Part shown: positions 1-64,000 of the stretch, piece after piece
Position numbering within the stretch: position 1 is the first letter of the stretch
Layout: each line of letters starts with the position of its first letter
NCBI GenBank assembly: GCA_017996625.1
Contig: JAGOGO010000002.1
Coordinates: 1,017 to 65,016 of the forward strand
DNA: 64,000 nucleotides
DNA from: Deltaproteobacteria bacterium
GTDB lineage: Bacteria > Desulfobacterota > WTBG01 > JAGOGO01
Direction of reading: 5' to 3'
Notes under the pieces: generated by a model
The model's input: only the letters and a program-made list of their open reading frames with translations
Databases searched by the model: none
Told to the model about the DNA's origin: nothing
Position numbers and translations under genes: made by a program

Positions 1-893
1 TCGGCCCATACCCACACTGTATTCAGATTTGCCAGAAGCATGACATCGCTCGCCGCTTCCACCCGCTCGCCCACCACTGCATGTTTCTCGATGATCGTGC
101 CGTCTGAGGGAGCCCGAATGGTAAGATTCCCCGTCAGGTCGGCGTCGTCAGCGAAACTGGCGTTCGCAATTTCGTGCTCCGAAAGGCCCAGCACCTGAAG
201 CCGTTGTCGAGCCGCCTTGAAAGCTGCCTCAGCTTCGTGAAGGCTGGCTTTCGCCTCCAGCATGTCCTGCTCAGGCGAGATTTTCTGTTCAAAGAGTGCT
301 TTTTCCCGGGCAAAGGTCTTGGCGCGGAGTTCAATCAGGGACTTGTTCTTGAGATACTCAGCCACCGATTCGCCTAACACAGGGCTTTCAATCGTAAAGA
401 GCGGATCGTTCTCTTGTACCTCTGCACCAATATCCACTGCCACGGATCGGATGATCCCTTCGATAGCCGGCGTGATATGAACAGCGGCATTTTCATTGAG
501 CTGCACCTCACCGGTGGTATTGAGAGCGGTGGATATCTTTTGTATTGTCGCCGGGACAACCTTTACCAACCCCTTCTCGGGATCTTTTTCGTCAATGAGA
601 AGAGATGTATCCACCTTGGCGACTCCCACCTCGTAGCGGCACTCCGCACACTGATAGGTCGGCAGCGCATGTTCGCATGACGCCTGGAGAATCTCTTCGA
701 TGGTCAACGCAAGATCATTTCCTTTTTCACCTTCATGCGACTCTTCTTCGTCATAACCATGATTTCCCTTGCTGAGACACTCATGGTGGTGTTTCTCTGA
801 TGCACCCTGCACGAGCGCAGCGATCACGAAGATAATGACCGGGAAGAGGAGCCATGCTTTCCTTTTGAATGAGCGTTCTTTCTTGTTTCTCAT
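1..893 (-). CDS. RND-type efflux membrane fusion protein (CzcB/CusB/HlyD family), truncated by window edge (N-terminus present, C-terminus beyond position 1)
   Basis: Manual translation of minus strand from ATG at 893 (RBS GGAG at 902-905; ATGA overlap with upstream gene stop) gives a stop-free reading to the window edge: MRNKKERSFKRKAWLLFPVIIFVIAAL...EKHHHECLSKGNHGYDEEESHEGEKG...TIRAPSDGTIIEKHAVVGERVEAAS. It has a His-rich N-terminal segment plus a biotin-lipoyl-like MFP motif. It is not in the supplied ORF track because it runs off the window. Confidence 0.65.
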   Translation of the reverse strand, partial: MRNKKERSFKRKAWLLFPVIIFVIAALVQGASEKHHHECLSKGNHGYDEEESHEGEKGNDLALTIEEILQASCEHALPTYQCAECRYEVGVAKVDTSLLIDEKDPEKGLVKVVPATIQKISTALNTTGEVQLNENAAVHITPAIEGIIRSVAVDIGAEVQENDPLFTIESPVLGESVAEYLKNKSLIELRAKTFAREKALFEQKISPEQDMLEAKASLHEAEAAFKAARQRLQVLGLSEHEIANASFADDADLTGNLTIRAPSDGTIIEKHAVVGERVEAASDVMLLANLNTVWVWA

Positions 894-2287
894 AATTGTT
901 TCTCCTTGAGTGACTCTGCGGAGGCAGTTTCAGCCATATCCATGCTCTGGCCGATCAAACGGTCCACGGTGACTTTCTCTTTTTGAAAGCGTGCCACTGT
1001 TTCAACATACTGGCCTTTCACCTCGAACAAGGTGCGTTGAGCGTCTAAAACATCCAGGAAGCCGAATTTACCCTCCTGGTAGCCGAGCTGCGCAGAGCTA
1101 AAGGCTTGCTGCGCTGAAGGCAGGACCTGATCCCGCAAGGCTGAAGCCTCAGCGTGGGAAGCAGCCAGAGCTTGATATGCCTCCACGAGTTCAGCATTCA
1201 GATTGACCTCAACGGCTTTGCGCTCTGCTTGTGCCTTGGCAAGATTCGCCCGAGCTTCTTGAATACCGCCCTGGTTCCGGTCAAACAAAGGAAGCGGGAG
1301 TCCGATTCCCACCACCAGGGCGTGATCATCGCTTTCGGCAAACTGCCGCACCCCTCCGGAGAGGGTAACATCCGGAATGCGGTTAGCCTTTTCCAATTCA
1401 ACTGCAGTCCGGGCCTGCTGGAGTTCTGCATCCCGGCGCGCAATCTCGGGATTCTGGTGAAGAAGGCGTTGGAGGGATTCCAGCGGCGGAATGGCTGCAA
1501 GCGTTTGCAGGTCCCCTCGAGCTTCCTCAAATCCGGGCGATCCGGATCCCCACCAGGAAGCAAGCCGTTGACGGGCGGCGTTCAGATTACGCCGAGCGGT
1601 TTGCTCGGAAATCTGACTAATAGTGAAATTAACCGACGCTTTGGTTTCTTCCAGAGGTGAAACCTTTCCGGCTTGGATGCGTTTTCTTACCGTATCCAGC
1701 ACCTGTTCGGAGAGGCGAAAGGTTTCGCCGGCGAGCCGAACCTGCTCCTGCAAGGCAAGGACCTCTATGAACGCCAGGGTGGTTTCCGTTACTACATCGA
1801 GCCGCTTGGTTTCATAATCCCACGCCGCCACGTCTCGTTCCAGAGCAGCGGTTCTCCCCCGCTGGGAGCGCTTGCCGCCCAGTTCGACAAGTTGGCTTAA
1901 CTGAATGGTTGATTCAGCAGCGTCAAAGCTCTCGGTAGCGCCGCTGCCTCCAAAATTTTCTATCTCCACTCCCAGCTCTGGATTGGGGAAGCGGGAGGTC
2001 TGAAGCATGCGAGCTTCCTTCGCCCGCACCTCCCAGGAATAAGCCTCCAGAGTCTGGTTTTTCACGAGGGCTTGGGAAAGTGCGGTTCGCAATGTGAGTA
2101 CTCCGGTTGGTTCGCTGGCGACAGTTGCCGATAGAGCACACAGGTCGGATGATACCGACACCTGGTACTGAGGGACACTGGGCGCCGAAGCCGCCACAGG
2201 TACAGGTTCCTCTGCGTGAGTGAATAAACCAGGAGCGCATCCCCCTGCTCCCGATACGAATAGCGCAAGAATAATCAACAGTGTCAT
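890..2287 (-). CDS. outer-membrane efflux factor, CzcC/TolC family (heavy-metal RND system OMF)
   Basis: The ORF track gives a 501 aa ORF at 890..2395. The likely start is M37 (ATG 2287, RBS AGGAGG 2289-2295), giving a lipoprotein-type signal MTLLIILALFVSGAGGCA. It has two OEP-type repeat regions with long coiled-coil alpha helices. The stop overlaps the MFP start (ATGA). Confidence 0.8.
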   Translation of the reverse strand: MTLLIILALFVSGAGGCAPGLFTHAEEPVPVAASAPSVPQYQVSVSSDLCALSATVASEPTGVLTLRTALSQALVKNQTLEAYSWEVRAKEARMLQTSRFPNPELGVEIENFGGSGATESFDAAESTIQLSQLVELGGKRSQRGRTAALERDVAAWDYETKRLDVVTETTLAFIEVLALQEQVRLAGETFRLSEQVLDTVRKRIQAGKVSPLEETKASVNFTISQISEQTARRNLNAARQRLASWWGSGSPGFEEARGDLQTLAAIPPLESLQRLLHQNPEIARRDAELQQARTAVELEKANRIPDVTLSGGVRQFAESDDHALVVGIGLPLPLFDRNQGGIQEARANLAKAQAERKAVEVNLNAELVEAYQALAASHAEASALRDQVLPSAQQAFSSAQLGYQEGKFGFLDVLDAQRTLFEVKGQYVETVARFQKEKVTVDRLIGQSMDMAETASAESLKEKQL

Positions 2288-2533
2288 CCTCCTAAGGATT
2301 ACCTGATACATGTCATGTGTCCTATCATGAATGGGAAATCTGTTTCCGGGGATAGTCGTGAACCACAAACCAGTCCACTGTCTCATACCGGTCATTGCGC
2401 AACGCGGGTATAGCTGCCTCTGTACACGCTGGCGAGTTGTAGCTACGCTGGTTCCCGCAGCATGGCTCGGGACAAACGTCCGGGCCGGCGCTGCACTCGG
2501 TGGAGCACGAACAAAGAATAAAGGCTTACGCTC

Positions 2534-2944
2534 TCAGATGAGCAGAATAACGGAACGGATTGAGATGGCCGGAGGGGATAGCCAGGTGTGTTCCGGTTGC
2601 GGTGAGGAATCCGCTTCCGAGGGAGCGATGCTCCTTGCCAGAGATTCCGGAATCGCGTCTCCCGGAATCATCTTCCCGGATAGTTCCCGCTGAAGTGAGG
2701 AGGTACTGACGATGCCGGGACTGATAAGAGGCATATCGGTACACGCATCGCAAGTCACCAGTTCTGATGATGTTGCATCACGACAAGGTTGGCACCGGTA
2801 CCCGTTGGCGGAAAGCTCGACCTGCACCCGGCCATCCTCTTTGAAGCAAAGGATAGTGGGAAGGCTGAGGTTTGCGACTCCCAAGAGGAGAATCACAACC
2901 TGCGGCCACACCAGCTTTCGTATCAGGGTACGCGTTGTTTTCAC
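2534..2944 (-). CDS. hypothetical small Cys-rich exported protein upstream of the efflux operon
   Basis: 136 aa ORF with a hydrophobic N-terminal segment (VVILLLGVANLSL) and several Cys pairs (CQPCRD, CDAC). There is no recognisable family, and an overlapping opposite-strand ORF leaves the coding status uncertain. Confidence 0.25.
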   Translation of the reverse strand: MKTTRTLIRKLVWPQVVILLLGVANLSLPTILCFKEDGRVQVELSANGYRCQPCRDATSSELVTCDACTDMPLISPGIVSTSSLQRELSGKMIPGDAIPESLARSIAPSEADSSPQPEHTWLSPPAISIRSVILLI

Positions 2945-3049
2945 GTTTCAGGTACTATCGGTGTTGTAAGTAAAGAGAAGTAAGTCTATTCGGAATCTCC
3001 CAGGAGCTTCTGTGCGAAGCTCGCTGCGATCATGGTATCTACACACAGC

Positions 3050-3390
3050 GACACAAGTCGTATGCAGATTGTCATTCCGGGCTTGACCCGGAATTCAGTA
3101 TGTGCCTGGATTCCCCCCAAGCGCACAATACTTTAACCGTCATTCCCGCGTAGGCGGGAATCCAGTATTGTGAACAGCGCACCACCACACTGCTAAAACC
3201 CGTTGTGCTGGCGATGAGTGCTCGGTAAAATGTCGTTCCTACCAGAAGCGCCGCTATGCTCTGGATTCCCGCCTTCGCGGGAATGACATCTCAGTGGATT
3301 GCCGCCTGCGCGGGTTGCGCTTCAGCTCTTTATCCACCGAACGAAGTGAGTCCCGCTCCGAGCGGGATTCAGCTCTTTATCCACTGAAGG
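3050..3390. repeat. cluster of MITE/REP-like palindromic repeats (family 1 hairpins plus family 2 module)
   Basis: Family 1 hairpin GTCATTCCCGCGTAGGCGGGAATCCAG at 3129-3155 and its inverse CTGGATTCCCGCCTTCGCGGGAATGAC at 3261-3287. Variant GTCATTCCGGGCTTGACCCGGAATTCAG at 3071-3098. Family 2 module gcgcttCAGCTCTTTATCCACcgaacgaagtgagTCCCGCTCCGAGCGGGAttCAGCTCTTTATCCACtgaagg at 3311-3390, with an internal direct repeat and hairpin. The same units recur at 12.1-12.9 kb, 16.9 kb and 35.9-36.2 kb. Confidence 0.85.
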
Positions 3391-3873
3391 AAGAGAATAA
3401 TGACATTTTGTTCGTTGATGTATGGCGCTCTGTATAAAAGCACTGACACAGAGGAAATGATAAAAAAGTAGACGACACCAATCGCCAAAGTCGGTATTTT
3501 CCTCGTGATTATTGCACTCTAGCATAGTCAAGAGGGATTTGCAAGGAACGGAAGGCTAAGAGCTTAACGTAATTTGTATTTGTGAGAAGTATGGAAAATC
3601 GTCGAGGGGTTCAGAAGGCCAACAGGCATCCCGAGGACACATGACAGTTATTTGCTTGGAGAAAAACAGAAGCGGAGTACAATGGGACCGGAAAGAACCC
3701 CTGCCACCTTCCCGCATCTTCTCCCCTTGACAGCAAAACGTAGTTGTCGTTATGCTTAAATTTTTCAGGCTATCTTCGTTGCTCAGGATCTATCCACGCA
3801 CCAATGGGTCGCCCGGGAGGAGAATGTACAGCGCGGTTTATCCCGGACTGACCCATTTTACTTAAGGGCTTCC

Positions 3874-6800
3874 ATGAACGATCATGCCAAAACGAAACAG
3901 CAGCTTATCGATGAACTGCAGCAGTTACGTCAGCAGGTGGCTGAGCTGAAGGCAGAAGAGCATCAGGAAGCAGTGCTCCGGTCGGACGCAAGAGTTCAGG
4001 CCGCAGCGTCAGCGGACGTTCAGGATTCTCTTAGGCTCAAGTGTGAAGCGCTCTTCGCCCAAGCGATCCGCAGCGCTCAAGCCAATATTTTCTGCCTGGA
4101 TATGGGTACTGGCGAATTCATAGCCTCAGCAGCCACTAAAGCTTTGCACCGCATCCCTGCGGATGCTTTCATTAATCAGGAGGCCGTCATAGCAACGATC
4201 CATCCCGAGGACCGCCCCCGAGTGGAAAAGGCATGGGAAGGCTGTATCGAGCGAGGCGATTGCTGCTTGACGGAATATCGAGTCGTGCAACCTGATGGAA
4301 ACGTGCGATGGATTGCATCACAGGCTCAGGTGTTTCCTGGTCCGCATGGACCGAAGTTCCTGGGAATGTGCCGGGACATCACCGAGCGCAAGCAGGCTGA
4401 AGAGCAGCTGCGTATGAGTGAGAACCGGCACCGGCTGCTGTTTGACGCAATGGCGGAGGGCTTTGTGCTGGCAGAAGCCATCGTGGATGAACACAGGCTG
4501 CCAGTGGACTTCCGGGTGCTTGAAGCTAATCCGGCTGCTGCAGAGTTGACGGGAATTTCGATTCAAGCAGCGATCGGGAAAACTGCCCGAGAGCTCATAC
4601 CCGGTATTGGCAAGGAGTGGATTAAGACCCTCGGAGAGACAGCTCTTAGCGGAGAAGCGACTACTTTCGAGCGCTACGCCCGATCATTGAACAAGTGGTT
4701 TCACGTCCTGGCATATGGCCTTGAAAGGGACACATTCGCCTGCTTCTTTGTCGATATCACCGAGCGCAAACAGATAGAGGATGCGCTGCGAAGCACCCGA
4801 GACACGTTGCAGACAGTGCTGGACACAGCCCCAGCCGGAATACTCGTGGCTGATCAGGACGGGAAGTTCACTCTCGCCAACGCGGTCGCTCTTGAAATAT
4901 TCGGCGGATCGCCGACGGGTAATGTCTACGGACCGCTGGGTAGTTACGAGGTATTCCACAGCGATGGTTCACCCGTGGTACCAGCGGAACTGCCTCTACC
5001 GCGTGCCCTGTACCAAGGCGAAATCACCCGCCAAGCTGAGCTTCTGATCAGGCGAAAGGATGGCAGTGAAGTCGTAGTCTTGGCCGCAGCTACACCCCTG
5101 CACGACTCCGAAGGCCGCATCCGCGGAGCGATTGCCGTGCTCCAAGACATCACCGAGCGCAAACATGCCGAAGAGGCATTGCGGCAGAGCGAGGAGCGGC
5201 TTTTCTTCGTTGTTGAGAACTCCGAGGATACCATCTTTATCCAGGATAAGGACCTGCGTTACCTCTGGGTATCAAAACCAACCTGGCCGTTTACGATGAA
5301 CGAAATCCTGGGCAAGACAGACTTTGACTTTGAAGGTCCCCAGGAGCAATTCCAGCGCATGGTGAAGATCAAACGCACCGTCTTGCATGAAAACAGCCCG
5401 GTCACTACGGAGCTTTCTCTCTCGCTTAAAGGGCGACCGCGCTTCTTTGGGGTAACCTACAAGCCCTGGTGTGACGCTGCGGGTCATGTGATCGGATTGG
5501 CAGGCTATGCCCGTGACATCACTGTGCGCAAGCAGGCCGACGCGGCCTTGCGGCAGAGTGAGGAGCGGTTGAAGCGGGCTGAGGCAATTGCCCATCTGGG
5601 CAGCTGGGAGCTCGATCTTGCGCACGATCACCTTTCGTGGTCCGATGAGGTGTACCGCATCTTCGGTATGCAGCCGCAGGAGTTTGGAGCGACGTATGAG
5701 GCATTTCTCGAAGCAGTGCACCCGGACGATCGCCAGGCAGTCGATGAAGCATACTCCGACTCGCTCCGGGATGGCTGTGACGGCTATGAGATCGAGCACC
5801 GGGTGGTGCGCAAGAAAAGCGGTGAGATACGCTTTGTTCACGAAAAATGCGAGCACGTACGGGATGAATCCGGCCGCATTATCCGCTCCTTCGGTATGGT
5901 GCACGACATCACCGAACGCAAGCAGGCGGAGGAGGCGCTCAGGCAGAGTAAGGAGCGGCTGCGCCTGGCATTGGATGCTGCTCACATGGGTACCTGGGAA
6001 AGGGACATTAGCAACGACAGTGCAATCTGGAATGATGAGGAGTTCCGGATTTTGGGCTATGAGCCGGGGGAAGTAAATTCCTGCTATCAGACCTGGGTCG
6101 CACGTATTCATCCGGAAGACTTGGCAGCGGTAGAAACCCAGATGCGCCGGAGCACAGAATCGTGCTCCGAGTTCACGGCCGAGTACCGGATGCTGTGGCC
6201 GGACGGTACGGTGCATTGGGGCGAGACCCGTGGGCGATTTGAAGTCGATGAGTTCGGCAAAGCCGTGCGCTCCTATGGCGTGTTGATCGATATTACAAAG
6301 CACAAACAGGCTGAGGAGGCGTTGCGGGAGAGCGAACAACGTTTCCGCGCTATTTACGAACTTGCTCCGCTGGGGATAGCTTTGGTTGATTCCCACACCG
6401 GCCGGTTCCTGCAGGTAAATCCCCGCTACGAGCAGATCCTGAGTCGCAGCCAAGCGGAGATTTTAAGTTTGAATTTTCAGGACATCACTCACCCTGATGA
6501 TCTTCCGAAAGACCTGGAAAAGATGCAGCTGCTGGGCCAGGGCAAGATCCGTTTCTTCAGGAGAGAGAAACGCTACCTTCTTCCTGATGGTTCTTATGTC
6601 TGGGTTAATCTCACGGTTGTGCCGATGTGGAAGGAGGGGGAGGTTGCGACGTGCCATATCGCCATGATCGAGGACATCACTGAGCGCAAGCGAGCGGAAG
6701 CAGAACTACGGCAAAGCGAATGGAAGTATCGGACTCTTTTTGAAACAATTGATCAAGGCGTTGTTTACCGCAATGCCGGCGGTGAGATCCTTAGTGCCAA

Positions 6801-7848
6801 TTTTGCCGCTGAACAAATCCTCGGTCTGTCACTTGAGGCAATGCAAAGGCACCTGAGTCCCGATTCTTATTGGAACGCTATCCTGACAGACGGAACAAAA
6901 ATCGTGCAAGACCAGCTTCCGCCCATGATCGCCTTGAAGAGCGGCAGGAAGATCGAGGATGAGATCATAGGCGTTTTCAACCCGAGAGAGCATGGTTACC
7001 GCTGGCTCATCGTTGACAGCATTCCCCAAATCTGGCCGGAGGAGAAGTCTCCTTCTGGCGTTTTTACCATATTCAGGGATATCACTGAGCTGAAAGAGGC
7101 AAAGAGGGAACTGCGTCGGCTGAATGAAACGCTGGAACGCCGGGTCAAGCAACGAACGGCGGAGCTAAAGAGATCACAGCAGCAGTTTCGGCAGCTCTCT
7201 AATGATTTGCTGCAGGCACAGGAAAACGAACGAAAGCGGATAGCCACCGAGATTCACGACAACGCCGGGCAGGTGCTGGCAGCAATCAAGTACCGGGTGG
7301 AATCAGCGTATTTGAAGCTTGAGAAAACCGGTGTTAGCGAAGCGCTGCAGCCGGTCAAAGATCTCATCCCCACCATCCAGGCCTGCATCAATGATATGCG
7401 GCGGCTGCAGATGGAGCTGCGGCCGAGTATACTGGATGATATGGGGGTGGCAACAGCGGTTGAATGGTTCTGCCGCGAGTTTCAGAAGACGTATCCATCC
7501 ATTTCCTTGAAACGAAGGCTGACGGTCAATGAATCCGAACTGTCCGCCTCGCTCAAGCTGGTGATCTTCCGAATCATACAGGAAGCGCTCAATAACGTGG
7601 GCAAGCACAGCGATGCCAGTTTAGTCCGTATCCTGCTCCAACAACGTGAAGAATCGGTAATGGTGAGGATCAAGGATAACGGCCGGGGGTTTGACGTGAA
7701 AGAGGCGCAAGAGATCAAAGCCTTTGGTCAGGGGTTAGGCCTCTCCAGCATGCAAGAGCGAGCGCATTATTCGGGTGGAACGCTGACCATCCAATCAGCT
7801 CCAGGTCAAGGTACGTGTATTGAAGCACGGTGGACGAAAAAAGAGTAG
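3874..7848 (+). CDS. multi-PAS/PAC sensor histidine kinase with HisKA_3 dimerisation domain and HATPase_c (NarX/LiaS-type)
   Basis: 1324 aa. N-terminal coiled coil, then about 7 PAS/PAC units separated by the repeated linker ITERKQAEE(A)LR(Q)SEER. C-terminus carries EIHDNAGQVLAAIKY (H-box of HisKA_3), then N, G1 (IKDNGRGFD) and G2 (GQGLGLSSMQERA) boxes. Confidence 0.85.
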   Translation: MNDHAKTKQQLIDELQQLRQQVAELKAEEHQEAVLRSDARVQAAASADVQDSLRLKCEALFAQAIRSAQANIFCLDMGTGEFIASAATKALHRIPADAFINQEAVIATIHPEDRPRVEKAWEGCIERGDCCLTEYRVVQPDGNVRWIASQAQVFPGPHGPKFLGMCRDITERKQAEEQLRMSENRHRLLFDAMAEGFVLAEAIVDEHRLPVDFRVLEANPAAAELTGISIQAAIGKTARELIPGIGKEWIKTLGETALSGEATTFERYARSLNKWFHVLAYGLERDTFACFFVDITERKQIEDALRSTRDTLQTVLDTAPAGILVADQDGKFTLANAVALEIFGGSPTGNVYGPLGSYEVFHSDGSPVVPAELPLPRALYQGEITRQAELLIRRKDGSEVVVLAAATPLHDSEGRIRGAIAVLQDITERKHAEEALRQSEERLFFVVENSEDTIFIQDKDLRYLWVSKPTWPFTMNEILGKTDFDFEGPQEQFQRMVKIKRTVLHENSPVTTELSLSLKGRPRFFGVTYKPWCDAAGHVIGLAGYARDITVRKQADAALRQSEERLKRAEAIAHLGSWELDLAHDHLSWSDEVYRIFGMQPQEFGATYEAFLEAVHPDDRQAVDEAYSDSLRDGCDGYEIEHRVVRKKSGEIRFVHEKCEHVRDESGRIIRSFGMVHDITERKQAEEALRQSKERLRLALDAAHMGTWERDISNDSAIWNDEEFRILGYEPGEVNSCYQTWVARIHPEDLAAVETQMRRSTESCSEFTAEYRMLWPDGTVHWGETRGRFEVDEFGKAVRSYGVLIDITKHKQAEEALRESEQRFRAIYELAPLGIALVDSHTGRFLQVNPRYEQILSRSQAEILSLNFQDITHPDDLPKDLEKMQLLGQGKIRFFRREKRYLLPDGSYVWVNLTVVPMWKEGEVATCHIAMIEDITERKRAEAELRQSEWKYRTLFETIDQGVVYRNAGGEILSANFAAEQILGLSLEAMQRHLSPDSYWNAILTDGTKIVQDQLPPMIALKSGRKIEDEIIGVFNPREHGYRWLIVDSIPQIWPEEKSPSGVFTIFRDITELKEAKRELRRLNETLERRVKQRTAELKRSQQQFRQLSNDLLQAQENERKRIATEIHDNAGQVLAAIKYRVESAYLKLEKTGVSEALQPVKDLIPTIQACINDMRRLQMELRPSILDDMGVATAVEWFCREFQKTYPSISLKRRLTVNESELSASLKLVIFRIIQEALNNVGKHSDASLVRILLQQREESVMVRIKDNGRGFDVKEAQEIKAFGQGLGLSSMQERAHYSGGTLTIQSAPGQGTCIEARWTKKE

Positions 7849-8342
7849 AAGTAGAACTCAAGGCCACCTGGGCTGAATCACTGGGGTCAGACCAAGATAA
7901 CGGTTTGATTGGTAAAGATATTTATTGAACTGGGGCACGTCTATGCTCCTGGGCATCTTCGTTCTTTTAGAGACCCATTTTTAGCGCAAAAGAGAGGCTC
8001 TGCGCCGATTTGGAGACTGCCTTCTTGCTTTTTTCCGTGCAAGCACACCACCTTAGCATGGTCTGACCCGAACAATTAATAATCGGATGCACAGACACCC
8101 TCACCTCACAGATCATTTCTCCTTTTGCCTAAGACAATGCCACTATTTTATTTGACTTTTTTACTGGGTTCTGCTAATGTCGTTTCGTTCACGGGACAAC
8201 ATACACAACGCGAAATCGATCACTGAATTCCCGGAGCCCTCCGGCCTGCCTTGCCGGAGCTGGCGTTTTTTCCGGTAAGAGAAGACTTGCGAGGCAGAAT
8301 TACCTGTACTCGGGTCATTTTGTTCATGGAAGGAGGGATGGT

Positions 8343-8954
8343 ATGAAACGGAAATTCTGCGCGGCTTTGATTTCACTTTTTGCGGTGATTGCTTATGCTT
8401 CCGGCGCCCAGTGCCTAAGTTTCACCCTGAGTGACTACGACATTGACTACCATGATAGTGACCCCGGCCTGGTGCTCTATACTCAAGACATTCTCGGCGT
8501 GCCGATTTCGTTCGACCTCGAACCCGGTGAATCGCTGACCATAGATCTTTTTGAGGTTGGAACGCTGGAAAATTCTATTAGTTTAGATGACTTCATCTCT
8601 TACCCTCTTTCGGTTAGCTTCGAGTTCTCTCTGCCCGATGTGTCCGGAACAGTAACCGGTTACTCCCACGGCAGAATCCTATGGCAAGACGGCGTCGTTG
8701 ATTGGGATAACGACTTCTCCGATCCGGCAGAGTTTACCTTTGGCGATACCGGCTTGTTCACAATCGGTCTCTCTGATGTTTCTTTTGACACCCCGGGATC
8801 GGCAATTGTTCAAGCTCAGTTAAATTACGTGCGGGCACCTACCTATGATCCAGTCCCCGGACCCGCTACGATGCTCCTCATGGGCTCCGGGTTTATCGGC
8901 TTAGCCGCACTCCGAAAGGGTGCTCACAGGGGCCGGACCAGACTGAGAGATTAA
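8343..8954 (+). CDS. secreted protein with variant PEP-CTERM sorting signal (VPGP..TM..Arg-rich tail)
   Basis: Signal peptide MKRKFCAALISLFAVIAYASGAQC. The C-terminus DPVPGPATMLLMGSGFIGLAALRKGAHRGRTRLRD has a P-x-P motif, a TM helix and a basic tail, typical of exosortase substrates. Confidence 0.45.
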   Translation: MKRKFCAALISLFAVIAYASGAQCLSFTLSDYDIDYHDSDPGLVLYTQDILGVPISFDLEPGESLTIDLFEVGTLENSISLDDFISYPLSVSFEFSLPDVSGTVTGYSHGRILWQDGVVDWDNDFSDPAEFTFGDTGLFTIGLSDVSFDTPGSAIVQAQLNYVRAPTYDPVPGPATMLLMGSGFIGLAALRKGAHRGRTRLRD

Positions 8955-8971
8955 TCTGGCAAAGTTTTCAT

Positions 8972-9565
8972 TTAAAGCTCACTTCTCGTCTCAAAGAATT
9001 CATCCCGGCCGTAGCCGATAATAGTACCGAGAGAAAGACTCCTTGCCACGTCTAAGTCTAATGACTTAAGAAGAAACAGCAGATCATGCGTCACGGCAAT
9101 GCAGTGCTGGTTGGTACGGATGATCCGATCGAGTTCTCCTTTGCCGAGTTGGATTGAAAGCCTTTCATATAAGAACAAAACGAGGTACTGCTGCAATGCT
9201 TGAGGAACAAGGGATTGACAGGCGTGGACCATTTGGTGAAGCAGTGCATTTCCCAGTTCTTTTTCACTTATGACGGAGCCGCTATTAATCTGGATTTCCC
9301 TCTTTTGTAGATCAAAGCGTGCGTGATACCGTTCCCTTGAACCGGGAACATAAAGCAGGAGGTACTCGTCCAGAAGCTCAGTGCCCGCATCGTCCCAGTC
9401 CACATGGAAGTCTTCAGGCGTCTGTGTTTCATACTTAAAGAACCTTTCCCATAGCTCCTTTACCTCGAAACGAAAGTCTTTGAAATAGATGGCTTCGAAC
9501 TGTTCCGCCAGAGAGCGTAACTTCGGCGAGTCTTCCACTTTGATCAATCTTTTTCGCTCATGCAC
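8972..9565 (-). CDS. hypothetical protein (co-directional with upstream response regulator)
   Basis: The ORF track gives 8972..9676, but that start overlaps the response regulator by 55 bp. A GTG at 9565 preceded by AGGAGAAAGGGG gives a 197 aa product (VHERKRLIKVEDSPKL...). No recognised family. Confidence 0.4.
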   Translation of the reverse strand: MHERKRLIKVEDSPKLRSLAEQFEAIYFKDFRFEVKELWERFFKYETQTPEDFHVDWDDAGTELLDEYLLLYVPGSRERYHARFDLQKREIQINSGSVISEKELGNALLHQMVHACQSLVPQALQQYLVLFLYERLSIQLGKGELDRIIRTNQHCIAVTHDLLFLLKSLDLDVARSLSLGTIIGYGRDEFFETRSEL

Positions 9566-9621
9566 TGTACAATTCCCCTTTCTCCTGAAATAACTTCCAC
9601 AGGTAATCGCCAGAAGGACTA

Positions 9622-10041
9622 TCAAAAAAGGCGACCGCTGGGCAAGTTGTCTTCCCGCAGCGGGCCAGGTCTCCACGAGTTCACATCCTTCATCAATCCG
9701 ACAATCTCTTCAATGGACTGGGGGCCTTTGAGCATAAAACTCATTGCTCCAACGTGCGCCGCAGCAATGAGCAATTCGAGTGCGATACAAGGACTGAGCA
9801 TGACAACATGGCTCTTCGGGTTCAGGTGCACGGCCTTATAGGTGAGCTCGAATCCTTCAGCTCCAAGCACGTCAAGATCCATAATTATCCACTGCGGCTG
9901 GTGCTCATGGATAATCTTCTGAGCTTGGATCCTGTCGTACGCCTGCTTGATGTGTATTGTTGGATCGCAAGATAGCAACGCCTCGATTAGGGCTCGCCGA
10001 AATGGCGCATCCGCTTCTATGAGCAGTGTTACGGTATTCAT
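9622..10041 (-). CDS. single-domain response regulator (CheY-like receiver)
   Basis: 139 aa with receiver-domain layout: acidic pocket, phospho-acceptor Asp in IIMDLDV, and conserved K/T region. Confidence 0.7.
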   Translation of the reverse strand: MNTVTLLIEADAPFRRALIEALLSCDPTIHIKQAYDRIQAQKIIHEHQPQWIIMDLDVLGAEGFELTYKAVHLNPKSHVVMLSPCIALELLIAAAHVGAMSFMLKGPQSIEEIVGLMKDVNSWRPGPLREDNLPSGRLF

Positions 10042-10565
10042 GATACTCTGATTAGTGGGAGTTCCTCTTCTGCTGTCATTAGTGTTTTATATGCGGTGGA
10101 CTTGGGTAGGGCTTACTTTTGGTGGGATAACTCTGGATATTACCCATGATATATTTCTCTTTACTTTCAGGTTGCGATTCCAGCTATGGTACGGTTACGG
10201 TATTTCGAGCAAGCGATCCTCGTATTGCTGTGTTCAATTTACAGTAGATCCCATTACAGCAACTTGCATACGTGATGACGAAAGGCAGGGCAGCAGAGGG
10301 TGGTTGGTCTGTATCAAAGGACTCACACGTTGACGTTTTCCAGTTGCAGAAGATAATAGTCGTTGTCTAACAACCGTGTCAAAAACATTCTTTCTCGTGT
10401 AATTATCTTAGGGTATCCCGACCCCGTATCTGCATATACGCGCCTTATGCGGATATGGGAGTAGTAGCTGGGACCTTAAACGGATCAGGATAAATATTGT
10501 TCGCTTTTAATAGAAGATGAAGCAACTCTTAATTTGTGCTATCATGTTGTTACGAGGGTTAAAAA

Positions 10566-10775
10566 ATGGTTAGAGAATTCAGCGTGGTGATTGAAAAAGA
10601 TGAAGACGGGTATTTTGTTGCTTCAGTACCATCTTTGAGAGGATGTCATACGCAGGCAAAATCACTTGATATCCTCATAAAAAGAGTTAAAGAAGCAATC
10701 GAACTCTGTCTTGAAGTTGAAGAACCCGCCCCAACCGAATTCATCGGCGTCCAGCGTGTGGCGGTTAATTCTTGA
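10566..10775 (+). CDS. hicB: HicB-family antitoxin
   Basis: MVREFSVVIEKDEDGYFVASVPSLRGCHTQAKSLDILIKRVKEAIELCLE matches the HicB/UPF0150 N-terminal fold motif (VIEKDEDG.Y.A.VP.L.GC...G.T.EEA). Confidence 0.75.
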   Translation: MVREFSVVIEKDEDGYFVASVPSLRGCHTQAKSLDILIKRVKEAIELCLEVEEPAPTEFIGVQRVAVNS

Positions 10776-10996
10776 GCACCCTTCCAGCTGTTACAGGAAA
10801 TCGTCTCATTAAAGCCCTCAAGAAGTTGGGCTTTGATGTTGTCCGCACAAAGGGCAGCCATCATTTCCTCAAACACCCAGATGGCAGATGTACAATTGTT
10901 CCTTCACACGCAGGTGAGAGTGTTGGCCGGGGGCTTATGGCTCAGATTATGCGTGATTGTGAGATAACAGCAGAAGACCTGAAGAAAATCTTATAA
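10772..10996 (+). CDS. hicA: HicA-family mRNA interferase toxin
   Basis: LIKALKKLGFDVVRTKGSHHFLKHPDGRCTIVPSH matches the HicA (YcfA) motif G.E.iK.L...G....R..GSHH...HP. It overlaps hicB by 4 bp. The antitoxin-first order is the less common arrangement. Confidence 0.7.
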   Translation: MSTLPAVTGNRLIKALKKLGFDVVRTKGSHHFLKHPDGRCTIVPSHAGESVGRGLMAQIMRDCEITAEDLKKIL

Positions 10997-11148
10997 GCGT
11001 AGCATAGTCGAACATAGTCGGGTCATACCAGGGCAAGCGAGGTAGCCCGGATGGAGCGAAGTGGAATCCGGGACAACCAAACAATCATAACTGAAGCCAT
11101 GGTCAATTACCGCCGAGTCCGTAGGTTCTTAGCGCACAGCGCGCCAGT

Positions 11149-11239
11149 ACGGAGAGGGTGGGATTCGAACCCACGTACCCCGGGTTAGGGGGTAAGCCGA
11201 TTTCGAGTCGGCCCCGTTACGACCACTTCGGTACCTCTC
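11149..11239 (-). tRNA. tRNA-Ser (anticodon CGA), 91 nt with long variable arm
   Basis: Reverse complement reads GGAGAGGTACCGAAGTGGTCGTAACGGG GCCGA CTCGAAA TCGGC TTACCCCCTAACCCGGGGTAC GTGGGTTCGAATCCCAC CCTCTCC G. This gives a 7 bp acceptor stem, anticodon loop CU-CGA-AA, T-loop GTTCGAATC and a class II variable arm. Confidence 0.8.
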
Positions 11240-11394
11240 CTGCAGAGCGTTGGAAAATGCCCATCTGCTGCGTTATGCTTATTCCTCGTCACTGCGGCGT
11301 ACTACTCTGTACGCCTCATTCCTCGGATTTGCGCAAGCCTTGCATATGGCCATTTTTGAACACTCTGCCACAAGATGCTATTCTTAGAGAAATA

Positions 11395-11913
11395 CTAAGT
11401 CTCCGACGTTTCGTCGTCTAAGATATAGACCGGCGATTCAATCTTCTGTTCTTCTTTGCAGCCTCTTCGCTCACGAAAGAAGCTTTGCATGATCTCGGCG
11501 CATTCGGATTCCAGCACTCCGGACGTTACGAACAGCCGATGATTCAGCCGCTCATCACCACCGATCCGGTATAGCGACTGCAACGCTCCCCACTTTTCAT
11601 CGTATGCGCCGAAGATCACCTCCGAAATCCGGGCGTGAATCATCGCGCCAGCGCACATGATGCAGGGTTCGACAGTAACGTATATCTGAGCATCGTTCAG
11701 GCGGTAATTTCCAACCGCTTCCGCTGCCTGGCGGAGAGCGAGAATCTCTGCATGCGCGGTCGGATCGTTTCTGGCAATTGTCTCGTTGTGCGCCTTAGCC
11801 AGCAGATTTCCGTCACCATCCACAATCACGGCACCAATCGGCACTTCGCCCATTTCATAGGCTTTCCAGGCTTCCTTCAGAGCTATCCGCATGTAGGTAT
11901 CATGTGAATGCAT
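11395..11913 (-). CDS. tadA: tRNA-specific adenosine deaminase
   Basis: HAEILALRQAA and VTVEPCIMCAGAM are the CDA-fold zinc-binding motifs (H.E, PC..C). Length is about 172 aa from M8 of the 179 aa ORF. Confidence 0.85.
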   Translation of the reverse strand: MHSHDTYMRIALKEAWKAYEMGEVPIGAVIVDGDGNLLAKAHNETIARNDPTAHAEILALRQAAEAVGNYRLNDAQIYVTVEPCIMCAGAMIHARISEVIFGAYDEKWGALQSLYRIGGDERLNHRLFVTSGVLESECAEIMQSFFRERRGCKEEQKIESPVYILDDETSET

Positions 11914-12109
11914 AGGTGCGTGCTGCCGCCTCAATCTGCCTGGTACATACTCATTCGCGACGTTCCGCCGAGAAGTGTAATAATACCTAAATGCATTTTA
12001 AATATCCATAAAAAATCAGCTGCAACCCAAATCCGCCATCTAATACACGGTTGCCTTTGCAAGTCGGTTGGTTAGCTACTTTCCCTGATCACCAAGAAAG
12101 TACGAGATG

Positions 12110-12895
12110 CAAGGCGCCGAGGAGCGATCCCGCGCCACGCGGGCTGCGCTTCAGCTCTTTATCCCCCGCGAAGCGGGACGAAGCGGGACAGATCGTGCTT
12201 TGATGTTGATTCAGAGTGCAATCTTTTCCCTTTTCAAGCATAGCTGATCACAGTACACTAGTTGATAATTCAAGATTGATGGCATCGTAAAAAGCGCCAG
12301 TAAGCCGCGTGGCGGCAACCTATGAGCAACGAAGTGATGCCCACTTCGTTGGAAGTATCCGCTCTCGTCATTTTGTCATCCCCGCGTAGGCGGGGATCCA
12401 GGAGTTCTGCATGGTTATGGACTCCCGCCGGAGTCCATCCCCGCGTAGGCGGGGACGGGAGTGACGGCTTTTGGACTTTTTACGAGTCCATCAAGATTCA
12501 AGGTTCAAAATTCGAAGTACAGTGAAGAGTGAGGAGTGAAAAGTAAGAAGTACTAAGACAATGGCCGATTCGTGCCTATTCGTTCTTACTCCTAACTCCT
12601 CGTATGAAACTTGACGATAGTTCGTCATTCCTCACTTCGCTCGGTGGATAAAGAGCTGATGCGCAACTTGCGCGGGCGGGAATCCAGTATTGTGGACAGT
12701 AGGCACTAGTACTGAAGCCTCGCTTGCTGCCAAAGAGCTCCTTTTCGATTCTCTTGATAATGGAAGCGCTTCACTTCCTGGATTCCCGCCTGCGCGGGAA
12801 TGACAGTAAAGAGTTTCCGCTTCGATCAACCTGGGCCCGAAGGCGCCCAGAGGCTTTCGCTCACTCTTTACTCCTTACTGTTTCACCGTAAACTC
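12110..12895. repeat. ~0.8 kb intergenic region composed almost entirely of MITE/REP-like units (families 1, 2 and 3)
   Basis: Family 1 copies: 12375-12401 (GTCATCCCCGCGTAGGCGGGGATCCAG), 12437-12456, 12678-12700, inverse copy 12778-12804. Family 2: 12125-12190 and inverse 12627-12660 (cacttcgctcggtggataaagagctg). Family 3: 12829-12895 (caacctgggcccgaaggcgcccagaggctttcgctcactctttactccttactg). Also AG-rich gtgaagagtgaggagtgaaaagtaagaagtactaag at 12522-12557. Confidence 0.85.
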
Positions 12896-12912
12896 CTATC
12901 CCATTTGAGTCG

Positions 12913-13740
12913 ATGATCATCAGCGCCAGCCGACGCACCGATATTCCAGCTTTTTATACCTCCTGGTTCATGGAACGAATCCGGGAAGGCTTCGTGATAG
13001 TTAAAAACCCCTTCAATCCTACTCAGCGTAAGCGCGTCAGCCTGCTTCCGCAGGACGTGGATGTGATTGTTTTCTGGACCAGAAATGCTGCTCCGCTGTT
13101 CCCTTATCTCGACGAACTCGATCAGGCCGGGTACCGTTATGTTTTTCTCTATACCATTACCGGATACGGCCCGCCTCTGGAAACACACTGTCCGGCATTG
13201 GAGCGGGTTCTGGAAACCTTTCAGGACCTGAGCCGGCGCATCGGCAGCCGGCGAATAATCTGGCGCTTTGACCCGATCGTTTACCTGGATGGTCAAGGAG
13301 AGGAGCTGCTGATCAGCCGCTTTGATCAGATCGCCCGCTCTCTTTCCGGGTATACTGAACGAGTAATTATCAGTTTTTTGGATTTCTACCGCAAAGTGAC
13401 GAGGCGCCTGCAGATGCTTGCCGATACAACCGGCCTGAAGGTCATCGACGTGAGCGAGAATCCGCTGATTACTCGGCGAATCGGCTGCGCCTTGGCTGGC
13501 CTGGCCGAGAAAAATCATATGTCCATTACCAGTTGTGCGGAAAAGGCAGATCTAAGCGGAAGCGGCATCCTAGCCGGAAGTTGCATCGACGCTCCCTGGC
13601 TCAATGATGTTTTCGGACTCAGCTTGTCTCCCGCAAAGGACAAAACCCAGCGATCCCGCTGTCGCTGTGCCCCCAGTCAGGATATCGGCCGCTACAACAC
13701 CTGTGGCCACGGGTGTGTGTACTGCTACGCAATTCGATGA
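12913..13740 (+). CDS. DUF1848 domain protein
   Basis: N-terminus MIISASRRTDIPAFYTSWFMERIREG and C-terminal Cys cluster (CRCAPS...CGHGCVYCYA), as I recall for the DUF1848 family. Confidence 0.5.
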   Translation: MIISASRRTDIPAFYTSWFMERIREGFVIVKNPFNPTQRKRVSLLPQDVDVIVFWTRNAAPLFPYLDELDQAGYRYVFLYTITGYGPPLETHCPALERVLETFQDLSRRIGSRRIIWRFDPIVYLDGQGEELLISRFDQIARSLSGYTERVIISFLDFYRKVTRRLQMLADTTGLKVIDVSENPLITRRIGCALAGLAEKNHMSITSCAEKADLSGSGILAGSCIDAPWLNDVFGLSLSPAKDKTQRSRCRCAPSQDIGRYNTCGHGCVYCYAIR

Positions 13741-14076
13741 TCCACCCAGGTATTACGAAAAGGTTTCTAGGGGCAGACACGCAGGTCTGCCCCTACGCCG
13801 GTTTCGATCGAGGAACGGGGAGTTCATGTCTTGCCCGGAATCCCCGGGTTTCGCTCTACCCAGGCTTCTATGAGCTCGATCTCAGCCGTCGGCGCAGAGG
13901 ACGCAGGGAGGAGTTTAGCAGATGCTGCCCTGCTATGGTCCAGCCGTGATTTGTGCTTGACTTTAGCGCTCTTTCCTTATACCTATAAGATTCTTTTCGA
14001 AAAAGGCAGCAACCAGCGGACGAGCGTTTTCGGAAGCAATGCAATCTGTTTTTTTGTTTTGAGAGGGCCAGATACT

Positions 14077-15246
14077 ATGATCAGAGTTGATAAAGCACGA
14101 CGAATTAAGGAATTGCCTCCTTACTTGTTCGCCAAACTGGATGCAGTAAAAGAAGAACAGGTTGCGAAGGGTGTCGATGTTATTGACCTGACTATCGGCG
14201 ATCCCGATTTGCCGACTCCTGGCCCGATCATCTCCCACATGAAACAAGCTCTTGATAATCCTGAGCATCATCGCTATCCTTCCTATGTCGGCATGATGGC
14301 TTTGCGTAAGGCTGTTGCCGAGTGGTATTGGAAGCGATTCAGCATCCGTCTCGATCCTCAAAAAGAGGTCATCATCCTCATCGGTTCAAAAGAGGGGATT
14401 GCTCATATTCCTCTTGCTTTTATCGATCCGGGTGATTACGGATTGATTCCTGATCCGGGATACCCGGTTTACCGCACCTCCACGTTATTTGCTGGTGGGC
14501 AGCCTTTTTTTATGCCCTTGACGAGAGCAAATCAGTATCAGCCTGATCTCACCGCGATTCCGGTGTCAGTTGCTGAAAACGCAAAACTCATTTTTTTCAA
14601 TTATCCCAATAACCCGACTGCCGCGACTGCCGAATCGCCTTTTTTTGAGGAAATGGTTCAGTTCTGTGAAAGGCACAACATCATTGCCTGCCATGATGCC
14701 GCATATACGGAGGTGTATTACGATGGTTATAAGCCGAGTAGCTTTTTGGAAGTTCCGGGAGCAAAAGAGGTCGGCATAGAATTCCATTCCTTTTCTAAAA
14801 CATTCAACATGACGGGATGGCGTCTCGGATTTGCGGTAGGGAATGCGGACGTTATTGCCGGACTCGGTCAGATCAAAACCAATATTGACTCCGGTGCGTT
14901 TCAAGCAGTTCAGGAAGCCGGTATTTTTGCTCTTTCCCAGGACCCGTCTGCCTCTGATGATCTGAGAAAAACGTATCAGGAGCGACGGGATATCCTCATA
15001 GCCGGCCTGCGGAAACGAGGACTGACGGTTGACTCTCCCCGAGCAACGTTCTATGTCTGGATGCCGGTTCCCGGCGGATTTACATCTATGGATTTTACCA
15101 CCCTGGTACTCGATAAGACCGGTGTACTCATCACGCCGGGAAATGGCTTCGGTTCAAATGGCGAAGGTTTTGTCCGCTTTTCGCTCACTGCTCCGACCGA
15201 GCGGATCAAAGAGGCGGTGGACCGCCTTGCTTCGATATCCTTTTGA
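14077..15246 (+). CDS. dapL: LL-diaminopimelate aminotransferase (class I/II aminotransferase, DapL-like)
   Basis: Start at ATG 14077 (RBS GAGAGGG). IKELPPYLFAKLDAVKEE, the PLP-lysine motif SFSKTFNMTGWRLGF and overall length of about 390 aa fit DapL. The N-terminal extension in the ORF track has no support. Confidence 0.75.
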   Translation: MIRVDKARRIKELPPYLFAKLDAVKEEQVAKGVDVIDLTIGDPDLPTPGPIISHMKQALDNPEHHRYPSYVGMMALRKAVAEWYWKRFSIRLDPQKEVIILIGSKEGIAHIPLAFIDPGDYGLIPDPGYPVYRTSTLFAGGQPFFMPLTRANQYQPDLTAIPVSVAENAKLIFFNYPNNPTAATAESPFFEEMVQFCERHNIIACHDAAYTEVYYDGYKPSSFLEVPGAKEVGIEFHSFSKTFNMTGWRLGFAVGNADVIAGLGQIKTNIDSGAFQAVQEAGIFALSQDPSASDDLRKTYQERRDILIAGLRKRGLTVDSPRATFYVWMPVPGGFTSMDFTTLVLDKTGVLITPGNGFGSNGEGFVRFSLTAPTERIKEAVDRLASISF

Positions 15247-15737
15247 TGACAGAACTGGTATACATCGGTATAGGATCAAATATTGGAAATCGAATTCAGA
15301 ACTGCCAGCAAGCACTGATCACCCTTGTCGAGTGTACCGGAGGATCACTGAGACGTCGGTCGTCCTGGTACCAGACCCAGCCTTGGGGACGGGAAGATCA
15401 GGAGGATTTTGTCAATGGAGCAGCTGAGATCGAAATGGCGGTTTCACCGCGTCAACTCCTGAAGGCGTGTCAGGAGATCGAACGCCTGATGGGCCGGCGG
15501 GATAGCATCCGCTGGGGTCCGAGGATTATCGATCTGGATATCCTCTTGTACGGAGACTGCATCGTGCGGTCACCGGACCTGGAAATACCTCATCCCCGAC
15601 TCCATCTGCGAAACTTCGTGCTTATTCCTTTAGAGGAGATCGCACCCGATCTGCTGCATCCGGTATTCAAAAAAACGATTCACACCCTGTGCTCTGGTGT
15701 CACGGACAGAAAACAAGTGCTGAAAATTATGGAATGA
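15243..15737 (+). CDS. folK: 2-amino-4-hydroxy-6-hydroxymethyldihydropteridine pyrophosphokinase (HPPK)
   Basis: VYIGIGSNIGNR...SSWYQTQPWGREDQEDFVN...RWGPRIIDLDILLYG...IPHPRLHLRNFVLIPLEEIAPD are the canonical HPPK motifs. The start overlaps the dapL stop. Confidence 0.85.
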   Translation: MMTELVYIGIGSNIGNRIQNCQQALITLVECTGGSLRRRSSWYQTQPWGREDQEDFVNGAAEIEMAVSPRQLLKACQEIERLMGRRDSIRWGPRIIDLDILLYGDCIVRSPDLEIPHPRLHLRNFVLIPLEEIAPDLLHPVFKKTIHTLCSGVTDRKQVLKIME

Positions 15738-15741
15738 TGCC

Positions 15742-15996
15742 ATGTTGATGCGTTTGCTTCTGCTTGCGATCCTAATTTTTATCGTCGTGCGACTTTTGCG
15801 TTCTCTATCGTCCTCTGGCTCCCGTACCTTCCGGCGCTCGGGACCTGATCGGTCCAGCCAGGTAAGCGATATGGTTCAGGACCCGCACTGTGGTGTCTAT
15901 ATTGCACGAAAAGATGCATTTCCCGGCCGTACCAGAAATGGCATAGTATTTTTCTGCAGCGAAGAATGCTACCGGAAATATCTACAGAAAGAGTGA
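15742..15996 (+). CDS. small membrane protein with C-terminal zinc-ribbon/TRASH-like motif
   Basis: N-terminal TM helix LLLLAILIFIVVRLL, then HCGVYIA...FFCSEECYRKY (C-x-x-C...CS-x-x-C). Confidence 0.4.
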   Translation: MLMRLLLLAILIFIVVRLLRSLSSSGSRTFRRSGPDRSSQVSDMVQDPHCGVYIARKDAFPGRTRNGIVFFCSEECYRKYLQKE

Positions 15997-16102
15997 TCGC
16001 GGCCTGGAGCAGTGACATTCGCTCCACATTCCATCGCCGCAATTTCATATATGGTTTTCCCGGAGACAACGATCTGCTCAGTACTAAACTAAGGAGGCAT
16101 TC

Positions 16103-16750
16103 ATGAAATTCTTCATCGACACCGCTGACATTAATGAAATCCGTACCGCGGTCAGTTACGGGCTTATCGACGGCGTCACCACCAATCCCAGCTTAGTCGC
16201 CAAGACCGGCAAGGACCTGAACACAGTGCTGAATGAGATTTGCGCGGTCGTTAATGGCCCCATCAGCGCTGAAGTGGTCAGCACCGATGCCGAAGGCATG
16301 ATCGCAGAAGGAAGAAAGCTGGCAGGGATCAACAACTGTATCGTGATCAAAGTTCCTATGACACTCGAAGGCCTCAAGGCAACCAGAGTTCTCTCGGAGG
16401 AACAAATCGGCGTCAATGTCACGCTGGTTTTTTCTCCAATTCAGGCGCTTATGGCTGCCAAGGCAGGAGCAGCCTACGTCAGTCCTTTCATCGGCCGACT
16501 GGATGATATCGGACAGGCAGGAATGGATCTGGTCGAGCAGACGCTTACAATTTTTGACAATTACAGCATTGATACGGAAATCATCGTGGCCAGCATCCGC
16601 AACCCCGTGCATGTCTTGGAAGCTGCACTCCTCGGAGCGGATATTGCAACCATTCCTTTTTCCGTGATCAATCAGCTGGCCAAGCACCCACTCACTGACA
16701 TCGGCTTGCAGCGTTTCCTGGAAGACTGGAAGAAAGTACCACAGAAATGA
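16103..16750 (+). CDS. tal: transaldolase / fructose-6-phosphate aldolase (short type 3B)
   Basis: [13 protein letters not shown]...GVTTNPSL...[12 protein letters not shown]...VNVTLVFS... with the Schiff-base lysine in IKVP. 215 aa. Confidence 0.85.
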
Positions 16751-16859
16751 CGACAGCTACTGTCTGTCACAGACGGTATAAATGGTAGATTCTGGGCTGC
16801 GAGTTGCGGATACGGAGATGAAACAGGATGGTACGGGTTACGAGTTTCGGGTTGCACGT

Positions 16860-16995
16860 TCGTGTTTCAGTATGAACTCGCAATCCCGCGCAACGCGGGC
16901 TGCACTCTAGCTCTATATCCCCGCCGAAGCTGGCAAGTTACTAACCGTCATTCCCGCGCAGGCGGGAATCCAGCAGGATGTAGGGTGCGCCGTGC
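16860..16995. repeat. MITE/REP cluster (family 2-like module plus family 1 hairpin plus terminal palindrome)
   Basis: caATCCCGCGCAACGCGGGctgcactctagctctatatccccgccgaagc at 16880-16930 is a degenerate copy of 12125-12175. GTCATTCCCGCGCAGGCGGGAATCCAG sits at 16947-16973. GTGCGCCGTGCGCAC palindrome at 16981-16995. Confidence 0.8.
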
Positions 16996-17215
16996 GCACC
17001 ATTCATCACTAGTTCTCATCAATTGGTGCACACAGTGAACCCTACAATTCTTTTCAACCAACGGAAAACGAATGCTAACGGTGAACCCACAACTAGCTAG
17101 CTACCCCGCCATGGGCGTGCCGCAGCGCGTATCAAAGGTAACAATTGAGACCACAACGCGCCACCGTGGAAAACTGATCGCTTCGATGACTCGTGTTCCA
17201 CTTTCACGATTCCCT

Positions 17216-17527
17216 TTACTTGAACAACTTTGCTATGCCGCCAATCAAGCTCCCACTATCTTTTTCCGCGCCGACATGCTCAAGTTCTCCAGGATCCAGC
17301 CAGACTCCCCCGCAGGTCGGGCATTCATCAATTACGATATCCTTGTACCGGATCTCGGTCAGTTCCATACCGCACTTGGGGCAACGCATGTAGTGCAGCT
17401 CTTTGAGGCGTTGTTTGTCTGCCTCATTCATCTTAGCGCGTTCTTGTTCAGCAAGTTTCTTTTTCTTTTCCAGTTCCTGGCGGATGAAGTATTCTTCTTC
17501 TTTTTCTGTCGGTTTTACCGGGCTCAT
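17216..17527 (-). CDS. zinc-ribbon protein (TFIIB-type zf, CPxCG...CxxCGGVWLD)
   Basis: Start ATG 17527 (RBS AGGAG). A lysine/glutamate-rich coiled coil is followed by MRCPKCGMEL...IDECPTCGGVWLDPGEL. Confidence 0.5.
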   Translation of the reverse strand: MSPVKPTEKEEEYFIRQELEKKKKLAEQERAKMNEADKQRLKELHYMRCPKCGMELTEIRYKDIVIDECPTCGGVWLDPGELEHVGAEKDSGSLIGGIAKLFK

Positions 17528-17735
17528 TGCTCTTTGTCTCCTTTCCTCTCTAAGAATGAATATCCACAGCACCTGTTACGTCATTAATCAAGCTAGCCGG
17601 TTACGCCAGCAGATTCCCATGATACTATACAGAAAGCGCCTGAAAACTCAAGCGGAAAGTGAAACTGAAGTCCATTGTTCCATTATTGTCTTTCTCCCTT
17701 GACCAATTTCCCATTCACCATTTCTCCATCCTTTC

Positions 17736-17760
17736 GGTGAACGGTCAACGGACAACGGTG
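17736..17760. repeat. family 4 repeat GGTGAACGGTCAACGGACAACGGTG (also at 36178-36209 and inverted at 35875-35898)
   Basis: Direct sequence identity. The upstream flank ccaatttcccattcaccatttctccatcctttc (17701-17735) resembles 37494-37528. Confidence 0.7.
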
Positions 17761-17765
17761 CATGT

Positions 17766-20249
17766 CTACAGCAGATTGACGGGATCGATATCGATCGACA
17801 TGCTTACTCCTGATCTCCTGGTACGCGGTGCCAGGGATTCAATCACTTTTTTGGTAAAGCGATGCAAAACCTGTCGGTTGCCGCTTTTGAAAAGCATCTG
17901 CCATCGATACTTTCCCTGAAGCTTTTCCCATGGCGCTTCCGCCGGTCCCAGAATTTCCACCGTCCCGGCCACCATCGAATCTTCTTCGAGCAACTTCCGG
18001 CATCCGTTTCCCACCTCGAGAGCATAGGCAGCGGTGAGTTCAGCATCATTTCCCGCCATTCGGACATTTACCATGCGGGCAAATGGCGGATAGTTCAGAT
18101 CAAGCCGTTGCTCCAACTCCTGTTTTACGAATTCATGGTAATCGTGTTTCACCGCCATTTGAATACTAGAGCAAGACGGATTATACGTCTGAATGATCAC
18201 CTGTCCCGGGATCTCACCGCGGCCGGAGCGGCCTGCTACCTGCGTAAACAGATGAAAGCTTCTTTCGTTGGCACGAAAATCGGGGAAGTTGAGTGATGCG
18301 TCCGCGGCCACTATACCAACCAGCGTGACCTTGGGAAGATCGTGCCCGAGGGCAATCATCTGCGTCCCTATGAGCACATCGGTCTCTCCCTGACGAAAGC
18401 GCTTCAGGATTGTAAAAAGCGCATTTCTGCGTGCAACAGTATCCCGATCAAGCCGGGCCACGCGTATTCCGGGAAAGAGCTTATGCATCTCAGTTTCCAG
18501 CCGCTCAGTACCAAAACCCATGACACTCAGCTTGCTGCTCCCGCAATCCGGACATACGGCCGGAAGCTTCTGGCCGTAACCGCAGTAATGGCATCTGAGC
18601 CGGCGCTCCTGCTGATGGTATACCAGAGAGACGGCACAATGAGCACACCGGAAGGTGAAACTGCACTGGCGGCACAGTACGAAGCGGGCAAAGCCCCTGC
18701 GATTGAGAAAAAGCAATGTCTGTTGGCCGGCCTGCAAGCGGGCCCGAATTGCCTCACGCAATGCGGAAGACACCATCGTCCCTGGTGGTTCAGTCCGCAT
18801 GTCGACGACCTCCACCTGAGGAAGCTGTCGATTGTCTACGCGGCTTGAAAGCATAAGGTAGCGGAGTTTTCCGGTTTGAGCATTATAGTATGTCTCGACC
18901 ATCGGAGTCGCTGATCCCAAAACAACAACCGACTGATTCATCGTTCCTCGTACAAGCGCCAAATCCCGGGCATTGTACCTGACCCGGCTATCCTGTTTGT
19001 AGGCAGCATCGTGCTCCTCATCCACCACGATGATTCCGAGATCCTTCACCGGAGCAAAAATTGCGGAGCGCGCTCCGATGACAATGGTTGCTTCGCCGTT
19101 TTTAATGCGCCGCCATTCATCGAATCGCTCTCCCTGAGATAAGCCTGAATGAACCTGAGCGACTCGATTACCGAAACGAGCCATAAAGATACCGATAAGC
19201 TGCGGTGTCAGCGAGATCTCCGGAACCAGAACGATCGCGCTGCGCCCGGTTCGAATAGCTTCACTGATGGCGCGCAGGTACACTTCGGTTTTTCCGCTTC
19301 CAGTAACCCCATGGAGCAGAAAGGCTGCGTACGCGTTCTTGTGAATAGCGGGAATAATTTGCTGCAGCGCTGCTTCCTGATCTGTCGTCAGCTCAAAAGT
19401 CGCACCATGTCCATACGCATCGCCACTAACAGGAACTCGATACATTTCCCGGGCTGAAGTCGTCAGAAATCCCTTTTTCTCAAGCAGCCGGAGAATCGAC
19501 TGCGACTTCCTGCCCCATTGAGCCTGCACATCCCTCTGCGTTGCTACTTCTTTCCGGTAAAGCCATTTCATGATTGTAAATTGACTGGGAGCCCGGCGGC
19601 GGAGCTGCTTCCACTGGCCACAGGAAAGAGTGGAGAGAATTTCGGCATTCAGATGAAACATTTTTTCGCGGCGCACTTGTACGGGCTGGCGGCGCTGAGT
19701 CTGAACGCAGCTGATGAGCGATGTATCCAGCAGCCAGGAGATAAGCGAGTTCAATGAGGCAGTAGAGTGCATTTTCTTCAGGCTTGAAAGCGGAACACAC
19801 CTTTTCCCGGCCAACAAACGAAGCAGATCCAGAGCTTCTGCAGGTGCACGGCCTTCGCGAAAACATGCTTCACCCTGTGGAGTAACACAGACGTGCTTCA
19901 CTGTCGCCAGGTTGATCCCTGCCGGCAATGCCTGTTTGATTACTTCTCCCAGTGGTGAACAATAGTACGAGGATATCCAGAGAAAAAAGGTGAGTTCGGC
20001 AGGTGTGAACAACGGATAGCGGTCGAGCACTTGTTCAATGTACTTCAGATCACCCGCAGCCGAGGCACCGAATACAGCCACCACGTAACCGGTAACCATT
20101 CGCTGGCCCAAGGGAACCAGAACCCTGCTCCCGACAGCCAGACATCCGGATAAGGACTCCGGAATGATGTAATGCAGTGTCTTCGTTAACGGAACCGCAG
20201 GAGCAACTTCAGCAAGGATGATTTCGGATTGATCATGTCCACTGTGCAT
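17766..20249 (-). CDS. priA: primosomal protein N' (replication restart helicase)
   Basis: 827 aa. Walker A LHGVTGSGKTEVYL, DEEHD box (IVVDEEHD), C4 zinc-binding cysteine cluster (CRQCSFTFRCAHCAVSL...CHYCGY...CPDCGS), helicase C-terminal domain. Confidence 0.9.
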   Translation of the reverse strand: MHSGHDQSEIILAEVAPAVPLTKTLHYIIPESLSGCLAVGSRVLVPLGQRMVTGYVVAVFGASAAGDLKYIEQVLDRYPLFTPAELTFFLWISSYYCSPLGEVIKQALPAGINLATVKHVCVTPQGEACFREGRAPAEALDLLRLLAGKRCVPLSSLKKMHSTASLNSLISWLLDTSLISCVQTQRRQPVQVRREKMFHLNAEILSTLSCGQWKQLRRRAPSQFTIMKWLYRKEVATQRDVQAQWGRKSQSILRLLEKKGFLTTSAREMYRVPVSGDAYGHGATFELTTDQEAALQQIIPAIHKNAYAAFLLHGVTGSGKTEVYLRAISEAIRTGRSAIVLVPEISLTPQLIGIFMARFGNRVAQVHSGLSQGERFDEWRRIKNGEATIVIGARSAIFAPVKDLGIIVVDEEHDAAYKQDSRVRYNARDLALVRGTMNQSVVVLGSATPMVETYYNAQTGKLRYLMLSSRVDNRQLPQVEVVDMRTEPPGTMVSSALREAIRARLQAGQQTLLFLNRRGFARFVLCRQCSFTFRCAHCAVSLVYHQQERRLRCHYCGYGQKLPAVCPDCGSSKLSVMGFGTERLETEMHKLFPGIRVARLDRDTVARRNALFTILKRFRQGETDVLIGTQMIALGHDLPKVTLVGIVAADASLNFPDFRANERSFHLFTQVAGRSGRGEIPGQVIIQTYNPSCSSIQMAVKHDYHEFVKQELEQRLDLNYPPFARMVNVRMAGNDAELTAAYALEVGNGCRKLLEEDSMVAGTVEILGPAEAPWEKLQGKYRWQMLFKSGNRQVLHRFTKKVIESLAPRTRRSGVSMSIDIDPVNLL

Positions 20250-20609
20250 AGCCGGGTACGCGGAAAAAGGAAGGTCTTCACGTCGATATCAACAGCGCTC
20301 TGACAAATAAAACCTGCCTTCTGGTAGTTTGTCAATCGAAATCTTTCCGCGGCCTGCATCAGTGGGCAGATAGTACGCCTCATTAGATCCCGGCAGGTGA
20401 TAAGCGTGGAGGATGGGAGCAAAGAGCATGGAACAACGGAGCACGATTTTCTCGTCTACTACCCACATTCACGCTCGGGAAAAAACCTTAAACTCTTTCC
20501 CTGCGCCCTCCGCCCTTCGGCTGGCTCAGGGTAAACTCCCTTTGCGCGAGCTTCAGGGTGGGCAATGAGGGCGTATACTTCTAACTCCTCACTCCTTACT
20601 CCTCACTGT

Positions 20610-22034
20610 TCAGGTGTCTTTTGCCGGCAGCTTGAGGATAAAGGTGGTGCCCATCTCAGGATTATTCTTCACTTCAATCGTGCCCCGATGATGGACAGCG
20701 ATTTTGTGAACGATGGAAAGCCCCAAGCCCGAACCTTCTCGCTTAGTAGTAAAGAATGGGTTAAAAATATTTTCGATGACATCCGGAGCAATCCCCGGAC
20801 CTGTATCGATGACCTCAACGATCGCCTGATGGTCCTCCGCACTATAGGTCGATCGCACCGTGATCATTCCCGTTCCCTTGATCGCCTGCCGCGCATTGGC
20901 AATAAGGTTGATCAGCACCTGTTTGATCTGATGATAGTCACAACAAACCAGCGGGATCGTTAGATCAAGCTCCTGGATAGTAGATATGTTATCTTCTTTC
21001 AGCTCTGAGGACATCGTGAGCAGGCTTTCCTCAACTATTTCATTGAGGTTATGAGCCTGGAAATCGAAGTGCTGTTCCCTTGAAAAAACCAGCAGCTCGG
21101 TAAGGATTTTCTCCAGCCGGTCCACCTCGCACACGATGATTTCCGCAAACTTCTTCTCGGGTCCGAGACTAAAGGAGCGGGATAAGCGGCGGGCAAATCC
21201 TCCGATCGAAACGAGCGGCGTTCTGATCTCGTGGGCGATGCTGGCCATCAACTCTCCCAAGGCAACGAGCTTTTCGTTCTGCAGAAGCTTTTCCTGAGTT
21301 TCCTGGAGCTCTCGATGCGCTTTTTCCAGCGTATGATATAACCGGCTGTTTGCGATCGCCATTCCGGCCTGGCTGGCAAAAATGGTCAAAATTTTCAGGT
21401 CATCATCGTCGATGGGCTTGCGGTTATACATGTTGTCCACCATGATGACACCGATGGCATTACCGCGAGAAACGATGGGGACAGAAGCAAAGGCACCGCC
21501 GCCTACTTTCGAGAAAATGTGTTCCCAAACAAAACTGTCTGCCTGCTCGTCGTCCATTTTAAACCAGCGCTGCTCCAAATACGTACGAGCCAGCACGCCT
21601 CCTTCAGGCAGGAGAGGAATCAAGGTACGCTTGCAGATCCGGTCGAACCGGGATTCCTGGCGTGTCCCTCGCGGCCGGGGCGCTAAAGCCCACTCCAGGA
21701 GACTGAACTGCTTTTGAGAGAAGTCGCTCCAAATACGAAATGCGTCATCAGCAGTGTCCGGCCCAACGCCGACCATGCCTTGAAGCACACTGTTTTTTTC
21801 ATTATCCAGAAAAAGCATGGCGCGGTTAAATCCGAAACCACCGCCCATGGTGACGGCAGCCATAATAACATCCAGAAGGTCTCCCAGCCTGAGCGTGGCC
21901 ATCATGGCCTGGCTGACTTCGTAAAGGTGAGAAAGATTCTGAATAAGCTGATCCTGATCGGGAGTGCGTTTTTCCGGCAAGAGAGCAAAGAGATCTTGTT
22001 CCATCATATGCTCACTACATCGTGTAACTAACAA
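20610..22034 (-). CDS. GAF-domain sensor histidine kinase (HisKA + HATPase_c)
   Basis: N-terminal GAF-like region, H-box IAHEIRTPLVSIGGFARRL, G boxes (DTGPGI, GSGLGLSIVHKI). Confidence 0.8.
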   Translation of the reverse strand: MLVTRCSEHMMEQDLFALLPEKRTPDQDQLIQNLSHLYEVSQAMMATLRLGDLLDVIMAAVTMGGGFGFNRAMLFLDNEKNSVLQGMVGVGPDTADDAFRIWSDFSQKQFSLLEWALAPRPRGTRQESRFDRICKRTLIPLLPEGGVLARTYLEQRWFKMDDEQADSFVWEHIFSKVGGGAFASVPIVSRGNAIGVIMVDNMYNRKPIDDDDLKILTIFASQAGMAIANSRLYHTLEKAHRELQETQEKLLQNEKLVALGELMASIAHEIRTPLVSIGGFARRLSRSFSLGPEKKFAEIIVCEVDRLEKILTELLVFSREQHFDFQAHNLNEIVEESLLTMSSELKEDNISTIQELDLTIPLVCCDYHQIKQVLINLIANARQAIKGTGMITVRSTYSAEDHQAIVEVIDTGPGIAPDVIENIFNPFFTTKREGSGLGLSIVHKIAVHHRGTIEVKNNPEMGTTFILKLPAKDT

Positions 22035-22152
22035 ACTTCTCTTCAGAACAGCGCACCATCATGCGTGCAGGACGCACGTGCCACTCGTCCTAGGCGGGAA
22101 TCGAGAAGGAAAAGAAAGAGGAATGCCAGAGAAGAAGCAGAAGAGAGACAGT

Positions 22153-22521
22153 CTAAACGTAATCTTCGACGATTTTTTCCTTGTTTTCCTGTTCCTCCTT
22201 GCATTCGATGCAAAATGTTGTCACCGGCCGCGCTTCGAGACGTCCTTCCGAAATCTCGCAACCGCATTGCTCGCAGATACCAAAGGTACCATCCTCAATG
22301 CGCTGAAGCGCCTCTTGGATCTTGAGCATCAGCTTGCGCTCACGATCACGAACACGCAGCAAGAAGTTGCGATCTGACTCCAGCGAAGCGCGGTCGACCG
22401 GATCAGGAAACAAGCCCCCCTTTCCGCTCATATCCTTCACAGTGTCTCCCGCCTCGGCACGCAAATCCTCAAGCCATTGGTTCAAAATATTTTTAAAATA
22501 TTCAAGTTTCTCTTCAGTCAT
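22153..22521 (-). CDS. dksA: DksA/TraR-family C4 zinc-finger transcription factor
   Basis: 122 aa with a coiled-coil N-terminus and CEQCGCEISEGRLEARPVTTFCIECK zinc finger. Confidence 0.8.
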   Translation of the reverse strand: MTEEKLEYFKNILNQWLEDLRAEAGDTVKDMSGKGGLFPDPVDRASLESDRNFLLRVRDRERKLMLKIQEALQRIEDGTFGICEQCGCEISEGRLEARPVTTFCIECKEEQENKEKIVEDYV

Positions 22522-22786
22522 CGTATCCGCTGCATCACGTGCAAACCGAAAAGAATAATACTAAGATGGCCTTTATAGCGGACCATTAACCTCCAAAATT
22601 TTAATAATAGCGCATAGGCGCTATGGTTGTAAAGGAAAAAGCAGCTATAACACAATGCCGGAGGCATTTTTCCGGTAGTCGCCGAAACCGAACCCAGTGT
22701 ATGTTACTACATTTTTCTTGCTAAATTCAAATCATATGATAAGTATACAGTCATCGTTTCACCTTTGCCATGGAGGTGATATCCGC

Positions 22787-24316
22787 ATGCTAGCTCGTGT
22801 TCTCAGCGCAACTGTCCTTGGTATCAGTGCTTTCCAGGTTGAAGTGGAAATCGACATTGCTGCCGGCCTGCCTGCTTTTTCTACCGTCGGCCTGCCCGAG
22901 GGGGCAGTCAAGGAAAGCAAAGACCGGGTCAAGGCAGCAATAAAGAATGCAGGGTATGATTATCCCAGCCGCAGAATAACAGTCAACTTGGCTCCTGCAG
23001 ATGTCAAGAAGGAAGGCTCTACCTTTGATCTTCCTATCGCTGTTGGCATCCTGTCCGCCTCCGGCACAATAAAACCATACAAGCTGAAAGACTACTTCAT
23101 TGTTGGAGAACTCTCACTAGACGGTCGCATCAAGCCGGTCAAGGGAACATTGCCGATCGCGCTCGCCGCCCGGCAGGAATGCATCAAAGGCCTGATCCTG
23201 CCTCAGGACAATGCAGCTGAAGCGGCGGTGGTGAATACTATCGAAGCAATCGGCGTGCGTGATCTCGGACAGGTAGTGGACTTTTTGAACAACTCACTGA
23301 ACATTGAGCCAACGACAGTGGATATTGAGTCGATCTTTGCTCAACGCCAAGAATATGACGAGGATCTCAATGAAGTAAAAGGGCAGGAACATGTAAAACG
23401 CGCTCTGGAGATTGCTGCTGCCGGCGGACATAACATCATCATGATCGGCCCCCCTGGTTCAGGCAAAACCATGCTTGCACGTCGCCTTCCAACCATACTG
23501 CCTCCGATGACTCTGGAAGAGTCTTTGGAAACCACCAAGGTGCACAGCGTCCTCGGTCTTCTCGGATCAAATCGTTTTCTGGTAACTACCCGCCCTTTTC
23601 GCTCCCCTCATCATACGGTCTCTGATGCCGGACTCATCGGCGGTGGTTCTATTCCCAAGCCGGGTGAGGTCAGTCTTTCCCATAATGGAGTTCTCTTCCT
23701 TGACGAAGTCCCGGAGTTTCGCAAAAATGTTCTGGAGGTAATGCGGCAGCCTATGGAGGACGGCACGGTCACTATTTCCCGTGCGGTTGCATCTCTCAGT
23801 TTCCCTGCCCGCTTTATGCTCGTGGCCGCTATGAACCCGTGTCCATGCGGGTTCTTCGGCGACCTTCATCGCAACTGCACTTGCACCATTCAGCAAATTC
23901 AGCGTTACAAGTCCCGTGTTTCCGGCCCCCTTCTGGATCGCATTGATCTGCATATCGAGGTTCCCGCGGTACGATACAAGGATTTGTCCCAGGAATCCCC
24001 TGGAGAATCCTCAGCGCTGATACGCAAGCGAGTGATGAAGGCCCGCGCTATTCAATCCCAGCGTTTCGCCAAGAGCACCATTCATTGTAACGCCCAAATG
24101 ACCGCCCGGCATATACGAAAGCAGTGCGCCATTGGTGAAGACTCTCGAATCTTGCTGGAGGCGGCGATCGATAAGCTCGGCCTAAGCGCCCGCGCCTATA
24201 CCCGGATCCTCAAGGTAGCTCGCACCATCGCTGATCTTGCTGAAGAGGAAAACATTCGCTCAGCGCATGTTGGGGAAGCGATCCAGTACCGCAGCATGGA
24301 CAGGAATGTGGACTAA
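22787..24316 (+). CDS. YifB/ComM-family Mg-chelatase-like AAA+ ATPase
   Basis: Start ATG 22787 (RBS GGAGGTG). Lon-like N-terminal domain, Walker [19 protein letters not shown], Walker [12 protein letters not shown]-terminal Mg_chelatase_C region. Confidence 0.85.
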
Positions 24317-24508
24317 CGGCGAGTTCAAGCACTTCCACTCCGGCGAGCAAAGTCGACGCGAAAAGAATACTGTACCGGCAGATGCAAAATACGCTCTTAC
24401 CCCACTATCCCTTGTGGCACTTCCCGGTAAAGTCATAGCAGAAGCACTGATACCCTGATTTTTTTCTGCCGTGATCGAGCAGATCCACCCACCACTAAGG
24501 AGTTGTGA

Positions 24509-25504
24509 ATGACGAGGATAGCCATTGCTGGCGCCGGAATTACCGGTGCATACCTGTATCGGCGGCTCACCGAAAAGAACTGCTTCGACGGCATCGATAT
24601 TTTTGATATTCCTTCAAAGACTCAATGCGGCATTGCACCATGCGCCTGGGGCGCTTCGACCGGATTCCAGCAGTTCCTCGTATCAGGTGGTCTTGACCCG
24701 GAGCTCTATATTCAGAACCGGGTTGATTCAATCCTGATTGACGAAGTACCTACCGTAGTCAACCTGATGATCATCAATAAGCCAAATGTGATCAAGGACC
24801 TGCTCGGCGGTATAGTACCAAACCGTACAGCTCTGGATCCTGCTCAATATGATCGAATCATTGATGCCACCGGTGTAGCTCGAGCCTTGCTCCCTCCCTG
24901 CAAGGATGATGTTCGCATTCCGTGTATTCAATACCTGGTCGAAAGCAGCCAGCCGCTGCCAACCCGCATATCCTTTGGTGGAATCGGATATGCATGGATT
25001 TTCCCGATCGGTGCCAATCAGTATCACATCGGCTGCGGCAACCTCAAAGAAGATCCCGGACAGAAGCTCAAGTCGCTGAAGTGGATCTCTGCTGACACCG
25101 TAACTCGGGTGCTTTGCCGATGCTCGGGAGAAGTGCGGCTTGCTGCTCCTCATAACTCCCTGCCTCTGGTGAGTTCCTCAGCCGGCAAGGAGATCTGGGG
25201 CGTGGGTGAAGCGATTGGCTGCGTTTCTCCCCTTGCTGGAGATGGTATCATTCCCGGGCTCAAGAGCGTAGAGATACTTCTCCGTCACTGGAATGATGCA
25301 GAAGCATACACCACTGCTATCCTGGCGGAGTTTTCCTGGATGAAGCGGGAACGCATAGTGATCGATAAGATGATCGCCAGGAAGAAGCTCGGGCTCGGCG
25401 ATGCTTGGATACTGAAAAAAAATTCCACAAGGGTAGGAATGCGCATGGGTATTCGACAAGCGTTCAGTATTCTCGAAAATATGCCTGAAGGCAAGATCGT
25501 ATGA
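24509..25504 (+). CDS. FAD/NAD(P)-binding oxidoreductase (geranylgeranyl-reductase-like family)
   Basis: N-terminal Rossmann motif IAIAGAGITGAY..RRL. About 330 aa and no second dinucleotide motif. Family assignment is by overall pattern only. Confidence 0.45.
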   Translation: MTRIAIAGAGITGAYLYRRLTEKNCFDGIDIFDIPSKTQCGIAPCAWGASTGFQQFLVSGGLDPELYIQNRVDSILIDEVPTVVNLMIINKPNVIKDLLGGIVPNRTALDPAQYDRIIDATGVARALLPPCKDDVRIPCIQYLVESSQPLPTRISFGGIGYAWIFPIGANQYHIGCGNLKEDPGQKLKSLKWISADTVTRVLCRCSGEVRLAAPHNSLPLVSSSAGKEIWGVGEAIGCVSPLAGDGIIPGLKSVEILLRHWNDAEAYTTAILAEFSWMKRERIVIDKMIARKKLGLGDAWILKKNSTRVGMRMGIRQAFSILENMPEGKIV

Positions 25505-26208
25505 ATTCGGAAACAGGTATGGGGCTCGTTTATCATTTTTTTGCAGGTACTGGTTCCACCTACGACCAGACGGTCAAGCGCTGGACCCTGGGTCTCGATG
25601 GATGGTGGAAGAGCGCCATCATTCGCCGGATTCCTCTTCAGCCGGTGAGGATTCTGGATCAGGCCTGCGGTACCGGCATTCTGAGCTTTAGAATGGCTCA
25701 GCGTTACCCACGATGCCGGATCATAGGAGTTGACCTGCAGGAAGAATACTTGCTCTGTGCCCGAAAAAAACAAAAAATGCTTCGTCTGGATACTGTGGAT
25801 TTTGTGCTCGGACGAGCCGAAGAGATCTGCTTGCGGCTGGATTTTGACTGCATAACATCTTCTTATCTGGCGAAATATGCCGATCTTCCAGCACTGGTTA
25901 AAAATGCGCGAAATATGCTTAAGCAGAACGGAGTCCTCATCATGCATGATTTCACGTACCCCTCCAATGTCTGGAGCGCACAGGCACTGGAATGTTATTT
26001 CAAACTGATGCAGTCACTGGGAAAACGCTGGCACTACCCAGAATGGCACACCATCTTTCGAGAATTACCTGATCTTATCCGCTCTACCCGATGGGTCGGT
26101 GAGCTGCTCGCCGCACTTCAGGCTCATGCCTTTGAGGACATCGCGGTGACTCCTCTCACCTTCGGCGCCTCCACGATTGTCACTGCACGAAACGTGAAGC
26201 CCCTGTAA
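25501..26208 (+). CDS. class I SAM-dependent methyltransferase (UbiE/COQ5-like)
   Basis: Motif I ILDQACGTGILS, motif post-I IIGVDLQEE. It overlaps the upstream oxidoreductase by 4 bp, so the two are probably co-transcribed. Confidence 0.6.
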   Translation: MNSETGMGLVYHFFAGTGSTYDQTVKRWTLGLDGWWKSAIIRRIPLQPVRILDQACGTGILSFRMAQRYPRCRIIGVDLQEEYLLCARKKQKMLRLDTVDFVLGRAEEICLRLDFDCITSSYLAKYADLPALVKNARNMLKQNGVLIMHDFTYPSNVWSAQALECYFKLMQSLGKRWHYPEWHTIFRELPDLIRSTRWVGELLAALQAHAFEDIAVTPLTFGASTIVTARNVKPL

Positions 26209-26369
26209 GCTCTCTGGCGTGGCGATGAGTAAATCAGTCTATCGCAGAGTGGTCAAAAAGGTGCAGATGCAAGGCGCACGCAGTTCCGAGGAATGAGGCG
26301 TACAATTTAGTACGCCGCAATGACGAAGAACGAGTGCAACACAGCAGATGCGCCTTTTTCACCGCTCTG

Positions 26370-27128
26370 CTACGTGCGCAGACGCCAGATGAGAAGCCCT
26401 ACACCCAGAGAAATAACGCCGAAGCTGAGACACTTCAGGATAATCTCGTAAGTTCGAATCAGACTTTTTTCCTGCGGTTCAGAACAGTTCCGCCGCCGTT
26501 TGAGTTGCTTATACGGTCGCGAGGTCTTGATTTCAGCCAGACTCAGAATGCCCATGGACACAGCCAGCATGAGCATCTCCAGACTTATCCGGTTTGTCTG
26601 CATCATAAAGCCCATTACTACCGGCAGCGATCCCCAGGAAAACGCAAACCATCCGTCCTTGTGAAACTTTCCAGAAAACCATTCCAGATTATAGGCAAAC
26701 ACAAAAAAGCCTTCCAGCACCGCAACAACCCAGAGGCGGGGAACAAACAAGACCATGTAGTAGATCAGAATGCAATAGGCAGATACAAGAGCACTGATGG
26801 CGAGCGTCCATAGTTGGCCCTTGGAAAACACTTCGCCCCAGGGCTTACTGATTTTACTTCCCAATGCATCCAGGGAGTGAGCAGCAATGCCCAGACCCAG
26901 GATATAGACGATCACTACAGCAACAATCCGGTCCCAAAAAACATGAGGGGCCAACACCGAGCCGATTATGGAAAAGGAGAGTACCATCCCGGTATAGGGC
27001 AAAAACAGCATTCCTACGCCGCACCGGAATCGCACCGAACCAAAAGAAGGAACAAACCATTCGGCCAACCGATCATCAGTTCCGCAAGCACCATTCAGGA
27101 GATTCTCTGTACTGTCTTGTCTCCACAT
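26370..27128 (-). CDS. polytopic integral membrane protein, family unknown
   Basis: 252 aa with about 7 predicted hydrophobic helices. Convergent with the methyltransferase. Confidence 0.4.
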   Translation of the reverse strand: MWRQDSTENLLNGACGTDDRLAEWFVPSFGSVRFRCGVGMLFLPYTGMVLSFSIIGSVLAPHVFWDRIVAVVIVYILGLGIAAHSLDALGSKISKPWGEVFSKGQLWTLAISALVSAYCILIYYMVLFVPRLWVVAVLEGFFVFAYNLEWFSGKFHKDGWFAFSWGSLPVVMGFMMQTNRISLEMLMLAVSMGILSLAEIKTSRPYKQLKRRRNCSEPQEKSLIRTYEIILKCLSFGVISLGVGLLIWRLRT

Positions 27129-27247
27129 GCCGACAATCCTCCCCTTCGCAGAACAGTGAAGACTGTGCAGCTTCGAAGCTTCTGCAGGCTACATATGTAT
27201 CCCTTCACCTGAATGCTTTCGCATCAGTTGACAATACTCAGCGCAGC

Positions 27248-27592
27248 TCATTTCACGGACTCGGTCGGATATCCCTCTTCAATCCACTCATCCCAGCCAC
27301 CCTGCAGAGCAAACACCCTTTCGAATCCTTGTTCGATCAGCTTCTGTGCCGTACCGGCACTGGTGTTTTCATTGGGTCAGGCGCAGTAGAGAACCAGGGT
27401 TTTCTGTCTGGGATAGGTATCCATCCAAGTCCGCACATCATCAGGATTCTCCAGATGCGCGCCCGTGATCCTGGATTCATCCTTGTGACGCCGTACATCA
27501 ATCACTATGGTGTCAGCATCACCGAGGTGACTGCGGAGATCATTCTTATTCATTCGCGGCACCATCATTATCCCTCCTGTATTCCGATACAA
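27248..27592 (-). CDS. single-domain rhodanese-like sulfurtransferase with an in-frame TGA two codons after the active-site Cys (candidate selenoprotein, or a pseudogene)
   Basis: The ORF track stops at 27377 (…KTLVLYCA-TGA). Continuing in the same frame gives PNENTSAGTAQKLIEQGFERVFALQGGWDEWIEEGYPTESVK-TGA (stop 27248-27250). This is a complete rhodanese C-terminal half (..A..L...GF..V..L.GG...W). On the mRNA, a 6 bp hairpin GUGCCG-GUA-CGGCAC begins 16 nt 3' of the UGA. Confidence 0.5.
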
Positions 27593-27703
27593 TGAAATCT
27601 ATCTTGCTCGATTGCAGATTTCATTGTAACCGTGCCGATGGAGAAATGAATACGGCTGAACACGCATTTTCATCAGACACATACAGTAGAAGGAAGCGAT
27701 ACC

Positions 27704-28096
27704 TCACCGATGATTATTCTCCAGCTCACGGCCAAGATGATGCAGAAGAAGCGTAATGTTTTTCTTGTTGGCCTTCCATCCAACATCGAACAGATCTCCA
27801 AGCAGCGGGACACTGCCAAGTCCAAGATCAAGGAGCACGTTGCCGAGCATGCGCATCAACATCGCTTTGCTCACACCTGACCGGTGAGCCTTGGCAATAA
27901 TGTACACGGAAACTGCAGCGGTAAGACCATCACCGATGCCGGGGATAAGTCCTATCAGGCTATCCAATCCGAATCGCCATCTGGTACCCGGTATTTTGAA
28001 CCGGTCATCAAGAAGGTCAGCGAGGTAGCGAAGGTGGTGAAGCGAGGAGGGATCTGGCGGCGCGCCATGAAGCAGTTGTTTGTATTTCAGTACCAT
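27704..28096 (-). CDS. DUF4112 membrane protein
   Basis: FKIPGTRWRFGLDSLIGLIPGIGDGL matches the DUF4112 signature as I recall it. Confidence 0.55.
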   Translation of the reverse strand: MVLKYKQLLHGAPPDPSSLHHLRYLADLLDDRFKIPGTRWRFGLDSLIGLIPGIGDGLTAAVSVYIIAKAHRSGVSKAMLMRMLGNVLLDLGLGSVPLLGDLFDVGWKANKKNITLLLHHLGRELENNHR

Positions 28097-28150
28097 TCCG
28101 CTGTACCTGTCGGCCGGAAATTGATCGTGTATACTGTCATGCAGCCATGT

Positions 28151-28309
28151 TTACCGCTTGAAGATTATCCAGACCGCATGGATAATACCAGGAATGTACC
28201 CCAGCAACGTCAAGATGACGTTCAGCCAAAACTGAGCGCCGAATCCCACCTGCAAAAAAACGCCTAAGGGCGGAAAGACTATTGCGAGGATAAGACGGAC
28301 TAGGTCCAT
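28151..28309 (-). CDS. Pmp3/YqaE (UPF0057) stress-induced proteolipid, 52 aa
   Basis: Manually translated; it is absent from the ORF track because it is under 60 aa. Sequence: MDLVRLILAIVFPPLGVFLQVGFGAQFWLNVILTLLGYIPGIIHAVWIIFKR. This is a near-perfect match to the family consensus. Confidence 0.75.
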   Translation of the reverse strand: MDLVRLILAIVFPPLGVFLQVGFGAQFWLNVILTLLGYIPGIIHAVWIIFKR

Positions 28310-28573
28310 GATGCCTGCTCCCGATTTGATTCAGTGTGGTGATTCTCAAGCACCCTGCTACTGCGCTCGCGATTGTATAAAAAGAATATTTTATTATATA
28401 CATGCACCCATCAGAGCAGAATACGCTCTTTCACGTATTTCCTGAAAAGATGCACCGTATTCAGAAAGGCCAAACGAGCCAGGCAGCAATTGACAGATAC
28501 AAGCGCTTGACAATCCTTGTTGACTGAAGAAAAGGACACCACATAAGGATACTGACGGGAACAATTCCTGAGG

Positions 28574-29617
28574 TTACCGTGTTTCAAAGCGATTGGCAGC
28601 TTCCCTCGGGTGGGGAATATGGCCCCAGCGCACCAGGAATCCTCGGACATCGACATGCACAAAAGGCCCATGGCCTTCTGTCTTCCGGTATTGAGCAAGC
28701 CCACCAGTAAGAACCCGGTCCCAGGAAGTATCGCAAAAGGCATGGATAATTCCTGCAATGACAGCAGTGTCGCGACAGTCGACTCTGCCATCGTTGTTTA
28801 TATCATCCATCATGCCATCTTCAGGCGCCTCATCGATGCATATGTCCGCAGCACCGCCCCAGAGATGATAGCTGTACTTTGCGTTGCCTATTGTTTCGTT
28901 ATACCAAGGCGTCCGGTATCCACTGAGAATCGTGAAGGTGCGACACCGATATCCGGCTTCATTCAGGTGCGACAAAATCTTTTCCAGCTTGATCAGCAGT
29001 CGTCCCTGCAAAACAAGGTACTTGGGATATCCTCCTTCCTGCTTGCACACAAACTGACTCAGGGTAAAATGAGGGGACACGAATATCCCGGCATTGTCTT
29101 CGGTGACCTCGATAAAACCCGCGGGCCTTTCATAGATGCCAGGTCCATCCTTCGGCATTTTGGGATAGACACCAATACGGCACCCATTGAGGAACTTATT
29201 CTGCACCTCATCCGAAGGAACCATGACGAATACATTGAGTGTTATCTCATGAACTGAACAGCTCGCACCTGCTTTGAGAAAATACGTTCCCTTCTGTCGA
29301 GGGGCAGTGAACTTCCAGCGGGAAGGCAAGTACTGGACCAGTTCACCTGCCGGTGCGATGATCGTCCCCGGACAAGGGACACCTTCCTGCAATGTTTCCA
29401 GTTCTATCGTTCCGCCAGGCAGCACCGAGATGCTCATAATACGATAGGAGATAAACTCATCGTTGGCCTTGAGAACGAAGTCCACTGTTTCTGCCGACCA
29501 CGGGACTCTCGGATCAGCCAAAGCAGTAGGTAATAACAACGCGTATCCCACAAGCCACGTGCCTATGACGAGGCAGATGCTGCTGCACCGCTTCAGTATT
29601 AGAGTAATCATGAACAC
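28574..29617 (-). CDS. secreted peptidase M15 family protein (DUF882 / MepK-YcbK-like murein endopeptidase)
   Basis: Signal peptide. The motif SGYRTPWYNETIGNAKYSYHLWGGAADI follows the M15 zinc-ligand pattern (SxH..G.A.D). Located next to an L,D-transpeptidase, as ycbK-ycbB is in E. coli. Confidence 0.6.
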   Translation of the reverse strand: MFMITLILKRCSSICLVIGTWLVGYALLLPTALADPRVPWSAETVDFVLKANDEFISYRIMSISVLPGGTIELETLQEGVPCPGTIIAPAGELVQYLPSRWKFTAPRQKGTYFLKAGASCSVHEITLNVFVMVPSDEVQNKFLNGCRIGVYPKMPKDGPGIYERPAGFIEVTEDNAGIFVSPHFTLSQFVCKQEGGYPKYLVLQGRLLIKLEKILSHLNEAGYRCRTFTILSGYRTPWYNETIGNAKYSYHLWGGAADICIDEAPEDGMMDDINNDGRVDCRDTAVIAGIIHAFCDTSWDRVLTGGLAQYRKTEGHGPFVHVDVRGFLVRWGHIPHPREAANRFETR

Positions 29618-30012
29618 CCCCCTTGTCGCACAATCCGCCCCCGTTTCCCTAGCAAGCTACGGCAGGAGCCGCCTGCAAACAGGGAACTGGAAGTTCAAGG
29701 TGGAACAGCAGGAGTACAGAGTAGGGAGTACTCAGACGATGGGTGCCTCGAGCCTATTCATCACCACTTCTCGTATGAAACTCGCATGCAGAATATCTGC
29801 TGGGTGAGCAGGAGATGCACCCTGCAGCTTCCTGAAGCGCTCTTGAGTCGTGAACTCCCCCGAACCCCTCTTTGGAAAAGAGGTAAGAAATGGAAGTCGA
29901 ATGTCACCAATGACTATGGGAGCCTCTCGTCAATAGCCTTCCCCCTCGTGAGCAAAGAGGGGGCAAGGGGGAGTTCGCTCTTACAATCAATGCGCTTTGT
30001 TTCTTTCCTCGA

Positions 30013-30120
30013 TCAACCTGGGACCGAAGGAGCCCAGAGGCTTGCGCTTACTCCTAACTTTTCACTTTTTACTTCTTACTATTCCACCGTGAACCTTGAA
30101 CCTGTAACCTTGAACAGCTG
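30013..30120. repeat. family 3 repeat (caacctgggaccgaaggagcccagagg... followed by ACTCCTAACT/TTACT-rich tail)
   Basis: gatcaacctgggaccgaaggagcccagaggcttgcgcttactcctaac... aligns with 12829-12890 (two substitutions in the hairpin region). The tail carries the tandem motif aaccttgaacctgtaaccttgaac. Confidence 0.75.
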
Positions 30121-30140
30121 AAGGCCTTTTCACCACCCGT

Positions 30141-31928
30141 TTAAAAGGCCTTGGGGGGCGATGAAGACAAGGCAAGCCGCAAGGACTCATCGCGGCCGTA
30201 AATGTCATTACGAAAATGAACTATCCCTTCACGTTCAGCCCATGCAGTCCAGTACAGAAGATGAACCGGCATGTCCTCCGGCAGGTCCACGATCCGCTCA
30301 ACATTTTTGTCCAGTGCTTCAACAAGCGCCTCTCGAGTCCACCGGGGGTCTTTCTGCAAGAGATACTCCGCCAATGCGAGCGGCTTTTCGATCCGAATAC
30401 ATCCGGAACTGAAAGCACGGCTGGACCTGTAAAAGAGATCTCTTGCCGGAGTATCATGCAGATATACGTTGTGCTGATTTGGGAACATGAACTTCATCCG
30501 CCCGAGAGCATTGAGGGGGCCAGGCTCCTGACGAAAACGGTACGCGAATCCCTCCGAGGTTACATCACACCAGTGAATTTCTCTTGGATCGAGCTCAATA
30601 GTTTCCTCTCCCCAACCAAGAAATACCTGAAAGTGCTGCTCCTGAAGATACCCCGGGTACTCACATTCCATAGGAACAATATCTTCCATGGCAACTATCT
30701 TGGGCACATGCCAGTATGGACAGAGTACCATATAGGTTATACGATCGCTGAATACCGGCGTCGGCCGGAAATTACGGCCGACGACCACGCGCATGGTCAT
30801 CACCGCCTCGCCCCCGTCGACCACCTGCAAATCGAAGTCGGCAATGTTGATAAGTATATAACGGTTCCCCAGATACTGAGGCAACCAGCGCCAGCGTTCG
30901 AGATTCAGAATCACCTGACGAATCCTTGACTCCACCGGAACATTGAGCGCCTCCAGGGTAGCCGGTCCGATTATACCGTCAACATCCAGCCCATGACGAT
31001 ACTGAAATGTTCGTACTGCCTCTTCCAGAATTTCGTCAAAAAAATCTTCTTGTTCATTCGTCTTACGGATGTCTCCGGAAACGATGAGACGATTACGCAA
31101 CGCTACGATCCGATCGCTGCATTCATTCTTGTGCAGCGTCGGTCCATCAGGCACCTGCGGCCAGCCGCCTTCCTGCGCGATGTGCCTGTACTGCTCAAGC
31201 GTCTTCCTAAGATACTGATATCCCGGATGGACAGGGAGGAGTGATTGCAGCGCTTGTTGTACGGTTCCGGTTTCGAGGGCCGTTTGCAGATGAGCAGGCA
31301 GATCCTTCTCGCGACGATGCACTTGCCACTCGGGATCAATGGTTTCCGGATTGACTCTGCCTGCGAGCAGGTGAGAGGCATAGGTCAGAAAAGCATCAGT
31401 GAGCAAAAGATCGAGTTCCACCATCATCTGCGGGTGAACAAGGTTGCCTGAAGACTGCACGTTTTCAACGTTTTTTCTCAGCTCCTGAATCTTGGCAAGA
31501 TGGTAGTCAGTCGGCTCGAGCCCCTCCTGAAAGGCAGCTTCAATCTCGGCAACAAGCGCCGGCACTGCCGTCGACAAGCCATGTGCGGTGCTCCATGCCG
31601 GCTGATAGGATCTTCGTTCATAAAAGAGCGGCAGCACTTCAGAAGAAAAGATACATTCAGTACCAACACAGATTTTCGGGGGCTTGCCCGCCGGCTCGAT
31701 CTGCCTGCGAAGAAGCTGAGCGGCGGTATCTTCAGCGTCTACAGTTGCTGGCACTTGGAGCATCACAGCACTGCAGACGAGAACGATAATAAGGAATAGT
31801 ATGGTGTATCCAGTCCCCCTCTGGGGGGACTGCTGTGATAGCAGCACTCTTCGAACCACTCTCTTCCCTCGCACTGAATCATGACCTGGAGCTGTGCGGC
31901 CTGCCGAATTCTGCTGATCATTCCGCAA
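30141..31928 (-). CDS. murein L,D-transpeptidase, YcbB/LdtD family (PG-binding domain plus YkuD catalytic domain)
   Basis: Peptidoglycan-binding repeat AVRTFQYRHGLDVDGIIGPATLEALN. YkuD active site HDTPARDLFYRSSRAFSSGCIRIE (His...Cys). Confidence 0.75.
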   Translation of the reverse strand: MRNDQQNSAGRTAPGHDSVRGKRVVRRVLLSQQSPQRGTGYTILFLIIVLVCSAVMLQVPATVDAEDTAAQLLRRQIEPAGKPPKICVGTECIFSSEVLPLFYERRSYQPAWSTAHGLSTAVPALVAEIEAAFQEGLEPTDYHLAKIQELRKNVENVQSSGNLVHPQMMVELDLLLTDAFLTYASHLLAGRVNPETIDPEWQVHRREKDLPAHLQTALETGTVQQALQSLLPVHPGYQYLRKTLEQYRHIAQEGGWPQVPDGPTLHKNECSDRIVALRNRLIVSGDIRKTNEQEDFFDEILEEAVRTFQYRHGLDVDGIIGPATLEALNVPVESRIRQVILNLERWRWLPQYLGNRYILINIADFDLQVVDGGEAVMTMRVVVGRNFRPTPVFSDRITYMVLCPYWHVPKIVAMEDIVPMECEYPGYLQEQHFQVFLGWGEETIELDPREIHWCDVTSEGFAYRFRQEPGPLNALGRMKFMFPNQHNVYLHDTPARDLFYRSSRAFSSGCIRIEKPLALAEYLLQKDPRWTREALVEALDKNVERIVDLPEDMPVHLLYWTAWAEREGIVHFRNDIYGRDESLRLALSSSPPKAF

Positions 31929-32577
31929 ACCACTTGTTCCCCTATCACATTCAATCGAACCATGGTTACTACATACTTAGCAGTGAATGGAACCACCTCA
32001 GTCTGCTTCACGTCCATGAATTCCGAAACAAACCGGCAAGGGGCAGGTACGCCTCTCCTTTACGGTTGTAACCGCGCTACCGGGGTCTAAGACAAAAACA
32101 TGCATCAGTAAGTTCTTGTCGGCAGTTTTTCCACCTAAGGCACCGGGCGGTCAGGCCGTGTTGACATTCGGCGACCATGAAAACGTAGCACGAATGAGAA
32201 GAAAAAGAAAAGCAAAAAGGAGAAGACAACCATTACAACCCATCGATAAAGAACACTAATTTTTATTTTCTCATTTTTTATAAATTATTTGTTAACGAGC
32301 CGGGCCACTCAGGATACCATCCGGCGTTGCTCATTATCCTCTAAGGTCTTCGGAAAGCATCCATAAAGAGGAAGCACTGTTCAAAGGTGCGACATTCAGG
32401 TTTTGAGACACCGATTGATCATCTGTTTTTTTGAGACAATATACCGCCGATTAACCGGGTCTAAGAACATCTTCAATCGTTGACAACTCTGCCAAGAGAC
32501 TTATTTTTTCACGCGGAGCACAAGAATCAGCGATCGTGTAAGAGAGGTAAAGGCACCAGCGTAAAGGATCATGAAAA

Positions 32578-32838
32578 ATGGGAAGGAAGAAAGCGATAAA
32601 GTCGAATGTTCTCGTTTGGTTGAGCATAGCGTGGGCAGCACTGATCATGATCGCAACGTTTCTCCCCGGTGATACGTTCCGATTTTCGAAAGCGATAACG
32701 TATCTTGTCTTGTCGTTGCCGCCTCTGATCGGTCTTGTCCTGATACTCTTTTCCCGGTCCTGCCCGCGCTGTGGACGATGGATGTCGTATTTCTGGAGAA
32801 AACGGCGCTGTGCGGTTTGCGGAACCGAGATTGGATAA
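32578..32838 (+). CDS. small membrane protein with C-terminal CxxC...CxxC zinc ribbon
   Basis: Two TM helices followed by CPRCGRW...CAVCG. Weak. Confidence 0.3.
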   Translation: MGRKKAIKSNVLVWLSIAWAALIMIATFLPGDTFRFSKAITYLVLSLPPLIGLVLILFSRSCPRCGRWMSYFWRKRRCAVCGTEIG

Positions 32839-32847
32839 GTGGATTGA

Positions 32848-35829
32848 TTAGAGCGTCTTTTCGCTTTCCGGCTTCAGTGACGTTATCTTTTTCACCCGTA
32901 TCGATATCGCCCCGAAAAGGTCTTCCACCACTCCGGTAAGCACCAGCGGCCGGGTGAAGCTGATCATCTGACAATACCTCTTGTAGGCTGCGGGGAAAAG
33001 CGTTGCTTCAAACGTAGCAGTCATATCTTCGAAGCTTACAAATTCCATCGGCTCACCGCTTTTCACAAAAACGCTTTTCGCCGCGACAGCCATACCTGCT
33101 ACCACAACGTTCTTTCCTACCTGCTCATGAAGTCTACATGCCGGAACGGGAGCGGGTTTGATCCGATCGATCTGATTACGGAAAAGCTGCAATGGATGAA
33201 AAGAAACCGGAAAGCCGAGTGCTTCAACCTCCTGTCGCTGTTTCACCTCTTCCGGAAGATCCCCGGTGGGAAACTCGGCCAGGTGTGCTTCCGAAAGCGC
33301 TCTGTGATCCTGGCCACTATGAGCGCGAATATACCAGGCCATTCCGATCCGGCCCAGTTTGCTGCTGAGCGAATCAAGGGCGCCGGCTTTGAGCAACAGC
33401 AGCGCATCCGGCTGCGTCGGCCGTACGCGCATCATAAAGTCGACAAAGCTCGTAAACTGCTGCTTCGCACGCTCTTCGAGGATACCTTCCCGGCAGAGCC
33501 ACGAAAGCCCTTTAATGGCAGACAATCCCACACGCAGCAGAGTTCCGCTGCCCGTATATCCATTATCACTTACAGCAACATCCGGAGAGAGTATCGTAAT
33601 TCCCATCCGGACAGCCTCGGAAATATACGCCCGAGGCGCATAAAAGCCTCCACCATTGCTCAGCACTGCGGCGATAAATTCACTTGGAAACCGGCTTTTC
33701 AGATACGCTGCCTTGAAGCTTACCAGAGCATAGCTGGCTGAATGAGGTTTGCAGAATGAATAACCGGAGAAGGAGCTAATCATTTCCCAAAGCGCATCAA
33801 TGACGGACCGTGAAACTCCTCGGCCAGAGGCTCCTCGATAGAACCGTTCTTTCTGATCCGAAACACGATTCCTGATTCGTCCCGTAACGATCCTGCGAAA
33901 CATATCCGCCTCTGCTTCGCTGAAGCCTGCAATCATCATCGCGATCCGGGCAATATCCTCCTGGTACACCATCACGCCAAATGTTTCCGCAAGAATCTCT
34001 TCTATAGCGGGATGAAGCGGCTTCCAGGCGCCCCCCTTAAGACGGCGCACATATTCGAGAATAAACCGGTTGGCAGCCGGCCGGATGATTGAGGAAAGTG
34101 CAATCAGGTGGTGGTAATCGCCCTGGTCTGCCATGCGTAAGAGCCGTCGCATGGCCGGAGACTCAACATAGAACACACCCATGGTTTGGCCGCTGCGAAT
34201 CAACTCCTGGGTTGCATGGTCATGCAACGGGTTGAACTGATCGTAGGAGATACTGATACCGTACTGGTTCTTGATCGCCTCCAGCGTATCCCGGATCACA
34301 GCCAACGTGCGGTTACCGAGCAGGTCCATTTTTACTAATCCGCGATCCTCAGCACCATCCTTGTCCCATTGAATCAAAGGAACACGCTTTGCCGAAACCT
34401 GTACCGGAACGTGACGTGCAAGTGCATCAGGCGTAACGACAATGCCGCCGCAGTGTGTTCCCAGGTGTCGGGGAACACCCTCCAGACGGCTAGCCCAGGC
34501 AAAAATTGAAGGCCACGGCTCGGGAAGCTCAAAGCCGGCAAACAGCGGATGTTCCTGTACCCGATGGACAATTTCGGTAGCCGGTGCATAGCTTGAAAGC
34601 CGGCGCGTTACTTTTCTGATCTCGTGGTCCGGCATCCCGAAGACTTTTGCTACTTCGCATACCGCTGCCCGGGAGCGAAAGCCGGTCACGGTGGCTACCG
34701 CAGCCACATGCTCTTCACCGAAACGTCTGCGCACATACGTAACCACCTGGTCGCGTTCATCCCACGGAAAGTCTACATCGATATCCGGAAGATCACTTCG
34801 ACCCTCGTTGAGGAAGCGGGAAAAGAGCAGATTGTGCTCGATCGGGTCTACATGAGTGATGCCCAGGCAGTAGCTCACCAGTGATGCGGCTGCCGACCCC
34901 CGACCACAGGTAATGGGAAACCTGCTGACGATATCAGCGACAATGAGAAAGTATCCGGCAAAGCCCTTAGCGCAGATCAGGTCAAGCTCCTGGTTCAGAC
35001 GGTCGATAGCCTTCTGACATGGACTTCCGTAGCGTTTTTTGAGGCCTTCGTGACAGTGCACACGTAACGCATCAGCGCTGCATATGCTTCCTTCCCATTC
35101 AGGAAATACTTCACCATCCGTCTCCCACGCTTGCTGAAGAGTCTCGGCGATCCGCACCGTGTTCTCAAGTGCTTCCGGAGCATAGGGAAAATGACGGCTC
35201 ATAGCCTCCGGGTCCTTGAGCCAGGCGTGAGGCAGTGCACATTCATCCGGAGAAATAAGATCGAGGGTGGTATTACGATTGATTGCCCGCAGCATCCGGT
35301 GCAGTTCCCGATCACCAGCATCGAGAAAATATACGGCACCCGTAGCAATTGCCGGAATGCCTAATCGTCGGGCTGCCTTGAACGTTGCCAGGCTGCCCGC
35401 GTCCGGCACCAGTTCGACAAACATGTCTTCGGCATCCTGCAAAGCACTAAGCAGCGACAGATCCGGTGAAAGCAGAACGCAGTTCGAAAATCCCTGTTTG
35501 AGTTCATCAAGGAGTGAAAAAGAACCGGTGTGATGATGCAGCTTCGTCAACAGGCGACACATACATTGATAGCCTTGGGCGTTTTTTGCCAGAAGGACCG
35601 CCCGGCTATCAGAAGTGCATACATGCGCTCCTACCAACGGCATGAGGTCATACTGCTTTGCCGCAGAAAGAAATTCCGGCAGACCGTATAATCCGTTGGT
35701 ATCAGTGAGCGCCAGCGCCTCATAGCCTAACTCCTTCGCCCGGCGGCAGAGAGCGTCCGGTGACGCGGTCCCGGCCATGAACGTGTAATAGGAGTGGACA
35801 TGGAGATGAATAAACCGTTGACCGTGCAT
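32848..35829 (-). CDS. dnaE2: error-prone DNA polymerase III alpha-type subunit (DnaE2/ImuC)
   Basis: 993 aa, shorter than replicative DnaE. PHP domain start FIHLHVHSYYTFMAG, then Pol3 alpha core and OB fold. Sits downstream of imuB and lexA. Confidence 0.8.
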   Translation of the reverse strand: MHGQRFIHLHVHSYYTFMAGTASPDALCRRAKELGYEALALTDTNGLYGLPEFLSAAKQYDLMPLVGAHVCTSDSRAVLLAKNAQGYQCMCRLLTKLHHHTGSFSLLDELKQGFSNCVLLSPDLSLLSALQDAEDMFVELVPDAGSLATFKAARRLGIPAIATGAVYFLDAGDRELHRMLRAINRNTTLDLISPDECALPHAWLKDPEAMSRHFPYAPEALENTVRIAETLQQAWETDGEVFPEWEGSICSADALRVHCHEGLKKRYGSPCQKAIDRLNQELDLICAKGFAGYFLIVADIVSRFPITCGRGSAAASLVSYCLGITHVDPIEHNLLFSRFLNEGRSDLPDIDVDFPWDERDQVVTYVRRRFGEEHVAAVATVTGFRSRAAVCEVAKVFGMPDHEIRKVTRRLSSYAPATEIVHRVQEHPLFAGFELPEPWPSIFAWASRLEGVPRHLGTHCGGIVVTPDALARHVPVQVSAKRVPLIQWDKDGAEDRGLVKMDLLGNRTLAVIRDTLEAIKNQYGISISYDQFNPLHDHATQELIRSGQTMGVFYVESPAMRRLLRMADQGDYHHLIALSSIIRPAANRFILEYVRRLKGGAWKPLHPAIEEILAETFGVMVYQEDIARIAMMIAGFSEAEADMFRRIVTGRIRNRVSDQKERFYRGASGRGVSRSVIDALWEMISSFSGYSFCKPHSASYALVSFKAAYLKSRFPSEFIAAVLSNGGGFYAPRAYISEAVRMGITILSPDVAVSDNGYTGSGTLLRVGLSAIKGLSWLCREGILEERAKQQFTSFVDFMMRVRPTQPDALLLLKAGALDSLSSKLGRIGMAWYIRAHSGQDHRALSEAHLAEFPTGDLPEEVKQRQEVEALGFPVSFHPLQLFRNQIDRIKPAPVPACRLHEQVGKNVVVAGMAVAAKSVFVKSGEPMEFVSFEDMTATFEATLFPAAYKRYCQMISFTRPLVLTGVVEDLFGAISIRVKKITSLKPESEKTL

Positions 35830-35874
35830 ATACTGCGCGTTTACTGTTATCCGTTTACGTGCTGCGCGTTAAAA

Positions 35875-36209
35875 GTTGACCGTTGACCGTTCACCGACTT
35901 AGGCGCAGTGCTGATGCTTTGGCCAAAAGGCGGTATACGTGATAGTCCGTCATGCCCGCGCAGGCGGGCATCCAGGATATACAGATACTTCTATGAGTAC
36001 CTCGCGTTCCTTGAAACAAGAAAGATGATCTTTTACAACTTCATTGCAAATTCTAAATGTGGTGAAGTCGCAAGAGCCCTATTCCTGAAAAGATTTAGCT
36101 TTCGTGCGCTGCTGAAAGCACTGGATGCCCGCCTTCGCGGGCATGACATGCTGGCTCTTGCTGATAGCACCCTTGTCGGTGAACGGTGAACGGACAACGG
36201 TGAACGCAG
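35875..36209. repeat. MITE-like element inserted between imuB and dnaE2: inverted pair of family 1 hairpins (35949-35975 and 36121-36147) flanked by family 4 GGTGAACGG repeats (35875-35898, 36178-36209)
   Basis: GTCATGCCCGCGCAGGCGGGCATCCAG and CTGGATGCCCGCCTTCGCGGGCATGAC are inverted copies. Relative to 3129-3155 the stem carries compensatory T>G and A>C changes that preserve pairing. The internal 93 aa ORF at 35908..36189 is probably not coding. Confidence 0.8.
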
Positions 36210-36214
36210 AACCA

Positions 36215-37381
36215 TTAGCTAATCGTTCTGCCAAACGCCAGCGCTTTCGTCCCGAATCGTTCCCGTATCTGATCCACAGCCGCCATCAGGGCACGGGCTT
36301 TCGCGTGTCCGATATTCTGAGGGAAAAGGGTAAGCTGTGGAAACGGCATCACGAGGCCGGATACGGACACTATTAGCTCCTTGATCCGTACCCGGCGCTT
36401 TCTGATCCGCTCCAGGAGCAGTGCTGCTTTGAAAAAAAGCTGCCAGTCCAGATCATCGTCCTGCTCGCCGAGAACAGATGCTCCACCTGCCTGCATGCCA
36501 TCAAGATAGGCGAGTTTCAGAGTCAATCGTGTCGAAAGCCGATTTCGCTTTCTCAACTCGCGTCCAATCTTTTCACACAAGATGAACAGTTCGGCCTGAA
36601 GCTCATGCCGCCGGTTCTCCCCTTCCGGGAGGGAAGCGGCAGCGGTGATGGATATGGTTTTCTCCGGAGGCACAACCGCCTCGCGATCTTCCCCGCGAGC
36701 AATGCGAGCCAGGGCTTCTCCTTCAGCACCGAACACCCGGCTCAAGAGCAGCGGCGGAATTTCCGCCAGACGACCGATAGTGCACACTCCCAGTTCAGTA
36801 CACAGCAGATCGCAAGTGTCATCTCCCAGCCGGGGGATGGCGTTCAGATGCAAAGGAAAAAGAAACCGCTGCTCCTCTCCCGGCAGCACTGAGCATACAT
36901 CCCGGGGCCGGGAGAGGCTGCCTGCCACACTGCTCACCAGTTTGTTAGCCGCAAGGCCGATCTGCGGCAGCAGGCCGGCAGCAGTCATCACCTCATTACG
37001 TACTTTCACAGCCGCATCTGCACCTGCACCCCATAAAAGCCGCGTCCCGGTGAGATCGAGGAAAAAGGTTCCCCACCCAGAGGGTTCCACCAGAGGCGTA
37101 AACCGCTCCAGGAGCGAAAGCACGACTGACTGCCCGGTACGGTAAAGCGGAATATCCGGCGGCACCAGGAGCAGAGACCGGCATGATTTCCGCGCCTGAG
37201 CAGTGGACATGCCGGTATGGACGCCTTCACGGTGCGCCTCTCTGGAAATCTCCAAGACCTTTCCCTGGGCACTCTGCTCGGCTACAACCACCGGCCGTCC
37301 TCGCAGAGCAGTATCCCGATCTGCCATCAGGCTGATACAGAAATGAGGTATGTGGAAATTGACGATCGACCGATCTGTCAT
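36215..37381 (-). CDS. imuB: ImuB-like Y-family polymerase paralogue
   Basis: 388 aa with Y-family palm/finger-like N-terminus (LLLVPPDIPLYRTGQ...FFLDLTGT). Position between lexA and dnaE2 is the canonical mutagenesis-cassette context. Confidence 0.7.
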   Translation of the reverse strand: MTDRSIVNFHIPHFCISLMADRDTALRGRPVVVAEQSAQGKVLEISREAHREGVHTGMSTAQARKSCRSLLLVPPDIPLYRTGQSVVLSLLERFTPLVEPSGWGTFFLDLTGTRLLWGAGADAAVKVRNEVMTAAGLLPQIGLAANKLVSSVAGSLSRPRDVCSVLPGEEQRFLFPLHLNAIPRLGDDTCDLLCTELGVCTIGRLAEIPPLLLSRVFGAEGEALARIARGEDREAVVPPEKTISITAAASLPEGENRRHELQAELFILCEKIGRELRKRNRLSTRLTLKLAYLDGMQAGGASVLGEQDDDLDWQLFFKAALLLERIRKRRVRIKELIVSVSGLVMPFPQLTLFPQNIGHAKARALMAAVDQIRERFGTKALAFGRTIS

Positions 37382-37523
37382 ACACGAACTATTCGATTTG
37401 GGAAAATGCTGGAATGGGAAAATGGTTAAAGGTCTACAGGCAAGGACACCGTAGGAGATCTTCCATTATTCCAATTCCCTAATTCCCCAATCAACCAATT
37501 TTCCATTTTCTCATCCTTTCGTT

Positions 37524-38126
37524 TCACGGCGTGTATTTCCTATAGAGCCCTACCACCACTCCCACAATGCTCACCCGTTCGGCATCCACTACGAGCGGTA
37601 CGAAGTGTTCATTGGCCGGCCGGAGCGTAACGGTTGCGTCATTCCGGAAGAAGCGTTTTACAGTTGCTTCCCCGTCTACAAGTGCTACTACGGTCTGGCC
37701 GGTTTCCGCATAATCCTGCTTGCGCACGATGAGCACATCGTCCTCACGAATCCCTTCATCAATCATCGACTGCCCTTCTACCGTGAGGGCAAACGTTTCC
37801 TTTCCGGTCAGAAGCCATTCCGGAACATCTATCTCGTCAGCCACTTCCACTGGCTCGATCGGCTTTCCGGCAGCTACACGACCAAAAAGGGGAATGCGTA
37901 CTGCATTGGATTTGAGAGGAATAAGCTCTAAGGCCCGCTTCCGGTTTCCCCAGGGACTCTGCAGACACCCTTTCCGTTCGAGCTGCTTCAGCTGTTTTGC
38001 TACTGCATTGAGTGACTGCACGCCGAGAGCTTCCCGGATTTCTTCGTAGGAAGGCGGCCTTCCGTTCTTATCTATAAAAATCTTAATAAACTGGTAGGTT
38101 TCTTTCTGCTTTGCGGTAAGATACAT
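37524..38126 (-). CDS. lexA: LexA repressor (S24 peptidase)
   Basis: wHTH N-terminus, Ala-Gly cleavage site in RVAAGKPIEP, catalytic Ser (GQSMID) and Lys (TVKRF). Confidence 0.9.
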   Translation of the reverse strand: MYLTAKQKETYQFIKIFIDKNGRPPSYEEIREALGVQSLNAVAKQLKQLERKGCLQSPWGNRKRALELIPLKSNAVRIPLFGRVAAGKPIEPVEVADEIDVPEWLLTGKETFALTVEGQSMIDEGIREDDVLIVRKQDYAETGQTVVALVDGEATVKRFFRNDATVTLRPANEHFVPLVVDAERVSIVGVVVGLYRKYTP

Positions 38127-38149
38127 GGACGGCTCCTTTTGGTTTCAGA

Positions 38150-38185
38150 ATAGGTGAAAGTAAGGTGAAAGTAAAGCGGAAACAT
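38150..38185. promoter_or_regulatory. tandem direct repeat TTACTTTCACC x2 in the lexA upstream region (candidate operator, speculative)
   Basis: In lexA orientation: gctTTACTTTCACCTTACTTTCACCtattctgaaaccaaaaGGAGccgtccATG. This gives TTCAC-N6-TTCAC spacing 20-45 nt upstream of the start. Confidence 0.2.
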
Positions 38186-38227
38186 TCCCATTTTGAAAAT
38201 TTTTTCGTGTTACATTAAAATAGTGGC

Positions 38228-38458
38228 ATGAAAAACGTAATTATTACATTAGACGAGCAGGTTGCCTTGCGGGCCCGGATCAAAGCTGTAGAAAGAAACG
38301 TAAGCCTTTCGAGACTGGTTGGAGAACTATTGCATAAAAAAATGCTCGAGGAAGAGCAGTACCAGACTTTAATGCAATACTACCTGTCCCAGCCGCTTCA
38401 GCCTTTGAAAGCACCAGGGACATCATATCCCGACCGCGACGAACTCTATGACCGTTAG
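38228..38458 (+). CDS. ribbon-helix-helix antitoxin (VapB-like)
   Basis: MKNVIITLDEQVALRARIKAVERNVSLSRLVGELL is a beta-strand followed by two helices typical of RHH antitoxins. The stop overlaps the downstream PIN remnant. Confidence 0.5.
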   Translation: MKNVIITLDEQVALRARIKAVERNVSLSRLVGELLHKKMLEEEQYQTLMQYYLSQPLQPLKAPGTSYPDRDELYDR

Positions 38459-38540
38459 AATTTTCGTCGATACGAATATTCTGGTATACGCGCGGGACAC
38501 ATCCGAACCGGACGAGCTGAAGCAGGCGCAGGATAAAAAG
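38446..38540 (+). pseudogene. truncated VapC/PIN-domain toxin remnant (31 aa)
   Basis: MTVRIFVDTNILVYARDTSEPDE... is the conserved PIN N-terminal strand with catalytic Asp, then stops after 31 codons. Confidence 0.4.
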
Positions 38541-38598
38541 CACGATTGAGGATTGACAAAAGCATCCAGAAAATCTATAAACTACCGTACAAATAATA

Positions 38599-38684
38599 CG
38601 CCGGAGTGGTGAAACTGGTAGACGCAGGGGACTCAAAATCCCCCGGCCCTTGCGGCCATGTCGGTTCGATTCCGACCTCCGGCA
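38599..38684 (+). tRNA. tRNA-Leu (anticodon CAA), 86 nt, class II
   Basis: GCCGGAG TG GTGAAACTGGTAGACGC AGGGGA CUCAAAA UCCCC + long variable arm GGCCCTTGCGGCCATGTC + GGTTCGATTCCGACC TCCGGC A. The left boundary of the downstream defence island abuts its 3' end. Confidence 0.8.
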
Positions 38685-38985
38685 TAACAAAATCAATAGG
38701 TTATCACTGAGCGTGATAGCCTTTTTTTGTGGCTACTCCTCATTGTTAGCCGATTGGTTAGCCAAGTTTCCAAAAATAGTCGAGGGTCGGACCACGATAC
38801 GCACTTGCGATACAAGAAGAATCGCTCTAAAACAGGGCTATTTTGAGCCTTAGACCTGTGTTTTTGACCTTGGAAATGTCATTTTAAGATGGACGACTCT
38901 GCCTCACGAGCGTGGACTAGGACGTGGAAGGGAGGTGGGGCGAAGAGCATAGCTTGATCCGATCCCAGAATTATTCCCCCACTGA

Positions 38986-40011
38986 TCATCGGGAATCCTT
39001 AGCTTTCAGCAGGTGCTCACCACGCAAAGTCAGCAGGTATTTCTGATTGCGGCTGCGAGGTGTGTCAGGATGAATCATTTCGATCAAGCCTGCTTCAAGG
39101 GCAGGATGCAGGTAGTTCTTGCGGAACGAGTGCCTATGCGCCAGCCTCAGTTCTGCCATAATATCCGCAGCGCTTCGCTGCGATTTTCGCAAGGAGTTAA
39201 GCAGACGAATTACTTGGTCGCTTACTTGGTCGCTTACTTGGTCGCTCTCGAGGTCCGCTTCTTCAATTGCTTGTCGAATGGCACTGAGCATGAATTCAAC
39301 AAAGGCAGTGGAATCTGCCTCGCTATCGGCACGGCGCAGCACGGTGTAGTAATCCTGCTGACGATCGCGGATGATGCTCTCCACCTGAAGAATGGAAAAG
39401 ACCTGCTGCCAGCGACTGAGGATCAAGGTCTGCCAAAGCCGTCCGAGTCGGCCATTTCCATCTTCGAACGGGTGAATGAACTCGAATTCATAGTGAAATA
39501 CGCAACTCGCAATGAGAGGGTGCTCCTCCGTGCGTTTAAGCCACAATAGCAGATCATCGACCAACACGGTCACCCGATCGGCAGGAGGAGCGACATGTAC
39601 AATCCTCCTGCCGCGGTGAATAGCGACGCCGCCGGAACGAAACCGTCCGGCTTCGTCGGTCAATCCGGCCATCAACAGACCATGGGCAGCAAGCAGATCC
39701 CTGCGAGAGTGCGGTGACCAGCTCGACAGTTGCTCGTAGGCGGAAAAGGCATTGCGAACCTCCTGAATTTCACGGGGGAGTCCCAATACCCGTTTGCCTT
39801 CAACGATCGCAGTAACCTGCTCCAGACTGAGAGTATTGCCTTCGATCGCCAGCGAGGCCTGAATGGTTTTTATGCGGTTACCGCGCCTTAGAAGCGGGAC
39901 AGCCGCGCTGCCTGAGCACGAGCGAAGCTTGCCCAATGCCTCGCCGATCTGCTCGACGAGATGAAGAATTGCGGAGGTAATGTGATACGGAGGTATGTAT
40001 CGGTCAGTCAT
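38986..40011 (-). CDS. Fic/DOC-family protein (AMPylase-type, HPFx[DE]GNGR motif)
   Basis: HPFEDGNGRLGRLWQTLIL. Start ATG 40011 (M30 of the ORF-track ORF). Tandem SDQVSDQVSDQV near the C-terminus is encoded by the direct repeat gcttacttggtc x3 at 39212-39247. Confidence 0.8.
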   Translation of the reverse strand: MTDRYIPPYHITSAILHLVEQIGEALGKLRSCSGSAAVPLLRRGNRIKTIQASLAIEGNTLSLEQVTAIVEGKRVLGLPREIQEVRNAFSAYEQLSSWSPHSRRDLLAAHGLLMAGLTDEAGRFRSGGVAIHRGRRIVHVAPPADRVTVLVDDLLLWLKRTEEHPLIASCVFHYEFEFIHPFEDGNGRLGRLWQTLILSRWQQVFSILQVESIIRDRQQDYYTVLRRADSEADSTAFVEFMLSAIRQAIEEADLESDQVSDQVSDQVIRLLNSLRKSQRSAADIMAELRLAHRHSFRKNYLHPALEAGLIEMIHPDTPRSRNQKYLLTLRGEHLLKAKDSR

Positions 40012-40233
40012 TGATTGGTCTCCGAACTCTGAAAAATGCCCAGGTTCTCTGAACCTCTTCAAAATCCAGGTGGCGTCCTGACCTTGAGCTGTTGCCACAA
40101 CATCGGCAGCATCACCATCTCAGTGAACGTTTCGCAGAAGGTAGCAACGGTTAGATGCTGTTATATTCCGTGCGTCGTTCATAGCAATCTTAGCCTATCT
40201 TCATCACATAAAATATAACATTTCGGCGATACG

Positions 40234-40527
40234 TCAAAGAATTTCAGGAGACGCCTCGGTCAAAGCACGTAGTCTGCTGGTGAACATTTTCCCGTCCTCG
40301 GTTCGAAGTTTGACTTTCTCCACCTGATCGTCTTCCATCCAGTCGTTGATGACCTTGAGCTGCTCGCGCAGCACCGGCAACATCGCCATCTCAGTGAACG
40401 TTTCGTGGCTGGCCAGGTCGAGAAAATCTTCTGGGGGTGAAGACAGAACCCCTCCCGGAACCATATATTCTCGAAAGTGTTTTAGCATCAAACGCTTGAG
40501 AGATAGCAGACGTGCCTCCTGATTCAC
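40234..40527 (-). CDS. hypothetical protein
   Basis: 97 aa with no family recognised. A degenerate duplicate of its internal segment (…ETFTEMAMLP…) lies at 40094-40145. Confidence 0.3.
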   Translation of the reverse strand: MNQEARLLSLKRLMLKHFREYMVPGGVLSSPPEDFLDLASHETFTEMAMLPVLREQLKVINDWMEDDQVEKVKLRTEDGKMFTSRLRALTEASPEIL

Positions 40528-40729
40528 GAATCATATCTAATTTTCGTGAATCGATAAAGCCTTATTCCTGCACCGAATTGCCTCAAATACAGTGTTACCC
40601 AAAAGGGGATGGGGGAGAGATCGTTGCCTCATAATAGATGTTACCGCCTCGGCCTCTTACCGGAGGGGACACATCATGGGCCTACGATCAAAAAGGAGGA
40701 CTCTCCTGGGGTCGAGCCCAATCTGTCAT

Positions 40730-40935
40730 CGGGCAGTTAAAACCGGCCACCGAGGGGTGAATCATAAGCGGCCATTTCGCCCGCCGGCTCTCTCCGTATG
40801 CTGAATTGTGATGCTGGGCTATACTGGGCAACGACACACCGTCGGTTCTTGAATGTCGCATCACGATAGACATTCTGGTGGTGAACCTTCTGTGTCCCAG
40901 AAGTTAAGTATTGTGTCCCCAGAATTCTCCCAGGT
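40730..40935. repeat. IS21-like terminal-repeat fragment family, copy 1 (about 200 bp)
   Basis: Shares gcagttaaaa..gcggccatttcgcc...gggcaacgacacaccgtcggttcttgaatgtcgcatcacgatagacattctggtggtgaaccttcTGTGTCCCagaagttaagtatTGTGTCCCCagaattctccc with 43001-43180 and 49315-49530. The tandem TGTGTCCC motifs resemble IS21-type multiple terminal repeats. Confidence 0.6.
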
Positions 40936-40936
40936 T

Positions 40937-41827
40937 TTATCTCTGCGTGGCATTGTCCGCCGCCAAGGGAAACAATTCCTGCAAGGCCGACACGAATTCA
41001 TCGAGCTGCAACTCGGGGCGATAGTAAGCACTTTCCCTTAATCGGACCATGCCCAGGCGGTTTGGGGTAGAAAAGTACTCGAAGACCAAATCACCCGCCT
41101 CTGATACATAAGGCTGGGAACGATACTGATCTCTCAGCACAAGGGAATGCCGCCATTCTTCTTCTGATGTCGTCGCGAGAATCGAGTAGAGGTCCAGAGC
41201 ATGATAGCGCCCGAATTCGCTCGTAGAATCGTTGAGCCGATCTCTGAAAGCAAAAAGCTTCATCATCAGATAAGTGTATGGATGGGGGATGAAAACCTCA
41301 GCGTTAAAAAGATTGCCTGAAGTAAGTTTCCCCCTGAGAAACACAGGCAAGAGGCCATCCTCTAGAGTAGGTGCCTCGTCAACCGGGTGAGCATGAATGC
41401 CAACGGACGGACTGGGACGTACCCGGCGCGCATCCACTTTTGCCCGTGTGGCTCGAAACCTGGTTTGCGGACCAGTGAGTATGTCTATCTTGATGCTGCC
41501 CGCGATGTCTCCCCGCGGACCGGGTTTGACGAACTGGTATTTTTCCGCACCGGGAACAACCCTGTAGCCTAACCTGTCAATGGCCTCGGCCAATGGTTTC
41601 AGTCTTGCCGATTCTATGAGCACTTCCGCTCGAAGGAAAAGGTCAATGTCGTTCGTTGACCGAGCTTCTGGCCATTCCTCCAGCAGCGTACGAATACCCA
41701 GCCGTTTCACATGCTCCATCTTAAGGTAGATACCGAAGCCTCCACCAATGATGAGTTTGATGTCTGAGCCTTCTATCTCATACAGCAAATCCAGCAGTGA
41801 TGTTTGAAGGTCGGGAATGGTAATCAT
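40937..41827 (-). CDS. nucleotidyltransferase-fold protein, AbiEii/DUF1814-like (type IV TA toxin family)
   Basis: LIIGGGFGIYLKMEH...RSTNDIDLFL matches the AbiEii GG.A...[R].[ST].DIDF minimal NTase motif. 296 aa. 4 bp overlap with the upstream partner. Confidence 0.5.
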   Translation of the reverse strand: MITIPDLQTSLLDLLYEIEGSDIKLIIGGGFGIYLKMEHVKRLGIRTLLEEWPEARSTNDIDLFLRAEVLIESARLKPLAEAIDRLGYRVVPGAEKYQFVKPGPRGDIAGSIKIDILTGPQTRFRATRAKVDARRVRPSPSVGIHAHPVDEAPTLEDGLLPVFLRGKLTSGNLFNAEVFIPHPYTYLMMKLFAFRDRLNDSTSEFGRYHALDLYSILATTSEEEWRHSLVLRDQYRSQPYVSEAGDLVFEYFSTPNRLGMVRLRESAYYRPELQLDEFVSALQELFPLAADNATQR

Positions 41828-42915
41828 CGATGAACTTGATTGAGGTTATTTATTATGTATGATCTCAGCTGCTCGGCGGTCTCTTGGTCGCGCTTGTCAC
41901 CGGCCTTCAGCTCGAGGTATACCTGTATTGGGGATGCCCACCAGAAATTCCCCTCATACCGGCTATCAAAGAAAACCGTTTCATCCTCGGTTTCCACAAG
42001 TTCGAGGTTCGGGAAACGATCGGACTGGCTTCCTGGTACCCTCTCTATCAGCACATCAAGCCGAGGGCAATAAACAGACAAGAGAGGCCCGCGTTCCATG
42101 ACAGCATACCGTTTCACCGATGATGTCCCAGTAGCCACCATAGGTAAATCCAAGGATTGCGACGCTTCACGTAACAATTCCGTAATCGGTCCCGTTTCCT
42201 CGGAAACCTTGAGACGAACCCGTGTCCTGATGTTGGGAGAAGCGTAGCTTTCACTCAGCTTTTGCAGAAGCTTGTCTGGTTGCAGAAGCCGAATGGCGCC
42301 TTCACGGGTAATGATCAAGTCCTCTTGCAGCGTTTTCAATACCTTCGAAACTGTGGAGATGCTCATCGGGGTTTTATCCCAGCGCTCCGCCAGCAGGTTC
42401 CTTCGGTTTATCTCCAGCCAGACATCTTGAACGGTGTCATAGAGGGAGCGGGCAAGAAAGACCCTTCCTACCATGGAACTGTTTCTGCGATAGATATTCT
42501 TGATCGGAGCAGAAGAAGTGAAGCGATTCTTCCCGCCGCTGCGGAAGACGGAAAACTTGCCCGGTGAAATCACGACACCATTCCCACAGAGATCGATCCC
42601 GCTGATGCCATCCTTCTCAAGCTCCAGCAATTGCTGGTCGTTGAGAAAAGGCACAAACAGCATCAGGTTGTATCCTTTAGGCAGTTTCACCGCCTTCAGC
42701 CGGTTTATTCCATCCTGAAACGACTTGGGAGTCGAAAGCGCTTTGCACTCGACCACGAATCGTGCTTTATCTTTACCCCACGATGCCTCAACAAGCGCAT
42801 CGAAGCGGCTGTTTACCCCTTTGTCTAGCTCACTCTGCAAAAGACGAAAGGAGAGCGGGGGTAGCGATACTTCGCCTTTCTGCAGCTGCTTGATCATTTC
42901 TTTTTCCGTAGGCAT
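41824..42915 (-). CDS. putative AbiEi-like partner protein (antitoxin/regulator) of the NTase
   Basis: Position and translational coupling only. The 363 aa sequence has no motif I recognise, and is larger than a typical AbiEi. Confidence 0.3.
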   Translation of the reverse strand: MPTEKEMIKQLQKGEVSLPPLSFRLLQSELDKGVNSRFDALVEASWGKDKARFVVECKALSTPKSFQDGINRLKAVKLPKGYNLMLFVPFLNDQQLLELEKDGISGIDLCGNGVVISPGKFSVFRSGGKNRFTSSAPIKNIYRRNSSMVGRVFLARSLYDTVQDVWLEINRRNLLAERWDKTPMSISTVSKVLKTLQEDLIITREGAIRLLQPDKLLQKLSESYASPNIRTRVRLKVSEETGPITELLREASQSLDLPMVATGTSSVKRYAVMERGPLLSVYCPRLDVLIERVPGSQSDRFPNLELVETEDETVFFDSRYEGNFWWASPIQVYLELKAGDKRDQETAEQLRSYIINNLNQVHR

Positions 42916-43000
42916 TTTCCTAATCTCCTATTTTTTCCTATTCAAGAAAATAGCCTCAATTAGGAAAATATGCAAGCATCATTTTTAGGTTTCCCCCAAT

Positions 43001-43180
43001 GGTGTCATCGGGCAGTTAAAAGCGGCCATTTCGCCCACCGGCTCTCTCCGCGTGCTGAAGTGTGGTACTGGGCTATACTGGGCAACGACACACCGTCGGT
43101 TCTTGAATGTCGCATCACGATAGACATTCTGGTGGTGAACCTTCTGTGTCCCAGAAGTTAAGTATTGTGTCCCCGGCATT
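43001..43180. repeat. IS21-like terminal-repeat fragment family, copy 2
   Basis: See copy 1. It lacks the 24 bp insertion present in copy 1. Confidence 0.6.
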
Positions 43181-43347
43181 TCGGACATCAGCCTGCAGTC
43201 GTTTTTAAATTCTTTCTGTGACGGGTTTGACGGGTTTATGATGGGTTTGGCGTTGTGTTTTTGGCAAAAAGGCTTCTGCCGATTGAGGTGCGCTGTCGGT
43301 CGATTATCGGTCGATTTCGTGAGCTGGTCAACTACCGTCATGCTCGT

Positions 43348-43560
43348 AAGGCAACAAACAGAGTCAGCCCCTGAAAAGGGACATGCTCTGCATGGTCGGC
43401 CCACCTTCTCTTCGTGGCGACGATCGGTCATCACTATCCATCAATACACAGCTCTGCAGCCTTTAGCTATCCTTCGTTCTCGTTTTTCGTCTTCTGCTTC
43501 GTGAATACAGCTTAGCACCTACGATGTGCTATGTCGGGACTGACCCTACTGCCGTTCCCC
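43348..43560. repeat. ~200 bp repeat (aacaaacagagtcagccc...cactatccatcaatacacagct...cagcacctac..atgt..gccgttcc), copy A
   Basis: Near-identical blocks at 47795-48000. Both lie immediately downstream of an IS21-like fragment in the same orientation, bracketing the McrBC cassette. Confidence 0.75.
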
Positions 43561-43863
43561 AGTTACAACGAGTTGTTTGATGATTGACTTTGCGAATAGG
43601 ATACGCCGTCAGCTCTTACTGCTGTCGCCTTGAGGTTTACGATTAACAAATTCTGCTTTACGATTACTTAACGATTCGCCCAGCATTTTCACGCGGTATC
43701 GAGTGGAGCGACCAGCCCCAACCCTATCACCAAAAGCATTATTTGCCTGTCCCTATGATCCCTAATAAGCAACCAAGAAAGCGATTGATCATCTTTTTCG
43801 AAGCCTATAGTTCTTAATAAGACCTGACGCTTTAAGCCGCAGCAACGAGCCACTTGTACCAAT

Positions 43864-45090
43864 TTATTGCTGCAAGTGACTTACTCCTAATGTCTGAAGT
43901 AAATTCCCCATGAACATCTGGCCGGCAGCCTCGAGGTCTCCAGATAGTGCGAAGGCCATGGTTCTCACTCTAATTTTTTCACCAACCTTTTCATTCATCG
44001 AGGCATCTAGAGGAACCGGATAAATCAGTATTGCTTCCTCACAGTTCTTCATCTCTGCATAGGTCACAACTTGTGTCACATCATGCGCCTCCGGTTTGTG
44101 CTTCGCCTTGTATTTGGTATCGAGGACACAGAGGGCCTTGTCAGTATGAGCATCATACAAAACGAGATCGATCTGAAACGAAAGGTCGTTGTTCTCGCCA
44201 ACCGTAACGGTCTCCTGCTTTCCTAATCTGATGCTCGCGGGCAGATGAGTTCTTAGCCACTCCGCGACAAAGAGTTCATACAGCCTTGCCATATCCACCA
44301 CAAATGGGAGCATTGTCTTATCGCCCGAATGATGTGTCGGACCGCTATGCTCCAGAAAAAAGCGGCAGAGGGCATGCAACGGTCGATAATCTTCATTGAG
44401 CCGGTTATATAACCGTTTGATACAATTCCTAGGGGAAACCGCGTTCAATGATGCAAAGCCGCGAAGTGCATGGAAGGCGCGACGAACTGTCGGCAGCACT
44501 CGCTCAGTGCAGATTCCGCTGCGAGCGATAAGCGCCATAGTCCAGCAGAGGATCTGATTTTCTTCGATGTCAGCAGTATGCTCCTGATAATGACAGTGCA
44601 CCTTAACGTCCCAGGGACTCTTAATACATTGAGGAACATCCACTCTGCCCCTGATAAAAGGGAGTTGATCGTTCTCATTCAAGTATGTTCGATACAAGCC
44701 CTTGCGGCTCCTGTCGAGTATCCGCTGGGCTAAGATATTGGCTAAGCGTTCATAAAACTCCTGGATAGAACTGCAGCCGGTAAGACCTTCGAGGATCTGA
44801 AAACTATTCAGCTGGTAGGCGTACTCGAGCATACGAAAAATGTTGCTCAGTTCTACCTTTGGTTTGAGACTAATACCTAAATCTGGGGTGCAAGGCAAAT
44901 ACCCGACCCATCCCTGAGAACTAAGGAGCCACTGGTTTTCAGTCTTTGGGCTGGGGAAATCGACAGAAACCTTGTCCTTATATTTCTTCCAGATAAGCTC
45001 TCCCTCTTCAGGGGATAGTGCGTTAGAGGGAAACATCTGAGAGACATACTCAGTTAATGAGATAACTCTGCGTCCGCTCTCTTCATTCAC
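43864..45090 (-). CDS. mcrC: McrC subunit of McrBC modification-dependent restriction endonuclease
   Basis: PD-(D/E)xK core VLDTKYK. 408 aa. 4 bp overlap with mcrB upstream. Confidence 0.8.
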   Translation of the reverse strand: MNEESGRRVISLTEYVSQMFPSNALSPEEGELIWKKYKDKVSVDFPSPKTENQWLLSSQGWVGYLPCTPDLGISLKPKVELSNIFRMLEYAYQLNSFQILEGLTGCSSIQEFYERLANILAQRILDRSRKGLYRTYLNENDQLPFIRGRVDVPQCIKSPWDVKVHCHYQEHTADIEENQILCWTMALIARSGICTERVLPTVRRAFHALRGFASLNAVSPRNCIKRLYNRLNEDYRPLHALCRFFLEHSGPTHHSGDKTMLPFVVDMARLYELFVAEWLRTHLPASIRLGKQETVTVGENNDLSFQIDLVLYDAHTDKALCVLDTKYKAKHKPEAHDVTQVVTYAEMKNCEEAILIYPVPLDASMNEKVGEKIRVRTMAFALSGDLEAAGQMFMGNLLQTLGVSHLQQ

Positions 45091-47039
45091 GGGATGATCT
45101 CTTTCCCAATTTTGTTCCAGCTGAATTCCTCTACTCGTTGATGCTGATCAAAAAAGTATTCTTCCAGATAGGGCTCTATTTCCATTCGCCAGATGTCCTC
45201 AAGATGATCTGAAAGCTTTTCCCGGAGAAAGAACGAAATACCGACTTCATAGTGTGGATCGCCAATCTGGTTGTTGAGCTTTTTTAAAACAGCAATAAGC
45301 CCTTCAGGATCAAAACCGTTCTTCTCATGAAAAACACGCAAGACATCATAATTTGGCTGGAGAGCAAGGAAAGCAAACCTGCGGCGAAGGGCGTGATCAA
45401 CTAATGCAATTGACCGGTCAGCGGTATTCATGGTACCGATGATTCGAACATTCTCTGGGATGCGCAGCGAGCCGCCGCTGGCAAGGGGAACCTCTTTATT
45501 GCGATACTCGAGAAGATACATCAGCTCGCCAAAGACTCGTGCCAGATTGGCCCGATTTATTTCATCAATGATCAGAACGCAACGGCCCGTACATTCTGCC
45601 GCCTTCCGGCAGAATTCAAGAAACCTGCCGGGTACCACCGGATAATCGAGCTGCCCGCCGGCATTGGCCTTGGGACGGATTCCCTGCATGAAATCCTCGT
45701 AAGCATAGGCGGGATGAAACTGCACCAGGTCACTGAAGCCATCACCACCGCTGATGAGGTGTCTCGCCAAGTGCTCGGCAATAAATGTTTTGCCGGTGCC
45801 CGGGGGCCCATAGAGAATGGCTTGCCCTTTGCGCTCGATGGCGCGGACCCAGCGCTGTAATGCGTCTTGCGGAAACCCCGTCTTAGCGGCACATTCAGAT
45901 AAAGAATACTTATCAGGTGGTATCTCAGCAGGTGGAAGAAGCGCTTCGAGCCGCTCAAACTCCCCTTTTGTGAGAGGGGTAATGGTCTTCATGAACTTAG
46001 CCTGGAGTTCTGTGGGAATGGGGACGCCGGTATCTGAAATCCGGTAATAGTCTACGGCAACAGTATGCTTGTAGTCTTTCAGTTCGGGCCGGAACCGGTA
46101 TCCGCTCTTCACTATCCCTGCAGCAAGAAGAATCTTTTTCCCCTTGTTGGTAACCAAGTGGTCTCCAGGTTTAAGGTTGATAAAGTTGAAAAGCTGCCGT
46201 GCTGCAATTTTCCGCTGTCCTTCCTTGAGATTCGGGCGTCTAGTACGATACATCTCGATAAGTTCAGCATGTGATTTTCCCGTTAGGTCGAAGGCAAGAG
46301 GGGCGAACCCTACTGCTGCAATCGAGTCTCTCTTGAAATCTCCCCACTCACGTCCCCCTTTACTTGCACCGATCTGCCAGTAAGACCCTTGTGAAGTCTT
46401 AATCAAGGACTCTATGAGATCAACACCTTCCTGCACTTCCGTCCCGTAATGCATCAGATGGTTCAGCTGGTAGAAATCCTGGCTAGGGTCGAGTTGCTTG
46501 AGATGAAGGAAGGCGTCAGATATCAGTCGGTATTTCTGCGCAGTGGAGAGTTTTTGGGTTTTCACATTGATGCCGACCTTCTGGAGAAAGTTCTCGGTCT
46601 TGTTGTTCCAGTTGGGCAGCACATCTGGATATCGAGCCTGAAGAATGGGCGCCCAGAATGACCTGGCGAAGATGGGAATCTTGAATTTCCCCTCGAGGAT
46701 CTTTTCTGCTTTTTCAAAGGGATCATCAGGGGAGTCGATGAGGTATTCAAGATTTCTTTTCACTTTGCTAAGCTGACCAGATATCCTTGGCATGCCAAGC
46801 CGAATATATGCCGGCCCCTCCAGCTTCCTGGAGTACTCGAAAACTTTATCACTCAGATCCTTTTTCGATACTTCGGAAAGGTACTTCTTACTGAGCAGCG
46901 TTGTGCGCAGATCTTCGGCAAGTTGCCGGTGCCGCTCGGCATACTCAGTCCCTTCCTTCGTATCCTGCGCACACCAGGAGGAATAGGAAGCGAGAAGCGT
47001 CTTGAGGTCCTCATCGGAAAGAATAAAAGTACTGCTCAT
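45087..47039 (-). CDS. mcrB: McrB-family AAA+ GTPase subunit with long N-terminal DNA-recognition region
   Basis: Walker A ILYGPPGTGKTF and McrB-specific box RCVLIIDEINRANLARVFGELMYLLEYR. 650 aa. Confidence 0.85.
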   Translation of the reverse strand: MSSTFILSDEDLKTLLASYSSWCAQDTKEGTEYAERHRQLAEDLRTTLLSKKYLSEVSKKDLSDKVFEYSRKLEGPAYIRLGMPRISGQLSKVKRNLEYLIDSPDDPFEKAEKILEGKFKIPIFARSFWAPILQARYPDVLPNWNNKTENFLQKVGINVKTQKLSTAQKYRLISDAFLHLKQLDPSQDFYQLNHLMHYGTEVQEGVDLIESLIKTSQGSYWQIGASKGGREWGDFKRDSIAAVGFAPLAFDLTGKSHAELIEMYRTRRPNLKEGQRKIAARQLFNFINLKPGDHLVTNKGKKILLAAGIVKSGYRFRPELKDYKHTVAVDYYRISDTGVPIPTELQAKFMKTITPLTKGEFERLEALLPPAEIPPDKYSLSECAAKTGFPQDALQRWVRAIERKGQAILYGPPGTGKTFIAEHLARHLISGGDGFSDLVQFHPAYAYEDFMQGIRPKANAGGQLDYPVVPGRFLEFCRKAAECTGRCVLIIDEINRANLARVFGELMYLLEYRNKEVPLASGGSLRIPENVRIIGTMNTADRSIALVDHALRRRFAFLALQPNYDVLRVFHEKNGFDPEGLIAVLKKLNNQIGDPHYEVGISFFLREKLSDHLEDIWRMEIEPYLEEYFFDQHQRVEEFSWNKIGKEIIP

Positions 47040-47101
47040 AAGGGACTCCTTTTCAATACGTCATGCACAGTGTCATTGGTTTTCAGCACCAGTTCCCATG
47101 A

Positions 47102-47521
47102 TCACCGAAAATCCCTTCCCTCAATCAGGGTACAGACTGCTTCCAGGAATTGATTGAATGCGGGGGTAGGTTCCGGCTTTCCGGAAGGGCCACCTTTGCT
47201 GTTCGGGTAATTATTGTATCCTCGGCACGTGATTGATCTTCCGCTAATAGCAATATCGACTAACCAGTGAGTACCGTCACAGATTCCTGGATTTTGATAC
47301 TCCAGCTGCCAGTCCCAGATACCTATCTTATCAAGTCTAGTCCAGAAGCTCATCCATTTCTCCTCGTCAATGGAGAGTACCTCCTGTTGAGGTTCTGCCG
47401 ACGCGTGCTGAGTTGCCTCATACTGCAGGTTGTCGCCGTGAAGCTTCAAGGAATAAAAAGGTCCCGGATAGCCACCGATAGCAACAATAAACCGGTGCGG
47501 CAAGAAGCGTGTGTGGTGCAT
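47102..47521 (-). CDS. hypothetical 139 aa protein immediately upstream of mcrB
   Basis: ORF only, 62 bp from the mcrB start. No family recognised. Confidence 0.3.
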   Translation of the reverse strand: MHHTRFLPHRFIVAIGGYPGPFYSLKLHGDNLQYEATQHASAEPQQEVLSIDEEKWMSFWTRLDKIGIWDWQLEYQNPGICDGTHWLVDIAISGRSITCRGYNNYPNSKGGPSGKPEPTPAFNQFLEAVCTLIEGRDFR

Positions 47522-47794
47522 TTCAATATCTCTTCGTTTCCATCTTTACGTGAAGAGGAATTGGGGTGGTTCATCCCATTGCTGCATTAAGTATGGTGTC
47601 CTCAGAATTTCCGTATCACAAGAATTTTCCCCACTACTCTTAGAGCTTCGTTTTTGGCAGCAAAACAGGGCTTCTAAAGCGATGTTTGAGCCTCTTATTC
47701 AGCAAAGCTAATGTAATTTCAATTCCTTATCCAGGTCCGACCCGGGAACCGACGCGTCTCAAGTCCGGGCCTGACCCCGGACAGTTTTCCGAGG

Positions 47795-48000
47795 CAATAA
47801 ACAGAGTCAGCCCAGGACATGGGACATCTCTGCATGAACGGATCAGCTTCTCTGAGTGATGCCAGTCGTTCTTCACTATCCATCAATACACAGCTGTGTA
47901 GCCTTTAGCTATTCTTCGTTCTCGCTTTTGCCCTCTGTTTCGTGGAGGTAGTCAGCACCTACAATGTCCCCTGTCCGTGCCTGGGCCCGTTGCCGTTCCT
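47795..48000. repeat. ~200 bp repeat, copy B (preceded at 47588-47615 by an IS21-like tail fragment cattaagtatggtgtcctcagaatttcc)
   Basis: Aligns with 43348-43560 across the whole length with scattered substitutions. Confidence 0.75.
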
Positions 48001-48131
48001 CATTTTTGCGAATTTGTACGCTTTCAAAAAAAATATTTTACTTAATAAGAGCAGAGTATTCACCTGCGAAAGGATATTTATTTTTTAGGGGGCTAAGAAA
48101 TAAATCAAGAGTAGTCTACTCAACAGCGCTA

Positions 48132-49049
48132 TCAATGTTGGCCCTCCAATAACTCGTACGCGAGAAGCACATTTTCCAGTGCCTTTTTCTGTGTCCTTGT
48201 GAGCTTTACATCCTTGTAATATTGATTTCCGTTGAGTCTTACCGTAGTTTCTTTGGAGCATGCGATAGATCTGATCATGTCGAGATCGGAAGAATCCAAT
48301 TCGATCATGCACCACTCCCACACCTCCGTGTAATTGTCTCGTTCGAAGCCTGCATACTTCTTGAATTTGTTGCCATCGACTTTTATGTCAAAAGATTCAA
48401 TAAAGAGCCACTCATCTCCATAGTACTGCACAACAAGATATAGATTGGTGAGTCGCATATCATCAGTTCTACCGAAACAAACATAAAAGCCGTTTTGAGA
48501 TCTGCTGGTTGGTGAAGTTTGGTCACAGTATAAAGTCATCTCCTCCATATCGTCTCTTTTCTTGCGCAGCTTTTTCAAAGTGTCCGTTACCCTCTTTTCC
48601 TTTTCTCTCTTGTAATAGTTAAACTTCTCTTCATAAAGCTTCTCTTCTGGATTCACTTCCATGAGCTGGGAATAGAGCATTATATTACGATCAAGATCGG
48701 TCGAAGGGACGGTCTTCACTTCCTCAAACAATCTTTTCTCTTTTTCTTCCTTCGTTTCTGCTTGCTTCGCTTCGCTTTGAGTTATAGTCTGCTTCTCTTT
48801 TGTCTGTTTGTCTGAACATTCCCGAATGAGATTTGAAAAAAACCCTATACCTGCAATAACAACGAATACGGTAAGGCAACCATGACTCGACTTCGTCGAT
48901 TTCTTCTTTTCCTTCGCATAAGGTGGCTCCTTATAGGATAGTTCCTTGCCCTGCAACATTGCACCGCAATGTTTACACTTGATAGCCTCTTGCTTTATTT
49001 CTTCTGCACAATAAGGACACTTTTTTGTTGCAGACATCCTCGCCTCCAA
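48132..49049 (-). CDS. zinc-ribbon plus single-TM protein with unknown C-terminal domain (low-GC, likely horizontally acquired)
   Basis: CPYCAEEI...CKHCGAML, then TM helix LTVFVVIAGIGFF, a K/E-rich linker and a 170 aa C-terminal domain. Noticeably A+T-rich relative to its flanks. Confidence 0.4.
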   Translation of the reverse strand: MEARMSATKKCPYCAEEIKQEAIKCKHCGAMLQGKELSYKEPPYAKEKKKSTKSSHGCLTVFVVIAGIGFFSNLIRECSDKQTKEKQTITQSEAKQAETKEEKEKRLFEEVKTVPSTDLDRNIMLYSQLMEVNPEEKLYEEKFNYYKREKEKRVTDTLKKLRKKRDDMEEMTLYCDQTSPTSRSQNGFYVCFGRTDDMRLTNLYLVVQYYGDEWLFIESFDIKVDGNKFKKYAGFERDNYTEVWEWCMIELDSSDLDMIRSIACSKETTVRLNGNQYYKDVKLTRTQKKALENVLLAYELLEGQH

Positions 49050-49079
49050 CCGATAGTGGATATCTAACGAAAGCTAACT

Positions 49080-49530
49080 TTGTTAGCAGCAGTTAAAAGC
49101 GGCCGCTGAAGGGAGAATCAAAACTGGCCATTTTCGAGGATAATACCTTGTGAGAGTATAGCCACTGGTAAGGAGATGGCTGTGTGAGTAACTACTTGAA
49201 AATGGCCAAGCAGAACCTGATTCTTGCTCTCAAAACCTTAGGCTGGTCCATGCGACATATCCAATGGGAGATCGGTGTGCGCCGCGAGGCCATCTCAGAA
49301 TACGTGCGCTGCTCGGATGCAAAAGCGGCCATTTCGCCCACCGGCCCTCTGCGCATGCTGAATTGTGATACTGGTCTGTACTGAACAACGACACACCGTC
49401 GGTTCTTGAATGTCGCATCACGATAGACGCTCTGGTGGTGAACCTTCTGTGTCCCAGAAGTTAAGTATTGTGTCTCCGGACTTTCGGATTATTACATTAA
49501 GTATGGTGTCCCCAGAATTCTCCTTGCCGT
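49080..49530. mobile_element. IS21-like remnant: about 35 aa IstA-type N-terminal HTH fragment (49184-49384 ORF) followed by terminal-repeat copy 3 with three TGTGTCCC-type direct repeats
   Basis: ORF MSNYLKMAKQNLILALKTLGWSMRHIQWEIGVRREAISEYVR resembles the IS21 IstA HTH (…IK…G.S.R.IA.ELG.SRNTV.KY). Bases 49315-49530 align with copies 1 and 2. No intact transposase follows. Confidence 0.4.
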
Positions 49531-49576
49531 TAGAAACTAAGAATCAAGATATGAACCCGATTGTTGCACCACTACT

Positions 49577-52500
49577 TTATAGGTAATCCTGCCACGTCAC
49601 AATCGACGATTGTGGATCAAGAAAGAAATCAGTATCCTTGAATAGGAAGTAAGGCCAATCCTTTGAAATACTTGACTCAGCTAGTCTATATCCTGCTTGG
49701 TCGTACCAGTCAATGTGATGTTTCTCCTTTACGGGGAGAATGCGCAGTTTCGGTCCCGTGTACGTTGAGAAATCATCGACAAGTGTAACGGGAATTTTCC
49801 GTTGAGTCGGATAGCGTTCGTCTTCTATCGTAGCTCTAGCATCCTTTCTTTCGAATATCCATTTATCAACTAATCTGGGTTCCAGAACAGCATCGCTGAT
49901 TTCGCCGACGTTGTTCCAATACTCCTTGGCTATAACTGCAGCATCTGGGCGCGTGTAGGCTTCTTTCCTTGTCAGGAGATGTGTAGCAATAGGATCAAGC
50001 ATACCCCAGCTTATCATATCCTTATACCATAACACCGACCACGGCAATTCGCATCGCCGCCAGCGTTCCAGAAAATCTCCATCGCCGCCATCATGCTCAA
50101 GAATAGACCCAATGGCTGATCCAAGAGCCCAATTCAATCCATAGATAAAATACTTAGATGCAAAGTCATACCAACGAGAAACACTCTTGCCTGATGGAAT
50201 GCGATCGGATCTATAAGGTGCCATCCACCAGGTCAACACATCTTGCCAAGCCACAGTGGACTTCCCGCTTGTTAGATCACGAACTCCAAAGGCTTCAATC
50301 TGGCTAATCGCCTCAACTAAGGAGGTGATATTGTTGATCCGCTCGGAATCGTTCCAAGTGACGAAGTCCACTGCCTTCGTCATGATGGTCTTGATATTAG
50401 AGAGCTTGGAGATCAGCACCTTTCCATCTCTCGGCGCCAAACCTGTATGATATAAAGCGCGGCGATATTGTTTTTCAGGATAAATGAACTCTGTTATTGC
50501 TTTTCCTCGCTGCAGAAATATCTTTTCTGCAATTGAGTCACTGAAACCCATTTTACAATGAAATGCTAGTGTGTTATGCCACAGCGACCGAAGTGAATCC
50601 TCCATATTTGCTTCGGGATTCAAGCCTTCAAGTTCGACAATACTAGTGAGCAATTGCTGATCAAGCGTATCTAAAGATCTTAAGAGATTCCCTTCCTCGC
50701 CTTGCGCCGAAGAAAATGCAGTCCGTTCAAGCCAAGCGATAAACTGATTGATATCCTTGCTCCCGGATAGGCGCGACCAGAGATTCTCAATCCGAATTGT
50801 CAAAGCATACAACGGAGAGTTTAGTCTTTTGACGTTTTTGACTTGCCGCTCGGTCATGGCGCGGATGATCTTCTCATATGCCTCTTGAGAAATCTTCTGA
50901 GCTTCTCCAAGGGCATTTGTGGAAAGTAGTACAAGTGTTTTACCCTCTGTAGAAACTCCTGGCCTTCCAGCCCGCCCCGCTACGTTAATTATCTCCCTTG
51001 AGGTCACAGGTTGTCTTGAATTCACAGGCTGTCGAAAGCGTAAGAGTGATGGTATCAGAATTGTCTCAAAAGGAAGATTCACGCCTTCAGACAGAGTTGA
51101 GGTTGCAATTACGATATTGATTACATGCTCTTCAATAAGTTCGATGAGAAGGCGAGACATCACCGGCGGCATCTTGCCATGATGAAGGACTATACCCTTC
51201 TGAAGGAGACGGTGTTCACGGGAAATCGGACCGAAGTAATCAGCGCATGAAGCCAAACAGCGAGATAAAAGGGCTTGATCCCTGCTGCGCTTTGGCTGCC
51301 CGAAGAAATCTGGATATTGGATGTCTGCCCAATCATCTGTGAGTAACCTTATGAATGTTTCAGCATATTGTTCAGGGTGCTCGGTTACTGATATAAGAAC
51401 CGAGTGTCTTTTCCCGTCCAAAGGTCGAGCGAAGTGCATGGCCGCCCATAATAGATGTGCCCGCATGCGCTTCTCAACACTATCATCTTTCTTAAAAGCC
51501 CTTATTACCGGCGGATGCGGGGGAAAAGGGTTAGCAACGTAGGGGGCACTTTCCTCCTCATTAACTAATAGACGTTGTCCATCGAGCACATCATATCGAA
51601 TAGTGGTCACTCCATTGTCACTACACCACAGTTGGCCAAAAAGTTGACGAGTACTTCTATAATCTGGGGCAATAGCGCGAGATTCATTCTTTCCTGTCAT
51701 CCAAGCTGACAGAACATCCCGGATATCTGTTGCTACAGCAGACAACGCTACGAATGTGGTATGTGGAGAACATAAGGTTTTCAGCCGAGAGACAAGGCCC
51801 TCCAACCGTAGAGAGCGGCTTTGAGCTGTGGCCAGAGCTTCGTAATCCCCTGTGAATGCAACTGAATGGGCCTCATCAATAATAACGCATGATAGCTTTT
51901 TCAGCATTGTTTGACCTAACAAGCGAAGAAGAGCATCTGCTTTTTCATGCGTCGAAATTAATACGATAGGTTGTTCTGCAATATTGGTTAGGTCCGATGG
52001 GCCAAAATCATTGCCACCATAAAGTGACGTAACTACGACGCTCGTTGCTCTGATGTTGCGCAAAGAGCGTGCAATGTTCGATTCAACCTCACTCGAAAGT
52101 GCTTTTGAGGGAGTGAGATAGAGAATCAATGGGGCGTCATTCTTGATGTGTCGATCTTCATGTCCAAACAAATGACGTAGTATCACCAATTCCGCGACAC
52201 GCGTCTTACCTGAGCCAGTAGGTGTGCAAAGAGCAAAAGAACCTTCTGATGCAATGCCAGCAATACCAGCTTGCTGAGATGGCCAAGTTAGTATCTTTCT
52301 TTCCAGAAATGCGACTCTCGCATAACGGTTTAATGCCTGACGACCGTCATCGGATACCTTTTCTGTGAGAGGTAAGAGCGATGTCCAAAGAGCCTCGTTC
52401 TTAAACTCTCGTGCGATTGCAGCGAAAATAACAGAAAGCAACCAAGAGAACCTATCACTATCGTAACGTAATGCGCTGGCGACCTTCTCAAGAGTCTTTA

Positions 52501-53152
52501 TAGCCGAGTCGATCCGCACCTCATCTCCCCACCTCATCCATGCTGTAAGTACTCCGATCGCGCGTAATAGCTGATTGAGAATCACAATACCTGTCTGATG
52601 TTTTGTTGAATCGCCTTTACCACCATGTCGCCAAAAGTCTAGCAAAAGTCGTTGTGCTCGAAAAAAATCCGCACGAAGAAGAGCTGTAAGAATCTGTGAT
52701 GTCTTATCCGGTAGAGTATGTTCAGACAATATTCCTAAAGCTCTCGCGGGGTACCCAGCTAATTGGTAAATGGATGCAGCAAGGAGTACCACTGGAATTG
52801 GGAAATCGACAGGTGAACTTGTCGCCGCCCACTCAAATATCTCTGCAGCGCGGCGCAGGTACCTACGGCTATCGGACATATCTGGAGCAGCCATTCCAGC
52901 AATCAAAAGCTTTTCACCCTCGGTTAAACGAACAATGAGTTCATCATTTGTCCATGAAGGCAGTCCCTTCGCACCAGCGCGGAGCCTTGTATGTTGGGCA
53001 TAGAGGCGTGCAATACCCCGACTGAGCGATGGTCCGGCCACGCGCTCTGCAAAGTCGTGAATCAAGTCCAAGCTGCCTTCAGCCATATATTTCATTTGGA
53101 GCCATCCATCCTCTCGTAGAGTGAAGAGATGAGGATATGAACGCCAGGGCAA
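49577..53152 (-). CDS. large SF2 DExH helicase, HamB-like (Hachiman-type helicase partner of DUF1837)
   Basis: Motif I CTPTGSGKT, II VIIDEAHS, VI VAGRAGRPG. 1191 aa with long N- and C-terminal extensions. The start overlaps the upstream DUF1837-like gene by 61 bp. The helicase call is secure; the Hachiman assignment is inferred from gene pairing. Confidence 0.5.
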   Translation of the reverse strand: MPWRSYPHLFTLREDGWLQMKYMAEGSLDLIHDFAERVAGPSLSRGIARLYAQHTRLRAGAKGLPSWTNDELIVRLTEGEKLLIAGMAAPDMSDSRRYLRRAAEIFEWAATSSPVDFPIPVVLLAASIYQLAGYPARALGILSEHTLPDKTSQILTALLRADFFRAQRLLLDFWRHGGKGDSTKHQTGIVILNQLLRAIGVLTAWMRWGDEVRIDSAIKTLEKVASALRYDSDRFSWLLSVIFAAIAREFKNEALWTSLLPLTEKVSDDGRQALNRYARVAFLERKILTWPSQQAGIAGIASEGSFALCTPTGSGKTRVAELVILRHLFGHEDRHIKNDAPLILYLTPSKALSSEVESNIARSLRNIRATSVVVTSLYGGNDFGPSDLTNIAEQPIVLISTHEKADALLRLLGQTMLKKLSCVIIDEAHSVAFTGDYEALATAQSRSLRLEGLVSRLKTLCSPHTTFVALSAVATDIRDVLSAWMTGKNESRAIAPDYRSTRQLFGQLWCSDNGVTTIRYDVLDGQRLLVNEEESAPYVANPFPPHPPVIRAFKKDDSVEKRMRAHLLWAAMHFARPLDGKRHSVLISVTEHPEQYAETFIRLLTDDWADIQYPDFFGQPKRSRDQALLSRCLASCADYFGPISREHRLLQKGIVLHHGKMPPVMSRLLIELIEEHVINIVIATSTLSEGVNLPFETILIPSLLRFRQPVNSRQPVTSREIINVAGRAGRPGVSTEGKTLVLLSTNALGEAQKISQEAYEKIIRAMTERQVKNVKRLNSPLYALTIRIENLWSRLSGSKDINQFIAWLERTAFSSAQGEEGNLLRSLDTLDQQLLTSIVELEGLNPEANMEDSLRSLWHNTLAFHCKMGFSDSIAEKIFLQRGKAITEFIYPEKQYRRALYHTGLAPRDGKVLISKLSNIKTIMTKAVDFVTWNDSERINNITSLVEAISQIEAFGVRDLTSGKSTVAWQDVLTWWMAPYRSDRIPSGKSVSRWYDFASKYFIYGLNWALGSAIGSILEHDGGDGDFLERWRRCELPWSVLWYKDMISWGMLDPIATHLLTRKEAYTRPDAAVIAKEYWNNVGEISDAVLEPRLVDKWIFERKDARATIEDERYPTQRKIPVTLVDDFSTYTGPKLRILPVKEKHHIDWYDQAGYRLAESSISKDWPYFLFKDTDFFLDPQSSIVTWQDYL

Positions 53153-54012
53153 TGGAATTCGACTGATGTTAGTTCACGCATCCCAGTATATCGTTCGTGG
53201 GGAGAGTCTGTTGGAATCCATGTCTTCCTAAGCTTGGGGCAATCACCACAAACATACACACTCAAGTCGCAACGAACGGAAAGCTTCCTCGATGCATATT
53301 GCCACCAATATTTCTGCAATGCGGAGATCCAAGTTCGGCTGTACTTGTCATCACGATAATCCTTCAACGCATCGATCAGTCGGAGCAAGTCAATTGGTCG
53401 AGTCACGGCCTGACTGAGTTTCTCATGATTATCGGATATCAGTTGAGACGAATGATCTCTGGTACACTTCGCTTCGCATGCCAGCCAAGCTATGATATCC
53501 CCATCCTTATTTAGCGCAAAAGCTAGGCCGTCATCGCCTGTCCGCCCTATTACTTGCCTCGACCACTCATCAGTTTGTTTCATGTATTCGAGCTGCTGGA
53601 AAGCAATTACATGAGTGCGAAAAAGGTAGACCGGAACTTTCCATTCGTATTCACCATCTCCTGCATAGTATTCGGCGACAATTCCGGCGATAATCTCGCC
53701 AAAGAAAGCTTGAAGAGCGATATTGCCCAGCTTGTGTGGATATCCAAAGGCCGGGTCGATTTCAGTATCATAATGGAGAGGATGTAGTGAGTTTTCAAGT
53801 GGTGCCCGCAAAGATTGGCGAGCACCATCATGGGCGTGGTCAATATATGTGAAAAGTTCATCTAGTTCGGGTTGAGTAACGGTCCGTTTAGCGCGAATAA
53901 GCAGATGGCAATAGCGAGGGGATTTTTTGTTATGAGTCTTCTCTACCGTTAGCCAAGAATTTAGCAGTCTCAGTCGCGGATGTTCAGCAGAAACTATTGG
54001 GTCGGATTGCAT
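53092..54012 (-). CDS. HamA-like (DUF1837-like) PD-(D/E)xK nuclease-fold protein
   Basis: LNKDGDIIAWLACEAKCT gives a D...EAK nuclease motif. 306 aa, translationally coupled to the helicase. Confidence 0.4.
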   Translation of the reverse strand: MQSDPIVSAEHPRLRLLNSWLTVEKTHNKKSPRYCHLLIRAKRTVTQPELDELFTYIDHAHDGARQSLRAPLENSLHPLHYDTEIDPAFGYPHKLGNIALQAFFGEIIAGIVAEYYAGDGEYEWKVPVYLFRTHVIAFQQLEYMKQTDEWSRQVIGRTGDDGLAFALNKDGDIIAWLACEAKCTRDHSSQLISDNHEKLSQAVTRPIDLLRLIDALKDYRDDKYSRTWISALQKYWWQYASRKLSVRCDLSVYVCGDCPKLRKTWIPTDSPHERYTGMRELTSVEFHCPGVHILISSLYERMDGSK

Positions 54013-54490
54013 ATAACTATGCCCCGTATCTAAATGAGCATTTCTCGAACTTATGTCATATCTTGGGGAGGGGTGGGGATGTTATTCACTGGATTAACTA
54101 ACGACCATGCGACTCAGATTAGGGGCAATCGCTGCGGCCGATATCCCACGCTGTAGTATGGTTTCCGCTACCCCCATCCCCTGCTTCACAAGCTTCTGAG
54201 TACACTACCCTCGAAAACACAGTTTGTGTACCCAGTGAACAACGTCCCCGGCTAGTTCCCTATCATTAAGCAGGAATTGCTCTCGAACCGCAGTGGAAAT
54301 TATTCGGGATGAATGCGGTATGTGCAAAATCATACGCTCCTGTCAGCCTGCGGTATACTGCTGTTGGCCGCATATGATAAGAATTTACGGAACAGGTAAG
54401 CAAGCTAATACAAGTCATCCGATATCTTGTGTGATCACGTTTAACGCCCTCTCATTCAATGTCCCTATTTTCACTCGATTGCTCGGTAAT

Positions 54491-54832
54491 CTATGGTTCC
54501 TTCAGAGACAAGACTTCTATCTCACCTGATAGGGTATCAAAAAGGAAATGATCAACCTTGTCGAGTTCTCCCGGTATTAACATCGGCGCCCTTTTCAACA
54601 TTGCCACCCACGAGGAGTCTGCTACTTTGAAGGTGTTTCCAAGTCTCTTGAGTCTAAAGTATTTTTTAAATCGAAACGCTACACAATGCTTAAACAAAAC
54701 CAGCCACTTTTTGTTTTTACTGATGTCCTCAAGGCATATAGAAAGATGATTGTCGGATTTTAAAATAATCTCGTGGCTGGCAAGATTATCGATACGAGAC
54801 AAAGGCGTCTTCCACACTTCTATTGAATCCAT
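54491..54832 (-). CDS. hypothetical 113 aa protein downstream of retron RT
   Basis: ORF only, 175 bp from the RT stop. Confidence 0.25.
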   Translation of the reverse strand: MDSIEVWKTPLSRIDNLASHEIILKSDNHLSICLEDISKNKKWLVLFKHCVAFRFKKYFRLKRLGNTFKVADSSWVAMLKRAPMLIPGELDKVDHFLFDTLSGEIEVLSLKEP

Positions 54833-55007
54833 ACCGATTTTTTATTTCTGAGACTGTTAGATCATGATGATACAGCAGTCTTCTGCCTCGCTGAATTTAC
54901 AGAGTCTTACTCGGTGAAGTATAGACCCTGCTTAGGGTCATTCTGAGCTGGCAGGAAAAATATACTATGCGTGCTGTAGCTCGCCCTAGACCACCTCTTG
55001 TGCGTTC

Positions 55008-55934
55008 CTAGATGTTGCTCAATACTCGTTTGCCGTATTTTTGTTCCATCCGTTCGACAAAATTCGGTTCGATAGAGCGGGCAAATGCAAGCATGCCGCG
55101 GAGTGAACTTTTTTCCTGGGGAGTGAGATGTCCCGTTATAAGATGATGTATCTGCGCTCTAATACGGCGCTTCTTTTCTCGGCCAAGTGACACACGGCCT
55201 GCATTAGAGAGAACTAATCCGGTTACCATCCGACGATGAGCTTTTGACCCGAAAATTGTTTTCTTCTGATTAATTTGCAGCTTAGGAAATGGCAGTTGTT
55301 GTATCACTTGAAGAACCCTATTGAGAACTTCTGATCTAGCTGCCTTCTCCATCATGGAAAAAGTCATATCATCGGCATACCTGGTATATGTGATACTACG
55401 TTGGCAACAATAGCTTTCAATTTCACTATCAAACCTATGCATGATGGCGTTGGACAAATAAGGAGAGGATGGAGCACCGACTGAAAGCTGAAGGTTGTGA
55501 ATTCGTTTAGGATACCAAAAAAGAATCCTTACAAGCAACTGTAGATCGAGCTCATCGAGGTCCAGGTTGTTGAGTTCTCTTATGTACTGAATAAAATCAT
55601 CTCCCTTGATTGAAGGAAAGAAATCCACGAAATCAAGCTTCAGCAAATAAGGCTTGGCGACATGAAGTTCAGAGTTGTTTAATATATTCTTTGCCTTTAT
55701 ATAGGCAGTTGCGGACGGATGAATTGGCAATCGTGGAAATAAATTCTCAATAACCCAGTACTGGAGCCTTTTAACCTCCTTAGCTGGTTGGGCTATGGTG
55801 CGCATACCAGTTCCAGATCGCTTTGGTACCTCATAGACCTTATAGCGATAAGGTGCACTTCTAATTAAGTATTCCAAACGTTCCTTTGGCAGAAGTAAAT
55901 CTTTAGACAATTTGGCTAAGAGTGAGACTACCAT
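55008..55934 (-). CDS. retron-type reverse transcriptase
   Basis: All retron RT signatures are present: PKRSGTGMRTIAQPAKEVKRLQYWV, LKLDFVDFFPSI, SVGAPSSPYLSNAIM, YTRYADDMTFS, VTGLVL. 308 aa. Confidence 0.85.
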   Translation of the reverse strand: MVVSLLAKLSKDLLLPKERLEYLIRSAPYRYKVYEVPKRSGTGMRTIAQPAKEVKRLQYWVIENLFPRLPIHPSATAYIKAKNILNNSELHVAKPYLLKLDFVDFFPSIKGDDFIQYIRELNNLDLDELDLQLLVRILFWYPKRIHNLQLSVGAPSSPYLSNAIMHRFDSEIESYCCQRSITYTRYADDMTFSMMEKAARSEVLNRVLQVIQQLPFPKLQINQKKTIFGSKAHRRMVTGLVLSNAGRVSLGREKKRRIRAQIHHLITGHLTPQEKSSLRGMLAFARSIEPNFVERMEQKYGKRVLSNI

Positions 55935-55947
55935 AAAAAAGTCCGAT

Positions 55948-56916
55948 CTAACTCGTTTGCCTAAAATGTGAAATCAATGCCTTGTATTTTTGCTTATTGT
56001 GGTGGATGTAATGATCATTAAACATTATTGTCCAACGATCCCGATCCATGCCACGAACGTTTGCCGTCTGTCTATAGGCAATCGCGAGCCGAGGTTCGTG
56101 CGCGCAAGTGCGGTAATAGACATTGTGGCCGTATTGCTTTTTTTCAATCAGCTTCAAGGATTTCAGTAAACTCAAATATTTGCTTAGTTGATATCGTTCA
56201 TACCGTATATCCAGCCATTCGAGAAATTTGTTTAATTCATCTAAAGATGCGAGCTGCACAGTCTCCAGCAGATCGAGCATTAGTAGCATGACATGCCCTA
56301 ACTTATCTCTGCTGAACGATTCGGACTTTGGCAATTCCAAAAGAATTTTCATTACTGTCTCTGCGAGGTCTTCCACATCAAAGAAATCATCCTGCGTGAC
56401 CGACTCGTCATTATTATCCTTGTTCCTCCAAGTATATACTGTAACTGGGCTATCTTTGCCGTTCTTTTCTGCAATCTTCATAATATGCAGGATGGGTCCT
56501 CGCCAAATAAAAGATTTCTTTTCCCAATGATCTTTGTGCATGACTACCAGAAGTCTTTCCCGAATAGTATCCAGTACTGCAAACGAACCGAGCTCAGCAA
56601 TTGAGCCAGGGCTCTCCGAGAAAATTATTGTCAAAGCAGATAGCTCAGCCAAGTCTCTTTCAAAGTCAAGAAGGTCGGTGTATTCTGAGTGGTAAAAATA
56701 GTCGAAAACATCCTCTGCTAATACAATGTCCTGGCGATACATGTATTTGCTCTGACAGATATATTTGCAAAAGGCATCGCGACAAGAGTGCGGGGCTTTG
56801 TGGGAGTCTGTGATTTCACCACCACACAGGAAAACGAAGGAAGGCAACTTGACGACACGGCTCTTCGTCAAGTCAATTGATGATATCCATTCTCTGTATA
56901 TTGGATCTATTTCCAA
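55948..56916 (-). CDS. retron accessory/effector protein with N-terminal nucleoside 2-deoxyribosyltransferase-like (NDT) fold
   Basis: VFLCGGEI... and ESPGSIAELGSFAVL resemble the NDT family D.G[TS].FE.G.A catalytic-Glu motif. 322 aa with a TTG start. It lies 14 bp upstream of the RT, the Sen2-like arrangement msr/msd - effector - RT. Confidence 0.45.
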   Translation of the reverse strand: MEIDPIYREWISSIDLTKSRVVKLPSFVFLCGGEITDSHKAPHSCRDAFCKYICQSKYMYRQDIVLAEDVFDYFYHSEYTDLLDFERDLAELSALTIIFSESPGSIAELGSFAVLDTIRERLLVVMHKDHWEKKSFIWRGPILHIMKIAEKNGKDSPVTVYTWRNKDNNDESVTQDDFFDVEDLAETVMKILLELPKSESFSRDKLGHVMLLMLDLLETVQLASLDELNKFLEWLDIRYERYQLSKYLSLLKSLKLIEKKQYGHNVYYRTCAHEPRLAIAYRQTANVRGMDRDRWTIMFNDHYIHHNKQKYKALISHFRQTS

Positions 56917-56920
56917 TAGA

Positions 56921-57085
56921 ATGCTCTTTACTTAGAGGCAGGCATGGTGGCCTTCCTCGGCTTACCGACGGTGAGCCGAGGAAGGCCACCATGCCGGTAA
57001 GTGTTATCAATCCGTAAAAGTCCAGCGGAACGCCGGACAAAGCCTAAAAACTGCTTATCCTCTAAAGAGCAAGTTCTATCCTTGC
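56921..57085 (-). ncRNA. candidate retron msr-msd non-coding RNA
   Basis: Read on the minus strand. A TTGACA -35-like hexamer sits at about 57100. It is followed by a1 GCUCUUUAGAGG (57070-57059). The msr hairpin is GUCCGGCG-UUC-CGCUGGAC. A perfect 22 bp stem GGCAUGGUGGCCUUCCUCGGCU / AGCCGAGGAAGGCCACCAUGCC with an 11 nt loop (56943-56997) is the proposed msd. An imperfect a2 CCUCUAA(GUA)AAGAGC (56938-56923) abuts the effector start. Confidence 0.4.
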
Positions 57086-57197
57086 AAGATTTCAGATGCT
57101 TGTCAATGGCAAACTTAATATTCAGTGTTTGATTTATTATATTCCCGCAACAAATATCCATGAGGTAGGATGTTTCTTGCTAAGCATAAAACCCTTC

Positions 57198-59972
57198 TTA
57201 TTTAACCGGTACCCTCCCGCTCAAACCCAAATCTCCGAGTATGAGCTTGAGGTCTGACTCGAAGCTCTGTGCCTGGTTCTTCTCAACCGTTACGGAAAAA
57301 CAGATACTGATCTTCAAGTCCGATCCGCTGCGCAGCTTCGGGAGAATCTTTGTCCCCAGTCGATTCCAGACTTCAGGCGGAATCTCACCGGAAATCTGGA
57401 ATGTGCGGGTTCCTGCACCAGGTATAACCTCCGGCTCGGTTCCTTCTCCTGACTGAGTGCCGATCACATCTATAACTTCTGGTCGAGGTTCCGGACGCTG
57501 GGTGGGCTCAGGTTCATGAGCCGGCCCTGAGCTTGACTTTAACGCCTTGGCCTTCGATTTCAGAAGAAGAAATACTCCCTGATCGAAAATGATTTCTTCT
57601 GACGGGACTGCCTCCTGAAACCAGACCCGATCATAGGAGCCGTCTGTCTTCTGACCTGAGGCGAATCCAAAGTCCCCCTTATCCACCCAAGCAGCTATTC
57701 TGCTGCGCAGGACAGTGTCTGGATCAAGGAGGCGCGTCAGTGATCCATTAAGGAAGCTTTGCCGGAGACTGGTCAGAGGCCAGGCACCGGAGTCTCTCAA
57801 GGCAGGGGGCCAATTGCGTTCAACATAGCTGGCTCCTACTGATTCATTCAGCAAAGCCTGCGACTTGAGCGCAGTGATAACCCGGCCGCACAGAGTCTCT
57901 CCACTGCTGGAGTGCCCAGCTCCGAGGTCAATAGTCTTTAATCCGTTCGGCTCCTTGCTGTCAGCAATGACTACAAAGCGATAGCCTCCCCATACTTCGT
58001 CGTGGGCTGCTTCTTCGCCTTCAGTCGCCTTTGTCCGCACCTCCAATCTATCTTCAGGACTGAATTCTCCTCCCAGTGTCTTCTCTCTGATTTCCTTATC
58101 TACTCGTTTCCAGGCCAACCATAGTTCAATCTTGTCACGCAAATCGCGGCCGGGCTTTTTCACACACCACACAAGCGAGCCCGGATAGAGCCTGGGTGAC
58201 TTTCCCCTTTGCTTGGTCCATTCGGCAATTTGATCAACAAGGCTCCCCTTACCCGTCCATTCGCATGCAGGGTCAAGCACCACAAGCGTCAGCTTGGGTG
58301 TATCTTGAATCTCGGTGCCGTCGGATGGAAACTGGACAAGGGGAATGGTTGCTCCACGCTCAAACTCTTTTTGAACAACAGCGCGCATGGCCGGTTTGAC
58401 ATCGTTCTCATCATCCAGGGACGCGCGTCGGTCGTTCACAACCTTTTTCATCGTCGGCTGGTAGCCGATTCTGAATCCGTCGGAACCGATGCGTCGAATG
58501 AAATATGATTTGTCTTCGAGAGCGAAAGCGGCATTGTCCACCGACGTGGTATCGATCTCCGGCTCACCAAGGGCAAAGCGCAATTCGGGCAGGTGCGCCA
58601 CTTTATCCACCTGGCCACCGGAAGACTCAAAGAGAATCGCAGTGGCTACCCGTCGATGAATATCGCGCAATGCCGCTTTTGAGTCAGCATCGAGGGCGCG
58701 GGCATGAGAATGATCGCCGGCAATATCAGCATCAATAGCGGCCTCAAGGCGTGATTCCCCAAGTTGGCCGAGAACAACACTGCGGAATTCCGCCACCTCC
58801 AAAGGAGCCGATCCAAGAGTGATAAGCGCCTCGTTGCGCGCGTCATAGAAATTAGTGCGGCTAGCCCAGGAAATCCACTGGGCAAGCATGGCAAGGGTTC
58901 CACGCGTCTGCTGGTACTGCGGCAATGCCTGCCATTTTCTCTGGAAAACCGACAGGGTCGCGGGGTGAAATGGATAACACGTCTCAAATCGCTGCTGCAA
59001 ATATTCTTTGGCTTTTGCTTCCGTGGCTGCGGTGTCAACGGCCATCCATTCAGGCGGAAGCTGGGCACGGCGTTGGAAGCACCATTCGGCGTAAGTCTTC
59101 GCCACAGTCTTGCGAACTCGGTCTTTCCCTATGTCCTCAAACAACCGCCGGCGAATCACTTCGCTTATTTCAGTTTCGTCGTTTGCGATGAGATCCTTGG
59201 CCACACGTCGAACCACCTTTGTAATCTTATTCTGCCATGCCATGTCCCAGTCGGTCATTTCCACCTGGCTTCGCGGCAAACTTATGACTGCTGCTCCGTG
59301 AGTAGTACCCGTAGTTGCAACCGTCAAGTTCTGAATAAAGGAATGGAACTGATCAGCCATATCTCTATGCCGATTCAAGAAGTTCAGTACTTCATCGAAG
59401 AGAATGAGCACCGGGGCTTCAGCAGCCTTAAAAATCCGATCAAGCGCTTCGGTACCTGGGGGCGTATTCCTTGCCGATGTTCCGAGCTCCCTGACTCCCT
59501 TATCACCCGCAAGCTGCCGAGCAATATCAATCCACGGTGTCTCGCGACCTTCTTGCGGATCCCAAGCATTGCCGACAAATGCAGCGACTTTCGCATGCGG
59601 CACTGCGCTTATTGTTGCCTCATATACAAGATCAGCGACACCAGTATACTCGGCTGCCTTTTCACCGCTACTCATCAAATGGTAAAGAGCTGCAAGTGTG
59701 TGCGTCTTGCCGCCACCGAACTGAGTAATAAGGGTCATGACGGGTGCCGTATTCGCTGTCTCGCCCGAAAGCCGACGCATCACCATGCCGGTGTGCTCTC
59801 TGAGTGCCCGAGTGAAGCAGGTACGAGCAAAGAATTGCTTCGGATCGCGATAATCTTCCGGAGCAGTTTTGGCAATCACCTGTTCCAGATGAATGGCAAA
59901 CTCGTCCGGGTTGAACGAACGCCCTTGTCTGACTTCTTTACGAGGGGTAGTGCTTTTGTACCACGGGTCCAT
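57198..59972 (-). CDS. DUF499-family P-loop ATPase (COG1483-like), 924 aa
   Basis: Walker A TQFGGGKTHTLAALYHL, Walker B PVLILFDEVLN. The large size and the pairing with a DUF1156 methyltransferase match the DUF499 context. The DUF499 assignment itself is from memory of the family. Confidence 0.55.
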   Translation of the reverse strand: MDPWYKSTTPRKEVRQGRSFNPDEFAIHLEQVIAKTAPEDYRDPKQFFARTCFTRALREHTGMVMRRLSGETANTAPVMTLITQFGGGKTHTLAALYHLMSSGEKAAEYTGVADLVYEATISAVPHAKVAAFVGNAWDPQEGRETPWIDIARQLAGDKGVRELGTSARNTPPGTEALDRIFKAAEAPVLILFDEVLNFLNRHRDMADQFHSFIQNLTVATTGTTHGAAVISLPRSQVEMTDWDMAWQNKITKVVRRVAKDLIANDETEISEVIRRRLFEDIGKDRVRKTVAKTYAEWCFQRRAQLPPEWMAVDTAATEAKAKEYLQQRFETCYPFHPATLSVFQRKWQALPQYQQTRGTLAMLAQWISWASRTNFYDARNEALITLGSAPLEVAEFRSVVLGQLGESRLEAAIDADIAGDHSHARALDADSKAALRDIHRRVATAILFESSGGQVDKVAHLPELRFALGEPEIDTTSVDNAAFALEDKSYFIRRIGSDGFRIGYQPTMKKVVNDRRASLDDENDVKPAMRAVVQKEFERGATIPLVQFPSDGTEIQDTPKLTLVVLDPACEWTGKGSLVDQIAEWTKQRGKSPRLYPGSLVWCVKKPGRDLRDKIELWLAWKRVDKEIREKTLGGEFSPEDRLEVRTKATEGEEAAHDEVWGGYRFVVIADSKEPNGLKTIDLGAGHSSSGETLCGRVITALKSQALLNESVGASYVERNWPPALRDSGAWPLTSLRQSFLNGSLTRLLDPDTVLRSRIAAWVDKGDFGFASGQKTDGSYDRVWFQEAVPSEEIIFDQGVFLLLKSKAKALKSSSGPAHEPEPTQRPEPRPEVIDVIGTQSGEGTEPEVIPGAGTRTFQISGEIPPEVWNRLGTKILPKLRSGSDLKISICFSVTVEKNQAQSFESDLKLILGDLGLSGRVPVK

Positions 59973-60082
59973 ACGCTTATCTCCTTAAAGCGGACGATAC
60001 CAGGAGCGCTTTCTCATCGCCAAAACATTCGGTCCCAAATCACAAAAATCACAAAAAGGGTGTTCTCTTGTGATTTTTGTGA

Positions 60083-61252
60083 CTATTTTAATTCTCGCCG
60101 CTTGATATACTCTGCGAATAAAGGATCGGCGATGCGATACTGACCGCGTCCGATTCGCTCAACTAATCCTTTTTCCGTAAGCCGCTTAAGCACTTCCGCA
60201 GCGTTCTTTACCTTTGCGCTGCGCTTCTCAAGGGTTCGCGGGCTCAGAACGGCATCATTTGTAGCCAGCACTTTGAGCGCTGTCATTTCTTGAACACTGG
60301 CACGCCCCACCATCCCTTCAAATTGCGCATCAGCCAACGCCAGAAGTGTATGGTAAAGTGCGGTTTCCCAATTTTCCATGGAAACCCTGCCTTTGACTTG
60401 CTGATCAAAAAGGGCTTCGCAGAGTGCCTGTACTTCGAAAACATGCCCACGAGTGATATCGAAAATATTTTCTTTCACACCTTTCTCAAAAACGACTCCC
60501 GATTCTCGCAGGGAATCATCGATAAGCCTGAAGGTCTCGGTCTTCGCAAAAGAGCCCAAAGGCCTGCGAGGCATAAACAATCGCCCGAGAGGATGATCCC
60601 GTACCAGATACGGTTTCCATGCTTGCTCGATTGAACTAATGACCATGAGGATTTTTGTTTGTCCAAGAATACGCTCATCAGTAAGCACATTCCTCAAGAG
60701 GGTAAGCTGCTGTCCCTCTGTCGAGAGATTGTGGACATCGTCAATCAATATGACCAATGAGCGCGCTCCATGCCTTTCGGCGTGTTCATGCAGCCGCATC
60801 AAGCCATCGCGCAGTACTAACTGCGGGTCTTGATTCGCAGAGGCATTTCGCCACTGCAACTGAAATCCAAAGCCGAGCACACTCGCACCTGCACCTTCAA
60901 CACGCTTTGCAAAAGGCTCCTTCTTCTCTGGCAGAATAGGCAAATCAGACGCCGTCATATCGAGCACATGGCGAGCGAAATCCGTGAGGCCTTCCTGAGC
61001 GGCAAATGCCCGGGTACTGAAAAGGAGAGCCCACGCTCCCTCGGTTCGAGCGACCAACTTCATCTGCCGGAGAAGAACCGTCTTTCCGATGCCCCATGTC
61101 CCCGTGATAACGTAGTGTTGAAATCTGCCATGGAAAGCGTTGCTCAACCGTTGTTTGAAGAACGCTACTTCCTCATCCCGGCCAATGAAAACTTTTGGGT
61201 CCATGCCGGATCTTGCTGTAAACGGATTGACAAGCATCTTCTCTCCTCTCAT
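60083..61252 (-). CDS. AAA ATPase of the archaeal-ATPase (PF01637-like) type with C-terminal wHTH
   Basis: Walker A VITGTWGIGKTVLLRQ, Walker B LVILIDDVHNL. The C-terminus LTEKGLVERIGRGQYRIADPLF is a wHTH. Confidence 0.55.
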   Translation of the reverse strand: MRGEKMLVNPFTARSGMDPKVFIGRDEEVAFFKQRLSNAFHGRFQHYVITGTWGIGKTVLLRQMKLVARTEGAWALLFSTRAFAAQEGLTDFARHVLDMTASDLPILPEKKEPFAKRVEGAGASVLGFGFQLQWRNASANQDPQLVLRDGLMRLHEHAERHGARSLVILIDDVHNLSTEGQQLTLLRNVLTDERILGQTKILMVISSIEQAWKPYLVRDHPLGRLFMPRRPLGSFAKTETFRLIDDSLRESGVVFEKGVKENIFDITRGHVFEVQALCEALFDQQVKGRVSMENWETALYHTLLALADAQFEGMVGRASVQEMTALKVLATNDAVLSPRTLEKRSAKVKNAAEVLKRLTEKGLVERIGRGQYRIADPLFAEYIKRRELK

Positions 61253-61258
61253 GCTACC

Positions 61259-63999
61259 TCACCTAGGCACAGCCAGCAGCATTGCATCGAGCAATCGTTT
61301 CTCCTCACTCCCCTTCGGATAGAGCGCCGAGAGGGCATTAGCCAAACGGAGAAAATCCGGGCTGCGCTCCTGCTCGGCCTTAACCAGCGCCCGTAAGGCA
61401 TTGGTCTGTCCGCCAGACTGCAGCAGCATCGCAGCATGCACGCGATCAAGCGTGGTAATATTTCGCTGGTTCTGAAAATCGGCAGCAGCCGGGTCCAAGA
61501 CAACTCCTTTCCGCTGCCCTCGAACGCGAAGCTTCGGTGCCTGCTCTTTCTCCAATTCAGGAAAGAGAACACGCTGCAGGTTTTTCATAGGCTGCTTCTC
61601 GATGATATCAGCAGAGGCTCTAGCGCCTTCTTCGCCAAAAAGTTGCTTGCTGCGGTCGGCAATGCCCAAGAGCCTGATCACGCCCTTCTCAGTCTTGATT
61701 ATGCGGTTCTCCCACTTGGGAAGATCAATCCCGAGCGGCTGCGCAAAGCGGCGGACTACATCGAAGACGAGACTATATCCTTTAGCCTTCCCTTTCGGAG
61801 TAGGTTCTTCATCATCCTCGTCAAGCTCTTCTTCCTCTTCAACATCTTGGCTTTTACCTTTGCTCTTTTCATTTTTGTCTTCAGCATTGGTGGCCTGCAA
61901 CGTCCATAGGAATAAGGCTGTTAAACGCGCATCCTCTTCCAATACACCTGCCATACCATTTCGGGCACGAGCTTCCTCAGTGCCGAGAATCTGTTCCAGT
62001 GCCGTGCGGCCCACTACCTCCCAGACCTTCTCCAGGTACTCAGCAAGCTTGACCTCGCGACCTTCGGCAGTCTCCACCTTTGAGTACCGGCTGAAGATTT
62101 CGAGAGCCGGTCCGATACAGGCGAACACCAGATCCGCCCCTCGAATCCCTTCGCCCTGCAAGCACTCCATCCAGTCCCCTACCCGATTTGGAAGTTCACG
62201 AAGCACCTCCGACCAATCGCCCACGGATGCGTCCTCTGGACGTGGACGACAGACGAGGTGGACACTGGTGGCGAGGGCAGCTGTGTCGCGTGCCAGTAGT
62301 CGAGCTCCCCTCTCTGTTGCAATGGGCCAGGAACCTGTGATTGCCCAACCGCCGCGGACGATGCCTGAAAGAAGTGCTTCCCATCCTTCGGTTGTCTTGT
62401 GCGCAAACACTACAGAGGCAATCCCATCCTCCTTCAGTACTCGCCGTCCTTCTGAGAAAGCCTGAGCCATGGCGTCTTCGTAGTACTGTCTGTCTTTGAC
62501 ACGCCCCGTGGGGTCACGATCCTTTTGAGATTGGATGACCTCGGCAGCTTTGGGAGTGAGGGGGTTGGATGCCTCATAAGGGTCTCGCAGTAGCGGGTCT
62601 CTCGCCATCATCCGTTTCAGCCACACGAAGAAGAAATCGGAGAGGTCAGAATAAGGGATTGCGTCATAGTACGGCGGATCAGTGAACCAAACTGTAGCCG
62701 AGTCATTTGGCAACGGATGATTTGTGGCGTCTGCCAGCTGCGTTTGTCCCATCTTGGGTATCCCACTTGCGATCTGCGAAACAGCTCCCACCAGTTCGTC
62801 AATTGCGTTTCCCACCCCCCCGCGAACTCAGATAGCGGATAGAACTCCGGAAAATCCCATGACATAGGCAGCGCATGTCTGCCGAACGCCCCAGCGACTG
62901 TCTGACTGCCTTTGTGCCAAAAGGCGAAAGCATTGCAATGTCGGATGGTTTTGCCAAGCACGAGAGACGGAAGTCCGCTTTTCCCCACTATTACTCCAAG
63001 CAGTGTGTGTACCAACGCCTGTCGAAGTGAAAATAGGTCTCCAAATACCCGTGCCCCATAGCGTGTGACCGCGGAAAGACCACGAGCATTTGCAGAAGGG
63101 CGCTGTGGATCAATGGGTTCATCTGGCAATGGGCATGGGCCTTTCTTGCCCGCCTTTTCCCATTGGTGAACAAGAAGATTCATCCGCTGATGTGCCTTCC
63201 ACACCGCTTGATAGTCTTGTGTTGTGGGTTGACGGTACTTTCGCTCGCGGCTATTATTGCACATCGTAACAACCGCTAGCAGTCTCGCCCCACCAATACG
63301 GTTGCCATTTGTATCAAAAATCACGTCTGGCCGGCCACCTTGCTCGGTGATTTGCTCACGAACGCGTTCTGATGAAAGGACAGCACCACAGGCAGGGCAC
63401 GTCGCCCTGCCATCCTTTATCGTTCTTTGCGCGATCTCTTGATGTTGGCCGCGTGCTGACGCCGCTATCTCGAACTCTATCTCGGGTCTTTTGCCATGCT
63501 TACGAATGACCGTGTGTCGAAGGCCACACTGCCAGCCACTGCTTTGGCAGAAGAGAAATGACCGCGCAAGCGGGATTTCCGCTCCGCAGTTGGGGGACTC
63601 GCATTTGACCGTTCTCGCCCAAAGGTAGGCTATCGGCGCGGCCCCGTCAGGGTCCTTGGGATAAAACTCAGCGAGTTCCTTCTCAGCCTGTTTCTTGATC
63701 TCACCGCCGACCCGGCGCAGTTCCTCGGCAAGCTCTGGTCCATGGCGTGGAATATCTTCCAGCAGGACTTTGAGAATGAGGCAGGCTACTGGATTGAGAT
63801 CGCTGGCAAATGCTTCACAGCCCAGTCTCAGAGCTTCCAGTGGGATCGATCCACCACCTGCAAAAGGGTCAACAACGAGCGGCGGTTCCTCACCATGCGC
63901 AGCCTTTACTAGCGTTCGTCCTGCTTCGGCATACATTGGGTTGCATGACAAATCCCAGTTTGCGAAGTCGCCTATAAACTCAAGCAATGCTTTCCTCAA
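61259..63999 (-). pseudogene. DUF1156-type Zn-ribbon DNA methyltransferase (COG1743-like) split by a -1 frameshift at a G7 homopolymer. N-part 62617..63999 (motif I, runs off window), C-part 61259..62815 (DPPY)
   Basis: N-part has VVDPFAGGGSIPLEA (FxGxG SAM motif) and CxxC pairs (CESPNCG, CPACG). C-part has WFTDPPYYD (motif IV). The two ORFs overlap by 199 bp in different frames. The frame change maps exactly to GGGGGGG at 62815-62821 (minus strand). One additional G would give the continuous product ...YPLSEFAGGVGNAIDELV.... Confidence 0.6.
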
Positions 64000-64000
64000 G

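Follow-up and report, generated by a model that had tools for sequence, protein, structure and literature searches.

The stretch of DNA analysed here, hereafter the window, comprises 64,000 nucleotides from an anaerobic-digester Thermodesulfobacteriota MAG and contains ten hairpin repeats, all of them intergenic and all confined to its first 36.2 kb. Seven are full copies of the pattern YGTCAT-N-CCCGCG-N-AGGCGGG-N-ATCCAG, two are variants and one has an expanded loop. A sequence-only reading had described a family of 27 bp hairpin repeats in this DNA, and such a family exists: the 27-mer has seven matches in the window as compared with 0.00 expected by chance, and all seven full copies fit the published pattern of Ssn-related motifs (SRM), HGTCWYN(0-2)YYVSBRHN(0-5)WNVSBRGN(0-2)RNCYNB, for which 0.38 chance matches are expected. 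Some of the positions given in that reading were slightly off; the copy placed at 3129 really lies at 3139.

The leftmost group of repeats starts with a variant on the forward strand (3070–3098; NTSvar or CGTC-2-like) that has a TGTC tag, the 8 bp stem ATTCCGGG, a 5 nt loop (CTTGA) and a TCAG tail. This copy, previously listed at 3071, is a genuine variant; it is spelled TGTCATTCCGGG-CTTGA-CCCGGAATTCAG, folds as DNA at -8.6 kcal/mol and scores 31 bits with the covariance model, and its loop type also occurs in unrelated genomes (L025, L033, L107 and L112). There follows a 149 bp HH dimer, a pair whose tags point outward, consisting of a full copy with a CGTC tag, the T-A stem variant and loop GTAG (3138–3165, forward strand, 48.6 bits), a conserved 95 nt spacer that recurs in other contexts (3166–3260), and a full copy with a TGTC tag and loop GAAG (3261–3288, reverse strand, 44.5 bits). 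Next to it on the reverse strand stand mosaic modules (3295–3404), comprising a degenerate NTS-like half and a pair of GGATAAAGAGCTGA ('X') modules at a distance of 47 nt; equivalent arrays in L196 and L172 have a 37 nt period. The OEP protein encoded at 890–2395 returned nothing on record when looked up.

A second group opens with an X-type module (12124–12177, reverse strand; a CCCGCG hairpin plus GGATAAAGAGCTGA) and a full copy with the C-G stem variant ATCCCCGC/GCGGGGAT (12374–12401, forward strand, 48.4 bits, -9.7 kcal/mol). The direct copy behind it (12433–12460, forward strand, GTCcATCCCCGCGTAGGCGGGGAC), reported earlier at 12437 as perfectly paired, is indeed a copy but a degraded one, with a GTCcAT head, a GGGGAC right arm and no CCAG tail, and it scores 31.2 bits against 44–49 for full copies. 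Similarly, the copy reported at 12678 is not an intact hairpin but the right half of one whose left half, CGTCATTCC, lies at 12623. This expanded-loop copy (12623–12687, forward strand) consists of CGTCATTCC, 44 nt of an X module and GCGGGAATCCAG, and retains an outer 5 bp stem in the fold; contig L133 carries the intact allele CGTCATTCCCGCGCAGGCGGGAATCCAG, in which the seven central bases CGCGCAG occupy the place of those 44 nt. Its HH partner is a full copy with a TGTC tag and loop GCAG (12778–12805, reverse strand, 47.8 bits).

A solitary full copy lies 3' of a fructose-6-phosphate aldolase gene (16946–16973, forward strand, 46.4 bits), preceded by a diverged left-hand module (16880–16945, forward strand) that also precedes the repeat in many copies from this lineage (cf. 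L196:6780–6845 and L172:220–285). The last group, in the imuB–dnaE2 spacer, is a second HH dimer formed by two full copies with the G-C stem variant, one spelled ATGCCCGC/GCGGGCAT (35948–35975, forward strand, 47.6 bits, -10.3 kcal/mol) and the other at 36121–36148 on the reverse strand. A heptad-periodic inverted repeat with GTTGACC/GTTCACC tracts and 33 nt arms (35866–36207) encloses this dimer. A spurious 91-aa ORF had been called across it.

As DNA, every full copy folds into an 8 bp stem closed by a 4 nt loop, with energies from -8.7 to -10.3 kcal/mol and z-scores of about -4 to -5. The stem begins with AT (A-T and T-A first pairs), the loop is GNAR, and the YGTC tag on the 5' side and the CCAG tail on the 3' side are unpaired in the fold and invariant in all full copies. 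The base preceding GTCAT is C or T throughout the window, and among 158 copies from elsewhere it is C in 99 and T in 53. Compensatory stem changes had been proposed and are present, with T-A, C-G and G-C at stem position 3 each perfectly compensated; in other genomes this free position is T-A in 120, C-G in 22, G-C in 9 and A-T in 3 copies, with 4 non-Watson-Crick (Watson-Crick in 154 of 158). Once copies from other genomes were added, the structure-preserving covariation extended to five of the six free stem pairs: among 41 distinct 27-mers, for whose retrieval only the flanks were used, the paired cells made up 93%, and none of 500 shuffles reached this combination of pairing and double changes. 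The unpaired GTC tag and the 3' C are conserved across phyla, and stability of the hairpin alone does not explain this conservation.

These features place the repeats in a very widespread family that has already been described, and are better not regarded as a new RNA or regulatory motif. The published Neisseria Transformation Sequence (NTS), CGTCATTCCCGCGMAVGCGGGAATCYRG, contains dRS3 (Chenal et al. 2025, Nat Commun 16:2388; PMC11893778). When an NTS was defined as a sequence with at most one mismatch to CGTCATTCCCGCGMAVGCGGGAATCYRG, four of the seven full copies qualified, the solitary copy at 16946 with none and those at 3138, 3288 and 12805 with one each. The window copies agree with NTS/SRM elements in their 28 nt sequence and hairpin; tag and tail likewise give each unit an orientation, pairs have their tags outward, and copies cluster in intergenic mosaics. 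They differ in that the host is not Neisseria and the DNA uptake sequence is absent, no DUS of any dialect being present in the window; a Neisseria origin was rejected on this ground and because the proteins carry Thermodesulfobacteriota/Deltaproteobacteria MAG labels. Relative to the Neisseria consensus, a loop T and the C-G and G-C stem variants are commoner in the window copies. With the repetitive extragenic palindromes (REPs) of class CGTC-1 they have in common the CGTC/TGTC tag, an 8 bp stem starting AT, a 4 nt loop and a CCA tail, as well as mostly HH homodimers, conserved spacers, insertion in palindromes and no linked transposase. The survey of that class listed five phyla, and the clusters it noted came mainly from Wolbachia and Neisseria (Di Nocera et al. 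2013, BMC Genomics 14:522; PMC3733652), whereas here large mosaics occur in a deltaproteobacterial-type lineage.

The enzyme known to act on this family is Ssn, a single-domain GIY-YIG nuclease (cd10448) of about 95 aa from Neisseria and Wolbachia. SsnA (94 aa) binds and cuts the NTS as single-stranded DNA and not as RNA or double-stranded DNA, and Ssn binds the hairpin only when it is single-stranded and in the forward orientation, reads the stem sequence together with the flanking C and GTC bases, and cleaves a few nucleotides 5' of the tag (PMC11893778). The ssn gene is typically bracketed by two tag-outward copies and is present in 81% of the genomes in which SRMs number more than 200; what has been demonstrated for Ssn is cutting, mobilisation being a hypothesis of the source paper (PMC11893778). 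In our scan of species genomes, the 27-mer pattern GTCATNCCCGCGNAGGCGGGNATCCAG was found at at least 120 loci in more than 10 phyla by record title, Neisseria among them, with the proviso that some taxon labels are those of MAG bins (e.g. Nanoarchaeota, Klebsiella) that are possibly mis-binned. The motif is adjoined at 12–31 bp by PF01541 GIY-YIG ORFs of about 95 aa in L019, L075, L110 and L114, and tag-outward NTS copies stand on both sides of the gene in L019, L075 and L114. L199, a further case found from the protein side, has an NTS upstream of its ssn-like gene and NTS-like copies downstream. As a query against 5.8 billion proteins Ssn gave about 8,000 matches, and NCBIfam held no specific model for these Ssn proteins.

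We therefore consider it probable that the hairpins are members of the NTS/dRS3/SRM family of CGTC-1 class REPs, that an Ssn protein is their cognate enzyme and that the inverted pairs are non-autonomous dimers; as part of the same reading, the compensatory stem changes probably reflect selection for a single-stranded DNA hairpin recognized by an Ssn-like protein. Both complete pairs, 3138/3288 with its 95 nt spacer and 35948/36148 with a spacer of 145 nt unrelated to it, point their tags outward and have one stem variant within each pair; together with the pair formed by the expanded-loop copy they bear out the earlier description of inverted, MITE-like pairs. The 149 bp dimer folds into one long single-stranded DNA hairpin (-39.9 kcal/mol, z -7.1). 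Dispersal was observed as well: the 149 bp dimer occurs with the same 95 nt spacer in at least 14 distinct, non-overlapping contexts at 89–100% identity (mean about 93%), these being metagenome contigs that were chosen for carrying a neighbouring module and that may represent several related genomes. Of the features of a MITE, inverted ends of 27 bp and dispersal in 14 or more copies are present, and the near-identity of the copies suggests fairly recent spread. At 35948/36148 no duplicated target site can be seen (tcc vs atg), and the flanks of other copies are uninformative, being embedded in repeats. Such pairs may be NTS-ssn-NTS cassettes that lack ssn and now behave as non-autonomous MITE- or REPIN-like units, which would have spread in this Thermodesulfobacteriota lineage.

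The co-occurrence with other modular repeat families that had been noted corresponds to mosaics, and hairpin units may have been shuffled with other modules into arrays resembling the Neisseria intergenic mosaic elements (NIMEs), in which RS units are bounded by dRS3. Both systems have intergenic modules of 40–150 bp split by a hairpin repeat and show strain-level differences at such arrays. The modules differ, those found here (GGATAAAGAGCTGA units, heptad tracts and the 95 nt spacer) being specific to the lineage and absent from the loci of other genomes (at least 120 loci scanned). The concern that the motif might simply be part of a longer conserved IS was justified in that several copies lie inside a longer lineage-specific composite repeat, but this repeat has no transposase and the 27-mer has unrelated flanks across phyla.

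The imuB–dnaE2 spacer is an expanded intergenic site, being 385 bp long in the window, whereas it measures 3 bp in L207 and 79 bp in L205, whose ImuB is 75% identical. In L205 the heptad palindrome is present with no NTS dimer inside it, the arms being only about 36 nt apart, and the comparison suggests that the window has the occupied version of a site that is approximately empty in relatives. A bolder proposal is that Ssn and NTS constitute a GIY-YIG single-stranded DNA transposon, in which NTS-ssn-NTS would be autonomous and the 149 bp dimers would be MITEs that are still moving in this digester population, inserting by preference into the centres of palindromes already in place, such as the imuB–dnaE2 heptad repeat, and driving strain-level rearrangements; this is speculative and we hold it to be doubtful.

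Searches for an ssn or GIY-YIG gene, or for the remains of one, were negative in the window, the adjoining contig ends and 410 kb of lineage contigs, defined as contigs sharing the lineage-specific module (about 0.45 Mb in all). A tblastn search with four Ssn proteins against the window, same-organism contigs and the lineage contigs returned nothing below E=0.07, so the dimer spacers are not recognizable ssn remnants, and GIY-YIG motif regexes matched none of the window's six-frame ORFs. The Ssn cluster P0115, an abundant one, was rejected as the cognate enzyme because it came from an activated-sludge organism with a GC of 0.67. This missing gene lends itself to the alternative that the repeats are orphan relics, fossil NTS/REP sequences that came, by inheritance or acquisition, with an ssn cassette since lost, that have no present partner and persist as recombination substrates and assembly-breaking repeats. 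Degraded or rearranged copies (12433–12460, 12623–12687 and 3295–3320) and the suggestion that families of the CGTC type may be dying out (PMC3733652) are in keeping with such decay, but 7 of the 10 copies have remained intact, their stems perfectly paired and their unpaired tag and tail conserved, the 149 bp elements look recently spread, and ssn is frequent where SRMs are abundant, as noted above. Neisseria has one ssnA per genome, so the missing gene is weak negative evidence, and we judge the relic explanation to be unlikely. We infer instead that a homologue of Ssn elsewhere in the host genome may act on the window copies, and that it or another enzyme may mobilize them.

Roles at the RNA level, as had been suggested in the form of attenuation or mRNA stabilization, are disfavoured. 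A transcribed hairpin or dimer stem could serve as a terminator, attenuator, mRNA stabilizer or RNase III site, for example by uncoupling imuB from dnaE2: the second dimer lies within the imuB–dnaE2 operon and would be transcribed, the stem would form in RNA too, and the dimer could give a 27 bp duplex. Against this, no NTS copy in the window scored as an intrinsic terminator, the CCAG tail standing where a T run would be needed; copies stand in either orientation, some of them in divergent promoter regions; and Rfam at the gathering threshold detected only two tRNAs in the window. The conserved unpaired tag and 3' C, and the binding of SsnA to single-stranded DNA and not to the RNA form (PMC11893778), also argue against such roles, which we regard as improbable.

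The window copies also coincide with sites where the assemblies of the population diverge. Versions from different contigs part precisely at copies, one point lying at about 12670 and another at about 3113, possibly as assembly chimeras across a 150–400 bp repeat; six contigs (L001–L006) are 99.99–100% identical to the window over 26–47 kb, with no polymorphism at the second dimer, and L134 differs only at 7.0–8.5 kb, outside the repeats. Divergence at the copies is in keeping with their serving a site-specific recombinase as attachment sites or targets, and dRS3 is described in the literature as the target of the Piv/IS110-type phage recombinase of Neisseria filamentous prophages. Such a function could coexist with the NTS/Ssn reading, but a Pfam scan of the ORFs flanking the repeat regions detected no IS110/Piv-type gene or filamentous prophage near the copies, and we give it little credence.

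The REP-like nature of the repeats was recognized correctly, and they share with REPIN/RAYT and IS200/IS605 systems a single-stranded DNA hairpin, a small nuclease, a gene bracketed by repeats and inverted doublets as non-autonomous units, the differences being a HUH/Y1 as opposed to a GIY-YIG enzyme and a GTAG as opposed to a CGTC tag, and Ssn being documented as a cutting and not as a transposing enzyme. Mobilization of the hairpins as REPINs through a domesticated transposase of the Y1 (HUH) type, the RAYT partner proposed earlier, is nevertheless largely refuted and scarcely credible, since the Y1_Tnp gene that lies about 2 kb beyond the window encodes an ordinary TnpA of the IS200 type with its own hairpins (CCCTCGCC..GGCGAAG and CCCTCGAC..GTCGAGGG) and no NTS flanks, the tag is not the GTAG cleaved by RAYTs, genes for Y1 transposases were specifically shown to lack flanking REPs of the CGTC class (PMC3733652), and the gene bracketed by repeats in other genomes is a GIY-YIG gene.

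In annotation, these hairpins are best masked or labelled as NTS/SRM (CGTC-1 REP) units. What this analysis adds is that uncultured lineages, in more than 10 phyla by record title, share the 27-mer of Neisseria exactly, and that tag-outward dimers share the geometry of the NTS-ssn-NTS cassette and look like gene-less derivatives of it. The repeats break, and possibly mis-join, metagenome assemblies and give rise to spurious small ORFs. Finally, the many near-identical dimers of this digester lineage, together with an occupied and an approximately empty site, provide material for asking whether Ssn elements move.

Searching the window for GTCATTCCCGCGYAGGCGGGAATCCAG with up to three mismatches gave seven sites, at 3139(+), 3261(-), 12375(+), 12778(-), 16947(+), 35949(+) and 36121(-), as against none in shuffled sequences. 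The sequence-only reading had placed the first of these at 3129, a slip for 3139, and had listed a copy at 12678 that is the right half only of an expanded-loop copy; the left half, CGTCATTCC, lies at 12623, and the central bases, CGCGCAG in the intact allele, are replaced by 44 nt from another repeat module. An unfiltered run of a covariance model trained on the window copies added only two weaker sites, a variant with a 5-nt loop at 3066-3102 (TGTCATTCCGGG-CTTGA-CCCGGAATTCAG) and a degraded copy at 12429-12464, and neither search found a convincing copy past 36.2 kb. As single-stranded DNA all full copies form a hairpin of 8 bp with a 4-nt loop, leaving four bases unpaired at the 5' end and four at the 3' end; folding energies range from -8.7 to -10.3 kcal/mol (z -4.2 to -4.9). 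A T-A, C-G or G-C pair occupies stem position 3 in these copies, compensated in every case.

By their sequence, the window repeats can be firmly assigned to a family that has already been described, under the names dRS3, NTS (Neisseria Transformation Sequence), SRM (Ssn-related motif) and CGTC-1 REP. CGTC-tagged REPs were defined by Di Nocera et al. 2013 (PMC3733652) as units that carry CGTC or TGTC at one terminus, a CCA tail, an 8-9-bp stem starting with A-T and T-A pairs and a loop of 4-5 nt, that occur predominantly as 'HH' dimers (tags on the outside, spacer conserved) and that have no linked transposase; the CGTC-1 units of Neisseria are dRS3. This element was later lengthened to the 28-nt NTS, CGTCATTCCCGCGMAVGCGGGAATCYRG (Chenal et al. 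2025, PMC11893778), which the copy at 16946 matches exactly and three other window copies match with one mismatch. The SRM pattern is found in all seven full copies, where 0.38 matches would be expected.

The compensatory stem substitutions proposed from the sequence are borne out, by stem position 3 in the window and by 41 distinct 27-mers from elsewhere. A scan for GTCATNCCCGCGNAGGCGGGNATCCAG in one genome per species gave at least 120 loci which, by record title, come from alpha-, beta- and gammaproteobacteria (including Neisseria and Rickettsia), Desulfobacterales, Syntrophaceae, Bdellovibrionales, Planctomycetota, Chloroflexota, Nitrospirales and Gemmatimonadota, and also from Zixibacteria, Cloacimonadota, Patescibacteria and one Nanoarchaeota bin; labels of MAGs among these titles call for some caution. 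The two free stem positions of this pattern are complementary in 154 of 158 copies (T-A 120, C-G 22, G-C 9, A-T 3). A second set, found in these loci by matching only the flanks (GTCAT-N16-ATYYAG) and leaving out the pattern-selected copies, contains compensated variants elsewhere in the stem, such as TCCCAC/GTGGGA, CCCGGC/GCCGGG, TCCTGC/GCAGGA and TTCCGC/GCGGAA, together with the CTTGA-loop subtype seen at 3070 in the window. Across the 41 distinct 27-mers, 93% of cells are paired and double changes occur in five of six unconstrained pairs; none of 500 shuffles attains the observed values, and slid registers fall to 16-51% paired. The claim of structural covariation is therefore sound, and covariation is a property of the whole NTS family.

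The working form of the repeat is most likely a single-stranded DNA hairpin read by an Ssn-type nuclease, a reading suggested by experiments in other bacteria and by the conservation here of the unpaired bases that SsnA needs. SRMs border ssnA, the gene of a 94-aa single-domain GIY-YIG protein, in distant bacteria; SsnA binds forward-strand ssDNA only, with no binding to RNA, dsDNA or the reverse strand, and its cut falls a few nucleotides upstream of the motif (PMC11893778). Binding depends most on the C after the palindrome and cutting on the three bases preceding it, while the loop is not required and extensions can stand in for it (PMC11893778). Among the loci of other genomes, the motif is separated by 12-31 bp from an ORF of ~95 aa in MAGs of Methylotenera (L019), a gammaproteobacterium (L075), Devosia (L110) and a betaproteobacterium (L114); the three of these ORFs that were scanned match PF01541 (GIY-YIG), and in L019, L075 and L114 tag-outward NTS copies flank the gene on both sides. 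In L199, an unrelated sludge organism with GC-rich DNA, ssn is preceded by an NTS and followed by NTS-like copies. Beside this gene, at L199:3320-3460, we also observed an NTS with its loop expanded to 29 nt (CGTCATTCCCGC-29 nt-GCGGGAATCCAG), which resembles the window copy at 12623-12687 and agrees with the published finding that SsnA tolerates loop extensions. No ssn gene was found in the lineage of the window, whether in the window, in the contig ends beyond it or in 410 kb of related contigs. That Ssn mobilizes the dimers is a speculation.

RNA-level roles such as transcription attenuation or mRNA stabilization, raised by the sequence-only reading, are not favoured because no NTS copy in the window has a T tail, copies occur in both orientations and no Rfam family matches them. 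The same reading suggested a RAYT partner; the nearby Y1_Tnp gene (L127:1436-1869, ~2.1-2.5 kb beyond the window end and adjoining a catalase gene; PF01797, E 6.6e-31) instead encodes an IS200-type TnpA that has its own flanking hairpins without NTS, and is unrelated to the repeats. A Neisseria host, suggested by the likeness to dRS3, was rejected: no dialect of the DNA uptake sequence occurs in the window. By exact protein look-ups, the window belongs with anaerobic-digester metagenome contigs and MAGs labelled Thermodesulfobacteriota or Deltaproteobacteria bacterium.

Every NTS copy in the window is intergenic. The settings are the interval between an outer-membrane efflux gene and a PAS histidine kinase gene, that between the divergently transcribed deaminase and DUF1848 genes, the 3' side of a fructose-6-phosphate aldolase gene, and the imuB-dnaE2 interval, part of a lexA-imuB-dnaE2 mutagenesis cassette at 32848-38126. 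A 91-aa ORF in public gene calls (35914-36189; L001:11193-11468), without a Pfam match, spans the NTS dimer there and is most likely a spurious product of the repeat, whose units translate to, for example, VIPAQAGIQ. A long defence-type island at 43864-63999, with McrBC, a reverse transcriptase together with an STM3845-family gene, and DUF499, DUF1156 and DUF87 genes, contains no NTS copy.

A neighbouring module, TCRGTGGATAAAGAGCTGA, was not found in the 120 loci of other genomes. Used as a handle for a metagenome scan, it recovered 56 contigs in 39 non-overlapping clusters, mostly from the same digester series (GC ~0.52), which carry 64 NTS copies. A 149-bp unit consisting of an NTS, a 92-95-nt spacer and an inverted NTS recurs in at least 14 distinct contexts with pairwise identities of 89-100% (mean 93%); window positions 3139-3287 are one such dimer, which folds as one long hairpin (-39.9 kcal/mol, z -7.1). 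Around it lie a left module that ends in ...CACAAYACTTTAAC, tandem X modules with a period of 37 or 47 nt and, at the far end, a second CGTCATTCC head. These ~400-bp mosaics of NTS dimer and modules resemble the NIMEs of Neisseria. The lineage-specific X module has a core, GGATAAAGAGCTGA, beside a small CCCGCG-type hairpin, and its arrays adjoin NTS dimers (window 3295-3404, 12124-12177 and 12631-12670; L196:7040-7170; L172:440-540); none of the 120 loci from other genomes contains it. One X unit, 3347-3371, scores as terminator-like.

The G-C stem variant occurs in the dimer at 35948-36148, whose 145-nt spacer is unrelated to that of the 149-bp unit. This dimer lies in an imuB-dnaE2 spacer of 385 bp, compared with 79 bp in a relative with 75% ImuB identity (L205) and 3 bp in another with 53% (L207). 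L205 retains a heptad-periodic inverted repeat (GTTCACCGTTGACC... / ...GATGAACGATGAAC) with arms ~36 nt apart; in the window 276 nt separate these arms, and the NTS dimer lies midway. CGTC-1 dimers inside palindromes have been described in another species (Di Nocera et al., PMC3733652). Heptad-periodic tracts of the GGTGAAC GGTCAAC GGACAAC and GTGAGGA GTGAAAA GTAAGAA types also border repeat mosaics and gene ends (17736-17758, 35866-35898, 36175-36207, 12520-12600 and 12860-12912), and one pair in the imuB-dnaE2 spacer makes up an inverted repeat of 33 nt, found in the relative as well (L205:3080-3160).

Two alternative contig versions from other digester samples diverge at NTS copies, each agreeing with the window to one side of the element and having other genes beyond it. 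L133 has the window sequence from 12670 (L133:6568) onward, with quite different genes upstream and an intact NTS in place of the expanded-loop copy, while L158 departs just upstream of the 3138 copy (window ~3113; L158:2531). These divergences may reflect strain-level rearrangements or assembly joins across repeats. A further contig, L134, represents an otherwise near-identical strain with 102 differences from the window, all but ~6 of which cluster within 7000-8500, a local hot spot of divergence at the 3' end of an 8-PAS histidine kinase gene and in the sequence immediately after it.

Other repeats were also observed in the window. A 168-nt repeat is present in three direct intergenic copies, 92-96% identical (40764-40931, 43018-43185 and 49321-49488), between genes of a defence-type island, among them McrBC, a large helicase-like gene and hypothetical genes. 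A 127-nt inverted repeat pair (80%; 11242-11368 and 26244-26370), one arm of which directly adjoins tRNA-Ser(CGA), contains a GGCGTAC-N6-GTACGCC hairpin preceded by CGTCAYTGC. A near-perfect 55-nt palindrome with 27-nt arms (96%) occupies 56941-56995, between the STM3845-family and DUF499 genes.

The hairpins of the window are real, were well observed and belong to a known repeat family, which here occurs in a new host and in a lineage-specific mosaic.

What the first reader, a model, noticed from the sequence alone, without database searches (positions are those of the whole stretch)
27248..27592. Rhodanese gene with in-frame UGA next to the catalytic Cys and a downstream hairpin: selenoprotein candidate
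The frame continues perfectly through TGA (27377-27379) into a complete rhodanese C-terminal half ending at a second TGA. That gives ...LVLYCA-U-PNENTSAGTAQKLIEQGF... A 6 bp GC-rich hairpin with a GUA loop starts 16 nt after the UGA, within the bacterial SECIS distance range. Rhodanese-related sulfurtransferases are a reported bacterial selenoprotein family. Nothing else in this window indicates Sec machinery; the tRNA at 11.2 kb is tRNA-Ser(CGA), not tRNA-Sec.
Basis: partly seen in the sequence, partly recalled or inferred. Interest (0 to 1): 0.6.

Follow-up and report, generated by a model that had tools for sequence, protein, structure and literature searches.

The report
Selenocysteine rhodanese gene, known LYCAU family
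This is a real gene for a small rhodanese-type protein whose internal UGA "stop" almost certainly encodes selenocysteine; it belongs to a selenoprotein family that is already curated, so it is correct but ordinary, and merely mis-annotated as a 63-residue fragment in public records.

Summary
On the minus strand, an ORF (ATG 27568) runs through TGA 27379-27377 to a second TGA at 27250-27248. A GUGCCG-GUA-CGGCAC hairpin starts 16 nt after the first TGA. The read-through product (106 aa) is a complete single-domain rhodanese. It scores 138 bits (cutoff 115) against NCBIfam NF041203 "rhodanese_LYCAU, rhodanese-related (seleno)protein", which a 2026 review lists as rhodanese form 3, motif CxU.

Comparative evidence is strong:
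- 21 species-level Thermodesulfobacteriota genomes and one metagenome contig keep TGA at this codon, with an intact, conserved downstream half.
- Other relatives carry Cys, Ser or Trp there.
- The 5-bp hairpin core pairs in 23 of 23 sequences, with compensatory synonymous changes and an N-G-(G/U) loop.
- An independent set of 103 metagenome sequences repeats this.
- TGA is otherwise the commonest stop codon in the window.

Not testable here: selA, selB, selD and tRNA-Sec in the source genome.

Side observation: related loci carry double-Sec (UxU) forms and fusions to an eight-haem cytochrome.

The parts
27573..27578 (-). Shine-Dalgarno sequence AGGAGG upstream of the start codon
   Evidence: Read from the sequence. 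It lies 4 nt before ATG 27568 and 7 nt before ATG 27565.
27248..27568 (-). Complete coding sequence of the 106-aa rhodanese selenoprotein (Sec at residue 64), including the terminal TGA
   Evidence: Translation. Pfam Rhodanese covers residues 9-97, spanning the TGA, at E = 2.1e-11. NF041203 scores 138.2 bits against a cutoff of 115. The AF2 model has pLDDT 95.8 and a rhodanese fold.
27383..27385 (-). TGC codon of Cys62, the near-invariant 'YC' cysteine of the CxU motif
   Evidence: Invariant in alignment A1. Present in 46 of 51 family members.
27377..27379 (-). In-frame UGA, read as selenocysteine 64
   Evidence: TGA sits at the homologous codon in 21 genomes plus L011. Other relatives have Cys, Ser or Trp there. 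It aligns with the catalytic Cys of GlpE and 6mxv.
27362..27385 (-). Codons of the active-site loop C62-A-U64-P-N-E-N-T69
   Evidence: The AF2 model places strand 57-61, loop 62-67 and the helix from residue 68. Glu67 is invariant in the Sec forms.
27346..27360 (-). SECIS-type hairpin. The conserved core is GUGCC (27360-27356) paired with GGCAC (27350-27346), enclosing a 5-nt loop. In this gene an extra G-C pair leaves a GUA triloop.
   Evidence: The core is paired in 115 of 115 cells across 23 sequences, with 4 double compensatory changes; 0 of 500 shuffles reach the observed covariation. In an independent set, 101 of 103 sequences form all 5 pairs and the loop G is present in 102 of 103.
27248..27250 (-). 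Genuine terminator UGA of the gene; I saw no equivalent hairpin in the sequence downstream of it (inspection only, not folded)
   Evidence: TGA is the commonest stop codon in the window, ending 21 of 43 ORFs of at least 100 aa.

Best explanation
The locus is a selenoprotein gene of the 'rhodanese_LYCAU' family.

Recoding (inferred from the established bacterial mechanism). The mRNA is read from ATG 27568. At UGA 27379-27377 the ribosome does not terminate, because a short hairpin begins 16 nt downstream. The hairpin has a 5-6 bp G+C-rich stem and an apical loop carrying G-(G/U). It acts as a bacterial SECIS element that recruits SelB-GTP-Sec-tRNA(Sec). Translation then continues for 42 codons to the true stop at 27250-27248.

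Product. The protein is a 106-aa single-domain rhodanese. It has no signal peptide, so it is presumably cytoplasmic. Its active-site loop reads C62-A-U64-P-N-E-N-T.

Chemistry (inferred, not shown). Sec64 occupies the canonical nucleophile slot. It most likely accepts a sulfane sulfur or selenium atom, or cycles through a selenenylsulfide with Cys62. This would make the protein a sulfur/selenium relay or a small redox protein.

What is shown and what is inferred. Shown: the conserved TGA, the conserved translated downstream half, the conserved and covarying hairpin, and family membership. Inferred: actual Sec insertion in this organism, and the chemistry.
For: Fold and family
- Pfam Rhodanese spans the TGA.
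- NF041203 rhodanese_LYCAU, typed as an equivalog and described as 'rhodanese-related (seleno)protein', scores 138.2 bits with U replaced by C and 131.3 bits with X, against a cutoff of 115.

Conserved TGA
- 14 of the 25 closest single-domain representatives examined are gene calls that end exactly at ...LYC[AST].
- DNA of 21 genomes plus L011 shows TGA there, followed by a conserved in-frame C-terminal half with no extra stops.
- pN/pS is 0.40 downstream of the TGA and 0.32 upstream.

Cys homologues
- Forms with TGT or TGC occur in L028 and L035-L043.
- Across 51 wider family members the position holds C in 20, S in 12 and W in 5.

SECIS
- The hairpin is in the same register in all 23 Sec forms, and it is the minimum-free-energy fold in 20 of them.
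- The core helix is 100% paired, with U-A to C-G and C-G to A-U double changes at synonymous sites.
- In the independent set of 103 sequences, pair 2 is U-A in 74, C-G in 22 and U-G in 5. The loop codon varies between Arg, Ser and Gly but is N-G-(G/U) in 102 of 103.
- Non-Sec forms mostly lack both features.

Not an error and not a different genetic code
- Nine independent assemblies carry identical DNA, and a tenth differs at two distant positions.
- TGA ends 21 of 43 long ORFs, including this gene.

Structure
- The AF2 model has pLDDT 95.8 and TM 0.8-0.86 to solved single-domain rhodaneses.
- U64 aligns with GlpE Cys65 and the 6mxv catalytic Cys.

Lineage
- The public records are labelled Thermodesulfobacteriota or Deltaproteobacteria. 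This is a selenoprotein-rich group (PMC5029168).
Against: - No selA, selB, selD or tRNA-Sec is in the 64-kb window. The rest of the source MAG could not be examined, so the organism's ability to decode Sec is inferred, not shown.
- All available copies of this exact gene are identical, so there is no within-species test of selection.
- The hairpin alone is short and not statistically unusual.
- Three of 11 non-Sec relatives (L028, L035, L039) also form a hairpin in this register. The Ser-Ala...Ala-Gln/Arg/Leu peptide partly predisposes to one.
- No Rfam SECIS family matches.
- Gene neighbourhood is not conserved, so the function has no contextual support.
- Within the wider family Cys62 is more conserved than position 64. 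Which residue is the primary nucleophile is therefore unresolved.
Confidence: 0.9

Rival explanations
1. The gene is a pseudogene or truncated gene. The TGA is a true nonsense codon, only the 63-aa N-terminal fragment is made, and the downstream frame is a decaying remnant.
For: Public annotations call a 63-aa hypothetical protein. No Sec machinery is seen in the window.
Against: The same TGA is kept in 21 other genomes and more than 100 metagenome sequences. Every one has an intact, conserved downstream half, with no extra stops or frameshifts, and pN/pS is 0.40 there against 0.32 upstream. A 63-aa fragment lacks half of the rhodanese fold. The hairpin is maintained by compensatory changes.
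Confidence: 0.03
2. UGA is read through without selenocysteine. This could be near-cognate Trp or Cys insertion, or a reassigned UGA codon as in genetic codes 4 and 25.
For: Some relatives carry Trp (TGG) or Cys at this position. Sec machinery was not found in the window.
Against: TGA is the most frequent stop codon in the window (21 of 43 ORFs) and terminates this very gene, so there is no global reassignment. A position-specific hairpin with an invariant loop G-(G/U), conserved only in the TGA forms, is the signature of SelB-dependent recoding. The family is curated as a selenoprotein family.
Confidence: 0.05
3. The TGA is an assembly or sequencing error and the organism really has a Cys (TGY) codon there.
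For: The source is a metagenome-assembled sequence.
Against: Nine independent assemblies from JGI, ENA and NCBI are identical over 2.7 kb around the gene, and a tenth differs only at two distant positions. Homologues in many other genomes carry the same TGA.
Confidence: 0.01
4. The hairpin is a transcription terminator or attenuator rather than a SECIS element. The pattern scan flags it as terminator-like on the plus strand.
For: One search lists 27346-27360 followed by TGGTGTTTTC as a terminator-like site on the plus strand.
Against: No plus-strand gene ends nearby. The nearest, ending at 26208, is separated from the site by a minus-strand gene. The scan found 2 sites where shuffles give a mean of 1.5, so the hit is at chance level. 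The hairpin keeps a fixed 16-nt distance from the UGA in homologues with unrelated neighbourhoods.
Confidence: 0.01

Closest known systems
NCBIfam NF041203 'rhodanese_LYCAU', rhodanese-related (seleno)protein. [quoted passage not shown]
   Same: The L-Y-C-A-U motif is identical. The domain is a single rhodanese domain. The score is above the curated equivalog cutoff (138 against 115 bits). Sec sits in a CxU arrangement. The lineage is deltaproteobacterial.
   Different: Nothing essential differs. This copy has no signal peptide, whereas many members are exported or lipoproteins. It is annotated in GenBank only as a 63-aa hypothetical protein.
E. coli GlpE (PDB 1gmx) and other single-domain rhodanese sulfurtransferases (PspE, Wolinella Sud 1qxn, Francisella 6mxv)
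   Same: The fold is the same (Foldseek TM 0.8-0.86). There is a six-residue active-site loop before the helix, and Sec64 lies on the catalytic Cys.
   Different: The nucleophile is Sec, not Cys. An extra Cys lies two residues upstream (CxU). The loop is acidic or neutral (P-N-E-N-T, with a conserved Glu) rather than basic, so thiosulfate:cyanide-type chemistry is not assured. Sequence identity is only 20-27%.
Other rhodanese selenoprotein forms listed in PMC13188914: forms 1, 2 and 4 (UxxS, UxxG) and form 5, TsoB (rhodanese/DsbD fusion, UxxxxU)
   Same: Each is a rhodanese domain with Sec in the active-site loop.
   Different: The motifs and families differ. TsoB NF045694 scores only 21.5 bits against a cutoff of 805.
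E. coli fdhF-type bacterial SECIS
   Same: It is a hairpin immediately downstream of the UGA, inside the coding region, with a conserved G-(U/G) in the apical loop (own knowledge of the E. coli element; loop data).
   Different: The conserved stem is shorter (5-6 bp). The spacer is 16 nt, compared with about 11 nt to the minimal E. coli upper stem. No conserved bulged U was identified. SelB binding was not tested.

Membership tests
NCBIfam NF041203 rhodanese_LYCAU (rhodanese-related selenoprotein) | Whole-protein HMM score at or above the curated equivalog cutoff of 115 bits | tested here: met
   138.2 bits with U replaced by C and 131.3 bits with U replaced by X. The 63-aa fragment alone scores 62.2 bits.
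NCBIfam NF041203 rhodanese_LYCAU (rhodanese-related selenoprotein) | L-Y-C-A-U signature, with Sec two residues after the conserved Cys (CxU) | tested here: met
   Residues 60-64 are L-Y-C-A-U. The review lists the family motif as CxU.
Bacterial selenoprotein gene (general criteria) | In-frame UGA conserved at the same codon in orthologues, with a conserved translated region downstream | tested here: met
   21 genomes plus L011 show this. pN/pS downstream is 0.40 and no extra stops occur. 14 truncated gene calls end at this codon.
Bacterial selenoprotein gene (general criteria) | Homologues carrying Cys at the Sec position | tested here: met
   L028 and L035-L043 carry TGT or TGC. 20 of 51 wider family members have Cys.
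Bacterial selenoprotein gene (general criteria) | SECIS stem-loop shortly downstream of the UGA, with a conserved G in the apical loop and support from covariation | tested here: met
   The stem starts 16 nt after the UGA. 115 of 115 core cells are paired and 4 cells show double compensatory changes. In the independent set, 101 of 103 sequences pair fully and the loop is N-G-(G/U) in 102 of 103.
Bacterial selenoprotein gene (general criteria) | selA, selB, selD and tRNA-Sec (selC) present in the same genome | not testable with these tools
   These are absent from the 64-kb window. The source contig is barely longer than the window, and the other contigs of GCA_035340455.1 and GCA_035342615.1 could not be retrieved.
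Bacterial selenoprotein gene (general criteria) | Selenium physically present in the protein (75Se labelling or mass spectrometry) | not testable with these tools
   This needs an experiment.
Rhodanese homology domain (Pfam PF00581) | Profile match and alpha/beta rhodanese fold | tested here: met
   Pfam scores 44.6 bits against a cutoff of 22.2. The AF2 model has pLDDT 95.8. Foldseek gives TM 0.8-0.86 to 3fnj, 3ilm, 6mxv and 1gmx.
Rhodanese homology domain (Pfam PF00581) | Catalytic nucleophile at the start of a six-residue loop preceding the helix | tested here: inconclusive
   Sec64 aligns with the catalytic Cys of GlpE and 6mxv, and U-P-N-E-N-T has the canonical length. However, the model ends the strand at Y61, so both C62 and U64 lie in the loop, and C62 is the more conserved residue.
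Rhodanese homology domain (Pfam PF00581) | Sulfurtransferase activity | not testable with these tools
   This needs a biochemical assay.
Rfam SECIS families | Covariance-model match | tested here: not met
   No SECIS family matched at E up to 10 on 27240-27600. From my own knowledge, Rfam's SECIS models were built from other selenoprotein families, so the miss carries little weight against a SECIS function.

The most novel reading that the evidence does not exclude
The CxU pair may not be a classical sulfurtransferase site. It may instead be a selenenylsulfide redox or chalcogen-relay centre that works with haem electron-transfer partners. In related loci the same LYCAU domain occurs with two selenocysteines (Y-U-A-U). 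In about 40% of those sequences it is the exported N-terminal domain of an uncharacterised HAO-like eight-haem cytochrome c. The 2026 review lists this family with a single Sec and does not mention UxU. I found no paper on a rhodanese-octahaem fusion. If so, the window's stand-alone cytoplasmic protein would be the free form of the substrate-handling module of an undescribed selenium-dependent multihaem enzyme.
Probability: 0.25. Interest if true: 0.5.

Novelty: already known. Interest (0 to 1): 0.2.

Why it matters
For the window itself the value is mainly corrective. A real 106-aa selenoprotein is recorded in GenBank and metagenome gene calls as a 63-aa hypothetical protein (HNR13013.1, HNU70627.1, HOC38189.1, MBP7321412.1). 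It also shows that the source organism very probably has the selenocysteine trait.

Biologically it adds one more member to a known but biochemically uncharacterised family. The comparative data gathered here define the family's SECIS: a 16-nt spacer, a 5-bp stem and an N-G-(G/U)-N-N loop. They also point to double-Sec forms and octahaem-fusion relatives. Those relatives could make the family's function experimentally approachable.

Tried and rejected
- Word-indexed protein search with the read-through protein found only the truncated protein itself.
It accepted the version with X.
- The first alignment (A1) was too divergent for the search for related loci. A smaller alignment (A2) worked.
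- Within-species variation for a selection test: the ten copies are essentially identical.
- Conserved gene neighbourhood: none was found between the window and the other loci, or among those loci except in close pairs. The neighbours here are a 252-aa membrane protein with no family hit, DUF4112, Pmp3 and a UbiE-like/GG-reductase-like pair, and they give no functional link.
- Second selenoprotein gene in the window, as a proxy for the Sec trait: no credible TGA read-through candidate was found.
- tblastn with E. coli SelA, SelB and SelD against the window and about 0.8 Mb of held loci gave nothing. ARAGORN on the related loci found no tRNA-Sec.
- The Rfam scan at a lax threshold gave only chance hits.
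- Literature search for 'LYCAU' returned only unrelated words.
- MccSep/ExtKL (PMC13510729) was considered as the identity of the haem-fused relatives and rejected. It has five haems, a different Sec context and no rhodanese domain.
- The plus-strand terminator reading of the hairpin was rejected.
- I ran no further search on fishing for this MAG's SelD. Hits cannot be tied to an assembly without many further look-ups.

Full report
**Observation.** The gene lies on the minus strand.
- An AGGAGG sequence at 27578-27573 precedes ATG 27568 (a second ATG is at 27565).
- The frame reads MMVPRMNK...TLVLYCA, then TGA at 27379-27377.
- It continues without interruption: PNENTSAGTAQKLIEQGFERVFALQGGWDEWIEEGYPTESVK. 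It ends at TGA 27250-27248.
- Sixteen nucleotides after the first TGA lies GUGCCG-GUA-CGGCAC (27360-27346), with a local fold energy of -9.5 kcal/mol.

On its own the hairpin is not statistically remarkable: z = -1.36, and 19 of 200 shuffles fold as well.

**Not an artefact, not a different code.** The 63-aa gene call is encoded on at least 21 contigs from JGI, ENA, Logan and NCBI assemblies.
- Of the ten loci fetched, nine are identical to the window over 2.7 kb around the gene. The tenth differs only at two distant positions.
- In the window, TGA ends 21 of 43 ORFs of at least 100 aa (TAA 14, TAG 8). This includes the gene itself.
- UGA is therefore a normal stop in this organism, and any recoding must be local.

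**What the protein is.** With the TGA read through, Pfam Rhodanese matches residues 9-97, across the TGA (E = 2.1e-11).
- An AlphaFold2 model built on 51 relatives has mean pLDDT 95.8.
- The model superposes on solved single-domain rhodaneses with TM 0.8-0.86: 3fnj, 3ilm, 6mxv, 3nhv and 1gmx.
- Against NCBIfam the protein scores 138.2 bits (131.3 with X at the Sec position). The match is NF041203.1 'rhodanese_LYCAU', an equivalog model described as 'rhodanese-related (seleno)protein', with a cutoff of 115 bits.
- The family name is literally the motif found here, L60-Y-C-A-U64.
[quoted passage not shown] It credits Zhang & Gladyshev 2005 (PMC13188914).
- The kind is therefore already known.

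**Comparative evidence gathered independently of that curation.**
- A full HMMER search of 1.84 billion representatives returned 92 proteins at E up to 1e-10. Of the 25 closest single-domain relatives examined, 14 are gene calls that stop exactly after ...LYC[A/S/T].
- DNA from one of these (L011) shows TGA followed by PNENTSAGAAQKL...GGWKEW...YPTE.
- A scan of one genome per species gave 32 loci. In 21 of them, all MAGs labelled Thermodesulfobacteriota or as deltaproteobacterial groups apart from one labelled Bacteriovoracaceae, the homologous codon is TGA and the downstream half is intact and conserved.
- Relatives from Syntrophorhabdales, Verrucomicrobia, Myxococcota, Planctomycetes, Acidobacteria and Spirochaetes have TGT or TGC. 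One has TCA.
- Across 23 Sec forms, pN/pS is 0.40 for the 39 codons after the UGA and 0.32 for 25 codons before it. There is not a single additional stop. The downstream half is therefore translated.

**The hairpin.**
- The hairpin sequence is in the same register in all 23 Sec forms. It is the minimum-free-energy fold in 20 of them.
- The 5-bp core (GUGCC/GGCAC) is paired in 115 of 115 cells.
- There are three U-A to C-G double changes, one C-G to A-U double change and one G-U. Most of these fall at synonymous third positions. None of 500 shuffles reaches the observed covariation score.
- Loop position 2 is an invariant G and position 3 is G or U. The codon that supplies them nevertheless changes between Gly, Arg, Trp and Ser. 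The constraint is therefore on the RNA, not the protein.

An independent test came from a metagenome scan whose pattern fixed only part of the 5' arm.
- Of 103 distinct sequences, 101 form all five pairs.
- Pair 2 is U-A in 74, C-G in 22 and U-G in 5.
- The loop is N-G-(G/U) in 102 of 103.

Non-Sec relatives mostly lack the hairpin and the loop rule, although L028, L035 and L039 do fold in this register. This is what a bacterial SECIS element looks like. Rfam has no matching model, which is unsurprising for such a short, family-specific element.

**Which residue is catalytic.**
- Pairwise and profile alignments to GlpE (1gmx) and 6mxv place the Sec on the catalytic Cys. U-P-N-E-N-T has the canonical six-residue loop length before the helix.
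- The model ends the central strand at Y61 and starts the helix at N68, so both C62 and U64 lie in the loop.
- In 51 family members C62 is nearly invariant (46 of 51). Position 64 is C (20), S (12), W (5), D (3) or other residues.
- My conclusion is that Sec sits in the canonical nucleophile slot, and Cys62 is a family-specific and probably indispensable partner (CxU).
- Ser (TCA) and Trp (TGG) are single-base neighbours of TGA. This is consistent with repeated loss of Sec (inference).

**Mechanism.** Recoding by SelB and Sec-tRNA(Sec) at the hairpin is inferred from the established bacterial pathway. The protein has no signal peptide, because a stop codon lies 13 codons upstream of the ATG in frame. 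It is therefore presumably cytoplasmic, unlike many exported relatives. The chemistry is inferred only. Candidates are sulfane-sulfur or selenium transfer on Sec64, or a C62-U64 selenenylsulfide redox cycle. The loop is acidic or neutral, with a conserved Glu67, rather than basic as in thiosulfate sulfurtransferases. Gene neighbourhood gives no help.

**What could not be tested.** The window holds only tRNA-Ser(CGA) and tRNA-Leu(CAA) and no selA, selB or selD. The source contig is barely longer than the window, and the other contigs of the MAG are out of reach. The Sec trait of this organism therefore rests on two things. One is the maintained UGA, SECIS and downstream ORF. The other is membership of a selenoprotein-rich lineage (PMC5029168).

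**Side observations in related loci.**
- Four genomes (L021, L030, L032, L034) and at least 120 metagenome stretches carry TGA at both positions of the motif, Y-U-A-U. The stretches give 117 distinct protein sequences.
- About 40% of these (49 of 120), and five of the 21 genome loci (L027, L029, L031 with CxU; L030, L032 with UxU), are exported proteins of about 540 aa. In these the LYCAU domain precedes a domain with exactly eight CxxCH motifs. That domain is weakly HAO- or hydrazine-dehydrogenase-like.
- The review lists the family with one Sec and never mentions UxU. A literature search for rhodanese, octaheme and selenocysteine found nothing on such a fusion.
- MccSep/ExtKL is a different, five-haem selenoprotein.

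**Verdict.** It is a member of an already curated selenoprotein family, so novelty and interest are low. The useful outputs are a corrected gene model, a defined SECIS consensus for the family, and the pointer to the double-Sec and octahaem-fused relatives.

Noticed in passing
L021, L030, L032, L034 (genomes); L044-L163 (metagenome contigs): Double-selenocysteine forms of the same rhodanese family. TGA replaces the conserved Cys codon as well (TAY TGA GCN TGA, giving Y-U-A-U). There are at least 120 metagenome stretches with 117 distinct sequences, and they carry the same downstream hairpin. The 2026 review lists this family with a single Sec and never mentions UxU.
   Followed up: partly
L048 3306-4913 (+), L066 4125-5729 (-), L029 2896-4521 (+), L092 3961-5637 (+); also L027, L030, L031, L032: The LYCAU rhodanese domain (CxU or UxU), behind a signal peptide, is fused to a roughly 390-aa domain with exactly eight CxxCH haem motifs. 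Pfam matches Multi-haem_cyto. NCBIfam matches hydrazine dehydrogenase/HAO only weakly, at 92-97 bits against a cutoff of 900. I found no description of such a fusion.
   Followed up: partly
L034, codon 23 of the tblastn match (638-898): An in-frame TAG falls where relatives have Glu (GAVW*DPENV), in a UxU-type gene. It could be a sequencing error, a pseudogene or something else.
   Followed up: no
L012 3637-5363 and L017 3441-5173: In two related genomes an IscU/NifU-like gene and a cysteine desulfurase gene lie immediately downstream of the Sec-rhodanese. This may hint at a sulfur or selenium relay, but it is seen only in this closely related pair.
   Followed up: no
window 43867-63999: The right third of the window looks like a defence or mobile island: McrBC plus an AAA_5 ATPase (43867-47039), a 1191-aa DEAD/ResIII helicase (49580-53152), a reverse transcriptase (55011-55934), a DUF499 protein (57201-59972), an AAA_16/STAND-like ATPase (60086-61252) and a possible D12-type methyltransferase (62620-63999).
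   Followed up: partly
window 32848-38126: An SOS mutagenesis cassette on the minus strand: LexA (37524-38126), a Y-family polymerase-like IMS/ImuB gene (36215-37381) and a DnaE2-type error-prone polymerase (32848-35829).
   Followed up: no
window 26370-27128 (-): A 252-aa multi-pass membrane protein with no Pfam or NCBIfam match starts 119 nt downstream of the rhodanese on the same strand. No predicted terminator lies between them, so the two may be co-transcribed. It is not found next to the rhodanese in other genomes.
   Followed up: partly
P0003, P0008, P0017, P0010 and L033: Close relatives carry Ser (TCA in L033) or Trp at the Sec position. Both are single-base neighbours of TGA, which suggests repeated Sec loss by point mutation rather than conversion to Cys only.
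   Followed up: no

What the first reader, a model, noticed from the sequence alone, without database searches (positions are those of the whole stretch)
38599..64000. tRNA-Leu(CAA)-anchored mosaic defence island (at least 25 kb, continues past window end)
From the 3' end of tRNA-Leu every gene is on the minus strand and is defence- or mobile-related. The run comprises a vapBC remnant, Fic, an AbiE-like pair, a repeat-bracketed McrBC cassette, a Hachiman-like nuclease/helicase pair, a full retron, and a DUF499/ATPase/DUF1156-methyltransferase module. It is interspersed with IS21-like end fragments and lower-GC patches. Several of these are single validated systems elsewhere, but this specific stacking has not, to my knowledge, been described as one unit. 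No integrase is visible, so the island is either old and degraded or the integrase lies beyond 64 kb.
Basis: partly seen in the sequence, partly recalled or inferred. Interest (0 to 1): 0.8.

Follow-up and report, generated by a model that had tools for sequence, protein, structure and literature searches.

The report
Ordinary mosaic defence island beside tRNA-Leu
Next to a tRNA-Leu gene, an uncultured sulfate-reducer-type bacterium carries a 27-28 kb patchwork of mostly already-known anti-phage systems, which is a typical defence island and not a new kind of system.

Summary
The observation largely holds. tRNA-Leu(CAA) lies at 38600-38684, and every real gene to its right is on the minus strand and is defence-related.

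Modules found:
- a SoFic-type Fic protein;
- a nucleotidyltransferase/HTH pair only distantly like AbiE;
- McrBC, bracketed by 217-nt direct repeats;
- Hachiman (HamB plus a divergent HamA);
- a complete type II-A (Sen2-like) retron;
- a DUF499 ATPase/DUF1156 methylase module that lacks its defining helicase.

Identical metagenome contigs show the island ends about 2 kb beyond the window. There a 5'-truncated HerA-like gene abuts a complete IS200-like element, followed by catalase. No integrase or attR exists, so "the integrase lies beyond 64 kb" is refuted.

Two sub-claims are wrong. The vapBC remnant lies upstream of the tRNA on the plus strand. The "IS21-like ends" have no IS21 signal. Their conserved tip is a 23-nt motif found in at least 118 metagenome contigs, where inverted copies flank RAYT-like Y1 transposase genes.

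Composition is mosaic: GC3 is 0.41-0.47 for Hachiman, the retron and two small genes, against 0.52-0.58 elsewhere. Nothing shows the stack acts as one unit.

Verdict: a new example of a known kind, of modest interest.

The parts
38228..38549 (+). vapB (38228-38458) plus truncated vapC' (38448-38549, 33 codons). It lies outside the island, upstream of the tRNA.
   Evidence: The first 27 residues are 67% identical to an intact 145-aa PIN protein next to lexA in relative L023, and homology stops at about 38528. vapB has a weak DUF6364 hit.
38553..38684 (+). tRNA-Leu(CAA) gene (38600-38684) with a consensus-like promoter, TTGACA-17-TATAAA, at 38553-38581.
   Evidence: ARAGORN; Rfam tRNA at 51.6 bits. 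The promoter was read directly from the sequence. A terminator-like hairpin lies at 38698-38722.
38986..40098 (-). Fic-domain protein, SoFic-type single-gene defence candidate.
   Evidence: Pfam Fic 1.7e-19 and Fic-like_C 4e-26. PADLOC SoFic 1.7e-44. The HPFEDGNGR motif is visible in the alignment.
40234..40527 (-). Small ORF (76-97 aa) of unknown function upstream of Fic. It contains one copy of a 56-nt duplication (40350-40405; the other copy is at 40079-40134).
   Evidence: No family hits. Duplication D4 is 86% identical. There is no protein-level similarity to Fic.
40717..40930 (+). Repeat A, copy 1. It ends in the 23-nt REP-like motif (40904-40926).
   Evidence: 95% identical to copy 2 and 91% to copy 3. 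Motif hits.
40937..42915 (-). Two-gene module: a 363-aa protein (41824-42915) with a conserved D39..E56-x-K58 motif (read here as PD-(D/E)xK-like) and a weak HTH signal, and a 296-aa nucleotidyltransferase-fold protein (40937-41827). It is distantly AbiE-like.
   Evidence: More than 1200 homologues each, 66-86% identical, with no Pfam domain. The pair is conserved in L144-L149, including inside a BREX operon. NTase motif GGGFG..NDIDLF. PADLOC AbiEii E = 0.036. Top fold hit is Rv1045/MenT3, E = 0.2. One homologue of the partner is named AbiEi by NCBI.
42995..43185 (+). Repeat A, copy 2. Its right edge (…CATTTCGGA) is the point where contigs L015/L016 diverge into a different sequence.
   Evidence: alternative junction.
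43349..43564 (+). Repeat B, copy 1, downstream of mcrC.
   Evidence: 78% identical over 217 nt to 47792-48005. No significant fold.
43864..47521 (-). McrBC cassette: McrC (43864-45090), McrB (45087-47039) and a 139-aa ORF (47102-47521).
   Evidence: Pfam McrBC 2.4e-41; AAA_5 1.3e-20. McrB_lid and DUF8426 are listed in precomputed hits. The 139-aa ORF has only a weak DUF6438 hit.
47578..48005 (+). Solo REP-like motif (47587-47609) and repeat B, copy 2 (47792-48005).
48132..49049 (-). 305-aa zinc-ribbon, probable membrane protein of unknown function, in a low-GC patch.
   Evidence: Zn_ribbon_3 2e-06; sequence; GC 0.415.
49089..49523 (+). Repeat A, copy 3. It is split by a 186-nt insert containing a short ORF (49184-49384) that reads like a helix-turn-helix protein but has no family hit. 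It is followed by a second REP-like motif (49497-49519).
   Evidence: The 66-aa ORF has no Pfam, NCBIfam or plasmid matches.
49577..54012 (-). Hachiman: HamB helicase (49577-53095) and a divergent HamA nuclease (53092-54012).
   Evidence: HamB 4.2e-68. HamA family: invariant D161, E180, K182. Fusions to a HamB-like helicase whose best PDB hit is 8vx9_B, 2e-33. The profile's top PDB hit is HamA 8vx9_A, E = 0.025. PADLOC HamA1 E = 0.04.
54491..54832 (-). 113-aa ORF of unknown function downstream of the retron RT.
   Evidence: No meaningful hits.
55008..57071 (-). Type II-A (Sen2-like) retron: RT (55008-55934), NDT/RcaT-like effector (55948-56741; the ORF extends to 56916) and msr-msd ncRNA (about 56922-57071).
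   Evidence: RT_II-A 7e-120 and NDT_II-A 8e-73. Pfam STM3845 on the effector. A 27-bp hairpin at 56941-56995. Fold with a1/a2 stems, z = -8.8.
57198..64000 (-). DUF499-centred BREX-related (Hma-like) module without a helicase: DUF499/HmaC (57198-59972), AAA_16 ATPase with a C-terminal wHTH (60083-61252), and DUF1156/HmaB N6-methylase (61259 to beyond the window; its start is at window-equivalent 64272). The methylase is frameshifted at about 62814 in this window.
   Evidence: HmaC 2.3e-93. The intact methylase scores HmaB 4e-102 and DUF1156 3.9e-23. The indel lies in a C7/C8 run.

Best explanation
This is a mosaic anti-phage defence island in an uncultured Thermodesulfobacteriota bacterium from anaerobic-digester-type metagenomes. 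It is about 27.4 kb to the IS200-like element, or about 27.9 kb including it. It lies between tRNA-Leu(CAA) and a catalase gene.

It holds six or seven independent modules, each working by its own mechanism. The mechanisms below are taken from what is known of each family and were not tested here:
- SoFic: AMPylation toxin.
- A distant AbiE-like NTase toxin with an HTH partner: likely abortive infection or toxin-antitoxin.
- McrBC: GTP-dependent cleavage of modified DNA.
- Hachiman: HamB helicase licensing the HamA nuclease.
- A Sen2-type retron: the RT-msDNA complex holds the RcaT toxin in check.
- A DUF499 ATPase/DUF1156 methylase remnant or variant.
- A truncated HerA-like ATPase.

The island was built piecemeal and has decayed. 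Both flanks carry truncated genes, and an IS200-like element sits at the right edge. No integrase or att repeat remains, and short repeats separate the cassettes. Shown here: gene content, boundaries, mosaic composition, repeats and truncations. Inferred: horizontal origin, order of acquisition, and current activity of each module.
For: - Gene identities.
- Retron ncRNA.
- Right boundary, from contigs 99.99% identical to the window.
- No attR and no integrase.
- GC3 is 0.41-0.47 for the 305-aa gene, Hachiman, orf113 and the retron. It is 0.52-0.58 for the other modules and 0.56 for upstream core genes.
- vapC is truncated relative to the intact gene in L023.
- The DUF87 gene is truncated exactly at the IS200 hairpin.
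- Three assemblies break at the tRNA 3' end and four at or near the repeats.
- An alternative junction exists at repeat A2.
- The modules occur in unrelated defence contexts elsewhere.
Against: - No close relative with an empty site was found. All contigs carrying the same lexA are 100% identical to the window, and the nearest other relatives lack the tRNA at this locus. Horizontal acquisition is therefore inferred from content and composition, not shown by comparison.
- About half of the modules have core-like GC3.
- The AbiE-like assignments rest on sub-threshold similarities.
- The activity of every module is untested. The methylase is frameshifted in this assembly.
Confidence: 0.8

Rival explanations
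1. The island is a single integrative element (genomic island or degenerate ICE/prophage) that entered the tRNA-Leu 3' end in one step through a tyrosine integrase and carried the whole stack as cargo. It later lost its integrase and attR.
For: It sits directly after a tRNA gene. Contigs break at the tRNA 3' end in three assemblies. The right edge is a deletion scar that could have removed an integrase and attR. All genes are co-oriented.
Against: There is no integrase and no repeat of the tRNA 3' end, even with 3 mismatches, in the window or the extension. GC3 differs strongly between modules. Internal repeats and an alternative junction point to several events. vapC is truncated upstream of the tRNA, not downstream.
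Confidence: 0.1
2. The island is a cassette array whose modules are swapped at the intergenic repeats (A, B and the 23-nt REP-like motif). The swapping would occur by homologous recombination between repeats or by a Y1 (RAYT-like) transposase acting on the motif.
For: Repeat copies lie between cassettes, all in one orientation, and only inside the island within the 64 kb. L015/L016 diverge exactly at the end of repeat A2. Repeat B brackets McrBC. In metagenomes the motif flanks Y1 transposase genes as inverted pairs.
Against: Only the 23-nt tip is shared with other genomes, and the rest of A and B is private to this genome. The motif is absent beside the same NTase/HTH pair in other genomes. 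No RAYT gene is seen in the window. Repeat A has no hairpin. The alternative junction is only 62 nt long and could be an assembly chimera at a repeat.
Confidence: 0.12
3. This is not an island at all but a vertically inherited, stable chromosomal region that happens to hold defence genes.
For: Several modules have core-like GC3. All sampled contigs are identical. No mobility gene is present except the IS200-like element.
Against: There are low-GC patches. Truncated genes lie at both borders. Relatives with the same lexA-dinB-dnaE2 cassette lack all of it. Homologues 70-86% identical to the NTase/HTH pair occur in other phyla, such as Chloroflexi, which indicates horizontal spread.
Confidence: 0.05

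Closest known systems
Defence islands at tRNA-linked integration hotspots (as catalogued for E. coli and other pan-genomes; from my own knowledge)
   Same: Several unrelated anti-phage systems are stacked in one orientation next to a tRNA gene. Composition is mosaic, and IS and repeat debris lies between the modules.
   Different: No integrase or att repeat survives. Both borders are truncation scars. The host is an uncultured Thermodesulfobacteriota bacterium with no sequenced close relatives, so variability could not be shown directly.
Hachiman (HamAB; PDB 8vx9)
   Same: A large DEAD/Ski2-type helicase, HamB (PADLOC 4e-68), is preceded by an overlapping gene of about 300 aa with an invariant D...ExK motif.
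   Different: HamA is too divergent for the Pfam and PADLOC thresholds. It is recognised only by a family profile (E = 0.025) and by fusions in homologues.
Retron-Sen2 / type II-A retrons (RT + RcaT/NDT + msr-msd)
   Same: The gene order ncRNA-effector-RT is the same. RT_II-A and NDT_II-A score very strongly, and the msd hairpin is flanked by a1/a2 repeats.
   Different: The ncRNA has no Rfam hit. An extra 113-aa ORF follows the RT.
DUF499-centred BREX-related (BR) / Hma systems (PMC12839542)
   Same: A DUF499/HmaC ATPase and a DUF1156/HmaB N6-methylase lie side by side.
   Different: The defining Swi2/Snf2 helicase(-nuclease) is absent. An unrelated AAA_16 ATPase sits between the two genes. 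The methylase is frameshifted in this assembly. No nuclease is evident.
AbiE / MenTA type IV toxin-antitoxin (AbiEi + AbiEii)
   Same: A two-gene operon with an HTH protein first and an NTase-fold protein of about 295 aa second, the genes overlapping by 4 nt. It sits in a defence-locus context.
   Different: No AbiEii or AbiEi model reaches threshold. The partner is longer (363 aa) and has an N-terminal D..ExK motif read here as PD-(D/E)xK-like.
REP/REPIN-RAYT systems (PMC3116915, PMC5581495)
   Same: In other metagenome contigs, a short motif occurs as inverted doublets and flanks a Y1 (IS200-like) transposase gene in inverted orientation.
   Different: The identical 23-mer occurs in contigs with GC from 0.32 to 0.65, which is unlike the lineage-specific REPs described. 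In this island only solo copies occur, all in one orientation, and no RAYT gene is seen.

Membership tests
tRNA-integrated genomic island | Lies directly 3' of a tRNA gene | tested here: met
   The tRNA-Leu gene ends at 38684 and the first island gene ends at 38986.
tRNA-integrated genomic island | Tyrosine integrase at one end | tested here: not met
   No integrase domain was found in any ORF from 38685 to the catalase gene.
tRNA-integrated genomic island | Direct repeat of the tRNA 3' end (attR) at the far border | tested here: not met
   The 22-mer, allowing up to 3 mismatches, matches only the tRNA itself in the window and has no match in L001.
tRNA-integrated genomic island | Absent or different in close relatives | tested here: inconclusive
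   All contigs with the same lexA are identical to the window. Relatives at 68-81% LexA identity lack the tRNA at this locus. Contig breaks at the tRNA 3' end hint at variation.
Hachiman | HamB SF2 helicase | tested here: met
   PADLOC HamB 4.2e-68 and Pfam DEAD 3.5e-20.
Hachiman | Adjacent HamA (DUF1837, PD-(D/E)xK nuclease) | tested here: inconclusive
   It falls below curated thresholds (PADLOC E = 0.04). Supporting evidence: invariant D161/E180/K182; the profile's top PDB hit is HamA, E = 0.025; five homologues are fused to a HamB-like helicase.
Retron type II-A | Retron-clade reverse transcriptase | tested here: met
   RT_II-A 7e-120 and RVT_1 5e-18.
Retron type II-A | NDT/RcaT-like effector next to the RT | tested here: met
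   NDT_II-A 8e-73. Pfam STM3845 in precomputed hits.
Retron type II-A | msr-msd ncRNA with flanking a1/a2 repeats upstream | tested here: met
   Fold of 56917-57197(-): a1/a2 stem, short hairpins and a 27-bp msd stem, z = -8.8. There is no Rfam family hit.
McrBC | McrB AAA+ (AAA_5) GTPase plus McrC nuclease as adjacent genes | tested here: met
   AAA_5 1.3e-20 and McrBC 2.4e-41, with genes overlapping by 4 nt.
SoFic | Single Fic-domain protein with the HPFx(D/E)GNGR motif | tested here: met
   SoFic 1.7e-44; HPFEDGNGR.
Hma / DUF499-centred BR system | DUF499 ATPase | tested here: met
   HmaC 2.3e-93 and DUF499 6e-15.
Hma / DUF499-centred BR system | DUF1156 N6-adenine methylase | tested here: met
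   The intact copy in L001 scores HmaB 4e-102 and DUF1156 3.9e-23. The window copy is frameshifted.
Hma / DUF499-centred BR system | Swi2/Snf2 helicase (HmaA), usually fused to a nuclease | tested here: not met
   No SF2 helicase lies between the retron and the catalase gene. Only AAA_16 and a truncated DUF87/HerA-like gene are present. The definition is taken from PMC12839542.
AbiE (type IV TA) | AbiEii (DUF1814) nucleotidyltransferase toxin | tested here: not met
   No Pfam hit; PADLOC AbiEii E = 0.036. A profile search against PDB found nothing. A low-confidence model gave the top fold hit Rv1045/MenT3, E = 0.2, TM 0.40.
AbiE (type IV TA) | AbiEi wHTH antitoxin encoded upstream | tested here: inconclusive
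   No AbiEi model hit. There is a weak Crp-type HTH hit. One 69%-identical homologue is named AbiEi by NCBI. The gene order matches.
IS21 | IstA transposase / IstB ATPase remnants or IS21-type inverted ends | tested here: not met
   The ORFs in the repeats have no hits. No inverted partner of the ends exists. There is no DNA match in plasmids.
Integron / CALIN cassette array | attC sites (imperfect palindromes folding as hairpins) between co-oriented cassettes | tested here: not met
   Repeat A folds no better than shuffled sequence (z = 0.48), and repeat B likewise (z = -0.87).
REP/REPIN-RAYT | Motif flanks a Y1 transposase gene in inverted orientation and forms inverted doublets | tested here: met
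   This holds in metagenome loci, not in the window. Examples with the motif on both sides of the gene are L119, L062, L081 and L082. All 20 close inverted pairs share one configuration. Pfam Y1_Tnp 4e-12.
REP/REPIN-RAYT | A cognate RAYT gene and many REP copies in the same genome | not testable with these tools
   Only 64 kb plus 4 kb of this genome is available. All four motif copies lie inside the island.

The most novel reading that the evidence does not exclude
The intergenic repeats are the working junctions of an integrase-free cassette platform. Their tip is a 23-nt motif that elsewhere forms the inverted ends of RAYT-like Y1-transposase units. Under this reading, defence modules are inserted, deleted or swapped at these motifs by an HUH/Y1 enzyme or by recombination between the repeats. 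This would explain the co-oriented cassettes, the alternative junction at repeat A2 and the lack of any integrase. A separate and more likely novelty is that the conserved 363-aa (D..ExK motif plus HTH) / 296-aa NTase pair, also found inside a BREX operon, is an unrecognised defence or abortive-infection module.
Probability: 0.1. Interest if true: 0.7.

Novelty: new member of a known kind. Interest (0 to 1): 0.3.

Why it matters
As a defence island it adds little. Stacked SoFic, McrBC, Hachiman, retron and BREX-related modules next to a tRNA are the expected pattern, and there is no evidence that they cooperate.

Its value is as a catalogue entry for a poorly sampled phylum and as a source of three leads:
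1. A very widespread, highly conserved NTase/HTH gene pair with no Pfam family, which rides inside BREX and other defence loci.
2. A helicase-less DUF499/DUF1156 module whose methylase carries a poly-G tract that differs between assemblies.
3. A 23-nt motif shared by contigs of very different GC content, which flanks Y1 transposase genes.

Tried and rejected
- E. coli synteny (leuX): no match.
- GTDB species representatives: only LexA relatives at 42% identity or less.
- IS21 hypothesis: Pfam and NCBIfam on the ORF inside repeat A3, plus blastn and tblastn against plasmids, were all negative.
- attC/integron hypothesis: the repeats do not fold.
- Repeat A as a decayed RAYT gene: tblastn found nothing.
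- First metagenome scan with a 26-mer from the repeat A core: no hits, so that collection does not hold the source samples.
- Rfam on the island: only the tRNA was found, with no retron or other RNA family.
- AlphaFold models of the pair were of low confidence (pLDDT 59 and 51). I ran a fold search only on the 296-aa model and treat its result as a hint.
- Profile searches of the pair against PDB sequences: nothing.
- AAA_16 ATPase in viral contigs: nothing. In plasmids it has only distant standalone homologues. I could not show that HerA/AAA_16 belong to the DUF499 module. The DUF87 homologues sit in unrelated defence contexts, so I treat the truncated DUF87 gene as a separate module.
- The promoter and terminator scan gave no more sites than shuffled sequence.

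Full report
**What is there**

ARAGORN and Rfam place tRNA-Leu(CAA) at 38600-38684 on the + strand. Every long ORF from 38986 to the window end is on the minus strand. Independent gene calls on identical public contigs give the same picture.

Pfam and PADLOC scans identify the following, moving away from the tRNA:
- a Fic protein of the SoFic type (38986-40098; SoFic 1.7e-44; HPFEDGNGR motif);
- an unannotated pair of 296 aa and 363 aa (40937-42915);
- McrC and McrB (43864-47039), plus a 139-aa ORF;
- a 305-aa zinc-ribbon protein;
- HamB (49577-53095; 4e-68), with an overlapping 306-aa gene upstream;
- a 113-aa ORF;
- a retron RT of type II-A (7e-120) with its NDT/RcaT-like effector (8e-73);
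- DUF499/HmaC (2e-93), an AAA_16 ATPase, and a DUF1156/HmaB methylase.

**Source and host**

Thirteen metagenome or MAG contigs carrying the same proteins are 99.95-100% identical to the window. NCBI labels the LexA of one source MAG as Thermodesulfobacteriota. GTDB species representatives contain nothing closer than 42% LexA identity.

**Right end of the island**

Contig L001 extends 3929 nt beyond the window. It completes the methylase, which is 1004 aa (HmaB 4e-102). After it come a DUF87/HerA-like gene, an IS200-like element, and a catalase gene on the opposite strand.

Homology of the DUF87 gene to 713-aa and 765-aa plasmid homologues starts only at their residues 132 and 151. It starts exactly at the terminal hairpin of the IS200-like element. 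The gene is therefore 5'-truncated, and the right border is an IS-associated scar. In window-equivalent coordinates the island spans 38685 to about 66036, with the IS reaching about 66540.

No integrase domain occurs anywhere. The 22-nt tRNA 3' end has no second copy, even with 3 mismatches, in the window or in L001. 'Old and degraded' fits.

**Left end of the island**

vapB (38228-38458) and a 33-codon vapC' (38448-38549) lie on the + strand upstream of the tRNA. Relative L023 (LexA 72% identical) has the same lexA-vapB arrangement with an intact 145-aa PIN gene. Homology stops after residue 27.

A consensus-like promoter (TTGACA-17-TATAAA, 38553-38581, read) and the tRNA follow directly. Relatives with the lexA-dinB-dnaE2 cassette have no tRNA-Leu nearby. 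The rearrangement point is thus inside vapC, not at the tRNA 3' end.

The only support for the tRNA 3' end being a variable boundary is indirect. Three independent assemblies end at 38646-38686.

**Individual modules**

Hachiman:
- The 306-aa protein misses curated thresholds (PADLOC HamA1 E = 0.04).
- Its family has 290 clusters at 50% identity and has invariant G105, D161, E180 and K182.
- Five homologues are fused to a DEAD/Ski2 helicase whose best PDB match is HamB 8vx9_B (2e-33).
- A profile of the unfused members has HamA 8vx9_A as its top PDB hit (E = 0.025), aligned at the catalytic region.
- I accept it as a divergent HamA.

Retron:
- The strand upstream of the effector folds with a1/a2 stems, small hairpins and a 27-bp msd stem (z = -8.8).
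- Rfam has no match.
- The effector carries the Pfam STM3845 family, which from memory is the effector gene family of Retron-Sen2.

DUF499 module:
- The 2026 NAR survey (PMC12839542) defines these BREX-related/Hma systems by three genes: a DUF499 ATPase, a DUF1156 methylase and a Swi2/Snf2 helicase, usually fused to a nuclease.
- The helicase is absent here.
- The AAA_16 ATPase has only distant, standalone plasmid homologues.
- The DUF87 homologues sit in other defence contexts.
- I therefore read this as a remnant or variant, not a canonical member.
- In the window the methylase is split by loss of one base in a C7/C8 run at about 62814. Five other assemblies have C8. This is either an assembly error or phase variation.

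**The 'AbiE-like' pair**

Neither protein reaches any Pfam, NCBIfam or PADLOC threshold. Each has more than 1200 homologues, and the top 120 are 66-86% identical. All lack Pfam domains and occur in MAGs of different phyla.

The pair is conserved as an overlapping operon in three other settings:
- between PglX and PglZ inside a type 1 BREX operon (L145/L146);
- next to a DUF499 locus (L144);
- next to an integrase and an ISL3 transposase (L147-L149).

Features of the two proteins:
- The 296-aa protein has an NTase signature, GGGFG...NDIDLF.
- It has a sub-threshold AbiEii hit over that motif (E = 0.036).
- From a low-confidence model (pLDDT 59), its top fold match is the AbiEii-family toxin Rv1045/MenT3 (E = 0.2, TM 0.40).
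- NCBI names one 69%-identical homologue of the partner as AbiEi.
- The partner also has a conserved D39...E56-x-K58 motif.

It probably works like AbiE. It is not a member by any tested criterion.

**Repeats**

Three families separate the cassettes. All copies are in one orientation, and all lie inside the island:
- Repeat A (about 165-210 nt, 91-95% identical) lies upstream of the Fic, NTase-pair and zinc-ribbon cassettes.
- A 23-nt tip, TTAAGTAT[G/T]GTGTCCCCAGAATT, occurs four times, one copy degenerate.

There is no IS21 signal and no hairpin of the attC kind.

The 23-mer has at least 118 exact hits in metagenome contigs, where about one is expected by chance. Those contigs range in GC from 0.32 to 0.65. 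There it forms inverted doublets: all 20 close inverted pairs share the same configuration. It also flanks genes of about 220 aa with a Y1_Tnp domain on both sides. RAYT-like genes were found in 27 of the 118 loci. This is a REP/REPIN-RAYT-like architecture (PMC3116915, PMC5581495).

Only this tip is shared with other genomes. The rest of A and B is private to this genome.

Contigs L015/L016 are identical to the window for 8.5 kb. They then diverge exactly at the end of repeat A2 into 62 nt not present in the window. This is either an alternative cassette junction or an assembly artefact at a repeat.

**Composition**

GC3 is 0.41-0.47 for the zinc-ribbon gene, Hachiman, orf113 and the retron. 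It is 0.52-0.58 for Fic, the pair, McrBC and the DUF499 module, and 0.56 on average for upstream core genes. This supports several acquisitions of different age and argues against a single unit.

**Verdict**

This is a genuine but ordinary mosaic defence island, a new member of a known kind. Two items were wrong (the vapBC position and IS21) and one was over-stated (AbiE). The 'integrase beyond 64 kb' option is refuted, and there is no evidence for a functional super-unit. I score interest at 0.3. The leads worth keeping are the unannotated NTase/HTH pair, the helicase-less DUF499 module with a variable poly-G tract, and the widespread 23-nt Y1-transposase-associated motif.

Noticed in passing
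window 40904-40926, 43158-43180, 47587-47609, 49497-49519; loci L026-L143: The 23-nt motif TTAAGTAT[G/T]GTGTCC[C/T]CAGAATT has at least 118 exact hits in unrelated metagenome contigs with GC from 0.32 to 0.65. It often occurs as inverted doublets or tandem copies. It flanks RAYT-like Y1 transposase genes on both sides, forming units of about 750 bp.
   Followed up: partly
window 43185/43186; L015 and L016 nt 1-62: Two assemblies are identical to the window for 8.5 kb. They then switch, exactly at the end of repeat A2, to 62 nt not found in the window. This is either an alternative cassette junction in the population or a chimera at a repeat.
   Followed up: partly
window ~62814 (run 62814-62820): The DUF1156 methylase is frameshifted by a C7 run in the window, against C8 in five other assemblies. 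This is either phase variation of the methylase or a homopolymer error.
   Followed up: partly
window 38448-38581: vapC is cut after about 27 conserved codons, and a near-consensus promoter for tRNA-Leu follows within a few bases. A relative (L023) has the intact vapBC next to lexA and no tRNA.
   Followed up: yes
L001 1390-3627 (window-equivalent 64303-66540): A complete IS200-like element (TnpA about 143 aa, with terminal hairpins) abuts a DUF87/HerA-like gene that lacks its first ~131 codons. The catalase gene starts on the other side.
   Followed up: yes
L145 4931-6882; L146: Homologues of the 363/296-aa pair sit inside a type 1 BREX operon, between the PglX methylase and PglZ.
   Followed up: partly
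window 32848-38126: A lexA - dinB (Pol IV) - dnaE2-like error-prone polymerase cassette lies directly left of the island. It is conserved in relatives L022-L025.
   Followed up: partly
window 40079-40134 and 40350-40405: A 56-nt direct duplication (86% identical) spans the Fic start region and the middle of the upstream small ORF. The two copies are read in different frames, so it is a DNA-level repeat and not a protein duplication.
   Followed up: partly
window 38646-38686, 40913, 43043, 43185: Public assemblies of this population repeatedly break at the tRNA 3' end and at or next to the repeat A copies.
   Followed up: partly
window 10001-11240: A second tRNA gene, tRNA-Ser(CGA), lies at 11150-11240(-) next to a low-GC kilobase (GC 0.44). 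It could mark another variable region.
   Followed up: no
window 49184-49384: A 66-aa ORF inside the 186-nt insert of repeat A3 reads like an N-terminal helix-turn-helix protein. It has no database match.
   Followed up: partly
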